Part shown: positions 1-64,000 of the stretch, piece by piece | Layout: each line of letters starts with the position of its first letter | Numbering within the stretch: position 1 is the stretch's first letter | Source: Stegostoma tigrinum | Taxonomy: Eukaryota | Direction of reading: 5' to 3' | Assembly (NCBI RefSeq): GCF_030684315.1 | Contig: NC_081391.1 | Location: forward strand, 13,989,342 to 14,053,341 | DNA: 64,000 nucleotides | Program-made: the position numbers and the translations under genes | Notes under the pieces: model-generated | The model's database searches: none | Told to the model about the DNA's origin: nothing | What the model saw: the letters and a program-made list of their open reading frames with translations, nothing else

Positions 1-90
1 AGAAGGGACTTGTAGCGACGAACGCAGTGGCCGTACCTGCTGATCGGGGATGAATAAAACGATGTAGTGACCTTTGTTATTGTCACCATG
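1..90 (+). other. 3' UTR tail of a further ferritin copy lying upstream of the window (polyA signal AATAAA 53-58)
   Basis: 1-90 aligns with the 3' UTR behind every ferritin stop codon in the window (e.g. 962-1050 agaagggacttgtagcaaagaatgtaatggctgtacc...gaataaaa). Confidence 0.8.
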
Positions 91-156
91 TGTCAAATAG
101 CCTGTTCCCATGCTGCAGAGATTCTGAAGCTTACCTGTCCTTCTCTCCATCCCCAG

Positions 157-886
157 AAGCCAGAGAGGGCTGAGTGGGGTAACAGCCTGCAGGCGCTGCA
201 GGTTGCCCTGGATCTGGAGAAGAATGTGAACCAGAGTTTGCTGGATCTACACCAACTCGCCACAGCCCAGACTGACCCTCATGTGAGCTTTCCCACCTCC
301 TCGTTCTGATCACTGCTAGGCCCTCAGGGCAACACCTCATTGGTCTTTTGTAGATTAAAATTCACTGGGATACTTTGATCACAATATCATATCTGAACAG
401 TATGTTCATTTAATCAACATTAAAACAGCTCAGCAATGAGCTGAAATGGGAATTTGGATTCAGTACCACGAGTGATGTTGGCCACTGAATTCACTTTCAG
501 GGCCACTTGCAGTAGAATGATCATTGTCTGTCACAGTTCAGCTCGGCTCCACTTCACAAACAACAAGGTGCATCTGGAATGTTACTGTCCTCCCTGGCGC
601 AACATCTAGATGTCAGTGGCTTTTCCAGCTGTCGAGAGCCAGTTATGGTGGGGTCTGTTTCGCAGTGGGAATTCTGAAAATTTCCTGGATCATGCAAATG
701 TACCAAGTTGCCATAATTCCTCTGTTGCAGCTGTGTGACTTCCTGGAGACCCACTATTTGGATGAGGAGGTGGAGATCATCAAGCAACTTGGGGACTACA
801 TCACCAACCTGAAGCGCCTGGGAGCCCCTGAGAATGGGATGGGAGAGTACCTGTTTGACAGGCTCTCCCTGGAGGACAGCAGTTAG
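157..886 (+). pseudogene. Ferritin copy A, truncated fragment with exon 3 (157-282) and exon 4 (731-886) only
   Basis: Exon 3 [42 protein letters not shown] with cag/gt boundaries; exon 4 [14 protein letters not shown]...LSLEDSS* after cag; AATAAA 1014-1019. Only ~60 nt of intron 2 precede exon 3, directly after another copy's 3' UTR, so its own exons 1-2 are missing. Confidence 0.8.
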
Positions 887-2475
887 TGTGGCCTGGAGTA
901 CTGTCTGCTTGGTCTGAATGCATTCCCCACTTCACCCTGGGCAATCTGTCTCCTTCCAGGGAGAAGGGACTTGTAGCAAAGAATGTAATGGCTGTACCAG
1001 CTGAATGCAAATGAATAAAATGATGTGTTTATCTTGGTTCTTGTCCATCATTCAGACAGCTGGACGCTGCAGGTTCTCACCAATAGGCCGATGGGAAGAG
1101 ATATCAGGCTCTGCTTTCTGCCCAGGTGCAGGAAACAGTTCAGCTGGGACTGAGATGAGTTCAACCTGACTCGTATCCTCCCAATGGGCCCTGACATGAC
1201 CAGCATATTCTGTTTTACATTTGCTGCCTTTATCTCATGTGGACACAGCCTAAAGTTACTGGGAGCCGGTGAAGGTTCAAACCAAGGCCAGTACTGGTGG
1301 GCTGAGACCTACCCTGCCTTGTTACAGCCTACTGTAGTTGACAGCACTGAACAGTTCATTCCTCTTGTTGTGGGAGTTAAATATGCTGCTACCCTGAAGG
1401 GATCTTGGTGTAATTACCCTTAGCCTCGAGTCAATTCTCCTAGGAGCATTCTGAAGCTGGCCTAATGTGGCTTTTGTCAGTTTACTTTCTCTGACCTGTT
1501 CCAACACCTTCATTGCTTTTCTCACCCCTCCCACCACCCCACTCCTAGCAATAAACTTCCACCCTGCCAGTCTACAGCTGGGAAAATTCAGCCCCAACAT
1601 TGACAGCACCCATATTCCATGGAGTTAGCTCAGGAAATTATCTTGAACTGTTACATGCTCATGTATGAGCTCAATACCACTTCGAGCACCATCACTGTGT
1701 CTTTTGGAGTAACACAGCAACACTCGTGGTTCAATGCTGCCATTTGATTGGCTCTTGCTGCTAAAGCCAGCATTGAGTGCACTAAGCTGCTCCCTTGGTT
1801 CCTCTGTGCTTCACACACGCTGAGGGTTACTCCTGATGAAGGTAGATTTCACCCAATCACATTGAAGCATCAGTGCGACTTGGAGAGGAGACCGTGAGAT
1901 GCTGACTTTCCTGTACGACTGCTTCTTCTATCTTTTTGAGGTGTCAGAGAGATGATGGGTTGAGGAGGGGGTGATCAGAGCCAGCCTGGGGATTGTTCCA
2001 GGGAGTTGTGTAGCGAGTGCACACTGCAGCCTTCACTGAAGGTGTGGGTCGTTCAGGCACTGAATGTATTTGTTCCAGTACAAGAAGTGTTTTATTTCAA
2101 ATAATCTTGAGTCTTGGCTGTAGAATCTGTGAATCCGTGCAGTGCAGGAAGAGATTGTTCAGCCCATTTAGTCTGCACTGATCCTCTGTCCTCTGAACAG
2201 CATCTTGTTCAGACACACCCTGTCTTCTTGCCCCCATCTTTCTATCCCACAGCCATTGCAAAGTAAACTGCATGTCTCTGGACTGTGGGAGGAAAGGAAC
2301 CCACACAGACACGGGGACGATGTACAGCCTCGTCAGAGTCGCCCATGACTGGAATGACATGTGGGTCCCGGGCACTATGCAGCAGCAGTGCTCATCAGTA
2401 AGATACCATGCCCCCGAAAGTAACAAAAACAGGAGCAGGTGGTGAGGAAAGTAAAGCAAGCTTTTCCTTTTTCAG

Positions 2476-5400
2476 ATGAGTTCCCAGATCAGTCAGAACT
2501 GTCACCAGGATTGTGAAGCTACTGTCAAAAGGCAGATTAATGTGGAGCTCACTGCCTCCTATCTCTATCAGTCTTTGGTGAGTGGTGTCCCTGCAGGGTT
2601 AAAACTTGATCTATGTAGTTGAAGTAAATGTTTTCTCTTGAATTTAATTAACTGGGCACTCTCTCTTTGTAGATTGAGTTTTGTAGTCCTTTCCTAAATA
2701 TTAATTCAGGATAAGGGCAACGTTACTATACCAATGGGGTTTGATAATGATGTACTCTGAAGCTGGGTCCCAGTTGGGCTTCAGAGATATGTGGAGGATG
2801 AAGTGTCCCTGGAGATATTTGCCACTTTGGTGTTTGAATTGGCAGTAGATGTCATTCCCTCTAAGATTACCAAATGTTGGTAGGGTTACTTCAGAAAGGT
2901 ATTATATTGATCAGACTGTGGGACTAGAATCACCCACTGGCTAGTTACCCTCTTTCTGACAGGTTTAAGTATCTGATTTTATATTTGCTTGCTTTTGTGG
3001 TGATACTTAAATATCAATTCTGATATTGACAATGATAATTCCCTATTGCAGTCTGCTGTGGCTAATCTGAGCAAACCTACTTGAGGTTAGGCTGTGAGTG
3101 ACTGGTATCTGACTTTTTAAAGTAGATCTCAGCTGAGGCCTGCTTGGCATTTTGCACTCCCATCATGAGATGGGTGTGGCCTATCCCTGAACCTGTAGAA
3201 AGTTGATCTGCTTTAGTGTGTGGCGTGTTGAAGCTTCTGCAAACCATGTTTGCCTCCTGCCCCCTCACCCACACCCTGCATCCCCTCTAGCTGCTGGCGT
3301 CTGAGATTCATGGTCCAGTCTCTATGCCATCCTGATAGGGAACAAACTGTCCCCTTTAGCCAGGTGGCAGTGAACCTGTAACTTTCCAATGGGTAGAATG
3401 TTTCAGACAGTAGGAACAGCAGATGCTGGAGAATCTGAGATAACAAGGTGTAGAGCTGAATGAACACAGCAGGCCAAGCAGCATCAGAGGAGCAGGAAGG
3501 CTGATGTCTTGGGGCATGACCCTTCTGAAGGTGGGCCTAGGCCCAAAACAGCAGCCTTCCTGCTCCTCTGCTTGGCCTGATGTGTTCATCCAGCTCTACA
3601 TCATCGTATCTCAAGGGGTAGAATGTGTTTGGAAGTTGTGTTGAAGTAACCTTGGTGAGTGCTGCAGGGGACCTGGTAGATAATGGACCCTGAAAGGAGG
3701 TGGTGAATGCAGTCCCCATGAAGTGGGCTGCTCTGTCCTGGATGGTGTCTGCATCTTGAATGTTGTAGCTCCACCTCCACAGACACATGGAGAATCTTCT
3801 TCACTCTCAGCTTTTGTCTGTTAGAAAGAAGATGCCTCATGACAGATGGATGAAGCCCGTATAAACTCCATTTGGGAGGTGGGTACAGCTTTCATTGGTG
3901 AGCCAGTTGACGGGTTTTAATTACTGACCAGGGTCCCAATTCCCTTGGGGAACACGTGTGCCAATTATAAAATCCTTCCTATTCTCTCCTGCCACAGCTT
4001 GTTCCTACCCCGTTAAACAGACAAGAAATTTTGTTTGACTGCTTCTACATGAAGACAATAACTTCCCACCAGGCTTCCTCGACAACAAAACTCTTAGCTC
4101 CTGTTTCAAATATCAGAAGAATAGCCCTTCATAAACCTCAAGGCATTGGATTGTGAATATCTCGGTTCGGAAGTGAGTCACATATGGGTGGACAAACAAC
4201 AGAACGGTGCCAGCTGGGATAAGCCAAACTTTGTTGTCCAGCTTTGTGTTAACTAGTGACGTTAGATCAGCCATTATCTGTAGATACAGGTCACATTGGT
4301 TCTCTCTCTCCAATATTTGACCTTCCCTCAGTTTGATTCAATTTGTTTTGTTCATGTGACCCTTGTTCTCCCCCTTCTGGATGTGAGTGCACTAATTTTA
4401 GTGTGCTATAAACTATAACTGCAACAATCCAGAGGCAGTTACTGGGTAGGTTTTCCTTTGCACTATCTTGTTGTCGCTTTCTCTCATTCGCCTCTATTAT
4501 ATCTTGTAGTCATAAAATATACCGTACATTCAATCTCCCTGGTTTTGAGGCCACAGAAACCTTGCTTCGTCCTGGTTATATTGTTACAGCAGTGTCTAAC
4601 ATGTATTTCCATGCCAGCCCCAAAGGAGCAATAGTGTTACAGCTCCCCTACTCAAGTATAGCCTGCACTCCAGCTCCTGGTGCTTGTTTCAGCTGTTTGT
4701 TTGGCACTAATATTGTCCAATTCGAATGAAGGTTAGTGAGTGCAAACATGGCTGGATACAAGAAGAGCTATAATGCTGTGCCAGGCAGCCTGAGTAATTT
4801 ACTGTTTGTTTTAAGCCAAACTTTTGCCAGTTTCCAACAGGAAATTGGGATTGTTCTGTTTGATCCCAGTTGAAGGATCTGCTGGACAGCTGGACATCAT
4901 TGGGTTCTCAAACATGTTCACATACCAGGCAGTTAGTTTGCTGCAGAAGGCTGAACTAGAATTTGGAGTCAGTGCTGTGTTTAATGGGCTTTAACATGTT
5001 ATCTCCCTTCCAGATGTCCTACTTTGACCGGGATGATGTGGCCCTCCCCCACTTCTCCAGGTTCTTCAAAGATCAGTCCCGGGAGAAGCAGGAACATGCA
5101 GAGAAGCTGCTGAAATTCCAGAATCAGCGTGGAGGCCGAGTCCTCCTCCAGGATGTGAAGGTTGGAGTTGGGTGGGAGGGTTGCAGCTGTGGAGGAGAGA
5201 ATGGCAGCTCTTGTGGTGCTGCGTCCTGTTGGGATGTGAAAATCCTATTTTGGCATGGCTTCCCTGTTTGATTTCTTTTGAAGGCAGTTTCTAAACAAGC
5301 CCTATTGTCCACCATGTCTATGCTGCCCACAAACATCAAACTAGACTAACACAATTTCCTGCACTTAGTCCACAGCCGACTATCTTCTGGCATGAAGAAG

Positions 5401-7204
5401 TTGTTGAGATTAGGCTTCAATGTTGCTGGAGTAACTGCCTCCACTGACCCCTCAGGTAATGCATCCCATACCTCTCCCACCCTCGACTGGGTGGGTGGGT
5501 CCTCCAATCTCCTCAAACCTGTGCCATCTGGTCTTCATGTCTGCCATGGGGACTGTGTATTGTCCATCCTCCCTGATCTTCCACACTTCCATCAGATCAC
5601 CATCCCAGGCTATCCAACCTCCCTCTCATCATTGTATTTTTGTTGTCTTTTTTTGCTTCCATCTTGGGCCAACATCCTGATGACCCTCACCTGTACCCCC
5701 TGCAGTGCCACCTTGTCCCTCTGATGGTGGTTCTGGTCACCACACTACATTCCATCTTTGGTCTGGCCAATGCTGCCATGTTTGTGGCAAGACTCATCCT
5801 TTCTACTGAGCCCCAAATCATGGAGACCAGCATCATGTCAGCCCCTTCCCCACTCTGTCTACCTTTGCTGAACCTTGAGGGATGGACTTGGGCATTTGTT
5901 GCTTGTCCCTTTTACTGTAAGCACATTGCTCCCTTCAATGAATTAAATAGTAGTGATGTCTGATCATCCTGCTCAGACATGGATGAAGCCACCAGCACAG
6001 GTGAGACATAGATGCCTGGCCTGCAAGGTGCAGATTGGTACTCTACCTCAAGAGCCCTTGAGACTAAGGTGTCAATGTCCTGATCTAAACGCCAAATGGG
6101 CACTGGTGCAAACAGTTGAACTTTGTGTGAAATAAATCCCTAGCCCACAATGACTTCATGCTTCAGATCAAGGATAAATGGAGCAAAGTGAAGTCACTTC
6201 ACAAGTAATGAATGTGGGTTTTAGGGGTGGCACAGTTGCTCAGTGCCAGGGACACAGGTTTAGCTCTGGCCTCTGATGACTGGTGCTTACATGTTCAGGT
6301 TTCTTCCTACAGTCCAAATATGGGCAGGCTGGGTGAAGTAGCCATGGGGGAATTGCAGTGCGAATGGCTCAGGTAAATCTGAGATCTTCTTCAGAAGGTT
6401 GATTGCAGACTCAATGGGCTGAATGGCCTGCTCCCATGCTGCGGCGAGTCTCTGATTCTGAAGCTTAACTGTTCCTGTTTCCATCCTCAGAAGCCTGAGA
6501 GGGATGAGTGGGGTAACAGTCTGCAGGCAATGCAGGTTGCCCTGGATGTGGAGAAGAATGTGAACCAGAGTTTGCTGGATCTACACCAACTCGCCACAGC
6601 CCAGACTGACCCTCATGCAAGCTTCACCTCTTCATTCTCATCACTGCCATGCCTCCTCAACTTCATTGGTTGGTCTTTGTGGAGTGGAAATTCACAGACG
6701 TAACTTTGTCCAGATGCTACATTGTACCTTTGTCATCATAATTATGATGACAATGTTAAACTGCTCAACACCGAACTGAAATAGGAATTTGGATTACAGT
6801 CTAGTGGGAATGCTGATGTGATTTTTGGCTGCTGAATTGGGGATTGTTGCACTATACAATACAACTTGGAGCTCTTTAAGAAGGTGAGATGAAGCAGCTG
6901 AAATGTCCTCACTGGCACAAATTCTCCACCTGTTAGCTAGATTTTCAGGGATGTCTAGAACTAGCTATGGCTCAGTCTTTTTCAGTAGGAATTGTGAAGT
7001 TGTCTTGGATAGTATAAATGTACCAAGTGTCATATTCCTCTGTTGCAGCTGTGTGACTTCCTGGAGACTCACTATTTGGATGAGGAGGTGGAGATCATCA
7101 AGCAACTCGGGGACTACATCACCAACCTGAAGCGCCTGGGAGCCCCTGAGAATGGGATGGGAGAGTACCTGTTTGACAGGCTCTCCCTGGAGGACAGCAG
7201 TTAG
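2476..7204 (+). CDS. Ferritin copy B (exons 2476-2577, 5014-5160, 6491-6616, 7049-7204); open 176-aa frame but promoter deleted and intron 3 donor is GC; possibly a pseudogene
   Basis: Spliced translation [52 protein letters not shown]...[12 protein letters not shown]...[13 protein letters not shown]...LEDSS*. Donor after 6616 is gcaagc. AATAAA 7330-7335. No TATA/CCAAT/DR1 cassette upstream. Confidence 0.7.
3402..3611. mobile_element. Short inverted-repeat element, probably Penelope-like terminal-repeat derived, in intron 1 of B; remnant in F at about 36185-36318
   Basis: Inverted arms (gtagagctgaatgaacacagcaggccaagcag / ctgcttggcctgatgtgttcatccagctctac); flanking 15-bp direct repeat caatgggtagaatgt 3387-3401 and caaggggtagaatgt 3612-3626. 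Confidence 0.7.
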
Positions 7205-8639
7205 TGTGGCCTGGAGTACTGTCTGCTTGTTCTGAATGTATTCCCCACTTCACCCTGGGCAACCCGTCTCCTTCCAGGGAGAAGAGGCTTGTAGCAAAGA
7301 ATAATGGCTGTACCAGCTGAATGCAAATGAATAAAATCATTTATGATCTTGCTTATTGTCCATCATTCAGAGCACTGGATATTTTGGGAAATGTCTTATT
7401 GAGCTTGAAGGCAGTTCTCTTTCTGTAATTTGGCTGACCCAATTACTAATTGGACATGAAAACAACCTTTCAATGGATGTATTTACTCACTCTCGATCAT
7501 TGCACAGTAACTAGACGGACTTCCTTTTTCTCATGACACAGGAGACTCAAGACTTTCCCCTCTAAGTAGGATGAGGTTGGTGTTTCCCCAATTGTGGGGT
7601 GGAAAATCTTCCAGAGGTCAATTAGTACAGTTCTGGATACTCTAGGTTCAATTGTCGATCAGAACTTGTCTTCCTTTTTGAGACAGGAAGTTCCCGTACC
7701 TGCTCGAAGGGATAAACCAGACGCCCATTCCATAGGATGTGGGATATCTACGTTCAATGCCAGGTTTCCCTTCCTACAGGCTCCCCTCAGTCACCACGAG
7801 CAATGAGATTTGTCACTCGGACGATAATCTAATGGGAAGACAAGTCTGTGATTTGGAGGCTGGATCAGTTGACAAAATGCTGGCGGAAGTAGATATATCA
7901 AGTTCTGCTCTAAATCCAGTTGCAGGAACCAGCTAAGTTAGGAAAGACACAGGCTTGACTCATCTGGTGTAACCTCCCCAGTGAGGCCCTACCATGACCA
8001 GTATTTTCTATTCTCAGCATTGTTGTTTTTGGTCTCCTGTGAATGTAGCCTAGGGATCTTGGAGCCGGTTATGGATCAAAGCAGGACCAGCACTGGAGGC
8101 CTGTGACCTTCTCTTTCTCCCCATCTCTTGTTCCAGCCAACTGCAGTTGCACCCCCTACCCAGTTAAATCCCTCTTGACATTTCTGAGGGAGGGTGGCTG
8201 GACTCACTGTGGGTTGGCTTTTTCATTCCTCCATCTGAGTAACATAGCCCGCTCCATCTTTGCTCAAGAAGGAGTCAGTTCACACTGGGGCTGAGCTTTT
8301 CCCAAGAGCAATCCAAAATTGTCTTTCATGTGCCATCCTCCCCTTCTTCCTCCTCCTTTCTCCACCACACCCCCCTTCTCTCCCAGCATTCACTCCAACA
8401 AGCTGCCCAGCCCAGATCTGGGAAAATTCAGCCCAACCGTTCACAGAAGCCACTTACCAAGAGGTCAGCTGGAATTCCCCTGATCTGTATGGGATTCCAA
8501 TGTCTGCTCTCGATGCTAACAACAGGAAGTTTTAGTTTTTGCTGTAGAATCCCTCAATGCGGGCAGATGCCATTCAGCTGATTAAATTTGTAATGACCTA
8601 CTGAGCAACCTCCTGCTGAGGGACACCCTATTCCCTTAA

Positions 8640-8885
8640 TCCCACATTTCCCATGGCTAATCTAACAAATCCGAATGCCCCTTGTCACTGTCAGCAATTA
8701 TCTTTGCCAATCGACCTAATCTGCAGCCCATTGGACTAGGGGAGGGAGTCGGAGCAGATGGTGGAAATCCATGCAGACACAGGGAGAATGTGCAAACTCC
8801 ACTCATGTTGCCAAAGGCTCGAATTGAACCAGAGTCCCTGTGGCTGTGACGTATCAGTGCTCACCACTGAGCCCCCATCACGCCC
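8640..8885 (-). mobile_element. Older V-SINE-like copy; related decayed copies near 2270-2410, 15840-16005, 33190-33340, 42130-42320 and 58720-58870
   Basis: Reverse complement of the SINE core (cagacacagggagaatgtgcaaactccac...gaattgaacc...ctcaccactgagcc). Confidence 0.7.
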
Positions 8886-9133
8886 AAAAGTACCAAACAA
8901 AAGGGGGAGGCTGTTGCACAGTCATCAAGTCGTACATCATGGAAATAGACTCTTCTGCCCACACAGTCCCTACACACCAGGTTTCCAAAACTCTGTAGTG
9001 CCATTTGGCCCATCTTCCTCGAAGCCATTCCTTCCCCCATAAGTGTCCAAATGTCTTATCAAAGTGGTAATTATACGTCTATTTTATTCTCATTTTCAGG
9101 TTGATAAACTTATACAATTTGTTCTTGCACAGG

Positions 9134-9315
9134 AGGTCAAAGGTCATTCAGCAATTCCATCATCCACCAGTTGTCAATTCTGGTTTCTGGATCCAATTCC
9201 CATCCTGCACTGATTGGACGTGGCAACTGATCAATTGATTAACAAGAGTGATTGGCCATCACTGATGATGTCATTTCCTGCTCAAAAAATGAGGGTCTTC
9301 TCCTGGAGTATAAAT
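9134..9315 (+). promoter_or_regulatory. Proximal promoter of copy C: DR1, two inverted CCAAT boxes, TGATGTCA/TTTCCTG motif, TATA
   Basis: AGGTCAAAGGTCA 9134-9146; ATTGG at 9213 and 9251; TATAAAT 9309-9315; block shared by seven copies. Confidence 0.75.
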
Positions 9316-9411
9316 AGAGCCCAATGGCATTGCTATTTTAGGTGTAGCTGATTTTCTTTCTATATTTATAATTTGGTTTTGTTGGATAAGGAAAGTTGTT
9401 TCTATCACAAA

Positions 9412-12400
9412 ATGGCCTCCCAGATCAGTCAGAACTATCACCAGGATTGTGAAGCTGCTGTCAACAAGCAGATTAATGTGGAGCTCACTGCCTCCTATCT
9501 CTATCAGTCTTTGGTGAGTGCTGTCCCTGTGGGGTTGGAGTTACTTCTGTTATGAAGTGAACTGTTTTTTTTTAAAACAAACTAGATTAATACTCTTGTA
9601 TAATAAAATGTGAGGCTGGATGAACACAGCAGGCCAAGCAGCATCTCAGGAGCACACGTTTAGCTTTTGTGCTCCTGAGATGCTGCTTGGCCTGCTGTGT
9701 TCATCCAGCCTCACATTTTATTATCTTGGAATTCTCCAGCATCTGCAGTTCCCATTATCTTTAACACTCTTGTAGACTTGTTTGTTTTTTTTTGTATCTC
9801 TCTTAGCTATTTCTTGATTCAGCGTAAATGTGGTGACAATGGGATATGATACTGATATGCAGCAACTGAGGCCCCAGTTGTCTCAATGATATATGGAGGG
9901 TGAAGCATCTTGTGATTTATCTTACAATTCCTTTTAGGGCTGTGATTGCCTATAACTGGCTGTGGCTCTCCATAATTTTCTAAACTACTGTCAAGCTTTG
10001 ATCCAGATAACCATTGGCTAACTACCTTTTTAAATCTGCCTTGATGTATCTGCTTTAATTTTGTGCATGTAAATAAACAAACATACTGGTTTTGGTATTT
10101 ACAATAAGGTGTTGTAGTAATTTGACAAATCAGATTTTTTTAAGCTGAACTGAAGTCCTTGAGGTAAGACAAGCTGCTCCCTGCTTAAGTAGGTCTCCGA
10201 TATTATTTTGGCTTTCTGTGCTCTATATCATGAAGTGGGTTTGATCCATCACTTCACAACCTATAGAAAGTTGACTTGTTATAGGTGCCTGCCCCCCCCC
10301 GACCCCCCCGCCCCCAAAAGGGGGCTGCTGGAACATGCTGAGGCTATTGACCCAGAGGTGAAGAAATAAATGTTCTTCCTTTACCATTTAACCAGATAAA
10401 GAAACAAACTGGCTCCTCCCACCATGTGGTGGTGCCCCTGTGCCCTTCCAAGGAGTAGAATGTGTTCAGAAGGTGTTGAGGTCCCCTTGGTGAGTGCTGC
10501 AGGGGACCTGGTAGATAATGGACCCTGAAAGGAGGTGGTGAATGCAGTCCCCACGAAGTGGGCTGCTCTGTCCTGGATGGTGTCTGCTTCTTGCACGTTG
10601 CAGCTCCACTTTTCTCCAGACACATGGAGAATATTCATCACTCTCTGGGCTTGTGCCTATTGGAAGGAAGTCCTATCTAGGGACATGAGGATAAAGTCCC
10701 TATAACTACCTTTTTGGGAGGTGGGAATAGCTTTAACTAGTGAACCAATTGTTGGGTTTTAGTCACTGACCACTGTCCCAACTCAATAGGGAATCTTGTG
10801 TGCTGATAATAAAATCCCCACTATTCTTCACCTTCTACAACTTAACTACCCAATTAAACCACTTTTTTAACTTTTAGTTTGTATTTGAGGATTAAACTAA
10901 CTTCTCACCAGGATTCTACCAAAGAACAACTTCTTCTTTTGATGTCAATAGACTGTTCCTAATCAGCAGTAACTTGTTGGATTGTGAATCTCAGTTGAAA
11001 AGTGAGTGAAATGAGTGGGGAAAACAATAGTTTAGCCTCTTGGAATAAGCTAAATTGAGCTCTCCAGCTTTGAACAAGTCAACAATCTATAGGTCACACA
11101 GTCCTGCAGATACCATTAGGCCTCCTGAACATTTGATCTTGTTTCAGTTGTGAATTTTAATGCTTTGCTTTGCAAGCTTCTGGCAACCTGAGTGCATGGC
11201 ATAAACAAATGTGATAAACTATTGCTGCAACAAGCCAAAGGCTGTCACTGGGCAGGCTCTCCTTTAGCACCAAGATTCTCCTAATCGCCCTCATTCTCCT
11301 GCATACTGCAAACAGCATCTCTTGTAGAGCTGCTTTATGTAAAAAAAAATACAGTACATCTGATCCAATTGGTTGCAGAAGACCTGTACCTACCAGCTAT
11401 ATTAATGTCCAGCATCTGCATGTTACTCGAGCACCAGGGGAGACATGTAATGACTTGAAGTTGCCTGACCCTGTGCACATCCTGCATTCCAGCTCCTGGC
11501 ACTTGTTTAAACCCTATTCAGTTACCACTTCCATCCATTTCTGGAGGCTAGATGGTAGAAATGTGCTTTCAGCTTTTCTATCCAGGCTGTGCCAGACACC
11601 CCCCCCCCCCAAACAATTCAGCAGGGTTTACAAACCAAAACACTGAATTTGCATCTTACGTGGAAGAAGCTGGGGTTGTTTGGTTTCCTCCAATTAAAGG
11701 AGCTGCTGGCTAATTTTGCAACACCATTAGTGAACATTGTAAGGTGTCAACAATTTTCAGCTGATTGAATCATTAGTTTGCTTTAGACTAAACCAGTCCT
11801 CCAGTTCTGAGCATGAGAAATGGGGTCAATGATGTGTTTAATGGGCTTTAACATGTTATCTCCCTTCTAGATGTCGTACTTTGACCGGGATGATGTTGCC
11901 CTCACCCATGTCTCCCGGTTCTTCAAAGATCAGTCCCAGGAGAAGCAGGAACATGCAGAGAAGCTGCTGAAATTCCAGAATCGGCGTGGAGGCAGAGTCC
12001 TCCTCCAGGATGTGAAGGTTGGAGTTTGGGAGGGGGGCATGGTGTGGTGTGCAGGAATGGTAGCTCATGGTGTTTTCTGTTAGTAGTGACAAGATTTTCA
12101 TGTGGTAAAGGATGTGAAGGTTGGAGTTGGAGAAGGCAGGCAGTGGGGAGGAGATGTGAGAAATGGCTGCTTATGGTGTGGTTTCATGTCCTGAAAGAAA
12201 GTGAAAACTGTTTTGTTTGGCTCCCCTCCTTTTGACTAAAAGGAAAGAAATCCCAGAAACAAGCCTCTTGGCTCCCCTCCACCTGCTGCTCCCCCCCCCC
12301 CCCCCCATGCTGACCCGATAAACACCAAACCACATGAATCCCATTTACTGCACTTGGTCTACAGCCCCCATGGCATTGGTAGTTGTCTAGAAGCTGCTTA

Positions 12401-14248
12401 AATATTGCAGCAGGAGATGCCTCCACCACTGCCCCACCCCCCCCATATTATTTTTCCACTACCCTCTCGGCAAAGGATTCCTCTAACCTGCTTACTCCTC
12501 ACATCAGTGCCCTCTGGTCTTAATGTCTCTTTCTCCCCACCCCCTCATAGCAGACACTCCCCATCTACTATCAAGACTCCACACTAATCAAATGCCATCA
12601 CATAAACATCTCAACTGACTTCACTCTGAGGATTGGAGTGAGAAATCTGATCTCTCCTTTTAATGGATTTTTCAGTCTTGGGGCAACATCCTGGTGACCC
12701 TTCCAGTGCCATTGTGGCTCTGGTCACCACACAGTATTCCACCTTTGCATGGCCAATGCTGCAAAGTTTGTGACAAGACTGGAGTCCCTGTCCTGCGCCC
12801 CAAGAAATGGGGAAGGGCATTGTGGAAGCCAACTTCCCCATCCTGTCTACACTTATGGATCCTTGAAATATCTCTAGTCTTGTTCTCTTGGTTCCTTTTA
12901 TTGTCAACATATTGCTGTCCCTTCAATGAATTAAATAGTAGTGATGCTTTTGATCATTCAGGTCAGTCCTATATGAAGCCATAAGCACAAGTGGGACTTC
13001 AACCTGGGCCTATGCTCCAAACCTAGGGACAGTACCACTGCATTACGAGCCCTGGGATTAAGTTGTGAATATCCTCCTTGGGATGCCATCAGATGGGCAC
13101 TGACAATTCTGTGCAAACATAACTCTTATCCCCACTATGACCTGGTTGTGAATTGACTTTCCTTTCGGAAGAAGCAAATAGGGCTAGGTGAAAGCAATTC
13201 CTTAAATCACTGATCTGTTCTTCCTGAGGACTTCAGGGATGGCGGTGGTTAGCACAACTGCATCAGTGCTTGGGGCACAAGCTTAATTCTGGAGTTGACA
13301 TGTTCACCGCATCTCTACATAGGCTTCCTCCCACAGTCCAAAGATGTGCAGGGTAGGATAGGCCATGAAAAATGCAGGATTACATGGCTGGGGCTAGGAC
13401 CAGGTTGGATGCTCTTCAGATGGTCATGAGTGGGCAGAATGGCCTGATGCATGCTGCAGGGATGTTGTTTCTGAGGCTTACCTGTCCTTCTTTCCATCCT
13501 CAGAAGCCAGAGAGGGATGAGTGGGGTAACAGTCTGCAGGCGCTGCAGGTTGCCCTGGATCTGGAGAAGAATGTGAACCAGAGTTTGCTGGATCTACACC
13601 AACTCTCCACAGCCCAGACTGACCCTCATGTAAGCTTCACCACCTCCTCATTCTCATCACTGCTAGACCCTCAGGGCAACACTTCATTGGTTGGTCTGTG
13701 TGGATTGGAAATTCACAGGTGTGCACTGATCACTTTGGGTCCATGCTGCTGAGCAGTTGTTACATGGTGATCAGTAATGAAGTGAAATGGGAGTTTGGAA
13801 GGCAATCCATTGGGAGTGATGAAGTGATATTGGCCATTGAATTCCCATTCTCACTTGGGAGCATTACAGTGGAATGATCATTGTCCATCACCATCCAACT
13901 CAGCTACACTTCACAAACAGCAAGATGGAGCAGCTGACATCCTATTGTCTTCACTGGCACAGATTTTCCAGGTGTTAGCTAAATTTTCAGGGCTGTCTGG
14001 AACTAGTATGGTAAAGCCTGTTTTTCAGTGGGAATTCTGAAATTGTCTTGGATAGTGTTAATGCACCCAGTTGTCATATTCCTCTGTTGCAGCTGTGTGA
14101 CTTCCTGGAGACTCACTATTTGGATGAGGAGGTGGAGATCATCAAGCAACTTGGGGACAACATCACCAACCTGAAGTGCCTGGGAGCCCCTGAGAATGGG
14201 ATGGGAGAGTACCTGTTTGACAGGCTCTCCCTGGAGGACAGCAGTTAG
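9412..14248 (+). CDS. Ferritin copy C, 176 aa (exons 9412-9513, 11871-12017, 13504-13629, 14093-14248)
   Basis: Four phase-0 exons of 102/147/126/156 nt, GT-AG introns at the positions typical of vertebrate ferritin genes, no stops; TATA 9309-9315; AATAAA 14376-14381. Confidence 0.92.
9601..9760. mobile_element. Hairpin-forming inverted-repeat insertion (Penelope-like pLTR derived) in intron 1 of C
   Basis: Perfect ~56-bp inverted arms; 14-bp target-site duplication ttaatactcttgta 9587-9600 and ttaacactcttgta 9761-9774. Confidence 0.8.
10425..10670 (-). mobile_element. Ancient LINE 3' relic in intron 1, shared by all copies (about 3612-3830, 27950-28200, 36320-36540, 53465-53710, 63150-63400; partly deleted in D and G)
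   Basis: Minus-strand translation [14 protein letters not shown] resembles the C-terminus of a common shark non-LTR retroelement RT (recalled, not database-checked). Confidence 0.55.
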
Positions 14249-16504
14249 TGTGGCCTGGAGTACTGTCTGCTTGGTCTGAATGCATTCCCCACTTCACCCT
14301 GGACAACCTGTCTCCTTCCAAGGAGAAGGGACTTGGAGCAAAGAATGTAATGGCTGTACCAGCTAAATGGAAATGAATAAAATCATGTATTGATCTTGCT
14401 TATTGTCCATCATTCAGAGCTCTGAATACTTTGGGTGATAGCTCTTGCTTGAAGCCAATTCGTTTTCTGTCATTTGATTGGTCCAATTTCTAATTGGATT
14501 AGGCAACCCTTCACAGAATAGCTCACTATCCCCACATTAGAATGTAACTCGATGGAGTGTTTTTTTTTGGTTAGTCCTGTGGAAATTGAAGGTGTTTCTC
14601 CTCCAAATAGGATAAGGTTGGGATTTGTCAATTGTGGCATTCTCCCTCTTCTAGAGGACAATTAGTGCGCTTCTGGATATGGTGGGTTCAACTGTAGCTC
14701 AAAGAAATTGTCTTCCTCTGGTGACAGGAAGTTCCCACACCTTCTAAATAGACTTCTCTACCCAGCCTGATAGAATTTGGGATAGTGGTGTTCAATTGCA
14801 CATTTCCCTTAATCTCTTCCCCGCCTCAGCCATCCTGCGTACTCAATTATTGCCTGAATGATGACAGCAACACAAAGTGAAGACAGCCCTTTATCTACTG
14901 ACCCAGCTGCCTGATCACAAAGGTCTAAAGGAAGAGGCCCAGCAGGCTCTGATTTCAATCCAGCTGGCGGAAGCAGCAGAGGTGTGAAACAATCTCGACT
15001 GCCTGGTATATCTCTTTTTTTTTTTTCCCCCATTGGGCCCTACCCTGACCAATAAACACTATATTCTCAGTATTGTTACTTTTGGTTTCACCATCCCAAA
15101 CTGTGGCTGGCGCTCTTTCTCTTCCGCTTCTCCTCACTTCTCTCACCCCGCCCTCCCCCCACCCAACCTTTTCTATCCACGTGCCCCCACCAGCCTAAAC
15201 ATTCACCACAGCCCCTTTCCCTGGGAGTCAGCTCCAGACGTTCACCTGAACTGTACTGGATTATAATGCAGGGCCTCATTGCTGCTTACAGCAGGATAAC
15301 AGGGACCTGGGAAGAACACAGCAATGCACCTGGTTAAATGCTGCTGTTTGATTGGCTCTTGTTGCTAATGCCAGCATTGAGCACACTAAGCTGCTCCTTT
15401 GGTTCCTCTGAGCTTTCCCCCATGGTGAACATTACTCCTGATGCAGGTTGATTGGGTGAAATCACATTGAAGGAGCAAAGTGGCTCGGAGGAGACATGGA
15501 GATGCTGACTTTCCTTTACGGCTGCTTCTTTTATCTTTCAAGGTGTCAGAGATCATGGGTTCGTGAGGGGGCTATCAGAGACATCCTGAGGATTGTTCCA
15601 GGGAGTTTTGTAGCGAGTGCACACTGCAGCCTTCATCGAGGTTGGCTGGGGTGGGGGGGGGTGCTGCAGAGTCAAAAGGCACTCAACATATTTGTTCCAC
15701 CACATAAAGCAATTTATTTTTGGTGACAATAAGTCTTGGCTACAGTAACCCTCAAGTGCAGGAAGGGACCATTAGGCCCATTAAATCTGCATCGACCTTC
15801 TGAACAGCATCCTCCTTAGACCCAACCCCTTTGCCTTAACTCCACATTTCCCACGGCTAATCGACCTAGCCTGCAGGCCCCTGCTCACGATCGACAATCT
15901 GCAAATCGTTGGGCTGTGTGAGGAAACTCAAGCACCTGGAAGAAATCCACGCAGTCCATCACCCAGGGGGAGAATCGAACCTGGGTCCCTGGCACTGAGG
16001 CGCCAAAACATTCTAAAGTACCAAAGGAAAGGAATACACTGCGGCAAACTACGCCATGGGAATAGACTCTGCAGCGCAGCCCGAACTTGCAGACCAGGTT
16101 TTCATAAACTGTGTAGTGCCATTTGCCTACGTTTGGCCCATCTTTCTCTAAACCGTTCCTTTCCATGTAAATCTCCAAATGTCACTTAAATGTTGTAATT
16201 CTATCCACCTCGACCACTTCCTCTGGCAGCTCGTTCCATACACGCACCACCCTCTGTGTGACAATGTTGTCACTCACGCCCCTTTTAAATCTTGCCGCTC
16301 TCCCCTCAAACCGGTGCCCTCTAGTTTTGGACTCCCCTACCCTGTCCCAGCATGCTTTTTATATACAGTCAATCTTGAGTGTGCCAATGGCAAGGCTACA
16401 TTTAGTGCTCAGCAACTGTTACACTTCAGGAGGTGGTGATGAGCTGCTTATTACAGTCCACCTGGTGTCGGAGAGACCGGAATGATGCTGCTGCTGCTGC
16501 TGTT

Positions 16505-16740
16505 GCTGAGGAGGGGCTCCTGGGATTTTCATTCACAAACAGGGATATTGTTCCAAGTCAGGATGGTGACAGAGTTACATGGAGCTGCTTGAGTGTCGTT
16601 GGTGCTGCCTCCAGCAAGAACATTGTAAACTATTCCAGCACTACTCCCAATTTCAGCCTTATTGAGGGTGGGCAGGTTTTGGAAACTCAGGAGTTGAGTA
16701 CTTCCTGACAGAATTCCCAGCATCTGAATTCCCAGTTTCT
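16505..16740 (-). mobile_element. Ancient LINE 3' relic in the intergenic spacer (also about 24645-24880, 42810-43040, 59590-59810)
   Basis: ttccaagtcaggatggtg...cagaattcccagc..ctga resembles the same retroelement family as the intron 1 relic. Confidence 0.5.
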
Positions 16741-17307
16741 GAGCTGTACCATCTAGAGAACGCAATGTAAACAGAACCAGAAATTCTTCACTTGGAAACA
16801 TGCTGGGGTGAATCACTAGTTCTACTTCAAACAACGAAAAACGAAACTGGGAGACAGAAATGTTCAACGTGCAATACATTTCTAGCAGCAACTGAAACAT
16901 AGAGGCCTGAGGCCTACTGTGTAGAAGAGGCACTCAGCACATTTAGCGTTTTGCTTTTCAAACTGGGCTTCAAGGTCAAGGTCAGGGAGATCACATCAGA
17001 TGCAGATTGGACCCACAAAGTACATCAGTTGCCTGTTTTAGATGATCCAAAAGCACATTATTTGTGTTGCTGCACAGAAATAGGAAAATGTTCTGATCAA
17101 CCAAATCGAGCCATTTTTCAAAGAGCTCCAACACCAACGTTCAAAAATTATGACGACTAATCCCTCAGAATAGCAATCCGACAGAATTCTGCAAATCTGT
17201 GATGAATGTGTCTTAACGCACAACCTCAGATACAGACGTGAAGTTTTAGAGTATATTTTATTCTCATTTTCAGGGAGATGTCCTTCCAGAATTTGCACTT
17301 GTGCGGG

Positions 17308-17495
17308 AGGTCAAAGGTCATTTCAGCAATTTCATCATCAACCAGTTGTCAATTCTGATTGGTTTTTTGACCCGATTCCCATCCTGCACTGATTGGATGT
17401 GGCAGCTGATCAATTGATTAACAAGAGTGTTTGGCCATCACTGATGATCTCATTTCCTGCTTCATAAAATGAGTGTTGGCTCCTGGAGTATAAAT
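17308..17495 (+). promoter_or_regulatory. Proximal promoter of copy D
   Basis: Perfect DR1 17308-17320, ctgattgg, cagctg, TATAAAT 17489-17495. Confidence 0.75.
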
Positions 17496-17582
17496 AGAGT
17501 CCCAGGGCAGGGATGTTTACTGTTGCTTTTAGCTGTGTCATTTTTCTGGGGAGGAAAATAAAGCAAGTGTTTCCTTTATAAG

Positions 17583-20500
17583 ATGGCCTCCCAGATCAGT
17601 CAGAACTATCACCAGGATTGTGAAGCTGCTGTCAACAAGCAGATTAATGTGGAGCTCACTGCCTCCTATCTCTATCAGTCTTTGGTGAGTGGTGTCTCTG
17701 TTGGGTGAAACATACTTCTGTTCTGTTGAAGTGAACTCTTCCCCTTGGATGTAATTAAGTTGTCTATCTTATAGACTGAGTTTTGTGGCTCCTCCCTCTT
17801 TCTCAATGCAGGATGAGTGTGATGTTACTGTAACAATAGTTTGGTGTCTAATGTTACTCTAACTTGGGTCCCAGTTGGTTGTCAGTGAGATGTGGAGGGT
17901 GGAGTGTTCTTGTAGTTACTTGCCTGTCCCATGATGGTGCTGTGACTGGTGGTAATTATAGCTTCCTGTGGCTGTTTGAAACTTGAGGGAACAAAATTAA
18001 AAATGAATTGGGACTCACCATTGTGGGAATGGAAGCACCATCAGCTAGTCACTGCTTTTCTTGTATCCTTGTTTCTATTTGAATCTTGTGGGGATCTGAA
18101 GTAAACCTGCCAATTGTGACTGAGAATCTTGGTTTCCTATTGCAATCAGCTTAGAATAGGCTTGTTCTAGCCCTACAGTGATGGGCCGAGAGGTGGCAAA
18201 TGGAGTTTAATGCAGACAAGTGTGAGCTGATGCACTTTGGTAGGAGTAACCGGAAGGCAAAGTACAGGGCTAATGGTAAGATTCTTGGTAGTGTAGATGA
18301 GCAGAGAGATCTGTGTCGATAGGTAGACACGGATTGTTCAAAGTTGCCACCCAGGTTGACAGGGCAATTAAGGCAGTGTTTTGTCTTTTATTAAGAGGAT
18401 TGAGTTCTGGAACCAAGAGGTTATGGTGAAGCTATCCAAAAACTCTGGTGCATACAGTTCTGGTCACTGCATTATAAGGATGTGAAGCTTTGGAAAGGGT
18501 GTAGAGGAGATCTGCTAGGATGTTTCCTGGTATGGAAGGAACATCTTATGAGGAAAGGCTGAGGGACTTGAGGCTCTCTTCATTAGAGAGAAGAAGGTTG
18601 AGAGGTGACTTAATTGAAACATATAAAATAATCAGAGGGCTAGTTCGGGTGGATAGGGAGAGCCTTTTACCTAGATGGTGATGGTGAGCATGAGGTGGGG
18701 TAGCTTTAAATTGAGGGCTGATAAATATAGGACAGATGTCAGAGGTAGTTTCTTTACTCAGTAAGGGAATGCAATGCTTTGCCTGTGACAGTAGTAGATT
18801 TGCCCACTTTAGGTACACTTACGTCATCATTGGATAAGCAAATGGGCGTACATGGAATAGTGTAGGTTAGATGGGCTTGAGATCAGTATGACAAGTCGGC
18901 ACAACATCAAGGGCTGAAGGGCCTGCACTTGGCTGTTATGTTCTATGCTCAGATTAAACTGGGTGAGGTTGTGACTCTTATCTGATTAAGCAGATCTCCA
19001 TTTGAAATCTACCTTGCTTTTCTTCATACTCATGAGGTGGGTGTGGGCTGTCTGTATGTCAAGTGTTGGAGCTTTTCAAAGGCACAGCACTGCCATGGGG
19101 CTGAGAATGTACTGACCCAGTGACTCTGGTTAAAAAGTTTATGCCCATTGTATTTGGCCTGATTGTAAACTAACTGGACCCTCTTTCCCCAGGTGGGGTG
19201 CTTGTGCCCTTCCAAGGGGTAGAAGGTGTTTACGTAACCTTGGTGTTTGTTGCAGGGTGCTCTCTGGGCTTGTCCCTGTCACCAGGAAGTCCCCCTCCTG
19301 ATGAGGATCAAGCCCCTGTCAGCCCCAGTTTGGGAGGGGGAACAGCTTTCATTGAGCCAGCAGTTGGGTTTTAATCACTGACCCATTGTCCCAACACACC
19401 TTGTAAGCATGTGCCAGGAATGAAATCCTTACTATTCTACATCTTCTAACTGCACATTTAAATCGCAAAGATAAATTGTGCTTGTGTTTGCATTTGAGAA
19501 TTGAAGCAACTTTTTTCAGCAGGATTTGTAAGAATGTGCTTGTTACTGGCTGCTTCCAATAGCAGACCTGCTAAACCTCAATACATTGAATTGTGAACAT
19601 CCTGGTTTAGAAATCTACAGGACTTTGCCTGTTGGATTAAGTCAACAGTGGTTTTTCCAGGTTAATGAGGGATCTTGTCTGGAGAGTAGTTGATCTGCAG
19701 ATCACTGTCATATTTGTCATGTGATCAGTTTGTTTTGTCAGTCTTTGTTTCATGTGTAATGGTACAAGTTGCTAGCAGTCTGAGTCAGTGCAGCTGTTTC
19801 AGATGCAACAATAAACTGTTGCAGTAACAACCCAAAGGCTGTCCTTAGGCAGGCTTTCCTTGGCAGATTCTTGGAGCTAACATCCTTCATTCATCTCCTC
19901 ATGCCCCCCCCAGCCACCCCAATACTGCAGTTCTTGTCAAACTAATAGATACAGTGCATCCAATTGCATTGATCCTGACTCAGCAGAAAATGTGCTTCTT
20001 CCAAGCTGTTAATTGCAGTGTCTAGGATCTGTTTTCTGGTCTTTGCCAAAGCAGCAATACAGTGCCCTGCAGCTGTTCTATTGGTGTACATCCTGCACTC
20101 CAGCCCCTGGCATTTCTTGAAACCCTATTCAATCAAAGATTTATCCCATTTCTGGTGGAGGTTAATCAGTAAAAACATCAATTCACACTTGTTCTCACCA
20201 AATGCTGTGCCAGACCCTCCTGGGCAATTTGCCTGGAGTTTCAAACCAAAATAAAACACATGGTATTTACAGCTTACTGGAGGAAGCTGGGATTGTTTTG
20301 ATTTTTCCAATTCAACAGCAACTGTTCAAAACTGGGTTCTGAATTGTTAATGCATCAGGTACTTAACAGCTTATTGTCAGTTTGATTTTGAGAATGCTCA
20401 AGTAGCCCTGTAGTTCTGAACTGAAATTGGCCCATGACTTGTTAATGGACTTTACCTTGTTCTCCCTTCCAGATGTCCTACTTTGACCGGGACGATGTTG

Positions 20501-22730
20501 CCCTTCCCCATTTTTCCCAGTTCTTCAAACATCAGTCTCAGGAGAAGCGGGAACATGCAGAGAAGCTGCTGAAATTCCAGAATCAGCGTGGAGGCGGAGT
20601 CTTCCTCCAGGATGTGAAGGTTGGAGTTGGGTGGGGTGGGGAATGGGATGGTAATGGCTGCTCTTGTGGTGTGGTTTCAAGTCAGTGACAAGGTTTTCAT
20701 TTGAGTCAAAACTTTGTTCAGCCTGTTTGATCTCCTTTTTGAAGCCAGTGTGGAAAGAAGCCCTTTGGCCCACCATGTCTATGCTGACCCCACAAACACG
20801 AACAACATTAATCCCACTTACCTGCCCTTGGTCCACAGGCCACTGTCCTGGCACTAAGTATTTGTCCAGCTGGACCCTAAACTGATCTGGAGTAGCTGTC
20901 TCCACCACCATCCAACCCTTTATGTGGTTCATCTCATATTTCAAACAGCCCCTCAGAGGGGTGGGGGTGGGGTGAAGTTTCCTCCAATCCCCTCTAACCT
21001 GCTTACTCCTCAAACCTGGTTTCTCTCCTGTCTTGGTGTCTGCCATGGGAAGACATTCCATCAACTGGCCACTCTCTATTCTTCAATTACATCAGGTCAC
21101 TCCCTCAGCCGTTCCTGCTCCACAGAAAATCCCAGCCTATCTAACCTCCAATCAATGGATCTTGGGCAACAGCCTGGGGAACCTCACCAGCTTCCCCCTG
21201 CAGTGCCATCCTGTCCAGGTGACTGGTGAGGCCAAAGAGGAATAATGTGGTGACCAGAAAAACAAACTGAGGAGACTGGTCCCCTTCCTGTTCCACCACA
21301 CCCAACTAATAGAGGTTGCTTGCCCTCTGTCACTGTTACACCCTGTTGACCTTGTCTGAACTTTGAGGGATCTATGGTTGTGGGCCTTTCTTAACTGTTA
21401 GCAGCACAACACACTTTGCAAACACCTCGCTGTCCCTTGGATGAATTAAATAGCCGTGATGTTTCTGATCATCCTGCTCAGGCATGTATGAAGCCACCAG
21501 CACAAGTGGTACTTGAACCTTGGCCTTGTCAGCCAGAGACAGGGGCACTACCACTGTACCATGACAGCATTTAGGATTCACTTGTGAATATCCTCGCAAT
21601 TCCATCAGATGGACCCTGATGCAAATCTTGTCATTATCCCCCACAATGACCTGTTATTCACCTTCCTCCTTCAGATCAAGGACCGACAGGCAAGGTGAAA
21701 GCAATTCTGAAGGAACTGTGCTCCAGGGCTGCCTCAGGGGCTAGCAGTGTTCTCAGTGCCAGGGACACAGGTTTTGATCTGGCCTCTGGTGAGGGACTGG
21801 TGTTTACATGTCCTCCCCGTGTCTGCGTTGGTGTCCTCATAGTAAAAGAGGATTGGCCATCTGAAATGCAGGGTTACAGGAATAGGGTGGGAGAAGGACG
21901 AGTTGGGATCCTCTTCAGAGCAGTTACAGACTGATCCACGTTGTAGAGATTCTGAAGCTTAACAGTCCTTCTTTCCCTCCTCCAGAAGCCAGAGAGGGAT
22001 GAGTGGGGTAACAGCCTGCAGGCAATGCAGGTTGCCCTGGATCTGGAGAAGAATGTGAACCAGAGTTTGCTGGATCTACACCAAGTTGCCACTGCCCAGG
22101 CTGACCCTCATGTAAGCTTCACCTCCTCATTGACTTCACTGCTAGGCCCTCAGGGCAACACCTTCATTGGTTGGTCTTTTGTGGATTAGAAATTCAGTTA
22201 GACTTTGTTTTTGTGCAGATGACATGGATCACTTCAGATCCATAGTGATTACAAAATCATTGCTGAGCAGTTGACTCCAAGTATGTATTTTAACTTGTAA
22301 ACCTGTGGGGAGGACTGAGGGGATATTGGTCACCGAATTCTCATTCAGGGCCACTGCAGTGGAATGACTTTTATCCATCACAAGTCAACTCTGCTCCAGT
22401 AAATAAACAGCAAGATGAAGCAGCTAAAAAGCAGTTGTCCTCTTTGCACAATTTCTCCAGGCGTTGGCTCTAGTCATCCCTGACAATCTCCCTCCATATG
22501 CATGTTTTTCAGTGGGGATTCTGAAGTTTCTTGGATAGTGTTAATGTACCAAGTGTCATATTCCTCTGTTGCAGCTGTGTGACTTCCTGGAGACCCACTA
22601 TTTGGATGAGGAGGTGAGGATCATCAAGCAACTTGGGGACTACATCACCAACCTGAAGCGCCTGGGAGCCCCTGAGAATGGGATGGGAGAGTACCTGTTT
22701 GACAGGCTCTCCCTGGAGGACAGCAGTTAG
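17583..22730 (+). CDS. Ferritin copy D, 176 aa (exons 17583-17684, 20473-20619, 21986-22111, 22575-22730)
   Basis: Intact spliced frame, GT-AG introns; TATA 17489-17495; AATAAA 22857-22862. Confidence 0.92.
18174..18947 (+). mobile_element. 5'-truncated, decayed CR1-type LINE in intron 1 of copy D
   Basis: RT C-terminal motifs ([11 protein letters not shown]) and the same 3' end and gttctat tail as the elements at 25.3 and 50.8 kb; ends approximate. Confidence 0.85.
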
Positions 22731-25264
22731 TGTGGCCTGGAGTACTGTCTGCTTGTCTGAATGCATTCCCCACTTCACCCTGGGCAATCTGCCTCTCTCC
22801 AGGGAGAAAGGACTTTGAGCAAAGAATGTAATGGCTGTACCAGCCGAATGGAAATGAATAAAATGATCTCTTGATCTCAGTTACTGTGCATCATTTTGAG
22901 ACCACTGATACCGCTTTGGTCAAGCAAGCTTTCTTGCCTCACTTCACCATTGCTTTTCCCCAACCCCCTGTGGACAGACTCCAGGCCTATGGGAGCCAGT
23001 TGGGGTTCAAATGGGGCCTGTGACCGACCCTGACGACAACCATCAACTGGTGGCCCTGCTGACCAGTTCACTTTGTCACTGAAGTCTGCTGCTCCTCCCA
23101 GGGGCCCTTGGGTTTTCTGAACTTTCTTGGTTCAACTGCATAGATTTGTTTTTCCCCCCAGAAGGAATCCAAAATTCCTTCAAGTGGCTTCCTCAGTTTT
23201 TTGCTTTCTTTCCTTCGCCCTGGGCTCAGTCCCTCCCCATAACTGGAAGTCCACCAGCCCTGAGCTGGGGAAATTCAGCCCAAACATTCTGAACAGTCAC
23301 ATTCCAGAGAATCATCTCCAGATTCTCTGGGGCTACTTGATTGATAGTGGATGCTCTTTCTACCATAAATACAAGGATTGGTGACCTGGGGCTTGGATGA
23401 TTGCCCATGGTTCAAAATACTCACATTTGGTTTATGCTTGCAGCTACAACTGGCCTCTGACTGTTGAAGGGTTTGTACAAAAAGCTGCTACCTTGGTTCT
23501 TGGAACCTTTCCATGGGCTGATGAAATTTTTTTTTTGACCCAGTGAGGGAGCAGGGATTTCTGGGGAAGATGGGGGCTGTCTCCTTCAGTCAAGATGCCT
23601 GGACATGCTGACTTTGCCTTACAGCTGTTTCCTTGATCATTCAAGGTGTCTGATCATGGGTTAGGGAGGGTGTGATCAGAGACAGCCCGGAGATTATCTT
23701 GAGTTTTGGCACAAGTGCACACTGTAGCCTTAGGAAGAGTGTGGGTCATTAAGGTACTGAATAGATTTGTTCCATCACAAAAATCCTTGTTGTTTGGCCC
23801 AGTCTCTATCCTTGGTGATAGAATCCCTGCTCTCTGGCAAGAGGCCATTTGACCCAGGTAGCATCAACCTTCTGACCAGAATCCTGCTCAGTCCCACCCC
23901 AGTCCTTTAACCCTGTGTCTTCCCCATGGCTAATCCAGCTTGCCCCTTGTCAATATCACCAACTTAGCATTGCCTATCCACTTGACCAGCAAATAGTTCA
24001 AATGGTGGGTGGGAAACCAAACAGACACTGTAAATGTACAAACTCCCCAGGGTGCCCTAAGGCTGTAATAAATCCCATGTCGCTGTGAGGTAAGTGTTCG
24101 CTACTGAGACACTGTCTCACCCGAAAGTACCGAACAAAGGAATATGCTGTTGCATACTGTCAGAGTCCTACAGCAGAGATACAGGTTGTTTGGCTCAAAC
24201 CGTCCAGGTCGAGCAGTGTTCCAAATCTGAACTAGTTGTGTTTGCCCCATATCCCTCAACCAGTCCTTTCCCTGGAAATCACCAAATGTCTTTTAACAAC
24301 TGCAATTGCACCTACTTCTCGTGCTTTATGTAGCCACTCATTCTTGACATAAACCATTTTCTGTGGGGCAAAGCTGTTCTTCAGCTTCCCTCCCTCTCCA
24401 CCCCCCTCCCCCCCCCCCCCCCCCCCAAACTCCACATGCCTGTGTGTGAAAACATTACCCCTACCACCCCTAGTTTTGGACTCCACGACCCTGTCCCAGC
24501 ATGCTTACTGTATGCAGTCAATCGTGAGTCTGCCAAGGGCAAGGCCACATTTAGTGCTCAGCAAGTGTTACACTTCAGGAGGTGGTGATGAGCTGGTCAT
24601 TACAGTCCACCTGGTGTAGGAGAGACCGGAATGATAATGCTGCCGAGGAAGGGCTTCTGGGATTTTCATTCGCAAACAGGAATATTTTCCCAAGTCAGGA
24701 TGGTGACAGACTTACATGGAGCTGCTTGCATGTTGTTGGTGCTGCCTCCAGCCAGAACATTGAAAACTGTTCCAGCATTACTCACTCCTAACTTCAGTCT
24801 TATTGATGGTGGACCGGCTTTGGAAAGTTAGAAGTTGCGTAATCACAACAGAATTCCCTGCCTCTGACTTCCCAATTTTTGAGTTGTTCACTCTACAGAA
24901 TGCAATGAAAACTGTAACAGATACTGTCACCTTGGAAACATGCTGGCGTTAAGCGCTGATTCAACTTCAACAATGTAAAACCAAACATGGAGACAGAAAT
25001 GTTCAACGTGCGATACATTTCTAGCAGCAGCTGAGACACAGAACCCTGAGGCCTACTGTGTATAAGAGGCACTCAGCACATTTAGCATCTTGCTTTTCAA
25101 ACTGGGCTTCATGCGACCCTAAGTCACGGTGATCACAGCAGATTCAGAATGGATCTACAAAGGACATCGGTTGCCTGTATCAGACGATCCAAAAGCACGT
25201 TATTCTGTTGCTGCACAGAAATAGGAAAATGTTCATATCAACCAAATCAGGGCATTTTACAAGG

Positions 25265-26725
25265 ATGAGGATTGCAAATGTCATTCCCCTGTTCAGAGGA
25301 TAGCAAATGTGGTTTCCCTGTGCAAGAAGGGGAGTAGAGACAACCCTGGTAATTGTAGACCAGTCAGCCTTACCTCAGTTGTTGGGAAAGTGTTGAAAAA
25401 GGTTATAAGGGATAGGATTTATAATTATCTAGAAAAGAATAAATTGGTTAGGGATAGTCAGCACGGTTTTGTGAAGGGAAGGTCGTGCCTCACAAACCTT
25501 ATTGAGTTCTTTCAGAAGGTGAGCAAACAGGTATTTGAGAGTAAACCGGTTGATGTGGTGCATATGGATTTCAGCAAGTCGTTCGATTAGGTTCGCCACA
25601 GTCGGCTATTGTACAAAATGCGGAGGAATGGAATTGTGGGAGATATAGCAGTTTGGATCGGAAATTGGCTTGCTGAAAGAAGACACAGGGTGGTAGTTGA
25701 TGGGAAATGTTCATCCTGGAGACCAGTTATTCGTGGTGTACTGCAAGGGTCGGTGTTGGGTCCACTGCTGTTTGTCATTTTTATAAATGACCTGGATGAG
25801 TTTGTAGAAGGATGGGTTAGTAAATTTGCAGACGACACTAAGGTCAGTGGAGTTGTGGATAGTGACGAAGGTAGCTGTAGGTCGCAGAGAGACATAGATA
25901 AGCTGCAGAGCTGGGCTGAGAAGTGGCAAATGGAGTTTAATGCAGACAGGTGTGAGGTGATGCACTTTTGTAGGAGTAACTGGAAGGCAAAGTACAGGGC
26001 TAATGGTAAGATTCTTGGTGGTGTAGATGAGCAGAGAGATCTCGGTGTCCATGTACACAGATCCTTGAAAGTTGCCACCCAGGTTGACAGGGTGGTTGAG
26101 AAGGCATACAATGTTTTGGCTTTTATTAATAGAGGGATTGAGTTCCAGAACCAAGAGGTTATGGCGAAGCTGTACAAAACTCTGGTTAGGCCGCACTTGG
26201 AGTATTGTGTACAGTTCTGGTCACCCCATTATAAGAAGAATGTAGAAGCTTTGGAAAGGGTGCAGAGGAGATTTACTAGGATGTTGCCTGGTATGGAGGG
26301 AAGGTCTTAAGAGGAAATGCTGAGGGACTTGAGGCTGTTTTCATTCGAGAGAAGAAGGCTGAGAGGCGACTTAATTGAAACATATGAAATAATTCGAGGG
26401 TTGGATAAGGAGAGCCTTTTTCCTAGGATGGTGACAGCGAGCACGAGGGGGCATTGCTTTAAATTGAGGTGTGAACGATATAGGACAGATTTCAGAGGTA
26501 GTTTCTCTACTCAGAGTAGTGAGGGAATGGAACGCTTTGCCTGCAACGGTCGTAGATTCGCCAACTTTAGGTACATTTGAGTCGTCATTGGACGAGCATC
26601 TGGACGTACATGGAATAGTGTAGGTTAGATGGGCTTCATATCGGTATGACTGGTCGGCACAACATCGAGGGCCGAAGGGCCTGTACTGTGCTGTAATGTT
26701 CTATGTTTTATGTTCTATATTCTAT
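25265..26725 (+). mobile_element. 5'-truncated CR1-type LINE (reverse transcriptase ORF2 with stops) upstream of copy E
   Basis: ORFs 25309-25590 and 25609-26310 contain [39 protein letters not shown] and RPHLEYCVQFWSP; (gttctat)n tail. Confidence 0.93.
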
Positions 26726-26909
26726 GGCTCCAACACCAATGTTCAAAAGTTATGACGACTAATCCCTCAGATTAACAATCCGACGAAATTGTGCAAATCT
26801 GTGATGACTGAGTCTTAACGCACAACCTCAGATACACAAGTGAAGGTTTAGAGTATATTTTATTGTCATTTTCTGGCAAATACATTTACAGAATGTGCAC
26901 TTGTACAGG

Positions 26910-27096
26910 AGGTCAAAGCTCATTCAGCAATTCCATCATCGACCAGTTGTCAACTGTGTTTCGTTTCTGGATCCAGTTCCCATCCTGCACTGATTGGACG
27001 TGGCAGCTGATCAACTGATCATCAAGAGTGATTGGCCATCACTGATGATGTCATTTCCTGCTCCATAAAAAGAGGGTCTGCCCCTGGGGTATAAAT
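26910..27096 (+). promoter_or_regulatory. Proximal promoter of copy E
   Basis: DR1 variant AGGTCAAAGCTCA 26910-26922, two gattgg boxes, cagctg, TATAAAT 27090-27096. Confidence 0.72.
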
Positions 27097-27182
27097 AGAG
27101 TCCCACGGGAATGATGTTGATTGTTCTTCCTAATTTTGTTATTTTGGTGGTGAGGAAAATAAAAGAAATTTATTGTCACAAG

Positions 27183-30100
27183 ATGGCCTCCCAGATCAGT
27201 CAGAAATATCACCAGGATTGTGAAGCTGCTGTCAACAAGCAGATTAATGTGGAGCTCACTGCCTCCTATCTCTATCAGTCTTTGGTGAGTGCTGTCTCTC
27301 GGGGTTAAACATATAAATCTGTTCTGTTGAAGTAAATTCTTTGCCTGGCCTCTAGTGAAGCTGACAATCTAGTAGATTGAGGTTTTGTGGCTCCTACCTA
27401 AATATCAGTTCAGGATAGAGGTGGTGTTACTATCACGATGGTGTAGGATACTGATGTATGTTAACTCAGGTCCCAGTTGGCCTTCAGTGGTATCTGGAGG
27501 GTAAAAGCCTCTTGCTTTTGTTTTCTTTCTGACACAAGTTTCCTGACTTCATTTGCCTGATCTCTGTGGTGGTCCTAAACAAACATGCTGATTTTTTTTA
27601 ACACTGACAATAACAATAACTTCCCTGTTGCAGTGGCCCTTGTTAGTCTGAACAAACCTGAGGCTAGTCTGTGACTGGTATCTATTTTATGTAGATCTCC
27701 TTCATTGAGGCTGACTTGGCTTTACTTGTATTTATTCAAGAGGTGGGTGTGGCCTATCCCGTCCCTACTGAGAGTTGATCTGCCGTGTGTGAGAAATGTT
27801 GGATCCCCTCTCTGCCCCCTCTCCTCCCCACCCCACCCCACACTGGGGCTGCGGGAATGTGGTGAGGCTATTAGCCCAGTGACATTGAAGAAATGGAGGT
27901 TGTTCCCATATCATTTAGCTTGACCTAAAACAAAATGTCCCCTCTATCCTGGTGGTGATGTGACTGTGCCCTTCCAAGGAGTAGAATGTGCTTGGAAGGT
28001 ATGTGTTGAAGTAACCTTGGTGAGTGCTGCAGGGGACCTGGTAGGTAATGGACCCTGAAAGGAGGTGGTGAATGCAGTCCCCATGAAGTGGGCTGCCCTG
28101 TCCTGGATGGTGTCTGCTTCTTGCATGTTGTAGCTCCCCTTCTACAGACACATGGGGAATATTTATCTCCCTCTGGGCTTGTGCCTATTGGAAGGAAGTT
28201 GTCTTGTAATGAGGACTAAGTCCCTATAAGCCTCACTTGGGAGGTGGGACCGCTTTATTGGTGAGCCAGTTGTTGGGGTTTAATCACTGTGTCCCACCTC
28301 AACTGGCACATGCTTCCCAAGGATAAAATCCCGACTATCTTCTGCCACAACTTGTAACTACCCACTGAAACCACAGATATTTGCTTGCCTGAGTGTGGTT
28401 TTTGGATTTGAGGATTAAAGTAACTTTACAGGAGTCCTTCCCCAGAATGTAATTCTTAGCTGATGCTTCCAATAGCGAGCATTAGCTCTTAAACCCTTAC
28501 ATCGAATTGTGAACGTGACAGTTTAGATATGAGTCACATGGGCTGAAAACCTACAGGATTTTTTGCCTGTTTGGGTAAAGTCAGGGCAAGTGTTTTTCCA
28601 GGTTACTGTTTTCACTAGTGACGTTATCTACAGGCCACTAATAGTTGACATTTGATCATTTGTTTTGCAATTTGTTTCAGTCATGTGACTTGGTGCAAGC
28701 TTTTGACAGCCTGAGTTTGCACTATTTAGGCAGAGCAATAACCCACTGCTGCAACGATCCAAAGGCTGTTACTGGGCAGGCTTTCCTCGGCATTATCTTA
28801 GTGCCAAACTCCAAACTGGAGACAGCACACCTTTGTAGAGTTCATGTGTACACTTACATCCCAATCTCGTTGATCCTGGGTTTGCAGAAAACATGCTCCC
28901 TACTAGTCGTTGACTACAGCAGGGTTTCAACATCTTTTTTTCCAGTTTTCCCCAAAGGCAAAACATAGTACCTTGCGTCTTGTAGTTGAGAACTGGAATG
29001 GGGAGTGAGCCAGTGTTGTCTGATGTAATTTTAACTTGATCTTCCAGATGTCCTACTTTGACCGGGACGATGTTGCCCTCGCCCATTTCTCCCGGTTCTT
29101 CAAAGATCAGTCCCAGGAGAAGCGGGAACATGTAGAAAAGCTGCTGAAATTCCAGAATCAGCGTGGAGGCCGAGTCCTCCTCCAGGATGTGAAGGTTGGG
29201 GTTGGGTTTTGGGGGAGTGCAGGGGGGAATGGCTGCTCTTGCGGTGTCATCTCCAGTGACAAGATTTTCAGATCCTGAGCGAGTGTGAGAAGTTCTTTTG
29301 CTTGGCTTCCCTGTTTGCTCTCCTCCATCTCCAGTGTTTCAGCATTTATGCAAGCCCTCTGGTCCACCAGGCCTATGCTGACCCAGCAAAGACCGAACTG
29401 TACTCACCCTGTTCTTGGTCCAGGCCCTACTATACCCTAGTGTTAGCACTCGCCCAGCTAGTCCTTTAAACAGTGCTGCAGTAGCCGTTTCCAGCACTTT
29501 GTTCTTCCGTTCCCCAACACACCCACCAAATTTCCTCCAATCCCCTCTATCCTGCTTCCTCAAACCTGTGCCCTCTGGTCTGAGTGTCTGCCATGGGGAA
29601 GACATTTTCCCCATCTACTGTCCAGACTTCCTTGTCTTCCATCAAACAACCACCTCAGCCTCACCTGCTCAAAGGAAACCCCCCAGCCCATCCAATCTCT
29701 CTCCTCAATGGATTTTCTGTCTTGGGGAAATAACCTGGGGACCCTCACCAGCACCCCCTGCAGTACCATCCTGTCCTTCTGACTAGTGAGGCCAACGATA
29801 GAATGCAGCAGAGGCCAGAAGAACAATTTTCATAAAATGTGTTCAAAGGACTTGTCCCTGTGCTGTTCCTCACAACCCTGCCCCAAACTAACACATGTTA
29901 CTTGGCCTATGTCCCCTTTCACACACAGTTTGCCTTGTGTGAGCATTGAGGGATCGATGATCCTGTGTTTATTGTAAGCACATTACTGCCCCCCACAATG
30001 AATTCCAGTAATGATGGTTCTGACCATGCTGCTCGGGCATGTATGAGGCCACAAGCACAAGTGAGACTTGAACCTCAGCCTTGTCAACCGAAGCTTGGGA

Positions 30101-31346
30101 CACGACCGCTACTTCCCCCACAGCCCTTGGGATTCACTCCTGAATATCCTTTTTAAGACTCCAGCAGATGGACACTAGTGCAAATGACTAATCTGGTACA
30201 TATTTATTCCCTGTGGTACAAGGATATGTTCCTGAGCTTCCGGCTTCAGGTCAAGGATAAATGGGGCAAGGTGAAAGGAGTCACCAAGTAGCTAATGTTT
30301 TCTTTATCTGGACTTCAGGGATGGCACACTGGCTCAGTGGTTGGCACTGTTGACTCAGTGCCAGGGGCACCAGTTTGGTTCTGGCCTGTGACAAGAATTT
30401 AAACGTTATCCCAAAGCATGGCTTCCCCACACAGTAGAAAAGAGGATTGGCAACTTGAAATGCAGGTTACACGAACAGGGTGGGAATGGGACCAGATGGG
30501 ATGCTCTTCAGCAGTTATGGTCTCAATGGGGTGAATGGCCAGCTCCCATGCTGCAGGGATTCTGTTTCTGAAGCTTACCTGTCCTTCTCTCCATCCCCAG
30601 AAGCCAGAGAGGGATGAGTGGGGTAACAGTCTGCAGGCAATGCAGGTTGCCCTGAATCTGGAGAAGAATGTGAACCAGAGTTTGCTGGATCTACACCAAC
30701 TCGCCACAGCCCAGACTGACCCTCATGTAAGCTTCACCTCCTCATTCACATCACTGCTAGACCCTCAGGGTAACATTTCATTGGTTGGTCTGTGTGGATT
30801 GGAAATTCACTGATGTAACACTTTCCATCCATTACTTTCCTGAACTATTGTAACATTGTAATCAGTATGATCCCAAGTGATCAATGAGGTATAAGGGGAA
30901 TTTGATCTATAATCTAGTGGAAGTGCTGAAATGACGTTGGCCACTGAGTTCTTCATTAGTATCATTGCAGTGGAATGATCATTGTCCATCACAATCCAAC
31001 TCAGCTCCATTTCACAAACAGCAAGATGCAGCAGCTGACATGTTGTCCTCACTGGCACAAATTCTCCAGGTGTTAGCTCGCTTTTCAGGGCTGTCCAGAG
31101 CTAGTCATGGCTAAGTCTGTCTTGCAGAGGGAATTCTGAAATTGTCTTGGATAGTATAAATGTACCAAGTGTCATATTCCTCTGTTGCAGCTGTGTGACT
31201 TCCTGGAGACTCACTATTTGGATGAGGAGGTGGAGATCATCAAGCAACTTGGGGACTACATCACCAACCTGAAGCGCCTGGGAGCCCCTGAGAATGGGAT
31301 GGGAGAGTACCTGTTTGACAGGCTCTCCCTGGAGGACAGCAGTTAG
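27183..31346 (+). CDS. Ferritin copy E, 176 aa (exons 27183-27284, 29048-29194, 30601-30726, 31191-31346)
   Basis: Intact spliced frame, GT-AG introns; TATA 27090-27096; polyA site is AATGAA (31474-31479) with ATTAAA at 31522-31527. Confidence 0.92.
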
Positions 31347-33545
31347 TGTGGCCTGGAGTACTGTCTGCTTGGTCTGAATGCATTCCCCACTTCACCCTGG
31401 GCAATCTGGCTCCATCCAGGGAGAAGGGACTTGTAGCAAACAATGTAATGGCTGTACCAGCTGAATGGGAATGAATGAAATGTATTGATGTTGCTTATTG
31501 TCCATCATTGAGACCCTTGATATTAAAGAGCTTTTGAGAGCTTCAAGCCTGTAATTTTGGCTAATGAAATTATCAATAATTTGACAAAATATTTCCCTGG
31601 TCTTCTCTCCAACACACCCCCGCCTCAGTCTCGGAAATCCCGAGGAACTTCCTCTGTTATGAATCAAAGTTATTCCTCCAGCCAGAGCATGAGGTTGGGG
31701 CCTGTGGGGTGTAAAATCACTTTGTACTATTATCTCACACCCAGGAATGATGAATACACGTGCAGCTAAAATTTTGTATTGTTTTCAAAAGAGAAAACAC
31801 GCCTGCATGTGCAAAAGAAAGACTTGACACCCACTTTCAGAGAAACAGGGCTGTTGGATGCTTATTTTCATGTCTAGCTTGCATAGCAATAGCTTCCCTG
31901 TCAACCTCCACCAACCTAGACTGATGCTGAAGTCAACTGAAATCACAAGTTGATGCCAACATAAATTATGTGCTGGCTGGCTCAGCTTTCCTCAACAAGA
32001 GCTTAAGGGAAGAGATCCATCAGCGACCCCCTCTCTAGCCTTGTGGAGGAGCCAGCAATGCTGGGAGCAATAATATTAAACTTAGCAACTGGGATCTGCC
32101 ACACCTGGTCTATTCTACTCCAATCATTTTTATTACTTTGTGCTGAGAGTGCATCCTAGAACTTGAGGTTGGGGCCTGTGGGCAGGAAAATCACTTTTTG
32201 CTATTATCTCACAGCACGTACAATGAATACACATGCAGTTAAGATTCTCGGTGAGCCAGTTGAGGTTCAAGCCAAGACCAGCCGTGTGCCCTGCTGACCA
32301 CCGCCACCAACTGCCTGCCTCAGGACAGCCATCAGCAGTTGCTCACAGTGACCAGTTCATTTGTTCCTTCGCCTGAGGAACATGCGCTGCTCTCCCCGGG
32401 GATGTGGATTAAATACCCATTGTAGCTCGACAAGAGAATTCACACGGGGGGAACCGTTTGCCATGAGTAATCCAAAGCTGTCCTAATGTGGCTTTGCTCC
32501 ATTTACTTTCTTGCTCTCTGCCAAGTCTTGGTCAAAAACCCCACCACGCCTAGTAATAAACTTCAGGCCGGCCAGCCCAGAGCTGGGAATATTCAGCCCA
32601 AGTCTGCTTGAAAAAATTCACCTGAGCTGGATGCACTTAATGGCACCTACAGCAGGATAATAGTGACCTGGGAATAACACAGCAACGCTCCTGGTTAAAT
32701 GCTGCCATTTGATTGGCTCTTGCTGCTAAAGCCAGCATTGAGCCCACTAAGCTGCTCCCTTGGTTCCTCTGAGCTTCCCCCACGGGGAGGGTTACTCCTG
32801 ATGCAGGTTGATTTCACCCGATCACATTGAAGGAGCAGTGTGACTCAGGGAGGAGAACTGGAGATGCTGACTTTCCTGAATGGCTGCTTCCTTTATCTTT
32901 CGAGGTGTCAGAGATCGTGGTTTAGGGTGGGGGCTGTCAGAGACATCCTGGGGAATGTTTCAGGGAGTTTTGTAGCGAGTGCACACTGCAGCCTTCACTG
33001 AGGTGTGGGTCTTTAAGGCACTGAATGTATTTGTTCCACCACATAAAGTGTTTTATTTTAAACAATCTTGAGTCTTGGCTGTAGAATCCCTGTCGTGCAG
33101 GAAGAGGTTTTTCAGCTCATTTCGTCTGCACTGATCCTCTGAACAGCATCTTGTTCAGACACACCCTGCCTTCTTACGCCATCTTTCCCATGGCCAGTCC
33201 AAAATAAACTGCATTTCTTTGGACTGTGGGAGGAGGTCCACACAGGCACGGGGAGGATGTGCAGCCTCGACACGTGACTGGAATTGACCCCAGGTCCCTG
33301 GCACGAGGGTTCAGTAATGCTAACCATTAAAATACCCTGTTTGCATACAATTAGAGTTAATGACTCATTCCATATGCAAACAGACCCTTCGGCTACTCCA
33401 GCATTATTCCTAACTTCAGTCTTATCGATGGTGGACAGACTCTGAAAAGTCTGATGTAGAGTTATTCGCAACAGAATTCCCAGACTCTGACTTGGTCTCA
33501 AAGCCATGAGCTCATTAATTAGGATTGACCTTTGCCCATGGTTTC

Positions 33546-34755
33546 TTAGAAAATAGAACCTAGAACAGTACAGCACAGTTCAGGCCCTTCAGCCCACGAT
33601 GATGTGCCGAACGTTTATCCTAAACCCAAGGCCTGTCTCACCTCCACTACTTTATGCTATCATCCATATGCTTATCTAATAGCCGCTTAAATGCCCCTAA
33701 CGAGGCCGACTCCACTACACTCTCCGGAAATGCAATCCATGCCCCGGCCACTCTCTGAGTAAAGAACCTACCTCTGACGTCTCCTCTGTATCTACCTCCA
33801 CTCACTTCAAAACTATGCCCCCTCATAATAGCTAACTCCATCCTAGGAAAAAGTCTCTGGCTGTCTAATCTGCCTATACTTATGATCATTTGGTACACCT
33901 CTATCAAGTCACCTCTCATCCTTTGTTCTGAAGAGAAAAGCCCTCGTTCTCTCAACCTTTCCTCGTAAGACCTTCCCTCCATTCCAAGCAACATCCTGGT
34001 AAATCTCCTCTGCACCTTTTCTAACGCTTCCACATCTTTGCTGGAATGAGGTGACCAGAACTGGACACAATACTCCAGATGTGGCCGAACCAGGCTTTTG
34101 TCTAGCAGGAGCATAACTTCACAGCTCTTGAACTCAATCCCTCTATGAATGAAAGCTAACACACCACACGCCTTCTTAACAACTCTATCCACCTGGCTGG
34201 CAGCTTTCAGGGAACTGTGGACATGAACCCCGAGATCCTTCTGCTCCTCCACACTGCCAAGAATCTTTCCATTAACCCTGTATTCTGCTTTCAAATTTGT
34301 CCTTCCAAAATGAATCATTTACCAAAATCATAAATAGAAGAGGACCCCGAACAGACCCTTGAGGTACACCACTCATAACTGAGCACCATGTTGAATATTT
34401 TCAGTCAACTGTCACCCATGTCTTCCATGGGTCAGCCAATTCTGAATCCAATCTGCCTCATTTCCCCCGTCGCATGCCTCCTGACTTTCTGCCCGAGCCT
34501 GCCATGGGCAACCTGATCAAACGCCTTACTTCAATCCATGTATCCCACATTCACTGATCTACCTTCATTCACATGTTTGGTCATCACTTCAAAGAATTCA
34601 ATCAGATTTGTGAGGCATGATGTGATCATTAATTCTGTTTCTTAGAGTCCTTCCCATTAATTTGCCAACCACTGGCATAAGACTAGCTGGCCTGTAATTT
34701 CCAGGGTTACCCCGATTCCCTTTTTTGAACACATGAATAATATTCACATTTGTCC
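33546..34755 (-). mobile_element. CR1-type LINE fragment upstream of copy F
   Basis: ORF 33647-34318(-) contains LVRPHLEYCVQFWSP and RGRFFTQRV; internal deletions relative to the copy at 59.9-61.3 kb. Confidence 0.9.
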
Positions 34756-35513
34756 TTCAAAGCAAAAAGATAGCACTAGACTGCAACCTGCTATTTGAAG
34801 CAGATATTGAGTAAAAGTAACTTGCTTCCACCAGTCTGTACATCAGTGCTGTGATCATACTCGAACGTTCATTGGGGATCCTCAATTCCCAAAGCCTCAC
34901 AGGCCACCAGTGCATGGGAGGCTGCTCCATTCAACGCAGTTGCTGAGCCATACATTCTACAGAATGTAATGTAAACAGGACCAGAAACTCTCCACTTGGA
35001 AACATGCTGGAGTTAAGCTCTCGATCTACTTCAAACAATTAAAAATCAAACTTTGCGATAGAAAGTTTGCATGTGCTATACATTTCCAGCAGCAATGTAG
35101 ACAGGGAGGTGTGAGGTCTACTATGCAGGAGAGGCACTCAGCACATTTAGCACCTTGCTTTTCAAACTGCACTTCATGAACCCAACGTCAAGGAGATCAC
35201 AGCAGATTCAGAATGGATCCACAAAGGAATGAGCTTCCTGTATGAGATAACCCAAAAGCACATTGTTTCTGTCGCTGCACAGCAATAAGAAAATGTTTAT
35301 TGTTAACAAAATCTGGCCATTTTTCAATGTGCTCCAACGCTGTTATTCAACAAGTACAAAGACTAATCCCTCAGAGTAACAAACTGACAGAATTCTGCCA
35401 ATCTGTGATGAGTGTGTCTTAAGATATAATCTCAGACACAATTGTGAACTTCTAGAGTATATTTCATTGTCATTTTCTCATAGAAATACTTCCAGAATTT
35501 GCACTTGTGCAGG

Positions 35514-35700
35514 AGGTCAAAGGTCATTCAGCAATTCCATCATCGACCAGTTGTCAATTCTGATCGTTTTCTGGATCCAATTCCCATCCTGCACTGATTG
35601 GACGTGGCAGCTGATCAATTGATTAACAAGAGTGATTGGCCATCACTGATGATGTCATTTCCTGCTTCATAAAATGAGAGTCTGCTCCTGGAGTATAAGT
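35514..35700 (+). promoter_or_regulatory. Proximal promoter of pseudogene F
   Basis: Perfect DR1 35514-35526, two gattgg boxes, cagctg, TATAAGT from 35694. Confidence 0.68.
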
Positions 35701-35798
35701 AATGCCCCAAGGACGTTATGTTTTTTTGTCTAGTTGATGTTGGTTCTAAATTGGTCACTTATGTCGTGAATAGAGTAAAACAAACTCCTCATCACAAG

Positions 35799-38700
35799 AT
35801 GGCCTCCCAGATTAGTCAGAACTATCACCAGGATTGTGAAGCTGCTGTCAACAAGCAGATTCATGTGGAGCTCACTGCCTCCTATCTCTATCAGTCTTTG
35901 GTGAGTGTTGTCCCTAGGGGGTTAAAACTTGATCTATGTAGTTGCAGTAAATGGTTTCTCTTGAATTTAAATAACTGGACACTCTCTCTGGTCGACTGAG
36001 TTTTGTGGTCCTTTCCTAAATATTAATTCAGGATAAGGGCAATGTTACTATACCAATGGGGTTTGATAATGATGTACTCTGAAGCTGGGTCCCAGTTGGC
36101 ATTTGGAGATATGTGGAGGTTTAAGTGTCCCTGGAGATATTTGCCAGTTTTGATTGGCAGTAGATGTCATTCCCTCTAAGATTACACAGCAGGCTGAGCA
36201 GGATGGCTGATGTTTTGGGGCTTGACCCTTCTGAAGGTGTGTCTAGGCCCAAAACATCAGCTTTCCTGCTCCTTTGCTTGGCCTGATGTGTTCATTCAGC
36301 TCTACATCATTGTATCTCAAGGGGTAGAGTGTGTTTGGAGGTTGTGTTGAAGTAACCTTGGTGAGTGCTGCAGGGGACCTGGTAGATAATGGACCCTGAA
36401 AGGAGGTGGTGAATGCAGTCCCCATCAAGTGGGCTGCTCTGTCCTGGATGGTGTCTGCTTCTTGCAAGTGGCAGCTCCACCTCCACGGACACATGGAGAA
36501 GCTTCATCACACTCAGCTTTTGTCTCTTAGAAAGAAGATGCCTCATGACAGATGGATGAAGCCTGTGTAAACTCCATTTGGGAGGTGGGTACAGCTTTCA
36601 TTGGTGAGCTAGTTGATGGGTGTTAATTCCTGACCAGGGTCCCAATTCCCTTGGGCAACATGTGTGCCAATTCTAAAATCCTTCCTATTCTCTCCTGCCA
36701 CAGCTTGTCCCTACCCCAATTAAACAGCCAAGAAATTTTGTTTGACTGCTTCTGCTTCAAGAAAGTAACTTCCCACCAGGTTTCCTCAACAACAAAACCC
36801 TTAGCTCCTGTTTCAAATATCAGAAGAATAGCCCTTCATAAACCTCAAGGCATTGGATTGTGAATATCTCGGTTCGGAAGTGAGTCACATATGGGTGGAC
36901 AAACAACAGAACGCTGCCTGCTGGAATAAGCCAAACTCTGGTGTCCAGCTTTGTGTTAACTAGTGATGTTAGATCCTCCATTATCTGGAGGTACATGTCG
37001 CATTGGCCTGCTCCCTCTCTCTCTCCCCCCCCTGCGTGCTCTTGTGGTCATGTGACCCTTGTTTTCTCCCCCCTGACCCCTTCTGGATGTGAGTGCACTA
37101 ATTTTAGTGTGCTATAAACTATAGCTGCAACAATCCAGAGGCTGTTACTGGGTAGGTTTTCCTTTGCACTACTTGTTGTTGCTTTCTCTCATTCGCCGCT
37201 ACTATATCTTGTAGTAATAAAATATACCGTACACTCAATCTCCCTGGTTTTGAGGCTGCAGAAACCTTGCTTCCTCCTGGTTATATTGTTACAGCAGTGT
37301 CTAACATGCATTTCCATGCCAGCCCCAAAGGAGCAATAGTGTTGCAGCTCCGCTACTCAACTATAGCCTGCACTCCAGCTCCTGGTGCTTGTTTCAGCTG
37401 TTTTTTAGGCTCTAAATTTGTCCAATTCAGATGAAGGTTAGTGAGTGAAAACATGGCTGGATGTAAGAAGAGCTATAATGCTGTGCCAGACAGCCTGAGC
37501 AATTCACTGTTTTAAGCCAAACTTTTGCCAGTTTCCAATAGGAAATTGGGATTGTTGTTAGTTCCCAGTTGAAGGATCCGCTGGCCAGCTGGATATCAGT
37601 GGATTCTCAACCATGTTCACATACCACGCAGTTAACAGCTAACTGAGCAGTTAGCTTGCTGCAGAAGGCTGAACTAGAATTTGGAGTCAGTGCTGTGTTC
37701 AATGGGCTTTAACATGTTCTCTCCCTTCCAGATGACCTACTTTGACTGGGATGATGTGGCCCTCCCCCACTTCTCCCAGTTCTTCAAAGATCAGTCCCAG
37801 GTGAAGCAGGAACCTGCAGAGAAGCTGCTGAAATTCCAGAATCAGTGTGGAGGCAGAGGCTGAGTCCTCCTCCAGGATGTGAAGGTTGGAGTTGTGTGGG
37901 AGGGTTGCAGCTGTGGGGAAGAGAATGGCAGCTCTTGTGGTGCTGCTTCCTGTTGGGATGTAAAAATCCTCTTTTGGCCTGGCTTCCCTGTTTGATTTCT
38001 TTTGAAGGCAGTTTCTAAACTAGCCCTATTGTCCACCATGTCTATGCTGCCCACAAACCTCAAACTACATTAACACAATTTCCTTGCACTTAGTCCACAG
38101 CCTACTATCTTCTGGCATGAAGAAGTTGTTGAGATTAGGCTTAAATGTTGCTGGAGTAACTTCCTCCACTGACCCCTCAGGTCATGCATCCCATACCTCT
38201 CCCACCCTCCATTATCCTCCAATCTCCTCAAACCTGTGCCATCTGGTCTTCATGTCTGCCACAGGGACTGTCTATTGTCCATGCTCCCTGATCTTCCACA
38301 CTTCCATGAGATAACCATCCCAGTCTATCCAACCTCCCTCTCATCATTGTTTTTTTTGTCAGTTTTCTTCCCCCATCTTGGGCCAACATCCTGATGACAC
38401 TCACCTGTACCCCCTCCAGTGTCACCCTGCCCCTCTGATTGTGGTTCTGGTCACCACACTACATTCCATCTTTGGTCTGGCCAATGCTGCCATGTTTATG
38501 GCAAGACTCATCCTTTTTACTGATCCCCAACTCCTGGAGACCAGCATCCATGTCAGCCCCTTCCCCACTCTGTCTACCTTTGCTGAACCTTGAGGGATGG
38601 CCTTGGGCATTTGTTGCTTGTCCCTTTTACTGTAAGCACATTGCTGCTCCCTTCAATGAATTAAACAGCAGTGATGTCTGATCATCCTGCTCAGACATGT

Positions 38701-39944
38701 ATGAAGCCACTGGCACAGGTGAGACATAGATGCCTGGCCTGCAAGGTCTAGATTGGTACTCTACCTCAAGAGCCCTTGAGACGAAGGTGTGAATGTCCTG
38801 ATCTAAATGACAAATGGGCACTGGTGCAAACAGTTTAACTTTGTGTGAAATAAATCCCTGTCCCCACAATGACTTCATGCTTCAGATCAAGGATAAATGG
38901 AGCAAAGTGAAGTCACCTACAAGTCATCAATGTGGGTTTTAGGGCTGGCACAGTTGCTCAGTGGTTAGCACTGCTGCCTCAGTGCCAGGGACACAGGTTT
39001 AGCTCTGGCCTCTGGTGACTGGTGCTGACATGATCAGTTTCTTCCTACAGTCCAAATATGGGCAGGCTGGGTGAAGTAGCTGTGGGGGAAATGCAGGGCT
39101 ATGGGATCAGGTAAATCTGAGATCTGCTTCAGAAGGTTGATTGCAGACTCAATGGGCTGAATGGCCTGCTCCCATGCTGCAGGAAGTCTGATTCTGAGGC
39201 TTAACTGTTCTTCTTTCCCCCCTCCAGAAGCCAGAGAGGGATGAGTAGGGTAACAGCCTGCAGGCAATGCAAGTTCTCCTGGATCTGGAGAAGAACGTGA
39301 ACCAGAGTTTGTTGGATCTACCCCAACTCGCCACAGCCCAGACTGACCCTCATGTAAGCTTCACCTCTTCATTCTCACCACTGCCATGCCTCCTCAACTT
39401 CATTGGTTGATCTTTGTGGAGTGGAAAGTCACAGACGTAACTCTGTCCAGATGCTACATTGTCATCATAATTATGTTATTAAGGTACAATGTTACAACTG
39501 CTCAACACTGAACTGAAATAGGAATTTGGATTACAGTCTAGTGGGAATGCTGATGTGATTTTTGGCTGCTGAATTGGGATTGTTGCACTATACAATACAA
39601 CTTGGAGCTCTTTAAGAAGGTGAGATGGATCAGCTGAAATGTTGTCGTCACTGGCATCAATTCTCCACCTGGTAGCAAGATTTTCAGGGCTGTCTAGAGC
39701 AAGTTATGGCTAAGGGTTTTTCAGTGGGAATTGTACAATTGTCTTGGATAGTGTTAATGCACCCAGTTGTCATATTCCTCTGTTGCAGCTGTGTGACTTC
39801 CTGGAGACTCACTATTTGGATGAGGAGGTGGAGATCATCAAGCAACTGGGTGACTACATCACCAACCTGAAGCACCTGGGAGCCCCTGAGAATGGGATGG
39901 AAGAGTACCTGTTTGACAGGCTCTCCCTGGAGGACAGCAGTTAG
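35799..39944 (+). pseudogene. Ferritin copy F, nonsense pseudogene (exons 35799-35900, 37732-37884, 39228-39353, 39789-39944)
   Basis: Exon 2 has a 6-nt insertion and a CGA>TGA stop at 37861-37863; exon 3 has a TGG>TAG stop at 39246-39248; radical changes E61V and H65P. Confidence 0.92.
38941..39180 (+). mobile_element. Decayed V-SINE-like element at the 3' end of intron 2, present at this position in all full copies (about 6224, 13237, 21735, 30256, 48080, 55884)
   Basis: agggctggcacagttgctcagtggttagcactgctgcctcag...cagtccaaa...aatgggctgaatggcctg resembles the SINE at 40208. Confidence 0.65.
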
Positions 39945-40207
39945 TGTGGCCTGGAGCACTGTCTACTTGGTCTGAATGCATGCCCCTCTTCACCTTGGAC
40001 AACCTGTCTCCTTCCAAGGAGAAGGGACTTGGAGCAAAGAATGTAATGGCTGTAGCAGCCGAATGGGAATGAATAAAATGATGTGTTGATCTTGCTTATT
40101 GTCCATCATTCAGAGAACTGAGTGGTGTCTCTCGAGAGCTTGAAGCCTGTAATCTTTCTGTAGTTTGATTGGCTGGTCCAATTACAATTGGACATGAGAC
40201 TAATTTG

Positions 40208-40488
40208 GGGCGGCACGGTGGCTCAGTGGTTAGCACTGCAGCCTCACAGCGCCAAGTACCCGGGTTCAATTCCCACCTCAGGCGACTGTCTGTGTGGAGT
40301 TTGCACATTCTCCCCGTGTCTGCGTGGGTTTCCTCCCACAGTCCAAAGATGTGCAGGCTAGGTGGATTGGACATGCTAAATTGCCTGTAGTGTTCAGGGT
40401 TATGGGGGCATGGGCCTGGATGGGATGCTTCAAAGGGCGGTGTGGACTTGTTGGGCCGAAGGGCCTGTTTCCACGCTGTAGGGCATCT
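40208..40488 (+). mobile_element. Relatively young tRNA-derived SINE of the V-SINE/HE1 type
   Basis: Pol III A box tggctcagtgg, B box ggttcaattcc, core gtgtggagtttgcacattctccccgtgtctgcgtgggtttcctcc, and CR1-like 3' tail gggccgaagggcctg. Confidence 0.85.
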
Positions 40489-43400
40489 AATTCACTGGGT
40501 CTTTTGACAATTTCCCCACCTCACTGGTCAGGGATAATGAGATGGAGTGCCTCCTTTGTGTGAAACAAGATATTCCCCTCCCACCAGAATTTGAGGTTGT
40601 GGTTTGATGCTGTTGGCCGAGAAAACGTTTTCGACAATGACTAGCATACTGTTGGATGTGGTGTGCACAATTGTAGTTAACAGAACGTGGAATTCCTTTT
40701 GCAAAAGCAACTTCCCACACCTTTTATCAAAAGCTAGGACCAGGCCCCAACATTCTGAAAATTAGGGAAATTTTAACTTGTACATGGATAAGGCATGGAA
40801 AAATTAACGTTAAATACCTTTCCTCATCAGCCTCCCTGAACAGTACCTTACACTCCAAGTGACAGAAATCACAATTTGATGACAAAACTAACTAATCTGC
40901 TGGCTGGATCAGCTCAGCCGAAGGAGGTGAGATATCGGGATGTGTTTCCTTGCCAGGGGCAGGAACCAGCTCATTGGGAGAGGATACCACTTCAGCTGGT
41001 CTGCTATTCATTGTGACTCGGGCCCTAACATGACGTGACGAGTATATTCTATTCTCAGTTCTCAGCATTGTTGTCTCCTTTGTTTCTGTTACTTTTTTCT
41101 TTACACCCCCCTCCCCCACAACCATGTGTGCAGCCCAACAGCGTTGGGTGCTGGTAAAGGGTCAAACCAGGACCAGCAGTCAAGGTGGTGGGGGGTGGGG
41201 TGCCACGTGCCACTCTCTAAAACCCATTCACCCTTCCCTTGTTACACGTCTCCACCAGTTGGCAATGCTCACCAGTTGATTCCTCCTTCAGTCTGAGTTA
41301 CCACACGGTGACACTTCAGGGGATTTTATATCCACTTCAGCTCCAAAAGGAGTCAATGCCCATGGTTGCTGGGGGCAGTATGCGCAGAAGCAATCCCAAT
41401 TTGTCCGAATGTGGCTCCCTTATTCCACTTTCTTTCCCTATCCTTGCACTTACTCTACCGCTTCATCCAAGGAAAAATTTTCAAGCCTACCACCCCCAAG
41501 ACCTGGGAAAGTGCAGCCCAAATTTTCACAGCAGCCTCTATCAGACAGTCAGCTCACATTCACCTGAGCTGTATGGGCGTATAATGCCTGCTCTTGATGC
41601 CACCCACAGTGGCAGTGTCTTGAGCATAGCATAGCACAGCAGCGCTCCTGGTTAAATGTTGCCATTTGATTGGCTCTTGCTGCTTAAGCCTGCATTGAGC
41701 GCACTAAGCTGCTCCTTTGGTTCCTCTGAGCTTCCCCCACGGTGAGCGTTACTCCTGATGCAGGTTAATTGGGTGAAATCACATTGAAGGAGCAGTGTGA
41801 CTCGGAGAGGAGACCTGGAGATGCTGATTTTCCTGTCCCCCTGCTTCCCTTATCTTTCGAGGGGTCAGAGATCCTGGGTTAGGGAGGGGGCTATCAGAGA
41901 CATCCTGAGGATTGTTCCAGGGAGTTTTGTAGCGAGTGCACACTGCAGCCTGCATGAGGGTGTGGGTCTTTAAGGCACTGAGCGTGTTTGTTCCTCCACA
42001 GAGAGCAGTTTAATTGCAGCAAATTGAAGTCTTGGCTGGAGAATCCCAATAGTGCAGCAAGAGGATATTAGGCCCATTAAATCTGCATCGACCCACTGAA
42101 CCACATCCTGCTCAGACCCAACCCATTTGCTTAACCCCACGGACAATCGAATTACCTTGGATGCGCATTGTCACTATGGGGCTATTTAGTATTACCAACC
42201 CACCTACCCTGCAAATCATTGGGCTGTGTGAAGAAACTCAAGCACCTGGAGGAAATCCACGCAGGCCATCAGCCAGGGGTAGAATCGAACCTGGGTCCCT
42301 GGCACTGAGGCGCCAAAACATTCTAAAGTACCAAAGGGAAGGAATGCACTGTGGCAAACTACGCCATGGGAATAGACTCTGCAGCCCAGCCCGAACTTGC
42401 AGACCAGGTTTTCATAAACTGTGTAGTGCCATTTGCCTACATTTGGCCCATCTTTCTCGAAACCGTTCCTTTCCATGTAAATCTCCAAATGTCACTTAAA
42501 TGTTGTAATTCTATCCACCTCGACCACTTCCTCTGGCAGCTCGTTCCATGCACGTACCACCCTCTGTGTGAAAATGTTGTCCCTCACACCCCTTTTAAAT
42601 CCTTCCCCCTCTCCCATCAAACCGGTGCCCTCTAGTTTTGGACCCCCCTACCCTGTCCCAGCATGCTTTTTATATACAGTCAATCTTGAGTGTGCCAATG
42701 GCAAGGCTACATTTAGTGGTCAGCAACTGTTCCACTTCAGGAGGTGGTGATGAGCTGGTTATTACAGTCCACCTGGTGTCGGCGAGACCGGAATGATGCT
42801 GCTGCTGCTGCTGAGGAGGGGCTTCTGGGATTTTCGTTCACAAACAGGGATAGTGTTCCAAGTCAGGATGGTGACAGATTTACATGGAGCTGCTTGAGTG
42901 TCGTCGGAGCTGCCTCAAGCGACAACATTGTAAACTATTCCAGCACTACTCCCAACTTCAGCCTTATTGACGGTGGACAGGTTTTGGAAACTCAGGAGTT
43001 GAGTACTTCCTGACAGAATTCCCAGCATCTGAATTCCCAGTTTCTGAGCTGTACCATCTACAGAACGCAATGTAAACAGGACCAGAAATTGCTCACTTGG
43101 AAACCTGCTGGGGTTAATCGCTAGTTCTACTTCAAACAATGAAAAACGAAACTGGGAGACAGAAATGTTCAACGTGCGATACATTTCTAGCAGCAACTGA
43201 GACATAGAGGCCTGAGGCCTACTGTGTAGAAGAGGCACTCAGCACATTTAGCGTTTTGCTTTTCAAACTGGGCCTTCAAGGTCAAGGTCAGGGAGATCAC
43301 ATCAGATGCAGATTGGATCCACAAAGTACATCAGTTGCCTGTTTTAGATGATCCAAAAGCACATTATTTCTGTTGCGGCACAGAAATAGGAAAATGTTCA

Positions 43401-43613
43401 GATCAACCAAATCGAGCCATTTTTCAAAGAGCTCCAACACCAATGTTCAAAAATTATGACGACTAATCCCTCAGAATAACAATCCGACAGAATTCTGCAA
43501 ATCTGTGTTGAGTGTGTCTTAACGCACAACTTCAGATACAGACGTGAAGTTTTAGAGCATACTTTATTCTCATTTTCAGGGAGATGTCCTCCCAGAATTT
43601 GCACTTGTTCAGG

Positions 43614-43801
43614 AGGTCAAAGATCATTTCAGCAATTTCATCATCAACCACTCATCAATTCTGATTGGTTTTTTGACCCGATTCCCATCCTGCACTGATT
43701 GGATGTGGCAGCTGATCAATTGATTAACAAGAGTGATTGGCCATCACTGATGATCTCATTTCCTGCTTCATAAAATGAGTGTTGGCTCCTCGGGTATAAA
43801 T
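43614..43801 (+). promoter_or_regulatory. Proximal promoter of copy G
   Basis: DR1 variant AGGTCAAAGATCA 43614-43626, two gattgg boxes, cagctg, TATAAAT 43795-43801. Confidence 0.72.
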
Positions 43802-43888
43802 AGAGTCCCAGGGCAGGGATGTTTATTGTTGTTCTTAACTTTGTTATTTTTGTGGTGTGGAAACTAAAGCAAGCTTTTCCTTTACAAG

Positions 43889-46800
43889 ATGGCATCCCAG
43901 ATCAGTCAGAACTATCACCAGGATTGTGAAGCTGCTGTCAACAAGCAGATTAATGTGGAGCTCACTGCCTCCTATCTCTATCAGTCTTTGGTGAGTGCTG
44001 TCTCTGTTGGGTGAAACATACTTCTGTTCTGTTGAAGTGAACTCTACCCCTTGGATGTAATTAAGTTGTCTATCTTATAGACTGAGTTTTGTGGCTCCTA
44101 CCTATTTCTCAATGCAGGATGAGTGTGATGTTACTGTAACAATAGTTTGGTGTCCAATGTTACTCTAACTTGGGTCCCAGTTGGTTGTCAGTGAGATGTG
44201 GAGTGTTCTTGTAGTTACTTGCCTGTCCCATGATGGTGCTGTGACTGGTGGTAATTATAGCTTCCTGTGGCTGTTTGAAACTTGAGGGAACTAATTTAAA
44301 AATGAATTGGGACTAACCATTGTGGGAATGGAAGCACCATCAGCTAGTCACTGCTCTTCTTTTCCTTCTTGTATCCTTGCTTGTATTTGAATTTTGTGGT
44401 GATCCCAACTTAACATCTCAAATAATCTTGAGAATCTTGATTTCCTATTGCAATCAGCTTAGAATAGGCTTGTTCTAGCCCTACAGAGCTGGGCTGAGAG
44501 GTGGCAAATGGAGTTTAATGCAGACAAGTGTGAGGTGATGCACTTTGGTAGGAGTAACCGGAAGGCAAAGCACGAGGCTAATGGTAAGATTCTTAGTAAT
44601 GTAGATGAGCAGAGAGATCTCGGTGTCCACGTAAACAGGTCCTTGAAAGTTGCCATCCAGGTTGACAGGGCGGTTAAGAAGGCAGTGTTTTCTCTTTGAT
44701 TAATAGAGGCATTGAGTTCTGGAACCAAGAGGTTATGGTGAAGCTGTACCAAACTCTGGTGTGGCTGCACTTGTAGTATTGTATACAGTTCTGGTCACTG
44801 CATTATAAGGATGTGGAAGCTTTGGCAAGAGTGCAGAGGAGGTTTACTAGGATGTTGCCTGGTATCGAGGGAAGCTCTTATGAGGGAAGACTGAGGGACT
44901 TGAGGCTGTCTTCATTGGTGAGAAGGTTGAGAGTTGACTTAATTGAAACATATAATATTCTGAGGGTTGGAAAGGGAAATCCTCTTTCTGCGGACGGTGA
45001 GCATGAGGGGGCATAGCTGTAAATTGAGGGATGATAGATATAGGACAGATGTCTGAGGTAGTTTCTTTACTCAGTAGTAAGGGAATGGAATGCTTTGCCT
45101 GTGACGGTAGTAGATTTGCCAACTTTAGGTACATTTAAGTCGTCATTGGACAAGCATATGGACGTACAGGGAATAGTCTAGGTTAGATGGGCTTGAGATC
45201 AGTATGACAAGTTGACACAACATCTAGGGCCTGTACTGTGCTGTTATGTTCTAGTTTCAGATTAAACTGGGTGAGGTTGTGACTGGTATCTGATCAAGCA
45301 GATCTCCATTTGAGATCTACTTTGCTTTTTTTCATACTCATGAGGTGGGTGTGGGCTGTCTGTATATGAAGTGTTGGAGCTTTTCCAAGGCACGGCACTG
45401 CCGTGGGGCTGAGAATGTGCGGAGGGTACTGACCCAGTGAATATGCAAAAAATAGCTTATTCCTGTTGTATTTGGCCTGACTCTAACTAGCCCCTCTTTC
45501 CCCAGGTGGTTGGGTGCCTGTGCCCTTCCAAGGGGTAGAATGTGTTTAGAAGGTGTTAGAAGTAACCTTAGTGAGTGTTGCCGGGTGCTCTCTGGGCTTG
45601 TGCTTGTCAGCAGGAAGTCCTGTCATGATGAGGATCAAGTCCCTGTCAGCCCCACTTTGGGAGGTGGCAACAGCTTTCATTGAGCCACCAGTTCAGTTTT
45701 AATCGCTGACCCATGTTCCTAACACAACTTGGAAGCATGTCCCAAGAGTAAAATCTCCACTATTCTACATCTTCTAACTGCCCATTTAAATGGGCAATGA
45801 TAAATTGTGCTTGTGTTTGCATTTGACAATTAAAGCAACTTTTTTCAGCAGGATTCCCAAGAATGTGTGTCTTAGTAGCTGCTTGCAATAGCAGACCTGG
45901 TAAACCTGAATACATTGAATTGTGAACATCCTGGTTTAGAAATCTACAGGACTTTGCCTGTTGGATTAAGTCAACAGTAGCATTTCCAGGTTACTGTTTT
46001 AATAAGTGATGTTGTCTAGAGAGTAGGTGATCTGCAGGTCACTGTCATATTTGTCATGTGATCAGTTTGTTTTGTCAATCATTGTTTCATGTGTAATGGT
46101 ACAAGTTGCTAGCAGTCTCAGTACAGCTGTTTTAGATGCAGCAGTAAACTGTATCTAGAACAATCCAAAGACTGTCCCGAGGCAGGCTTTCCTTGGCAGA
46201 TTCTTGGTGCCCATGTCCTTCATTCATCCCTTCCCCCTCACCCCAGCCACCCCACTACTGCAGCCCTTGTCAAACTAATACAGTGCATCCAATTGCATTG
46301 ATCCTGACTAAGCAGAAAATGTGCTCCTTCCTAGCTGTTAGTTGCAGTGTCTGGGATCTGTTTTCTGGCCTTTGCCAAAGGAGCAATAGCGTGCCCTGCA
46401 GCTGTTCTATTGGTGCACATCCTGCATTCCAGCTTCTGGCATTTCTTGAAACCCTATTCAAACAGTAATTTATCCCATTTCTGGTGGAGGTTAATCAGTA
46501 AAAACATCAATTCACACTTGTTCTCACCAAATGCTGTGCCAGACCCACTGAGCAATTTGCCAGGAGTTTCAAACCAAAATAAAACACATGGTGTTTACAG
46601 CTTACCTGGAGGAAGCTGGGATTGTTTTGATTTTTCCAATTCAACAGGAACTGCTCAAAACTGGGTTCTGAATTGTTAATGCATCAGGTACTTAACAGCT
46701 TATTGTCAGTTTGATTTTGAGAATGCTCAAGTAGCCCTGGAGCTCTGAACTAAAATTGGCCCGTGACTTGTTAATGGGCTTTACCTTGATCTCCCTTCCA

Positions 46801-49062
46801 GATGTCCTACTTTGACCGGGATGATGTTGCCCTCCCCCATGTCTCCCGCTTCTTCAAACATCAGTCCCAGGAGAAGCGGGAACATGCAGAGAAGCTGCTG
46901 AAATTCCAGAATCAGCGTGGAGGCCGGGTCCTCCTCCAGGATGTGAAGGTTGGAGTTGGGTGGGGTGGGGGTTGGGATGGTAATGGCTGCTCTTGTGGTG
47001 TGGTTTCAAGTCAGTGACAAGGTTTTCATTTGAGTCAAATCTTTGTTCGGCCTGTTTGATCTCCTTTTTGAAGCCAGTGTAGAAAGAAGCCCTTTGGCCC
47101 ACCATGTCTTTGCTGACCCCACAAACACTAAAGCACTTTAATCCCATTTCCCTTCCCTTGGTCCACAGGCCACTGTCCTGGCACTATGTACTTGTCCAGC
47201 TGGACCTTAAACTGATCTGGAGTAGCTGACTCCACCACCATCCAACCCTTTATGTGGTTCATCTCATATTTCTAACCTCCCCCTCGGAGGAGGGTGAAGA
47301 GAACGTTTCCTCCAATCCCCTCTAACCTGCTTACTCCACAAACCTGGTTTCTCTCTGGTCTTGGTGTCTGCCATGGGGAAGGCATTCCATCAACTGGCCA
47401 CTCTCTATTCTTCAATAGTTACATCAGGTCACTCCCTCAGCCGTTCCTGCTCCACAGAAAATCCCAGCCTATCTAACCTCCAATCAATGGATCTTGGGCA
47501 ACAGCCTGGGCAGCCTCACCAGCTTCCCCCTGCAGTGCCATCCTGTCCTTGTGACTGGTGAGGCCAAAGAGGGAATAATGTGGTGACTAGAAGAACAAAC
47601 TGTGACAAGACTGGCCCCCTTCCTGTTCCACCACACCCAACTAATAGAGGTTGCTTGCCCTCTGTCACTGTTACACCCTGTTGACCTTGTCTGAACTTTG
47701 AGGGATCTATGGTTGTGGGCCTTTCTTAACTGTTAGCAGCACAACACACTTTGCAAACACCTCGCTGTCCCTTGGATGAATTAAATAGCCGTGATGTTTC
47801 TGATCATCCTGCTCAGGCATGTATGAAGCCACCAGCACAAGTGGTACTTGAACCTTGGCCTTGTCAGCCAGAGACAGGGGCACTACCACTGTACCATGAC
47901 AGCATTTAGGATTCACTTGTGAATATCCTCGCAATTCCATCAGATGGACCCTGATGCAAATCTTGTCATTATCCCCCACAATGACCTGTTATTCACCTTC
48001 CTCCTTCAGATCAAGGACCGACAGGCAAGGTGAAAGCAATTCTGAAGGAACTGTTCTTCAGCTGTGCTCCAGGGCTGCCTCAGGGGCGAGCAGTGTTCTC
48101 AGTGCTAGGGACACAGGTTTTGATCTGGCCTCTGGTGAGGGACTGGTGTTTACATGTCCTCCCCATGTCTGCGTTGGTGTCCTCATAGTATAAGAGGATT
48201 GGCCATCTGAAATGCAGGGTTACAGGAATAGAGGGGGAGTGGGATGAGCTGGGATGCATTTCAGAGCAGTTCTGCACTGATCGATGTTGTAGAGATTCTG
48301 AAGCTTCACTTTCCTTCTTTCCATCCTCAGAAGCCAGAGAGGGATGAGTGGGGTAACAGCCTGCAGGCGATGCAGGTTGCCCTGGATCTGGAGAAGAATG
48401 TGAACCAGAGTTTGCTGGATCTTCACCAACTTGCCACAGCCCAGACTGACCCTCATGTAAGCTTCACCACTTCATTCTCTTCACTGCTGGTCACTCAGGG
48501 CAACACCTTCAATGGTTGGTCTTTTGTGGATTAGAAGTTGCCTGCTGTCTCAGACAAGTGCCATTTGGATCTCTTCAGATCCGTACCAATGCTTATAATC
48601 TGATCAGCTCAGCAATCAAGTAAAATGGGAATTTGGATTATAATCTAGTAGGAGTGATGAAGTGATATTGGCCACTGAATGCTCATCCAGGATTATTGCA
48701 GTGGAATGATCACTATCCATCATAATCCAACACAGCATCACTTAACAAACTGCAAGAGCAGTTGAAATACATGGTCCTCACTGGCATAGTCTCCAGGTGT
48801 TAGGTTTTCAGGGTAGTCTAGAGCTCATATGGCTGAGTGTTTTGCAGTAGGAAATCTGAGGTTGTCTTGGATAGCATTAATGTAGCAAGTTGTCATATTC
48901 TTGCAGCTGTGTGACTTCCTGGAGACTCACTATTTGGATGAGGAGGTGGAGATCATCAAGCAACTCGGGGACTACATCACCAACCTGAAGCGCCTGGGAG
49001 CCCCTGAGAATGGGATGGGAGAGTACCTGTTTGACAGGCTCTCCCTGGAGGACAGCAGTTAG
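43889..49062 (+). CDS. Ferritin copy G, 176 aa (exons 43889-43990, 46802-46948, 48331-48456, 48907-49062)
   Basis: Intact spliced frame, GT-AG introns; TATA 43795-43801; AATAAA 49191-49196. Confidence 0.92.
44484..45254 (+). mobile_element. CR1-type LINE fragment in intron 1 of copy G (same insertion site as in D)
   Basis: ORFs 44508-44699 and 44813-45016 are CR1 RT C-terminal pieces; flank agaataggcttgttctagccctacag is identical to that in D. Confidence 0.88.
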
Positions 49063-50770
49063 TGTGGCCTGGAGTACTGTCTGCTTGGTCTGAATGCATT
49101 CCCCACTTCACCCTGGGCAATCTGTCTCCTTTCAGGGGGAAGGAATTTTGTAGCAAAGAATGTAATGGCTGTACCAGCTGAATGGAAATGAATAAAATGA
49201 TATATTGATATTGGTTTTTGTCCATCATTTTGAGACCATTGATACCTTTCTTTGGTCAATCAAGCTTTCCTACTGAAGTTCACCGCCCCCCCCCCCCCCC
49301 CCCACACTGTGGACAGACTCTAGGCCTATGGGAGCCAGTTCAGGTTCAAATCGGGGCCTGTGACCTACCCTTGCAATAGCCATTGACAGTTGGCCCCACT
49401 GACCAGTTCGCATTTAAGTTTTGTCAGTTGTCTGCTGCTCCTCCCAGGGCACCTTGGGGTTTTCTAAATAACTGTCTTGGTTTAACTGCATTGCTCTCTT
49501 TTCCCAGAAGCAATTCAAAGTTTGTCTTCCAAGTGGCTTCATCAGTTTTTTTGCTGTCTTTCCTTCACCCATGGGCTCAGCAACTTTCTCTTCCAACGGC
49601 TTCTCTTCTCGACCCCACCCTGCCTGCCCCCACCACCTAAATAACTGGAAGTCTGCCAGCCCTGAGCTGGGGAAATTCGGCCCAAACTTTCACAACAGTC
49701 ACATTCCAGGGAATCGGCTCCAGATTCTCTGGGGCTACCTGATTGATAGTGGATGGTCTTGATCCCATAAAGACAAGGATTGGTGACCTGGGGCTTGGAT
49801 GATAGCCCACGGTTTAAAAATACTCCCATTTGGTTTATGCTTGCAGCTACAACTGGCTTCTTACTGTTGAAGGGTTTGTATGAAAAGCTGCTGCCTTGGT
49901 TCTTGGAACCTTTCCATGGGCTGAAGGCTCTTTTTTCTTTTGACATGCTTCAATTTGAACAAGTGAGGGAGCAGGGATTTCTGGGGAAGGTGGGGACTGT
50001 CTCCTTCAGACAAGATGCCTGGACATGCTGACATTCCTATACAGCTGTTTCCTTGATCATTCAAGGCGTCAGATCATGGCTGAGGGAGGGGGATGAACAG
50101 AGACAGCCCAGAGTTTGTCTTGAGTTTTGTCGAAGTGCACACGGCAGCCTTAGGAAGAGTGTGGGTCATTGAGGTACTGAATATATTTGTTCCATCACAA
50201 TAATCCTTTTTATTTTGCCCAGTCTCAATCCTTGGTGATAGAATCCCTACTCTCCTGGAAGGGGCCGTTTGACCCACGTAGTATCAACCTTCTGCCCAGC
50301 ATCCTGCTCAGTCACACCACAGTCCTTTGACCCTGTGTTTCCCCTGGCCCCTCTCCCCTCAAACCTGTGCCCTCTAGTTTTGGACTTCCCTACCCTGTCG
50401 CAGCATGCTTTTTATATACAGTCATTCTTGAGTGTGCCAATGGCAAGGCTACATCTCGTGCTCAGCAGCTGGTTATTACAGATGGTCTGGTGTAGCAGAC
50501 TCTGGAATGATGCTGCTGAGGAGGGGCTTCTGGGATTTTAATTCACAGAAAACCCTGAGGCCTACTGTGTATACGAGTCACTCAGCACATTTAGCATCTT
50601 GCTTTTCAAACTGGGATTCATGAGACCCTAAGTCCCAGGGATCACAGCAGATTCAGAACAGATCTAAAGGACATCGGTTGCCTGTATTAGACGATCCAAA
50701 AGCATACTATTCTGTTGCTGCGCAGAAATAGGAAAATGTTCATATCAACCAAATCTGGGCATTTTAGAAA

Positions 50771-52247
50771 GATGAGATTAGCCAATGTTGTTTCCCCTGT
50801 TCAGAGGATCGCAAATGTGGTTCCCCTGTTCAAGAAGGGGAGTAGAGACAACCCTGGTAATTGTAGACCAGTGAGCCTTACCTCAGTTGTTGGTAAAGTG
50901 TTGGAAAAGGTTATAAGGGATAGGATTTATAATCATCTAGAAAAGAATAAATTGATTTTGGGATAGTCAGCACGGTTTTATGAGGGGAAAGTCATGCTCA
51001 TGCCTCACAAACCTTATTGAGTTATTTCAGAAGGTGACTAAACAGGTAGATGAGAGTAAACTGGTTGATGTGGTGTATATGGATTTGAGCAAGGCATTCG
51101 ATAAGCTTCTAAGGTTCCCCACAAGAGGCTATTGTACAAAATGTGGAGGAATGGGATTGTGGAAGAAAGAGCAGTTTGGATCAGAAATTGGCTTGCTGAA
51201 AGAAGACAGAGGGCGGTAGTCGATGGGAAATGTTCATCCTGGAGACCAGTTACTAGTGGTGTACTGCAAGGGTCGGTGTTGGGTCCACTGCTGTTTCTCA
51301 TTTTTAATAGGTGACCTGGATGAGGGCGTAGAAGGATGGGTTAGTAAATTTGCAGACAACACGAAGGTCGGTGGAGTTGTGGATAGTGACGAAGGATGCT
51401 GTAGGTCGCAGAGAGACATAGATAAGCTGCGGAGCTGGGCTGAGAGGTGGCAAATGGAGTTTAATGCAGACGAGTGTGAGGTGATGCACTTTGGTAGGAG
51501 TAACCGGAAGGCAAAGTACAGGGCTAATGGTAAGATTCTTGGTAGTTTAGATGAGCAGAGAGATGTCGGTGTCCATGTACACATATCCTTGAAAGTTGCC
51601 ACCCAGGTTGACAGGGCGGTTAAGAAGGCATACAATGTTTTAGCTTTTATTAATAGAGGGATCGAGTTCCGGAACCAAGAGGTTATGGCGAAGCTGTACA
51701 AAACTCTGGTGCGGCCGCAATTGGAGTATTGTGTACAGTTCTGGTCACCCCATTATAAGAAGGATGTAGAAGCTTTGGAAAGGGTGCAGAGGAGATTTAC
51801 TAGGATGTTGCCTGGTATGGTGGGAAGGTCTTAGGAGGAAATGCTGAGGGACTTGAGGCTGTTTTCATTAGAGGGAAGAAGTTTGCGAGGTGACTTAATT
51901 GAAACATATAAAATAATCAGAGGGTTAGATAGCGTGGATAGGGAGAGCCTTTTTCCTAGGATGGTGACAGCGAGCACGAGGGGGCATAGCTTCAAATGGA
52001 CGGGTGAAAGATATAGGACAGATGTCAGAGATAGTTTCTTTACTTGGAGAGTAGTGAGGGAATGGAACGCTTTGCCTGCAACAGTAGTAGATTCACCAAC
52101 TTTAGGTACATTTAAGTCGTCATTGGACAAGCATATGGACGTACATGGAATAGTGTAGGTTAGATGGGCTTCATATCGGTATGACAGGTCGGCACAACAT
52201 CGAGGGCCGAAGTGCCTGTACTGTGCTGTAATCTTCTATGTTCTATG
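50771..52247 (+). mobile_element. 5'-truncated CR1-type LINE upstream of copy H (same insertion site as in E)
   Basis: ORFs 50715-50966, 51223-51834 and 51841-52158 with CR1 RT motifs, frameshifts and stops. Confidence 0.93.
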
Positions 52248-52430
52248 GCTCCAACAGCAACGTTCAAAAGTTATGACGAATAATCCTTCAGATTAACAAT
52301 CCAACAGAATTCTGCAAATCTGTTATGACTGTGTCTTCACGCACAACCTCAGATAGAAAAGCGAAGGTTTAGAGTATATTTTATTGTCATTTTCTGGCAA
52401 ATACATTTACAGAATGTGCACTTGTACAGG

Positions 52431-52617
52431 AGGTCAAAGCTCATTCAGCAATTCCATCATCGACCAGTTGTCAACTGTGATTCGTTTCTGGATCCAGTTC
52501 CCATCCTGCACTGATTGGACGTGGCAGCTGATCAACTGATCATCAAGAGTGATTGGCCATCACTGATGATGTCATTTCCTGCTTCATAAAAAGAGGGTCT
52601 GCCCCTGGGGTATAAAT
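52431..52617 (+). promoter_or_regulatory. Proximal promoter of copy H
   Basis: DR1 variant AGGTCAAAGCTCA 52431-52443, two gattgg boxes, cagctg, TATAAAT 52611-52617. Confidence 0.72.
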
Positions 52618-52703
52618 AGAGTCCCACGGGAATGATGTTGATTGTTCTTCCTAATTTTGTTATTTTGGTGGTGAGGAGAATAAAAGAAATTTATTGTCAC
52701 AAG

Positions 52704-55700
52704 ATGGCCTCCCAGATCAGTCAGAACTATCACCAGGATTGTGAAGCTGCTGTCAACAAGCAGATTAATGTGGAGCTCACTGCCTCCTATCTCTATCAGT
52801 CTTTGGTGAGTGCTGTCTCTCGGGGTTAAACATATAAATCTGTTCTGTTGAAGTAAATTCTTTGCCTGGCCTCTAGTGAAGCTGACAATCTAGTAGATTG
52901 AGGTTTTGTGGCTCCTACCTAAATATCAGTTCAGGATAGAGGTGGTGTTACTATCACGATGGTGTAGGATACTGATGTATGTTAACTCAGGTCCCAGTTG
53001 GCCTTCAGTGGTATCTGGAGGGTAAAAGCCTCTTGCTTTTGTTTTCTTTCTGACACAAGTTTCCTGACTTCATTTGCCTGATCTCTGTGGTGGTCCTAAA
53101 CAAACATGCTGATTTTTTTTAACACTGACTATAACAATAACTTCCCTGTTGCAGTGGCCCTTGTTAGTCTGAACAAACCTGAAGCTAGTCTGTGACTAGC
53201 ATCTGTTTTAAGTAGATCTCCTTCATTGAGGCTGACTTGGCTTTACTTGTATTTATTGAAGATGTGGGTGTGGCCTATCCCGTCCCTACTGAGAGTTGAT
53301 CTGCTGTGTGTGAGAAATGTTGGATCCCCACTCTGCCCCTTCTCCACCCCACCCCATGCTGGGGCTGCTGGAATGTGCTGAGGCTATTAGCCCAGTGACA
53401 GTGAAGGAATGGAGGTTGTTCCCATATCATTTAGCTTGACCTAAAACAAAATGTCCCCTCTATCCCAGTGGTGATGTGCTTGTGCCCTTCCAAGGAGTAG
53501 ACTGTGCTTGGAAGGTATGTGTTGAAGTAACCTTGGTGAGTGCTGCAGGGGACCTGGTAGGTAATGGACTCTGAAAGGAGGTGGTGAATGCAGTCCCCAT
53601 GAAGTGGGCTGCTCTGTCCTGGATGGTGTCTGCTTCTTGCATGTTGCAGGTCCCCTTCTCCAGACACATGGAGAATATTCATCTCTCTCTGGGCTTGTGC
53701 CTGTTGTGAGGAAGTTGTCTTGTAATGAGGACTAAGTCCCTATAAGCCTCACTTGGGAGGTGGGACAGCTTTATTGGTGATCCAGTGGTTGGGGTTTAAT
53801 CACTGTGTCCCAACTCTGTTGGCACATGCTTCCCAAGGATAAAATCCCGACTATCTTCTGCCATGACGTGTAACTACCCACTTAAACCAGAGATTTTTGC
53901 TTGCCTGACTGTGGTTTTTGGATTTGTGGATTAAAGTAACTTTTCAGGAGTCCTTCCCCAGAATGTAACTCTTAGCTGATGCTTCCAATAGTGACGATTA
54001 GCTCTTAAACCCTTACATCGAATTGTGAACATGACAGTTTAGATATGAGTCACATGGGCTGAAAGCCGACAGGATTTTTTGCCTGTTTGGGTTAAGTCAG
54101 GGCAAGTGCTTTTCCAGGTTACTGTTTTCACTAGTGACGTTATCTACAGGCCACTGATATTTGACATTTGATCATTTGTTTCAGTCATGTGACTTGGTGC
54201 AAGTTTCTGACAGCCTGAGTTTGCACTATTTTTAGGCAGAGCAATAACCCACTGCTGCAACGATCCAAAGGCTGTTACTGGGCAGGCTTTCCTTGGCATT
54301 ATCTTAGTGCTAAACATCATACTGAAGATAGCGTACCCGTGTAGAGTTAATGTGTACACTTATGTCCAAATCTCATTGATCCTGGGTTTGTAGAAAACAT
54401 TCTCCCTACTATTCATTGACTAGAACAAGGTTCAACATCTTTTTTGAAAGTTTACCTGAAAGGCAAAACACAGTGCCTTGTGGCTCCTCCATCCTGTGTA
54501 CATCCTGTACGCCAGCTCCTGGCACTTCCTGAAACCCTGTTCAACCAGTAACTTCATCCAATTCTGTTGGAGATTAATGAATAGAAGCATGAATTCAGCT
54601 CTGTCTCTCCACAAAGGCTGTGCCAGGCACTCCTGAGCTAATCACCAGTAGATTCAAACCAAAATAAAACAGTATTTTTGGTTCCAGGAGGAAGCTGGAC
54701 TGTTGTGATTTTGCCCAGTTGCTGGTGAATTGAACAACACTGGGTTCACAATCTGTTCAGTGTCTGACACATGAGCATGCCTTCTGTCAGTTTGGTTTGA
54801 GTGCTCAAGTAGTCTTGTAGTTGAGAACTGCAATGGGGAGTGAGCCAGTGATGTCTAATGTAACTTGAACTTGTTCTTCCAGATGTCCTACTTTGCCCAA
54901 GACGATGTTGCCCTCCCCCATTTCTCCCAGTTCTTCAAAGATCAGTTCCAGGAGAAGCGGGAACATGCAGAAAAGCTGCTGAAATTCCAGAATCAGCGTG
55001 GCGGCCGAGTCCTCCTCCAGGATGTGAAGGTTGGGGTTGGGTGGTGGGGGAGTGCAGGGTGGAATGGCTGCTCTTGCGGTGTCATCTCCAGTGACAAGAT
55101 TTTCAGATCCTGAGCGAGTGTGGAAAGTTCTTTTGCTTGGCTTCCCTGTTTGCTCTCCTCCATCTCCAGTGTTTCAGCATTTATACAAGCCTGACTTCCA
55201 TCAAACAACCACCTCAGCCTCACCTGCTCAAAGGACAAGGAAAACCCCAGCCTGTCCAATCTCTCTCCTCACAATGGATTTTCTGTCTCGGGGAAACAAC
55301 CTGGGGACCCTCACCAGCACCCCCTGCAGTGCTATCCTGTCCTTCTGACTAGCGAGGCCAAAGATAGAATGCAGCAGAGGCCGGAAGAACAATTTTCATA
55401 AAATGTGTTCAAAGGACTTGTCCCTGTGCTGTTCCTCACAACCCTGCCCCAAACTAACACATGTTACTTGGCCTATGTCCCCTTTCACACACAGTTTGCC
55501 TTGTGTGAGCATTGAGGGATCGATGATCCTGTGTTTATTGTAAGCACATTACTGCCCCCGACAATGAATTCAAGTAATGATGGTTCTGACCATGCCGCTC
55601 GGGCATGTATGAGGCCACAAGCACAAGTGAGACTTGAACATCAGCCTTGTCAACCGGAGCTTGGGACACTACCGCTACTTCCCCCACAGCCCTTGGGATT

Positions 55701-56912
55701 CACTCATGAATATCCTTTTTAAGACTCCAGCAGATGGACACTGGTGCAAATGACTAATCTGGTACATATTTATTCCCTGTGGTACAAGGATATGTTCCTG
55801 AACTTCCGGCTTCAGGTCAAGGATAAATGGGGCAAGGTGAAAGGAGTCACCAAGTAGCTAATGTTTTCTTTATCTGGACTTCAGGGATGGCACAGTGGCT
55901 CAGTGGTTGGCACTGTTGACTCAGTGCCAGGGGTACCAGTTTGGTTCTGGCCCGTGACGAGAGTTTAAACGTTATCCCAAAGCATAGCATCCCCACACAG
56001 TAGAAAAGAAGATTGGCAACTTGAAATGCAGGTTACACGAACAGGGTGGGAATGGGACCAGATGGGATGCTCTTCAGCAGTTATGGTCTCAGTGGGGTGA
56101 ATGGCCTGCTCCCATGCTGCAGGGATTCTGTTTCTGAAGCTTACCTGTCCTTCTCTCCATCCATAGAAGCCAGAGAGGGATGACTGGGGTAACAGCCTGC
56201 AGGCAATTCAGGTTGCCCTGAATCTGGAAAAGAATGTGAACCAGAGTTTGCTGGATCTACACCAACTCGCCACAGCCCAGACTGACCCTCATGTCAGCTT
56301 CACCTCCTCATTCACATCACTGCTAGACCCTCAAGGTAACGTTTCATTGGTTGGTCTGTGTGGATTGGAAATTCACTGAAGTAACACTTTCCATCCATTA
56401 CTTTCCTGAACTATTGTAACATTGATCACTTGGGATCATACTGATTACAATGAGGTATAAGGGGAATTTGATCTATAATCTAGTGGAAGTGCTGAAATGA
56501 CGTTGGCCACTGAGTTCTTCATTAGTATCATTGCAGTGGAATGATCATTGTCCATCACAATCCAACTCAGCTCCATTTCACAAACAGCAAGATGGAGCAG
56601 CTGACATGTTGTCCTCACTGGCACAAATTCTCCAGGTGTTAGCTCGCTTTTCAGGGCTGTCCAGAGCTAGTCATGGCTAAGTCTGTCTTGCAGTGGGAAT
56701 TCTGAAATTGTCGTGGATAGTATAAATGTACCAAGTGTCATATTCCTCTGTTGCAGCTGTGTGACTTCCTGGAGACTCACTATTTGGATGAGGAGGTGGA
56801 GATCATCAAGCAACTTGGGGACTACATCACCAACCTGAAGCGCCTGGGAGCCCCTGAGAATGGGATGGGAGAGTACCTGTTTGACAGGCTCTCCCTGGAG
56901 GACAGCAGTTAG
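52704..56912 (+). CDS. Ferritin copy H, 176 aa (exons 52704-52805, 54883-55029, 56167-56292, 56757-56912)
   Basis: Intact spliced frame, GT-AG introns; TATA 52611-52617; the conserved YFDRDD motif is changed to YFAQDD; AATGAA 57040-57045 plus ATTAAA 57088-57093. Confidence 0.88.
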
Positions 56913-58590
56913 TGTGGCCTGGAGTACTGTCTGCTTGGTCTGAATGTATTCCCTACTTCACCCTGGACAACCTGTCTCCTTCCAGGGAGAAGGGGCTTGT
57001 AGCAAACAATGTAATGGCTGAACCAGCTGAGTGGAAATGAATGAAATGTATTGATGTTGCTTATTGTCCATCATTGAGACCCTTGATATTAAAGAGCTTT
57101 TGAGAGCTTCAAGCCTGTAATTTTGGCTAATGAAATTATTAATTTGACAGAATATTTCCCTGGTCTTCCCTCCAACACCACCCCAGCATCAGTCTCGGAA
57201 TTCCCGTGGAACTTCCTCTAAGTTATGAATCCAAGTTATTCCTCCAGCCAGAACTTGAGGTTGGGGCCTGCGGGGTGTCAAGTCACTTTGTACTATTATC
57301 CCACACCCAGGTATGATGAATACAGGTGCAGCCAAAATTTTCATTGCTTTCGAAAGAGAAAACACCCCTGTTTGGCCGAAAGAAAGGCTTGACACCCACT
57401 TTCACAGAAACAGGGCTGTAGGATGCTTTATGTTCATGTCTAGTTTGCTAAGCAATAGCTTCCCTGTCAACCTCTGTCAACCTCCACCAACCGAGACTGA
57501 TTGCTAAAGTCCACACAAATCACAAGTTGATGCCAATGTAAATTCTGTGCCAGCTGGCTCAGCTTGCCTCAACAAGAGCTTAAGGGAAGAGATCCAGCAG
57601 CGTCCCCTCTCTAGCCTTGTGGAGGAACCAGCAATGCTGGGAGCAATAAAATTAAACTTAGCAACTGGGATCTGACACACCTGGTCTATTCTGTTCAAAT
57701 CAATGTTATTACTTTTTCCTGACAGTGCATCCTAGATTCACTCAGACCCAGTTGAGGTTCAAGCCAAGACCAGCCCTGTGGCCTCCTGATCCCCACCACC
57801 AACTGCCTGCCTCCGGACAGCCATCAGCAGTTACTCACAATGACCAGTTCATTTGTTCCTTCGCCTGAGGAACATGCGCTGCTCTCCCAGGCGATATGGA
57901 TTAAATACCCATTGTAGCTCGACAAGAAAGCTCACACGGGGGGAACCATTTCCCAGGAGTAATCCAAAGCTGTCCTAATGTGGCTTTGCTCCGTTTACTT
58001 CCTTGCTCTCTGCCAAGTCTTGGTCAAAAACCCCACCACGCCTAGTAATAAACTTCAGGCCAGCCAGCCCAGAGATGGGAATATTCAGCACAAGTCTGCT
58101 TGAAAAAATTCACCTGAACTGGATGCACTTAATGGCACCTACAGCAGGATAATAGTGACCTGGGAATAACACAGCAACGCTCCTGGTTAAATGCTGCCAT
58201 TTGATTGGCTCTTGCTGCTCAAGCCAGCATTGAGCGCACTAAGCTGCTCCCTTGGTTCCTCTGAGCTTCCCCCACGGGGAGGGTTACTCCTGATGCAGGT
58301 TGATTTCACCCGATCACATTGAAGGAGCAGTGTGACTCAGGGAGGAGAACTGGAGATGCTGACTTTCCTGAATGGCTGCTTCCTTTATCTTTCGAGGTGT
58401 CAGAGATCGTGGTTTAGGGAGGGGGCTGTCAGAGACATCCTGGGGAATGTTTCAGGGAGCTTTGTAGCGAGTGCACACTGCAGCCTTCACTGAGGTGTGG
58501 GTCTTTAAGGCACTGAATGTATTTGTTCCACCACGTAGAGTTTTATTTTAAACCATCTTGAGTCTTGGGTGTAGAATCCCTGCAGTGCGG

Positions 58591-58670
58591 GAAGAGGTTG
58601 TTCAGCCCATTTAGTTTGCACTGATCCTCTGAAGAGGTTGTTCAGCCCATTTAGTCTGCACTGATCCTCT
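58591..58670 (+). repeat. 40-bp tandem duplication
   Basis: gaagaggttgttcagcccatttagt(t/c)tgcactgatcctct twice; single in the paralogue at about 33101-33140. Confidence 0.85.
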
Positions 58671-58999
58671 GAACAGCATCTTGTTCAGACACACCCTGCC
58701 TTCTTACGCCATCTTTCCCACGGCCAGTCCAAAATAAACTGCATGTCTTTGGACTGTGGGAAGAGGCCCACACAGGCACGGGGAGGATGTGCAGCCTCCA
58801 CACGTGACTGAAATTGACCCCAGGTCCCTGGCACTATGAGGCAGTAATGCTGACCATTAAAATACCCTGCCATCCAAAAGTTACAAAAAACAGGAACACT
58901 CTGTTGCATAGAATTAGAGTGAATGACTCGTTTCTCACGGAAACAGACCCTTCGGTCCTACCTGTCCATGCTGACCAGATTTCCCAACCTGACATAGTC

Positions 59000-59194
59000 C
59001 CAAGATAATAAAATGTGAGGCTGGATGAACACAGCAGGCCAAGCAGCATCTCAGGAGCACAAAATCAGAGACGAAGGGTCTAGGCCCGAAACGTCAGCTT
59101 TTGTGCTCCTGAGATGCTGCTTGACCTGCTGTGTTCATCCAGCCTCACATGTTATTATCTTGGAATTCTCCAGCATCTGCAGTTCCCATTATCA
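59000..59194. mobile_element. Hairpin-forming inverted-repeat insertion (Penelope-like pLTR derived) with a hammerhead-like remnant
   Basis: Inverted arms 59000-59064 and 59099-59163; TSD ctgacatagtccca 58989-59002 and ctgacattgtccca 59195-59208; central gacgaagggtctaggcccgaaacgtc. Confidence 0.78.
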
Positions 59195-59867
59195 CTGACA
59201 TTGTCCCACTTGTCTGCCTTTGGCCCATATCCTTCTAAACCATTCCTTTCCATGCAAATCTCCAAATGTCATTTAAATGTTGTAATTCTAACTACCTCCA
59301 CCACTGTCTCTGACAGCTCGTTCTAACAATGCACACCACCTTCTGTATGAAAATGTTGCCCCTCATGTCCCCATCAAATCTTACCCCTCTCCCCTCAAAC
59401 CGATGCCCTCTAATTTTGGACCCCACCTGACCCTATCACAGCATGCTTTTTATATACAGTCAATCTTGAGTGTGCCAATGGCAAGGCTACATTTAGTGCT
59501 CAGCAACTGTTACACTTCAGGAGATGGTGATGAGCTGCTTATTACAGTCCACCTGGTGTCGGAGAGACCGGAATGATGCTGCTGCTGTTGCTGAGGAGGG
59601 GCTTCTGGGATCTTCACTCACAAACACTGATATTATTCCAAGTCAGGATGGTGATGGATTTACTTGGAGCTGCTTCAGTGTCACTGGGGCGGCATTGAGC
59701 TGGAAAATTGCAAACTACTCCAGCATTATTCCCAACTTCAGTCTTATCGATGGTGAACAGACTCTGGAAAGTCTGAAGTAGAGTTATTCACAACAGAATT
59801 CCCAGACTCTGACTTGGTCTCAAAGCCATGAGCACATGAATTAGGATTGACCTCTGCCCATGGTTTC

Positions 59868-61290
59868 TTAGAAAATAGAACCTAGAACAGTGCAGCACAG
59901 TTCACGCCCTTCAGCCCACGATGTTGTTTCGAACTTTTATCCTAAACCCAAGGACAATCTCACCTCCACTACCTTATATCCATCTGCTTATCTAATAGCC
60001 GCTTAAAATCCCCTAACGAGGCCGACTCCACTGCACTCTCCGGCAATGCATTCCACGCCCCAGCCACTCTCTGAGTAAAGAACCTACCTCTGACATCCAC
60101 CCTATATCTACCTCCACTCACTTCAAAACTATGCCCCCTCATAATAGCTAACTCCATCCTAGGAAAAAGTCTCTGGCTGTCATATCTGCCTATACTTATG
60201 ATCATTTTGTACACCTCTATCAAGTCACCTCTCATCCTTTGTTCTGAAGAGAAAAGCACTCGTTCTCTCAACCTTTCTTCGTAAGACCTTCCCTCCATTC
60301 CAAGCAACATCCTGGTAAATCTCCTCTGCACCTTTTCTAACACTTCCACATCTTTCCTGGAATGAGGTGACCAGAACTGGACACAATACTCCAGATGTGG
60401 CCGAACCAGGCTTTTGTATAGCTGGAGCATAACTTCACAGCTCTTGAAATCAATCCCTCTATGAATGAAAGCTAACACACCACATGCCTTCTTGACAACT
60501 CTATCCACCTGACTGGCAGCTTTCAGGGAACTGTGGACATGAACCCCGAGATCCATCTGCTCCTCCACACTGCCAAGAATCTTTCCGTTAACCCTGTATT
60601 CTGCTTTAAAATTTGTCCTTCCAAAAGGAATCACTTCACGCTTTTCAGGGTTAAACTCTGTCTGCCACTTCTTAGCCCCGCTCGGCATCCTATCAATGTC
60701 CTTTTGTAACCTGGAACAGCCGTCCACACTATCCACAAGTCAAATCACCTTCGTATCTTCCAAAAACTTACTAATCCGCCATTCCACTCCTACATCCAAA
60801 TCATTTACCAAAATCGTAAATAGAAGAGGACCCCGAACAGACCCTTGAGGTACACCACTCGTAACTGAGCGCCATGTTGAATATTTTCAGTCAACTGTCA
60901 CCCATGTCTTCTATGGGTCAGCCAATTCTGAATCCAATCTGTCTCATTTCCCCCGTCACATGCCTCCTGACTTTCTGCATGAGCCTGCCATGGGGAACCT
61001 TATCAAACGCCTTACTTCAATCCATGTATCCCACATTCACTGATCTACCTTCATCCACACGTTTGGTCATCCCTTCAAAGAATTCAATCAGATTTGTGAG
61101 GCATGATGTACGCCTCACAAATCCACACTGGCCATCACAAATCATACTGTGCCTATCCAAGTGATCATTAATTCTGTTTCTTACAGCCCTTCCCATTAAT
61201 TTGCCAACCACTGACATAAGACTAGCTGGCCTGTAATTTCCAGGGTTACCCCATTCCCTTTTTTGAACACATGAATAATATTCAAACTTG
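59868..61290 (-). mobile_element. CR1-type LINE fragment upstream of copy I (paralogue of 33546-34755)
   Basis: ORFs 59969-60736(-) and 61017-61298(-) contain PGNYRPASL, SCLTNLIEFFE and RPHLEYCVQFWSP. Confidence 0.92.
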
Positions 61291-62051
61291 TCATTCAAAG
61301 CTAAAAGATAGCACTAGACTGCATCCTGCTTTTTGAAGCAGATATTGAGTGAAAGTAACTTGCTTCCACCAGTCTGTACATCAGTGCTGTGATCATACTC
61401 GAACGTTCATTGGGGATCCTCAATTCCCAAAGCCTCACAGGCCACCAGTGCATGGGAGGCTGCTCCATTCAACACAGTTGCTGAGCCATACATTCTACAG
61501 AATGTAATGTAAACAGGACCAGCCACTCTCCATTTGGAAACATGCTGGAGTTAAGCTCTCGATCTACTTCAAACAAATAAAAACCAAACTTTGCGATAGA
61601 AAGTTTGCATGTGCTATACATTTCCAGCAGCAATGTAGACAGGGAGGTGTGAGGTCTACTATGCAGGAGAGGCACTCAGCACATTTAGCACCTTGCTTTT
61701 CAAACTGCACTTCATGAACCCAACGTCAAGGAGATCACAGCAGATTCAGAATGGATCCACAAAGGAATGAGCTTCCTGTATGAGGTAACCCAAAAGCACA
61801 TTGTTTCTGTCGATGCACAGCAATAAGAAAATGTTTACTGTTAACAAAATCTGGCCATTTTTCAATGGGCTCCAACGCTGTTATTCAACAAGTACAAAGA
61901 CTAATCCCTCAGAGTAACAAACTGACAGAATTCTGCCAATCTGTGATGAGTGTGTCTTAAGATATAATCTCAGATACAATCGTGAACTTTTAGAGTATAT
62001 TTTATTGTCATTTTCACAGAGAAATATTTCCAGGATTTGCACTTGTGCAGG

Positions 62052-62238
62052 AGGTCAAAGGTCAGTCAGCAATTCCATCATCGACCAGTTGTCAATTCTG
62101 ATCGTTTTCTGGATCCAATTCCCATCCTGCACTGATTGGACGTGGCAGCTGATCAATTGATGAATGAGAGTGATCGGCCATCACTGATGATGTCATTTCC
62201 TGCTCAAGAAAATAAAGGGCTGCTGCTCGAGTATAAAA
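62052..62238 (+). promoter_or_regulatory. Proximal promoter of copy I
   Basis: Perfect DR1 62052-62064, first CCAAT intact and second changed to gatcgg, TATAAAA 62232-62238. Confidence 0.72.
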
Positions 62239-62334
62239 ATTGTCCCAAGAGAGCGATGTTTATGGTGTAGTTGATCATCTTTCTAAGTTTGTTATTTGAT
62301 TTTGGAGGAAAAGGAAATCTATTTTCTTCATAAA

Positions 62335-62436
62335 ATGGCCTCCCAGATCAGTCAGAACTATCACCAGGATTGTGAAGCTGCTGTCAACAAGCAGGTTAAT
62401 GTGGAGCTCACTGCCTCCTATCTCTATCAGTCTTTG
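62335..62436 (+). CDS. Ferritin copy I, exon 1 (gene continues beyond the window)
   Basis: [34 protein letters not shown] followed by gtgagt; TATA 62232-62238. Confidence 0.88.
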
Positions 62437-63656
62437 GTGAGTTTTGTCTTGATGGAGTTGAAATTAAATCTATTCTGCAAAAATGAGCTGATCCTCTTGT
62501 TTCTAATTAACTTCATAGTCTTGTAGATTTGAGGAGTTTAAGTTTGCACCTTGAAAAATCATTTTGGGATAAATGTAATGCCCTTTGGTGACAATGGATT
62601 TTGATATTGATGTGCAGTATCTAATTCACCAGCTGGGATTGAGTGATAGATGGAGGGCAAATTGTTCTGTCAATTATTTTACAATTTACTGCCAGGTCTC
62701 TGCCTGGTGGTAACTGTCGTTTTCCTCCCCAGAATTGACCAAACTTTACTAAAATTAGATGTAATGGTGTTGGGAGTTGTAGGCACCCCTTGGCTAGTCA
62801 TCCTGTAACATTTTAATTTACCTTGATCACACTTAATTTGTGCTCTGATCCTAAATACACATGCCAGTTTCCATTCTGTGATGGAGAATGATGGCAGTGA
62901 CTGGCTTCTCTGAGCATATGCACTTGTAACTTGCATTGAGGAGGCCTCAGATGTGGACTAGTTGGCTTTCTGCATTCTCAGTTCATGAATGGACTGTTAG
63001 TGGTCAGGAAGTCACTTGTTGTCCATTCCTCCAATAGATCAATACCCTCCTGTGAGTGCATGCACAGGGTGTCTGGAATAACCTGAGGTCTTCACTTCAC
63101 CAAAAAAGGTGAAGAATTGGAGTTTCAAATTCCCACGGTATGGGAAATAGTGCCTTTCTCCAGGGAGCACTGTGCCTATGGCCTCTCAAAATGGCAGGCT
63201 ATAATGGTTTGTAAATGTTGAAGCAGCTTTTGAAGGCTGCTAGATACCTGGTAGATAGTGGACACTGGGAGTGCATTCACTCACTCCCTTCAATGAGGTG
63301 GGCTGCTCTGTCCTGCATAGTGTCTACTTTGTGCATGTTGCAGCTCCACTTCTTGGGAAAAAGGGAGAATATTCATCCCTCCATGGGGCTTATGTCTGAG
63401 AAGCATTCTCTTCCCACTCTGAGGATGAAATCCCTGTACCCTTCCCTTTAGCAGGTGGGAACAGCTATCACCAATAAGCCTGTTGGGTCTTAACTGTTAG
63501 TGGTGTCCCATATCAATTGGGCAGCATGTGCCCAAACAACCTACTATTGTATATCTGTGAGATGCAGCTACCCGAGAAAAGCCAGAGAAATTTACATGAC
63601 TGTTTTTTGACAAAAGAAACTTCTCAGCCTGATCAGTTGGAACTAGATAACCTGCT

Positions 63657-64000
63657 CTAACAAGGTGTAGAGCTGGATGAACACAGCAGGCCAAGCACCA
63701 TCAGGGGGAGCAGGAAGGCTGATGTTTTGGGCCTGGACCCTTGAGAAATGGGGAGGGGAAGGGGTCCCTGAAATAGGAAGGGGTGGGGAGGTGAATGGAT
63801 GAGGGATAAAGAAACAGGTGGTGAGGAGACTCCAGTCTGAGGTAAGGATGGAGCCAATCAAGTCAAGTGAGTTGAGTAGGCCTGTCCGTGGGGATGGGAT
63901 TTGAGGTGGCGGGGGTCGGCGGGAGGTGGGGTGGTGTGGGGAAGTAGGTGGGAGGAAGGACGGACCAGTCGGGGAGGTGGGAACTAGCTGAGCTGTGATT
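63657..64000. mobile_element. Longer member of the same Penelope-like family, running off the window
   Basis: taacaaggtgtagagctggatgaacacagcaggccaagc...gctgatgttttgggcctggaccctt followed by a G/A-rich body. Confidence 0.6.

Follow-up and report, generated by a model that had tools for sequence, protein, structure and literature searches.

Tandem ferritin genes without an iron-responsive element in the zebra shark: a 1.42-Mb array predicted to encode a ferroxidase-dead subunit

Tandem expansion of ferritin genes has been reported in the Greenland and white sharks, and the largest Greenland shark cluster is expressed ovary-specifically (Sahm 2024, bioRxiv 10.1101/2024.09.09.611499). Yang 2026 (PMC13214024), using the older zebra shark assembly GCA_022316705.1, linked 59 FTH1b copies, called the highest number, to ferroptosis and longevity; some copies were active in fin and blood, and rays and chimaeras had fewer of them. 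The copy counts in these papers are 155 “FTL” plus 179 “FTH1”, or 59 FTH1b. Shark ferritin amplification as such is already published, and the array of Stegostoma tigrinum (zebra shark) described here is very likely the same system, as the published expansions likewise form large tandem clusters on one chromosome that are old, common to sharks and mostly full-length. The papers count copies; we find that the expansion splits into two sister families, one with a lysine at the position of human E62 (K62 family, array 1) and one with an intact ferroxidase centre (array 2), with no iron-responsive element (IRE) seen in either. This active/inactive split, the IRE loss, the loss of the NCOA4-binding arginine and a zebra shark count of about 170 units in one array and at least 200 in the other, greatly exceeding the 59 claimed as a record, were not found in print and are new relative to the literature searched. 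The preliminary description of the locus had proposed an undescribed system: the amplification was already described, while the altered-site, IRE-less part stands as new because the word “ferroxidase” is absent from the searched portions of both papers. No description of the zebra shark array or its active site was found in the literature searched (text only, with few subscription papers), and “ferritin” is absent from the main text of PMC11979771, PMC8455134 and PMC10015161.

Single features of the array-1 subunit recur in other ferritins. The closest solved structures are those of bullfrog M (PDB 1mfr/4mjy; E ~1e-83), colinear over 176 residues; frog M E58, Q137 and D140 are K59, E138 and I141 in the shark subunit, whose genes lack an IRE and number about 170. 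The germ-line-expressed FTHL17, multi-copy in mouse, shares E62K and is predicted to be ferroxidase-dead, according to the portion of PMC7760355 consulted. It is an X-linked mammalian FTH1-like gene with six copies in mouse, whereas the shark genes form a shark-only clade among the matches listed. The shark genes have three introns, unlike FTHL17, which is intronless. We infer convergence of E62K in the two families, from a tree that did not include FTHL17. The light chain FTL also has K at 62 and resembles the shark subunit as a predicted non-catalytic partner, but it lacks E27, Y34 and H65, which the shark subunit retains (E27 in 112/112 intact copies, H65 in 108/112); the latter further differs in its incomplete nucleation patch, the missing IRE and a sequence closest to M chains. 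Sponge HdF2 shares E62K and the lack of an IRE; it differs from array 1 in being a minor ferritin whose ferroxidase site is changed at four positions and whose channel also has a change, and the consulted portion of PMC8395497 describes no HdF2 array.

Extent and composition of the array

The window, a stretch of 64,000 nucleotides, had been described as part of a tandem ferritin array open at both ends, and both statements proved correct. All ferritin exons were recovered where they had been placed on the + strand, and the nine copies of the window (A–I, Table 1), together with the 3' UTR of a tenth, are a slice of 170 units, all on the same strand, that occupy C50:12,987,143-14,403,990 (1.42 Mb, gap-free). 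Four exons were found in 164 of these units. The frame and splice sites are intact in 112, 91 of which also have the promoter and TATAAA, with 64 distinct proteins encoded; in the other 58 units no intact four-exon frame remains. A 25-mer from exon 4 gave 156 exact matches, all forward, and its reversed control gave none; two minus-strand exon-1 matches were 28-base fragments and were left out of the unit count. Array 1 is made of higher-order blocks that are 98-99.8% alike, including one 127-kb tandem duplication (C50:13.66-13.92 Mb, ~15 units) of 99.78% identity, parts of which reach at least 99.99%. The zebra shark genome also contains intronless ferritin copies.

Table 1. Ferritin features of the window (window positions)
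Feature	Position	Strand	Remarks
End of the 3' UTR, with AATAAA, of the copy preceding A	1..58	+	sequence
Copy A, exons 3 and 4	157..886	+	exons 157-282, 731-886
Copy B, four exons, open 176-aa frame	2476..7204	+	
Promoter and 5' UTR of copy C, conserved	9080..9411	+	
Copy C, intact	9412..14248	+	exons 9412-9513, 11871-12017, 13504-13629, 14093-14248
Copy D, intact	17583..22730	+	TATAAA at 17489
Copy E, intact	27183..31346	+	TATAAA at 27090
Copy F, pseudogene	35799..39944	+	
Copy G, intact	43889..49062	+	TATAAA at 43795
Copy H, intact	52704..56912	+	TATAAA at 52611
Copy I, exon 1	62335..62436	+	TATAAA at 62232

Five intact copies with promoters had been counted in the window. This holds for C, D, E, G and H, whose 176-aa frames are intact, whose introns are GT-AG and whose TATAAA lies 93-103 bases 5' of the ATG, but the total is seven of nine, since copies A and I, read past the window edges, prove to be intact and to carry the promoter too (A starts 3.7 kb to the left and I ends 2.9 kb to the right). 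The exon-4 starts lie 6.3-9.1 kb apart. Copy B lacks the promoter (AG immediately 5' of the ATG) and has a GC donor in intron 3, and copy F carries two in-frame TGA codons (one in a 6-base insertion in exon 2, one in exon 3) and TATAAG in place of TATAAA. No AATAAA was found within 200 bases past the stop in copies E and H. Exon 2 of copy G (46802-46948) has a translation identical to the corresponding part of the array-1 protein P0010, with codon K59 at 46874-46876.

The promoter block of copy C comprises a DR1-like AGGTCA repeat, inverted CCAAT boxes, an E-box and TATAAA at 9309; it contains no IRE and is also found upstream of D–I. The genome-wide IRE search scored 82 candidates and gave 2 matches, a count that is only a floor; therefore, the absence of the IRE was tested directly in the window and the first exons. 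The Rfam IRE model had no match in the window at E<=1, and an IRE-like stem was present in 0 of 167 array-1 first exons, while both IRE controls (L161 and L162) were positive. Thus the missing IRE noted earlier was borne out.

The encoded subunit and its relatives

P0010 matches the ferritin domain PF00210 and aligns with frog M over 176 of 176 residues (E 3e-84), in a register colinear to frog M and human H. The genes have four exons and three introns, with the same break residues as the gene at C50:21.61 Mb that bears an IRE. From the likeness to solved ferritins, the subunit would be expected to form a 24-mer cage. An N-terminal signal peptide, which secreted invertebrate yolk ferritin carries, is not indicated, as residue 1 pairs with residue 1 of cytosolic frog M.

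The altered active site of the preliminary description was found throughout: all 112 intact copies carry K59 at the position of human E62 and E138 at that of human Q141, so that the complete ferroxidase centre (E27, Y34, E62, H65, E107, Q141) is absent from the array-1 subunit. E24 (human E27) and E104 (human E107) are invariant in the 112 copies, and H62 (human H65) is retained in 108. The subunit is predicted to be enzymatically dead, as lysine replaces a key iron-oxidising glutamate; for FTHL17, the consulted portion of PMC7760355 states that E62K alone is enough to abolish ferroxidase activity. Position R23, the NCOA4-binding arginine (PMC4592949), is K in 102 of the 112 copies and in 16 of 16 sampled array-2 copies. 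The protein is acidic, with a pI of 5.0 against 5.8 for the canonical subunit. The three-fold ion-channel residues H115, C127, D128 and E131 are present in 112/112; E134 is also treated as a channel residue in the consulted part of PMC8395497. At the 112 copies' equivalents of human positions 57, 60, 61 and 64, position 57 holds D (64 copies) or H (48), position 60 holds Q (102) or R (10), and E occupies position 61 in 107 copies and position 64 in all. These positions form the L-type acidic nucleation patch, and the full patch, judged from these residues, is not present.

Array 2 also lies on C50, 5.5 Mb from array 1, and adjoins the single IRE-bearing M-type gene (21.61 Mb). It gave 251 exact 21-mer matches and comprises some 200 or more copies. 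All 16 intact sampled copies retain E27, Y34, E61, E62, H65, E107 and Q141, and no IRE-like stem was found in the sampled copies. The promoters of the two arrays have only short motifs in common. One 10-kb sample of C216 is 99.5-99.8% like array 2, of which C216 may be a duplicate haplotype.

The phylogenetic tree recovers the K62 clade, whose 26 rows all have K, with support 100/99 and places it as sister to array 2 (98/89); copies cluster mostly by species or family. K62 is fixed in this family across the 12 shark species that represent it among tree rows and matches listed, and multi-copy K62 genes recur in several shark species. These results support the shark origin and the reality of the amplification but not its being lineage-specific, as the preliminary description had supposed. 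Among the best 120 of 2,977 matches, the clade consists of shark rows only, with no ray or chimaera K62 protein. The sawshark, with many array-2 copies, likewise has no K62-clade row among those best 120, and the K62 subunit may therefore be dispensable. Further ligand changes within the clade are Q141E in orectolobiforms and, in certain rows, replacement of H65 by R, C or Y. No Somniosus ferritin was among the matches listed.

Transcription and possible role

Array 1 yields spliced transcripts with many copy variants; silence of all copies would have spoken against the original proposal. The public run X7, which has no tissue label and in which contig depth is not an expression measure, contains 5,979 contigs on exon 2 with coverage ending at the exon edges, their loose ends matching the end of exon 1 in 86 contigs and the beginning of exon 3 in 64. 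Codon 59 has no listed change, all 13 variants compared are polymorphisms among genomic copies, and the same variants occur in the independent run X9. Run X11 had no exon-2 contigs and carries no weight. Spliced contigs in X3 and X6 were set aside, being single, low-depth and from other organisms; the X3 contig has indels, and intronless copies exist in the genome. The pN/pS ratio is 0.27 for 78 distinct intact coding sequences and 0.42 for broken copies, or 0.37 and 0.44 when distinct variants are counted. Present-day selection on individual copies is weakly shown, since broken copies also have pN/pS below 1 and the contrast is small by distinct variants.

Taken together, a real, expressed, IRE-less and ferroxidase-dead family is highly probable. 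We favor, at a probability of about 0.45, a bulk ferritin of the ovary in which a division of labour like that of H and L chains has evolved anew. About 170 transcribed IRE-less genes would mass-produce a cage subunit in the shark ovary, a site carried over from the Greenland shark cluster, that is, from another species. To judge from human FTHL17 and H-chain mutants, E62K would abolish iron oxidation; by analogy with other proteins, IRE loss would free translation from the cytosolic iron level, and R23K may let cages persist by weakening the breakdown driven by NCOA4. The K62 subunit would co-assemble with the ferroxidase-intact array-2 subunit and store iron for the egg. In this reading, the ovary is the likely principal site, and H/L-like iron storage is somewhat favored over other roles. 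If true, the ovarian reading would account for the iron supply of very large shark eggs and imply that a pair of catalytic and non-catalytic ferritins arose independently.

Some observations sit uneasily with this reading. Large, yolk-rich eggs are laid by rays and chimaeras too. These groups have fewer FTH1b copies, and some shark copies are active in fin and blood (Yang 2026). The nucleation patch is incomplete, and the arrays lie far apart with only short promoter motifs in common. The DR1-like element, found in 76 of the 91 promoters, resembles nuclear-receptor sites of liver and gut.

More tentatively, sharks may have re-invented the H/L heteropolymer from a duplicated M-type gene, as iron-unregulated, degradation-resistant cages provisioning the egg. 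Neither sister family would have kept the IRE or the NCOA4-binding arginine; one would also have lost its ferroxidase bridge (E62K) before the divergence of the major shark lineages, and both would have been multiplied to hundreds of copies. What was published as a “longevity” expansion would in that case be a reproductive system. The present results make a published copy-number curiosity testable as a system. They also touch a current claim: the ferritin expansion linked with longevity in the Greenland shark is larger in the zebra shark, and one of the two families in it is predicted to be unable to oxidise iron.

An unlikely alternative, though the strongest of those considered, is that the K62 subunit forms an iron-independent bulk or protective germ-cell cage, FTHL17-like (nuclear/regulatory) or storage/structural, rather than an L-like partner. 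E62K is shared with FTHL17, which the consulted portion of PMC7760355 describes as expressed in germ cells, partly nuclear and present in several copies in mouse; array 1 also lies apart from array 2 with its own promoter, and the additional ligand changes and incomplete patch point the same way. However, the iron-channel residues, E27 and E107 are kept in every intact copy, and the low pI does not suggest DNA binding.

It is less likely still that an old, conserved paralog has a near-neutral copy number, inflated and homogenised by unequal crossing-over, with no need for high dose. The 58 units without an intact four-exon frame, the closely similar blocks, the clustering by species or family and the modest pN/pS contrast would fit; frame and promoter are nevertheless kept in 91 copies, many variants appear in transcripts, and multi-copy K62 genes recur across sharks. 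The chance is slightly smaller again that the arrays buffer iron in somatic tissues (liver, yolk sac, blood) to limit lipid peroxidation and ferroptosis, the role that Yang 2026 (PMC13214024) proposes for FTH1b in connection with longevity, in spite of the fin and blood activity and the DR1-like element. The K62 subunit is predicted to be unable to oxidise Fe2+ alone, genes without an IRE would not respond to iron via IRPs, and R23 is replaced by K in most array-1 and all sampled array-2 copies. The zebra shark is far shorter-lived, yet its copy count exceeds the 59 reported. Ovary-specific expression in Sahm 2024 also argues against a somatic role. Finally, an array that is largely an assembly artefact, as the near-identical 127-kb duplication and the C216 sample might suggest, is very improbable given no N across 1.6 Mb, exact duplicates in only 3 of 167 array-1 units, 42 unit types at 95% identity, window-copy introns only ~72-94% alike and the variants shared by X7 and X9.

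Gene neighbours give a mixed picture of orthology with FTL, and the trees comprised no L chain. RUVBL2 and a cytohesin-2-like exon, neighbours of human FTL on 19q13, lie on C50, and glycogen synthase, a marker of that locus, is on C20 and C33 only. A Pfam search of 140 of the 1,140 flank frames gave three matches: Sec7, Frag1/DRAM (below its cut-off) and RVT_1.

Extent and organisation of the K62 array

An exon-by-exon search of the window placed the nine ferritin copies (A–I) and the tail of a tenth where the preliminary description had them, all on the plus strand. That description counted five intact copies with a promoter; C, D, E, G and H, each with TATAAA, stood, and the count was too low, as A and I are also intact beyond the window edges. 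Copy F carries two stops, and copy B has an open frame and no promoter. The array was said to run past both window ends, and it does: in contig C50 of the 3.2-Gb genome, on which the window covers 13,989,342-14,053,341 and which was read from 12.90 to 14.50 Mb (no N bases), array 1 comprises 170 same-strand units from 12,987,143 to 14,403,990 at a median spacing of 8.4 kb, two 28-base minus-strand matches being left out of the count. Four exons were found in 164 of the 170, and frame and splice sites were intact in 112, which encode 64 proteins from 78 distinct coding sequences; 91 of these 112 also carry the promoter block and TATAAA. The array is real, expressed, and far larger than the window alone reveals. 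RefSeq annotates these genes under automatic labels (ferritin middle or heavy subunit-like), and its models of 267–354 aa appear to join adjacent copies.

Among 167 units, just 3 are exact duplicates, and 24 have a partner at least 99.9% identical; the units form 42 types laid out in higher-order blocks. One tandem duplication (127 kb, about 15 units, 99.78% identity) may have arisen very recently or be a false duplication. Among the intact copies as a whole, divergence at synonymous sites (0.079) and in the 3' UTR (0.077) is about threefold lower than in intron 3 (0.08 vs 0.24), so that the exons are also homogenised or constrained beyond the protein, which suggests exon-limited gene conversion or mRNA constraint. 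Mean pN/pS was 0.27 for intact, 0.34 for promoterless and 0.42 for broken same-length copies (0.37, 0.41 and 0.44 by distinct variants). B-type copies (window 2476-7204 and similar) have lost the promoter and carry AG immediately 5' of ATG; their R57 variant is absent from the variants listed for the public sequencing run X7.

Features in and around the ferritin arrays (C, contigs; L, fetched loci)
Feature	Location	Strand	Remark
Cytohesin Sec7 exon	L001:184-468	-	left flank of array 1
Frag1/DRAM-like exon	L153:349-690	-	right flank of array 1
580-codon open frame	L159:4310-6049	+	flank of array 1; no Pfam match
Two single-copy divergent ferritin genes	C50:21,570,741-21,601,897 (L181-L184)		between array 2 and the IRE-bearing M gene
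Scattered stop-containing ferritin matches	C11:45.82 Mb, C5:51.55 Mb, C2:140.65 Mb, C17:12.13 Mb, C43:36.44 Mb (L163-L166)		several cross exon borders; likely retrocopies
LINE-like reverse-transcriptase fragments	window 25618-26310, 33647-34318, 51223-52158, 59969-60688	both	between and within copies, duplicated along with blocks

The K62 subunit

Array 1 encodes a ferritin of 176 aa that aligns colinearly with frog M, with an offset of four relative to the human H chain (183 aa). The altered active site noted earlier recurred in every intact frame: all 112 have K at residue 59 (human E62), E at 138 (human Q141) and I at 141. E24, E104 and the channel residues are likewise invariant, and Y31 and H62 are present in 107 and 108 frames, respectively. 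A review states that E62K alone abolishes the ferroxidase activity of FTHL17, a mammalian ferritin with the same change (PMC7760355), and another gives the ferroxidase ligands and an inactive E62K+H65G mutant (PMC6929972); on these grounds the K62 subunit is predicted to lack ferroxidase activity. Residue 19, at the human R23 position, is K in 102 of the 112 and R in the other 10; R23 is required for NCOA4 binding, the change assayed being R23A, not R23K (PMC4592949).

The K62 array belongs to the M/FTH1b sequence family; however, it lacks the complete ferroxidase centre and the IRE of a catalytic H/M chain. In its residues it differs from an L chain, and in gene structure and clade from FTHL17, although it likely works like one of them.

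A sister array and distribution among sharks

Array 2, the sister family, lies at C50:19.95-21.56 Mb (L168-L179, L190-L201) and on contig C216 (L189). Its 21-mer marker gave 251 exact matches, including one on C17 and some on C216; the latter may duplicate the C50 array. Of the 26 four-exon copies sampled over 250 kb, 16 were intact, all 16 with a complete ferroxidase centre and K at the R23 position. None of 12 upstream regions read, at least one of them from a broken copy, contained an IRE-like stem. The array is of mixed orientation, with apparent inverted blocks at ~20.4-20.8 Mb and an N gap of 6,365 bases at C50:19,953,636. After the array come three divergent single ferritin genes, of which the M gene with the IRE is the third; of the first two, one has K61, E62 and Q65 (human numbering). 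RUVBL2 sits in the interval separating the two arrays, and to the left of array 1 is a cytohesin-2-like exon; both genes are neighbours of human FTL, but glycogen synthase is absent from C50.

A tree of 59 rows (57 of them full-length or nearly so, picked from 228 collected proteins, and two genomic genes) groups the K62 proteins in a single clade (support 100/99; K in 26/26 rows) of 11 species, sister to the array 2 family (98/89), with Q141E limited to the 13 orectolobiform rows. White shark joins the clade in a quicker 47-row tree, in which a sawfish protein falls within the array 2 family and a chimaera protein next to it. The amplification is therefore not, as had been supposed, specific to one lineage. 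Sevengill shark carries both families, so by shark superorder taxonomy the two families arose before the two superorders diverged. Residue 62 is K or N in some array 2 rows from sevengill shark and sawshark. The best 120 of 2,977 matches contained no K62-clade protein from a ray, chimaera or sawshark, and both trees leave the single-copy ancestor of the arrays unplaced. Sawshark (Pristiophorus japonicus) and sevengill shark head very large array 2-type protein clusters (P0239-P0255, P0241) of up to 138 and 180 members, which may include other species. Two vertebrate-type ferritins on short contigs labelled Aeromonas veronii and Salmonella enterica (P0036, P0221) are probably host contamination.

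The array was proposed as an undescribed system; it is instead a member of a published shark ferritin expansion. Sahm et al. 2024 (bioRxiv 10.1101/2024.09.09.611499) count 155 'FTL' and 179 'FTH1' copies, describe three clusters that are syntenic between the Greenland and white sharks, and report that expression of the largest is ovary-specific. Yang et al. 2026 (PMC13214024), whose zebra shark assembly was an older one, report that FTH1b numbers are raised across sharks in general (at most 59, in Greenland shark), including some shorter-lived ones; they also report that some copies are active in fin and blood, and speculate on a link with ferroptosis and longevity. 'Ferroxidase' is absent from the searched text of both (for the latter including a term search of five supplements), as are 'iron-responsive' from that of Yang et al. 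and 'iron' from that of Sahm et al. A search of openly accessible article text turned up no account of the K62 family.

Regulation, transcription and possible role

We tentatively read the system, with a probability of about 0.45, as bulk ovarian ferritin built from an H/L-like pair of amplified subunits. The reading ranked next, an iron-independent germ-cell cage, is less likely. The reported lack of an IRE held throughout array 1: no IRE-like stem lies upstream of any of 167 first exons, and the same test was positive for both genes of this genome for which Rfam gave an IRE (H type, C20:18.05 Mb; M type, C50:21.61 Mb). All 91 intact promoters contain GATTGG and TATAAA, 67 contain CAGCTG and 76 a DR1-like AGGTCA repeat. 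Oocyte promoters typically have inverted CCAAT and E-boxes, whereas DR1 is typical of HNF4-type sites, and these conflicting pointers to tissue are only hints.

In run X7 (93% of words), whose kind and tissue are not on record and whose contig depth is no measure of expression level, 5,979 of 714,730 contigs match exon 2. Coverage stops at the exon 2 edges, and the overhanging ends match the last part of exon 1 in 86 contigs and the first part of exon 3 in 64, while in run X9, of the same organism code, matches continue into introns; X7 thus behaves as spliced RNA. All 13 variants compared in X7 were also found among genomic copies, in broadly similar shares, and no change at codon 59 is listed among its exon 2 variants, indicating that many K62 copies are transcribed.

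Follow-up and report, generated by a model that had tools for sequence, protein, structure and literature searches.

A tandem ferritin array of Stegostoma tigrinum with short leaders that appear to lack an iron-responsive element and with Lys62 at the ferroxidase site

A 5' iron-responsive element (IRE) is treated as a hallmark of vertebrate ferritin genes with introns, and a tandem array of four-exon ferritin genes in Stegostoma tigrinum raises the question of whether such genes can stand outside iron-dependent translation. The whole stretch analysed, a window of 64 kb, holds copies A to I (Table 1). Full-length homology to ferritin chains, together with the four-exon structure, places the products in the ferritin family (Pfam PF00210; H/M/L superfamily). 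The proteins are 176 aa long and ~66-70% identical to vertebrate H, with middle-subunit chains as their top PDB matches (E about 1e-84). The protein of copy G is identical to the S. tigrinum model P0011; several NCBI models in the shark ferritin family are truncated or fused. Frames are intact in 6/7 complete copies, the remaining one, copy F, being a pseudogene whose exons 2 and 3 contain in-frame stops. pN/pS computed among the intact copies was 0.35, and the intact frames of the array are under purifying selection. Polyadenylation signals were present in the 3' UTRs (AATAAA in 5/7, ATTAAA in 2/7). Copy B retains ~40 nt of UTR, lacks the promoter block and has a repeated element upstream, and copy I beyond exon 1 lies outside the window.

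Table 1. Features of the ferritin array, in positions of the window
Feature	Position	Strand	Details
Copy A	157..886	+	exons 3 and 4 only; window edge cuts the rest
Copy B	2439..7204	+	ATG 2476, intact frame
Copy C promoter block	9077..9316	+	conserved C-I, CpG-poor
Copy C DR1 nuclear-receptor-type element	9134..9146	+
Copy C two inverted CCAAT boxes	9213..9255	+	TATA-96 and TATA-58
Copy C CRE/ATF-like site joined to ETS-like site	9266..9282	+
Copy C TATA box	9309..9316	+	103 nt 5' of ATG
Copy C inferred 5' UTR	9339..9411	+	73 nt, 47% U, IRE-less; start assumed TATA+30
Copy C exon 1 (coding)	9412..9513	+	ATG 9412-9414
Copy C exon 2	11871..12017	+	Lys codon 11943-11945 replaces ferroxidase Glu62 (H-chain numbering)
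Copy C exon 3	13504..13629	+
Copy C exon 4 and 3' UTR	14093..14381	+	stop ends 14248; AATAAA at 14376
IRE 5'-arm match, copy D	17452..17464	+	13 nt; TATA-37
Copy D	17489..22730	+	TATA 17489; inferred UTR 17519-17582; ATG 17583; intact, four exons
Copy E	27090..31346	+	TATA 27090; inferred UTR 27120-27182; ATG 27183; intact
Copy F	35694..39944	+	TATA 35694; inferred UTR 35724-35798; ATG 35799
Copy G	43795..49062	+	TATA 43795; inferred UTR 43825-43888; ATG 43889; intact
Copy H	52611..56912	+	TATA 52611; inferred UTR 52641-52703; ATG 52704; intact
Copy I	62232..62436	+	TATA 62232; inferred UTR 62262-62334; exon 1 from ATG 62335

A sequence-only reading of this locus had placed a TATA box ~95-105 nt before the ATG in copies C to I, implying U-rich 5' UTRs of ~65-75 nt. 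Its positions were right (TATAAATA begins at 9309, ahead of the copy C start codon at 9412-9414), and the spacing measured 93-105 nt in 7/7 promoter-bearing copies (C 103, D 94, E 93, F 105, G 94, H 93 and I 103 nt). With transcription start inferred from the TATA position (TATA+30), the UTRs are 63-75 nt long and 36-47% U. The anatomy of the promoter favours a start at this distance. The UTRs had also been described as among the most diverged parts between copy types, flanked by a conserved promoter and exon 1. The flanks are indeed conserved, with between-type identities of 0.85 (TATA-220..+7) and 0.99, and UTR identity was the lowest, at 0.60 (shuffled UTRs, 0.46), but the UTRs have no special status, since intron ends diverge about equally. 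As most intron stretches lie at 0.62-0.71 (the end of intron 3 at 0.83), accelerated UTR evolution was not supported, and the divergence of the leaders is background drift rather than clear acceleration. Their predicted folding was no better than that of shuffles (z -1.2 to +1.3; 7/7). A signal peptide read from an ATG at TATA+21/+24 was rejected as a general feature, this ATG being in frame in E, F and H only, out of frame in D, G and I and missing in C. CPE-like motifs were found in 0/7 3' UTRs.

An IRE is defined as a 5' UTR hairpin with a CAGUGH loop, a five-pair upper stem and a C or UGC/C bulge (described in PMC3048577). Neither CAGUG nor CAGAG occurs between TATA and ATG in 7/7 copies, in agreement with the earlier statement that no UTR holds a CAGUG-loop hairpin, although this is by itself a weak test, as 93-96% of UTR shuffles likewise lack the motif. 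We therefore list the broader searches. A canonical C-N5-CAGWGN-N5' hairpin whose upper stem is perfect was found on neither strand of the whole 64 kb, and the + strand gave none with a single mismatch and a lower stem of at least 3. Relaxed scans, using alternative loops that we assume to be admissible, gave no match in ATG-400..+30 (8/8 copies) or in the 3' UTRs (7/7). An Rfam scan of the window, a check that the sequence-only reading had suggested, returned 0 matches at gathering score; at E<=10, positions 7200-18000 gave 15 matches, none of an IRE family. A custom IRE covariance model, run with filters off, gave a top score of 10.1 bits (E 2.7) across 8810-64000; across 1-8750 the highest was 8.2 bits. 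In controls, Rfam IRE_I scored 46-53 bits on 4/20 metatranscriptome ferritin mRNAs, namely the four vertebrate-type ones, the pattern scan matched 9/25 ferritin mRNAs, and the custom model gave 29.7, 23.6 and 21.8 bits on loci outside its training set. The hairpin that identifies IRE/IRP-regulated ferritin mRNAs (Rfam RF00037) was not found in the array. Two candidates were rejected: a CAGUGC near copy B (model match 2369-2404, 7.9 bits), which lacks the upper stem, and Rfam miRNA-type matches at 9601-9723, which fall on an intron 1 inverted repeat and lie below gathering scores. A search for shark ferritin mRNAs returned 37 loci from metagenome contigs, with a best identity of 78% to the query and no sequence recognisable as shark, and one unrelated locus from genome contigs; these served as controls only. 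Provided that transcription begins about 30 nt downstream of TATA, loss of IRE/IRP control has good support. The proposal that translation of the array is uncoupled from iron status stands, given that start, for the IRP route; in its broader form it exceeds the evidence, because iron could act via transcription or protein turnover.

The comparison with canonical H, L and M ferritins in that reading missed that the array belongs to a derived clade whose ferroxidase site bears K62 (and E141), and that it lies next to a single-copy ferritin with an intact site, within a cluster reported as ovary-specific. All 6/6 intact copies carry E27, Y34, E61, K62, H65, E107 and E141, and so depart from the set of ferroxidase-active H and M chains (E27, Y34, E61, E62, H65, E107, Q141). 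In copy C the Glu codon 14129-14131 replaces Gln141, as in solved L chains. K62 was present in 14/14, 15/15 and 14/14 of the members listed for three related clusters (15 listed per cluster of 45, 76 and 43; two rows >260 aa dropped), while 12/12 single-copy shark ferritins have E62 and the single-copy shark ferritin keeps an intact ferroxidase site. In trees that set shark ferritins beside H and M chains, the K62 rows formed a clade of 9, from Heptranchias to Stegostoma, with support of 100/99 for the clade itself but not for its position relative to H and M; related proteins of distant sharks are 78-87% identical with K62 fixed. K62 marks a shark-wide clade: every copy has Lys62, and those of carpet sharks have Glu141 as well. 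As E62K is described as enough to abolish ferroxidase activity (PMC7760355), the subunit would be ferroxidase-impaired. E141 is common to the array copies and the solved L chains 2fg4 and 5lg8. Together with K62, which we take to be an L-chain feature, it gives the array the disabled ferroxidase site of an L chain. An L-like role is nevertheless uncertain, because the L-type nucleation glutamates, which we presume to lie on the inner surface at positions 57 and 60, were not gained: position 57 is His/Asp and position 60 Gln or Arg. The three-fold channel residues D131/E134 are retained.

Our preferred account, which we hold with somewhat better than even confidence, is that the array encodes a transcriptionally driven, IRP-independent, ferroxidase-impaired and shark-specific subunit outside the iron-feedback circuit, built up as a stock by the ovary. 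Transcription would begin some 30 nt downstream of TATA, the unstructured leader of 63-75 nt would offer IRP1/2 no binding site, and copy number together with a tissue-specific promoter would govern output. The empty IRE searches, whose controls worked, speak for this account, as do the conserved, CpG-poor promoters with their TATA, CCAAT and DR1 elements. An E62K subunit would be unable to oxidise iron alone and may act as an L-like or structural partner in mixed shells, joined there by housekeeping ferritin or by subunits from the E62/Q141 array nearby. The tissue would be the ovary, as suggested by a Greenland shark preprint in which expression of the ferritin cluster is described as ovary-specific (bioRxiv 10.1101/2024.09.09.611499); that result concerns another shark's cluster with K62 and E62 copies pooled, to which the array would be orthologous. 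The ovary could then stockpile ferritin shells in step with development, including at times when a message bearing an IRE would be repressed by IRPs. Rather than sensing iron, the product is most likely a tissue-specific ferritin made in bulk, probably in the ovary. Loss of the IRE in a K62 and reportedly ovary-specific setting would follow a known pattern, nearly all atypical invertebrate ferritins being described as IRE-less (PMC8395497).

The promoters also allow another function to be considered, that of an IRE-less ferritin driven by stress or by lipid receptors in liver, gut or kidney, or of a structural protein unrelated to iron. Promoter CpG o/e is 0.10-0.32. The DR1 element has homologues at 17308, 26910, 35514, 43614, 52431 and 62052, and with <=1 mismatch on both strands of the window it matches these 7 promoter copies only (perfect in 4/7, one mismatch in 3), at a fixed offset from the TATA box (-175 to -181, 7/7). 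It resembles HNF4/RXR/COUP-type sites, and this and the other promoter labels are presumptive consensus matches. An inverted CCAAT box lies near TATA-97 in 7/7, with the proximal CCAAT altered in D and I, and half-MARE and CRE-like sites are conserved. The DR1, half-MARE and CRE-like sites would suit such a role, as would the tandem ferritin expansion of the hadal snailfish, for which broad expression and a link with tolerance of ROS are described (PMC10746142). The sole expression statement found for a shark cluster, however, is the ovary-specific one, and E62K should weaken a ferroxidase-dependent antioxidant role; we regard this alternative as unlikely.

Surplus or decaying copies, in which a missing IRE would be drift without biological meaning, are a clearly improbable explanation. 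The one pseudogene among 7 complete copies, the promoterless copy B and the truncated or fused models would be expected under decay, gene conversion can hold exons similar without selection on each copy, and promoter conservation is no proof of function, since pseudogene copy F has kept its promoter. Against decay stand the 6/7 intact frames with their pN/pS, a promoter identity above that of intron ends (0.85 vs 0.62-0.71), the protein identity and fixed K62 across distant sharks, and the expression reported for the cluster in the same preprint.

We give still less credence to the idea that the U-rich stretch is an intron end and that an upstream non-coding exon with an IRE is joined by splicing at the ATG or immediately ahead of it. 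AG directly precedes the ATG in 6/8 copies (B, D, E, F, G and H), which speaks against a TATA+30 start, as does the intron-like drift of the U-rich leader; homogenisation between copies also begins at the ATG. In C and I, however, AAA precedes the ATG, and D-H end in AAG, whereas CAG or TAG closes 21/21 of the window's real acceptors; the pyrimidine fraction is 0.47-0.71 in D-H vs 0.59-1.0 in real acceptors. A at -3 suits a start-codon context and recurs in four control mRNAs, and NCBI models P0126 and P0127, of related copies, appear by eye to be contiguous through the stretch. As no IRE was found in the window, it could not come from a leader exon belonging to each copy; a shared exon beyond the window would be needed. 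Least probable of all, and barely credible, is translation that still responds to iron because IRPs bind a non-canonical site or because some other protein binds the U-rich leader: absence of the consensus does not exclude IRP binding and the leaders are U-rich, but they share neither sequence nor structure and the relaxed loop scan, with its presumed alternative loops, was empty.

How the IRE might have been lost is suggested, tentatively and with rather low confidence, by a match upstream of the TATA box. A promoter shift may have placed a new TATA just downstream of an ancestral IRE, whose 5' arm would survive as an ETS site; the IRE would no longer be transcribed, an RNA switch turned transcription-factor site. 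An ungapped match of 13 nt to the union of two fish IREs occurs in D, F, G and H (at 35657, 43758 and 52574 in F, G and H), shortened to 10 nt in C, E and I and falling in C on the ETS-like part; all are on the sense strand, 130-142 nt 5' of the ATG. Counted as one event, and by a test refined after the match was seen, 13 nt in each was reached by 0/400 shuffles and by only these 4/426 window tiles. By eye, 12 nt are identical to a ferritin-H IRE probe published in PMC11699616. The first local-alignment test was equalled by 4-8% of shuffles, gapped alignment was unremarkable (25-326 of 426 tiles score as well), and the ETS consensus alone accounts for 7-8 matched bases. The covariance model reported nothing at the match, and the sequence some 60 nt farther upstream shows no trace of an old TATA. 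A half-site search of the + strand with either 13-nt L001 core (<=2 mismatches) gave no match.

IRP-independent and ferroxidase-dead ferritins have each been described, and the array is not a new system. What it adds is an old, amplified, intron-containing shark clade that appears both IRE-less and ferroxidase-disabled, a vertebrate parallel to yolk and germ-line ferritins. The preprint describes the clusters of Greenland and great white shark as an ancient tandem expansion with 155 'FTL' and 179 'FTH1' copies (bioRxiv 10.1101/2024.09.09.611499), and the great white shark proteins belong to the K62 clade. The terms IRE, ferroxidase, UTR and oocyte each occur 0 times in the preprint's main text, and copy number in this expansion cannot be read as iron-responsive storage or antioxidant capacity before IRE and ferroxidase state are known. 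A literature search that took in few subscription journals found nothing on IRE loss or E62K in shark ferritins. Whether IRE loss or E62K came first is testable against the E62 sister array and the single-copy gene.

Canonical FTH1, FTL and fish or amphibian M share four coding exons and 176 aa with the array, which differs from them in K62/E141 and its multi-copy tandem arrangement. An IRE is described in all five salmon H/M isoforms (PMC4117605) and lies 145-236 nt before the ATG in our control ferritin mRNAs, whereas the array has none. FTH1 is described as needing Arg R23 for NCOA4 binding (PMC4592949), a position at which the array has Lys. Among invertebrates, sponge HdF2/EmF2 are described as combining a degenerate iron-binding site with IRE loss (PMC8395497), but these invertebrate forms are much more divergent: the sponge atypical ferritins share 38-46% identity with human H, the array about 66-70% with vertebrate H. 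Schistosoma, judging from titles, has ferritin mRNAs without an IRE and a yolk ferritin. The yolk ferritin of the snail Lymnaea is not known to carry an IRE. The fthl27 genes of a teleost, the hadal snailfish, were amplified in tandem like the array, to 14 copies, and are described as expressed in most tissues (PMC10746142).

Among mammalian ferritins, FTMT is described as outside IRE/IRP control (PMC7760355) but as an intronless retrogene with a targeting peptide, an intact ferroxidase site and no TATA/CCAAT. FTHL17 is described as ferroxidase-dead through E62K and expressed in the germ line, with six genes at one locus in mouse (PMC7760355; PMC5312872). It is mammalian, X-linked and H-derived, whereas the array is a shark's. 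We take FTHL17 to lack both introns and an IRE. With three introns and TATA plus CCAAT boxes, the array does not have the retro-type structure of FTMT and FTHL17, and the shark K62 clade would have arisen independently of FTHL17.

Self-comparison of the window resolved a tandem repeat with a unit of ~8.5 kb, each unit carrying one four-exon ferritin gene on the + strand (copies A to I, with copy A truncated at the window edge). Intact 176-aa proteins are encoded by 6/7 complete copies, and over its 176 residues the spliced protein of copy G shows no difference from the database entry P0011, annotated as 'ferritin, middle subunit-like' from Stegostoma tigrinum. Copy F is a pseudogene that has kept its promoter and carries two in-frame stops. 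A higher-order period of ~26 kb lies atop the 8.5-kb unit: the D unit pairs with G (~87% alike across 9 kb), and E pairs with H and F with I in the same way. Copy B (2120-2478) is promoter-less, with an upstream repeated element that we take to be SINE-like, and only this copy has CAG and a pyrimidine-rich stretch before its ATG; it may be a target for splicing from upstream. Among NCBI models of the ferritin family, several exceed one subunit in length and are possibly fused. Intron 1 of copy C contains a near-perfect inverted repeat of ~100 nt (9601-9723), probably a small palindromic repeat element, for which miRNA-family matches were below threshold on both strands.

Window positions of the gene copies and of the sites discussed in the text
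Feature	Position	Strand	Remark
Copy B ATG	2476	+	
Copy C ATG	9412	+	
Copy D ATG	17583	+	
Copy E ATG	27183	+	
Copy F ATG	35799	+	
Copy G ATG	43889	+	
Copy H ATG	52704	+	
Copy I ATG	62335	+	
Copy C codon, E62K	11943-11945		homologues in other copies
Copy C codon, Q141E	14129-14131		homologues in other copies
Copy F exon 2	37732-37884		6-nt insertion with stop
Copy F exon 3	39228-39353		in-frame stop
13-nt IRE 5' arm match	17452-17464, 35657-35669, 43758-43770, 52574-52586		D, F, G, H
Presumed DR1 elements	9134, 17308, 26910, 35514, 43614, 52431, 62052		one per promoter
Stretch from extra ATG	27111-27182 (E), 52632-52703 (H), 35718-35798 (F)		

The sequence-only reading held that these genes have short leaders devoid of an iron-responsive element (IRE), the hairpin bound by IRP1/2. 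The TATA-ATG distance is indeed 93-105 nt in all seven promoter-bearing copies (C to I), giving leaders of 63-75 nt with 36-47% U if transcription starts at TATA+30, and neither CAGUG nor CAGAG occurs in any of the seven. As 93-96% of shuffled leaders are also motif-free, motif absence alone is expected. We therefore rely on wider searches. A pattern scan of the whole window was negative for the canonical IRE hairpin: when the upper stem had to be perfect, neither strand matched, and when one mismatch was tolerated but a lower stem of at least 3 was required, the + strand did not match either. A relaxed scan that admitted alternative loops gave no match from ATG-400 to +30 (8/8 copies) or in the 3' UTRs (7/7), and did match 9/11 chosen control loci. 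At the gathering score Rfam returned no match across the window, and relaxing the limit to E≤10 for 7200-18000 brought up no IRE family. The IRE definition follows the description in PMC3048577.

As controls we took 37 ferritin loci found in metagenome contigs. Of 20 loci submitted to Rfam, 4 gave IRE_I scores of 46-53 bits, namely the four vertebrate-type mRNAs, and the pattern scan matched 9/25; the tree groups control loci L001 and L004 with fish H and fish M, respectively. A custom covariance model trained on six control IREs reached 29.7, 23.6 and 21.8 bits on control loci beyond the training set, but its best scores on the window were 10.1 bits (E 2.7; 8810-64000) and 8.2 bits (1-8750). 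The gap from IRE end to ATG is 145-236 nt in the four vertebrate-type controls, more than the distance from the array TATA box to its own ATG. The absence of an IRE from the array is real at the DNA level, and its absence from the mRNA is highly probable. The further claim that translation is uncoupled from iron status stands for the IRP route, but not beyond it.

A rival reading takes the U-rich stretch before the ATG for an intron end, as AG directly precedes the ATG in 6/8 copies. With no IRE detected in the window, one could come only from a shared exon beyond its edges. However, copies C and I have AAA directly before the ATG and copies D-H have AAG, versus CAG or TAG at 21/21 true acceptors, and CAG is found only in promoter-less copy B. 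The TATA box is indirectly supported as the true promoter, because the 240 nt upstream of it are conserved among copies and contain motifs at fixed offsets. We take these motifs to be a DR1 element (7/7 promoters, and the only seven matches on either strand of the window), inverted CCAAT boxes near -97 (7/7) and -59 (5/7), and CRE-like and ETS-like sites above TATA. Promoter CpG o/e is 0.10-0.32. A presumed half-MARE-like site, E-boxes and Y-box-like inverted CCAAT boxes accompany DR1. An extra ATG at TATA+21/+24, which shares the ferritin reading frame in copies E, H and F, would add a partly hydrophobic N-terminus of 23-27 aa if transcription began earlier; the NCBI model P0127 carries such an extension.

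A search for IRE remnants placed the best local matches just upstream of TATA, outside the leader. At TATA-37, copies D, F, G and H match the 5' arm of two fish IREs over 13 ungapped nt, and copies C, E and I over ten; 0/400 shuffles reach 13 in each copy, and only these 4/426 window tiles do so, with one at 12 and three at 11. Twelve of the 13 nt are identical to a ferritin-H IRE probe described in PMC11699616, and the element is also readable as an ETS site. A new TATA may have arisen downstream of an old IRE whose arm now acts as an ETS site, but we regard this as unlikely: the matching copies represent one event, the shuffle and tile test was sharpened after the match had been spotted, the first alignment test was equalled by 4-8% of shuffles, gapped alignments were unremarkable, the covariance model gave no match at the site, and the sequence further upstream shows no older TATA.

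The leaders had also been singled out as strongly diverged between conserved flanks. Their identity between copy types is low (0.60, versus 0.46 for shuffled leaders) and that of the flanking promoter and exon 1 is 0.85 and 0.99, but the leaders drift at about the background rate, intron stretches being mostly 0.62-0.71 identical (0.83 for the last part of intron 3). No conserved leader fold was found (z -1.2 to +1.3 versus shuffles, 7/7; two control windows gave -3.6 and -0.5). Exons are 0.90-0.99 and 3' UTRs 0.90 identical. Since synonymous exon divergence (0.084) is far under intron divergence, the data point to homogenisation confined to exons. Viewed across the unit, exons and 3' UTR are alike between copy types and introns and 5' leader differ by 30-40%, a pattern of exon-limited concerted evolution. 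With pN/pS at 0.35, the array is under purifying selection.

In a residue table anchored on an H-chain reference, all six intact copies keep E27, Y34, E61, H65 and E107 but have K62 and E141 instead. In three related clusters with 45, 76 and 43 members, of which 15 each were listed, K62 occurs in 14/14, 15/15 and 14/14 of the listed members (two rows >260 aa left out). E62 is retained in 12/12 single-copy shark ferritins, including that of Stegostoma, whose contig (26,869,179 bases) is as long as that of the array models, and in 14/15 members listed of a second amplified clade. A Heptranchias sister cluster has K in 4/9 and N in 2/9 informative rows. The K62 clade (support 100/99) includes Heptranchias, Heterodontus, Scyliorhinus, Mustelus, Cetorhinus, Carcharodon, Chiloscyllium and Stegostoma, with E141 restricted to its carpet-shark rows. 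It joins the E62 array with weaker support (94/82), and the tree gives it no firm place relative to H and M. P0037 and P0153, database entries attributed to Aeromonas veronii and Salmonella enterica, group with the single-copy shark ferritins (clade or cluster), lie on short contigs and are probably mislabelled shark sequence.

E62K alone is enough to abolish ferroxidase activity, according to a review (PMC7760355). Solved L chains have E141 as the array copies do; the L-type nucleation glutamates have not been gained. The FTH1 Arg described as binding NCOA4 (PMC4592949) is Lys in the array copies, a change given little weight because the sister array shows it too, as do two invertebrate controls. 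The array belongs to a derived shark ferritin clade that is probably ferroxidase-impaired and probably ovarian.

For an array that is amplified, under purifying selection and IRE-less, with an altered ferroxidase site and a conserved, CpG-poor TATA promoter, we propose that the short leader would offer no IRP site, so that output would be set by transcription and copy number. The K62 subunit would depend on E62 partners for iron loading, and expression would be in the ovary, as borrowed from a Greenland shark preprint (10.1101/2024.09.09.611499). We lean towards this chain as a whole.

That preprint counts 155 FTL-like and 179 FTH1-like copies in clusters that the great white shark also has, and describes the largest one as ovary-specific; its main text mentions neither IRE, ferroxidase nor UTR. 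In salmon, IREs are described in 5/5 H and M isoforms (PMC4117605). The available portions of 10.1101/2020.05.01.071498 and PMC13701976 contain nothing bearing on this array, and the literature searched, with most subscription journals outside its scope, held no such combination of features in an intron-containing, amplified shark clade. Each array feature has precedent. FTMT is described as free of IRE regulation, but as a retrogene that has no introns and is ferroxidase-active (PMC7760355), and FTHL17 is reported to carry E62K and to be germ-line expressed. Atypical invertebrate ferritins nearly all lack an IRE according to PMC8395497, as do Schistosoma ferritin mRNAs according to the title of a cited reference, and a tandem ferritin expansion is reported in the hadal snailfish (PMC10746142).

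Follow-up and report, generated by a model that had tools for sequence, protein, structure and literature searches.

A megabase array of shark ferritin genes with lysine at the bridging-ligand position of the ferroxidase centre

Ferritins with lysine 62 and ferritins of eggs

The ferritin L chain carries cavity nucleation glutamates at positions 57 and 60. Mammals, reptiles, amphibians and lungfish have light chains (FTL), among them an amphibian 'light chain, oocyte isoform', that share lysine 62 (K62) with the shark ferritins described here and glutamate 141 (E141) with those of carpet sharks. PMC3754865 describes a K58-E104 salt bridge in L chains, equal to K62-E107, and PMC6929972 reports that the double mutant E62K/H65G abolishes ferroxidase activity; this mutant carries two changes, whereas the shark K62 protein keeps H65. 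According to PMC8395497, the sponge 'atypical' ferritin HdF2 acquired E62K and lost the iron-responsive element (IRE) independently, but HdF2 is far more diverged and has also lost E27, H65 and E134, while shark K62 is otherwise highly conserved. Snail and schistosome yolk ferritins are egg-linked (PMC1488847) and are far more diverged than the shark K62 protein. A preprint (10.1101/2024.09.09.611499) reports ancient, very large, ovary-expressed ferritin clusters in the Greenland and great white shark, with 155 FTL and 179 FTH1 copies; the section concerned gives no catalytic-site or ligand analysis, tree or IRE status, and its 'FTL' copies are not equated here with the K62 clade. A literature search, mostly outside subscription journals, yielded neither an account of a shark ferritin with K62 nor kinetics for single E62K or Q137E mutants.

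Gene structure and active site of the K62 copies

The window analyzed here, a 64-kb stretch of a zebra shark chromosome, lies within an array of ~167 tandem ferritin copies that occupy one strand and span 1.42 Mb (Table 1). In copy C, every intron is GT-AG and of phase 0, the open frame encodes 176 amino acids, and no signal peptide is evident from the sequence of exon 1. The TGATTGG motif is present upstream of 149/164 array units, and AATAAA follows the stop codon within 200 nt in 136/164. An Rfam search of the whole window gave no hit of any kind and the IRE pattern occurred upstream of 0/164 array units; as a positive control, two further ferritin genes in the same genome each gave an Rfam match to the IRE.

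Table 1. Positions of copy C features and of the other ferritin copies in the 64-kb window
Feature	Position	Strand	Remarks
Copy A, exons 3-4	157-886	+	gene start lies left of window
Copy B	2476-7204	+	open frame; intron 3 with GC donor; no TATAAA within 160 nt upstream
Copy C, two inverted CCAAT-type boxes, TGATTGG	9211-9217 and 9249-9255	+	proximal promoter; putative function, from sequence
Copy C, TATA box	9309-9316	+	103 nt ahead of ATG; 5' leader short
Copy C, exon 1	9412-9513	+	E27 codon 9481-9483; Y34
Copy C, exon 2	11871-12017	+	holds E61, K62, H65
Copy C, Lys codon AAG, bridging-ligand position 62 (E62K)	11943-11945	+	exon 2, reads QSQEKQEH
Copy C, exon 3	13504-13629	+	E107 codon 13564-13566
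Copy C, exon 4	14093-14248	+	channel residues C130/D131/E134, E141, stop
Copy C, Glu codon GAG, position 141 (Q141E)	14129-14131	+	exon 4, reads HYLDEEV
Copy C, AATAAA polyadenylation signal	14376-14381	+	predicted from sequence
Copy D	17583-22730	+	open frame
Copy E	27183-31346	+	open frame
Copy F, pseudogene	35799-39944	+	exons 2 and 3 interrupted by in-frame stops; K62 and E141 still present
Copy G	43889-49062	+	open frame; exon translations match protein P0010
Copy H	52704-56912	+	open frame
Copy I, exon 1	62335-62436	+	rest of gene beyond right window edge

A preliminary description of this DNA had placed lysine at position 62 and glutamate at position 141 of the ferroxidase centre. Both codons were confirmed in copy C, and both residues were found in every copy of the window that has the respective exon (K62 in 7/7 exon-2 copies, E141 in 8/8 exon-4 copies). 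Alignment to frog M ferritin sets the lysine on the glutamate of HEEREH and the glutamate on the glutamine of LEEQV; this alignment and the residue tabulation rule out a misplaced lysine at a non-ligand position. The exons of copy C also bear out the reported retention of E27, Y34, E61, H65, E107 and C130/D131/E134, and the L-type nucleation cluster is incomplete as claimed, position 57 being D or H and position 60 Q or R across the array. What did not hold was the reading of EAAVN, DEWG and DPHLCDFLE[TS]H as L-like stretches, since they are common to M and H chains: E[AD]AVN is found in 3/31 L chains vs 17/24 shark M chains, and DEWG in 6/7 FTH1. GEYLF[DE]RL is found in 21/31 L chains and also in 8/24 shark M chains.

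Throughout the array, K62 is encoded in 138/138 ungapped exon-2 copies (136 AAG, 2 AAA; 31 gapped copies set aside), and a pattern count over all 169 exon-2 copies gave lysine in 166, the other 3 failing to match the pattern. E141 is present in 164/164 ungapped exon-4 copies, E27 in 167/167 copies, E107 in 158/158 ungapped exon-3 copies, and H65 and E61 in 131/138 and 129/138 ungapped exon-2 copies, respectively. Given that 88/176 positions are invariant within the array, the invariance of K62 there says little alone, and as proof of selection it is weak. Of 164 complete units 114 are intact and 50 broken, pN/pS across the array is 0.29, and intron 3 identity between copies is ~74%. E62K itself requires a single G-to-A change, and the same replacement is seen in P0073, P0120 and P0198.

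The K62 protein has the features of an animal cytosolic ferritin, i.e. the four-helix bundle with E helix, Pfam PF00210 and the 3-fold channel C130/D131/E134. The AF2 model predicts a normal ferritin bundle (pLDDT 90; TM ~0.94 to frog M), and the best PDB and fold matches are frog M ferritin at ~70% identity. The intact di-iron centre of M and H chains (E27, E62, H65, E107, Q141) is absent, with K62 and E141 instead, and judged by these residues the K62 subfamily is likely ferroxidase-null. As E107 is kept, a K62-E107 salt bridge like that of FTL may form. With the nucleation glutamates 57 and 60 missing, a nucleation role is doubtful.

Distribution, genomic setting and expression

We found K62 fixed in all examined members of a clade from 12 shark species of five orders (support 100/98-100). 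E141 occurs within this clade only in carpet sharks (Orectolobiformes), and the 25 K62 proteins that were tabulated for the remaining four orders uniformly have Q141, indicating that E141 came later than K62. Each of the 4 tabulated Heptranchias members has C or R at position 65 instead of H; E27, E64, E107 and the C130/D131/E134 channel are kept across sharks. Identity of shark K62 to FTL is 60-68%. Shark K62 keeps both E27 and H65, whereas nearly all amniote L chains tabulated lost both; E27 is also kept by lungfish and some frog L chains, and the Xenopus tropicalis L chain P0182 has the same state as shark K62 at positions 27, 62, 65 and 141. The E57/E60 pair, missing from shark K62, is missing from turtle L chains too. 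Unlike FTL, the shark K62 genes are without IRE and stand in ~167 tandem copies. They did not group with vertebrate FTH1 in trees, which together with the missing IRE speaks against FTH1 orthology; an FTH1-like, IRE-bearing gene sits on C20.

The shark M chains are closer, with 70-74% identity to K62. A second array, M-type with an intact site (E62), lies on the same chromosome ~5.5 Mb from the K62 array, and no IRE was found in the M-array loci checked. Frog, fish and shark M chains keep E62, Q141 and an intact centre, whereas the K62 genes make up a separate clade and a separate array; the NCBI name of P0010 is 'middle subunit-like'. The promoters appear partly homologous: the K62 promoter aligns to that of the M-array locus L159 (z 5.4 and 7.5, 0/300 shuffles), also with the TATA box removed (0/200 shuffles), and it gave no alignment to the promoters of two IRE-bearing ferritin genes. 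Of four M promoters compared, one shows strong likeness and three show a weak likeness or none. C9, tried as a marker common to the K62 and shark M arrays, was left unused, as only 12/24 M rows have it and turtle M shares it.

Of BAX, GYS1 and RUVBL2, the neighbours of human FTL, RUVBL2 is found on the array chromosome 4.1 Mb from the K62 array. GYS matches were restricted to C20 and C33, with none on the array chromosome, and a Bcl-2-family gene lies at 26.4 Mb. The direct neighbour of the array is a TMEM150-type gene, and Pfam scans of selected frames (24 and 48) of the flanks gave no gene on the left side. Ferritin exons were absent from 50 kb around RUVBL2 and from 50 kb at DNAAF3/SYT. A genome search with a lungfish-type L chain turned up no additional spliced L-like gene among the 150 candidates scored out of 1654.

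Expression data come from one run of contigs, X6, taken as RNA on the basis of its splice joints. Each of the three predicted GT-AG introns of the K62 genes is bridged there by joints with sides of 24-32 nt, read at the level of the array and not of copy C itself. The K62 joints were absent from X7, X10 and X1; X1, X2 and X5, sampled as small shares, held no joints and were too small to be informative. X6 also holds CT-AC joints across a ZP1/ZP4-like egg-envelope gene, as well as an 18-nt loose end that fits each of the three M-array loci compared but has no match in the K62 array. A ZP array shows the same kind of amplification as the K62 ferritin array. Section 6 of the preprint (10.1101/2024.09.09.611499) reports a shark ferritin cluster as ovary-specific, and K62 ferritin is likely made in bulk in oocytes.

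Origin and role of the K62 ferritins

We favor, with moderate confidence, a shark-wide amplified K62 subfamily that is likely ferroxidase-null, likely an oocyte bulk product and likely M-derived, and that would act as an L-like stabilizing and storage subunit in mixed cages. The starting point is an IRE-less, TATA-containing gene amplified to ~167 copies, whose spliced transcripts occur alongside egg-envelope ZP transcripts in one RNA run. The lysine in place of the bridging glutamate would, by analogy to L chains, pair with E107, so that the di-iron site could not form and the helix bundle would be stabilized. Fe(II) would enter through the intact 3-fold channels, M-type (E62) partner chains encoded by the second array of this chromosome would oxidize it within the mixed cage, and the iron may be kept as a maternal reserve. 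With no IRE, synthesis would be set by transcription and copy number and not by iron level. By the tree, sharks gained E62K first and carpet sharks added Q141E later, an order that would have led to the residue pair of L chains. More tentatively, and a little short of an even chance in our judgment, this amounts to a second invention of the light chain, in which an ovary M-type gene gained E62K in early sharks, its own megabase array, and Q141E in carpet sharks; two-subunit egg cages would then have their catalytic-to-storage ratio set by copy number instead of IRE, and living sharks would keep the H-to-L intermediates.

The preliminary description had offered an early FTL lineage or convergence, rightly framing the alternatives. 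Convergence is favored, because E141 is limited to carpet sharks and the pull toward L chains is lost without columns 62 and 141, while the AU test leaves K62 and L as one clade unrejected (p=0.37). The K62 genes could be true shark FTL orthologues if a single E62K arose in an oocyte ferritin of early jawed vertebrates and gene conversion with the M array blurred tree and promoter. With all columns, the K62 clade joined lungfish and tetrapod L chains in 132/200 bootstraps and, weakly, in the best tree; with columns 62 and 141 removed this grouping fell to 0/200, and K62 joined shark M in 173/200 (support for this grouping only 82/66 to 87/63). K62 and L37 are common to both groups, the lungfish, frog and Xenopus L chains that keep E27, or E27 and H65, and the database name 'oocyte isoform' fit orthology, and so does RUVBL2 on the same chromosome. 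Against these stand Q141 in all but one of the five shark orders, the lack of IRE, the 4.1 Mb to RUVBL2 and the TMEM150-type neighbour, the glycogen synthase gene not found on the array chromosome, and the absence of a ray or chimaera member among the matches listed. We regard FTL orthology as rather unlikely.

The remaining readings concern function. A role outside iron metabolism, in which the self-assembling protein accumulates in bulk in the egg cytoplasm to store amino acids, carry a ligand or form a structural cage, would suit the loss of both the catalytic bridge and nucleation residues 57/60, the lack of IRE with extreme dosage from a separate array, the likewise amplified ZP array, and a reference title in PMC1488847 by which ferritin is the principal ATP-binding component in oocytes of amphibians. 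It appears improbable, given that the iron-entry channel C130/D131/E134 and E27, E107 and E64 are kept across sharks and that an M-type fragment was found in the same RNA run. A remodelled site, in which E27, E61, H65, E107 and E141 still bind and oxidize iron slowly as a low-rate ferroxidase for slow oocyte loading, could draw on the 99/113 intact full-length copies that keep E27, Y34, E61, H65 and E107 with K62 and E141, and on the two changes of the cited null mutant (PMC6929972). A cationic side chain occupies the bridging position, however, and the replacement of H65 in 4/4 tabulated Heptranchias members and of Q141 in carpet sharks fits relaxed constraint on catalysis, making this reading quite improbable. 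Decay of a pseudogene array, with the inactivating change spread by unequal crossing-over, could account for the 50/164 broken units, but was rejected as very improbable in view of the spliced RNA, the 114/164 intact units, the pN/pS of 0.29 and K62 kept across five orders.

Ovary-specific shark ferritin clusters were already known from the preprint (10.1101/2024.09.09.611499); what is added here is the K62 change of the catalytic site. Database labels such as 'middle' or 'heavy subunit-like' imply active enzymes, yet the whole 1.4 Mb array bears the L-type inactivating lysine. When shark ferritin expansions are counted, a topic brought up by studies of the Greenland shark genome, subunits that are probably active are thus lumped with others that are probably dead. 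The natural series K62/Q141, K62/E141 and K62 without H65 (Heptranchias) offers a residue-by-residue test of L-chain evolution. If the K62 clade is instead the FTL orthologue, the L chain would be as old as the jawed vertebrates, with its origin probably in the egg.

Copy C and its tandem array

Four-exon ferritin genes stand head-to-tail across the window at a spacing of about 8.5 kb. Copy C has a 176-aa open frame with all introns GT-AG. Its Lys codon AAG at 11943-11945 and Glu codon GAG at 14129-14131 are as the preliminary description reported, and alignment to frog M (middle subunit) ferritin confirmed that Lys takes a true ligand position, that of the bridging Glu, while Glu replaces the site-B Gln (ligand lists in PMC10114856, Table 1). 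The same residues recur in every window copy, as claimed (7/7 exon-2 and 8/8 exon-4 copies). Positions 57 and 60 indeed lack the nucleation glutamates, and the 3-fold entry channels are intact. The further stretches taken as L-like (L, ferritin light chain, FTL) are widespread among M and H chains and count for little.

A gapless read of the window's chromosome, C50, from 12.90 to 14.49 Mb (the window is 13.99-14.05 Mb) gave 167 exon-1, 169 exon-2, 167 exon-3 and 167 exon-4 matches, with 114 of the 164 complete units intact. K62 was present in 138/138 ungapped exon-2 copies (31 gapped set aside), E141 in 164/164 ungapped exon-4 copies (3 set aside), E107 in 158/158 ungapped exon-3 copies (9 set aside) and E27 in 167/167 exon-1 copies. 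Across 97 distinct intact coding sequences pN/pS was 0.29; intron 3 identity between copies was about 74% (25 random pairs). Copy G exons translate to database protein P0010. We conclude that the K62/E141 ferritin is real and conserved, an artefact being excluded.

Copy C departs from the commonest array residues at 8 positions, including rare Q75R, Y151N and R157C, and may be a less typical member. A GC donor is used by 18/114 intact copies. The NCBI ferritin models P0001-P0004 and P0042-P0044 are over-long; P0001 and P0002, which repeat exons 2-3, are probably gene-prediction fusions spanning adjacent copies.

A TATA-type box was found in 112 array units, and no iron-responsive element (IRE)-like hairpin in the 200 nt upstream of the ATG in any unit; an Rfam scan of the window gave no match. 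Rfam IRE matches fell at an FTH1-like gene on contig C20 and at one lone gene with an intact site (C50:21.61 Mb); the latter is a candidate somatic gene for the FTL-homologous chromosome. A second, M-type array was located by searches scoring 40-150 candidates; its chains carry E57 and E62, E62 being present in the exon-2 copies read at three loci, and no IRE was found in three loci scanned.

Coordinates of ferritin features in the window and elsewhere in the genome
Feature	Location	Strand	Remark
Copy C exon 1	window 9412-9513		finding concerns exons 2-4 of same copy
K62 array	C50 12,987,143 to 14,403,990	plus	exon matches
M-type array	C50 about 19.9-21.55 Mb, plus contig C216	both orientations	genome searches
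IRE-bearing intact-site ferritin	locus L154:7265-9459, C50 about 21.607-21.609 Mb	minus	adjoins M array
Ferritin with introns	loci L179:1488-1757 and L154:98-1906, C50 about 21.59-21.60 Mb	plus	matches Heptranchias P0036

The P0036-like ferritin has a long N-terminal extension rich in Arg/Gly/Leu that looks like a mitochondrial targeting peptide, making it a candidate shark mitochondrial ferritin distinct from mammalian FTMT. Intronless matches with stops (C11:45.82 Mb, C5:51.55 Mb, C13:59.49 Mb, and on C2, C43 and C17) are probably processed pseudogenes.

Distribution and origin of the lysine

K62 proteins occur in 12 shark species of 5 orders (Stegostoma, Rhincodon, Hemiscyllium, Chiloscyllium (2), Mustelus, Scyliorhinus (2), Cetorhinus, Carcharodon, Heterodontus, Heptranchias), with Lys in all 58 tabulated proteins; neither rays nor chimaeras were represented among the best 120 of 2613 matches (at most 15 members per cluster). 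Among the tabulated rows only carpet sharks have E141 (27/30 rows; two of the remaining three are cut short and the third ends aberrantly), and Q141 is found in 28/28 tabulated rows of the other four orders (Carcharodon 4, Cetorhinus 4, Heptranchias 4, Heterodontus 5, Mustelus 5, Scyliorhinus 6). H65 is substituted in 4/4 Heptranchias rows. E62K occurs separately in an M-array gene of Heptranchias, a lizard gene of the M clade, a brachiopod ferritin and sponge HdF2 (PMC8395497). Three vertebrate-type ferritins filed under Salmonella or Aeromonas (P0253, identical to a Carcharodon protein, P0256 and P0088) are likely contamination or mislabelling.

The preliminary description had offered an early FTL branch or convergence. 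In our trees, which had no rows from the 'lower subunit' lineage of teleosts and frogs, the K62 clade proved solid (100/98-100, every tree), but its sister group did not. It joined the chondrichthyan M array at 89/53 (113 rows, LG+G4, after removal of 31 fused, redundant or mislabelled rows) and at 82/66 (56 rows, six ligand columns removed); a K62+L clade was not rejected by the AU test (p=0.37). With all columns of 59 rows the best tree was K62+L, in 132/200 bootstraps versus 55 for shark M, whereas the same rows without columns 62 and 141 gave L in 0/200 and shark M in 173/200, indicating that the pull to L rests on the trait residues themselves. Such a pattern is expected of convergence. 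The alignment of the K62 upstream region with one M-array promoter scored far above shuffled controls, whether or not the TATA box was kept; three others aligned weakly or not at all, and the promoters of the IRE-bearing genes did not align. This comparison agrees with the tree without trait columns in pointing to the shark M array. We therefore regard the K62 ferritin as probably L-like by convergence.

That the clade is instead an FTL orthologue seems to us rather unlikely given its disappearance from L once two columns go, though 176 residues hold little signal, M affinity could also be produced by gene conversion between arrays, L37 is common to K62 proteins and L chains, and E27 is kept in lungfish and frog L chains ('oocyte isoforms') as in the shark protein. 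RUVBL2 and DNAAF3 also lie on C50 and a TMEM150-type gene adjoins the array's right end; we take all three to be human 19q13 genes, and C50 therefore to be the FTL-homologous chromosome. The array, however, lies 4.1 Mb from RUVBL2, and a genome search with a stricter first pass found no glycogen synthase gene on C50. Most tests of FTL membership failed or gave no clear result, and we infer L-chain-like working for the K62 protein. In Umbra P0041 annotation joins a divergent teleost ferritin to SYT and DNAAF3; 50 kb read around the SYT-DNAAF3 pair on C50 (18.80-18.84 Mb, L175-L178) contained no ferritin.

Expression and the egg

No run with matching reads was on record as RNA; X6, one sample available as contigs only, was judged RNA by its splice joints. 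It has joints at exactly the three predicted introns (15, 24 and 16 contigs, sides of 25-26 nt), loose ends that agree with them and almost no intron cover outside repeats, and runs X7 and X10 have no joints at these introns. An 18-nt loose end in X6 matches all three M-array loci examined and nothing in the K62 array. X6 also contains spliced ZP1/ZP4-like egg-envelope transcripts. Minor X6 joints within window 9513-14093 leave out exon 2, exon 3 or the two together. A large tandem ZP1/ZP4-like array at 39.5-42.2 Mb of contig C38 (L161, L180), spliced in X6 and holding most of the 74 listed ZP matches, is a parallel amplification of oocyte genes.

The ferritin expansion and its ovary link are already published: a Greenland shark preprint (10.1101/2024.09.09.611499) reports 155 'FTL' and 179 'FTH1' copies in clusters that the great white shark also has, the largest being expressed specifically in the ovary. 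A catalytic-site split appears neither in its ferritin section nor in the literature searched. Fish follicles are rich in ferritin transcripts, and other animals have yolk ferritins (PMC1488847).

A putative mixed cage

The predicted structure shows the usual ferritin bundle (pLDDT 90) and resembles frog M with a TM of about 0.94. A single E62K change would be expected to suffice for activity loss. E62 is a ligand of the ferroxidase centre, and the double change E62K/H65G eliminates activity (PMC6929972); the L-chain lysine forms a pair with the glutamate equivalent to E107, stabilising the protein (PMC3754865). By analogy with these published mutant and L chains, the shark protein would have lost activity and gained a stabilising K62-E107 pairing. 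In carpet sharks, E141 may have arisen later to adjust the charge next to the lysine. As the K62 genes have no IRE, promoter and copy number would govern their output. Read most simply, the oocyte would build a mixed M/K62 cage, putative in its activity, co-assembly and iron content, in which M chains would oxidise iron and K62 chains would supply a stable, non-catalytic bulk.
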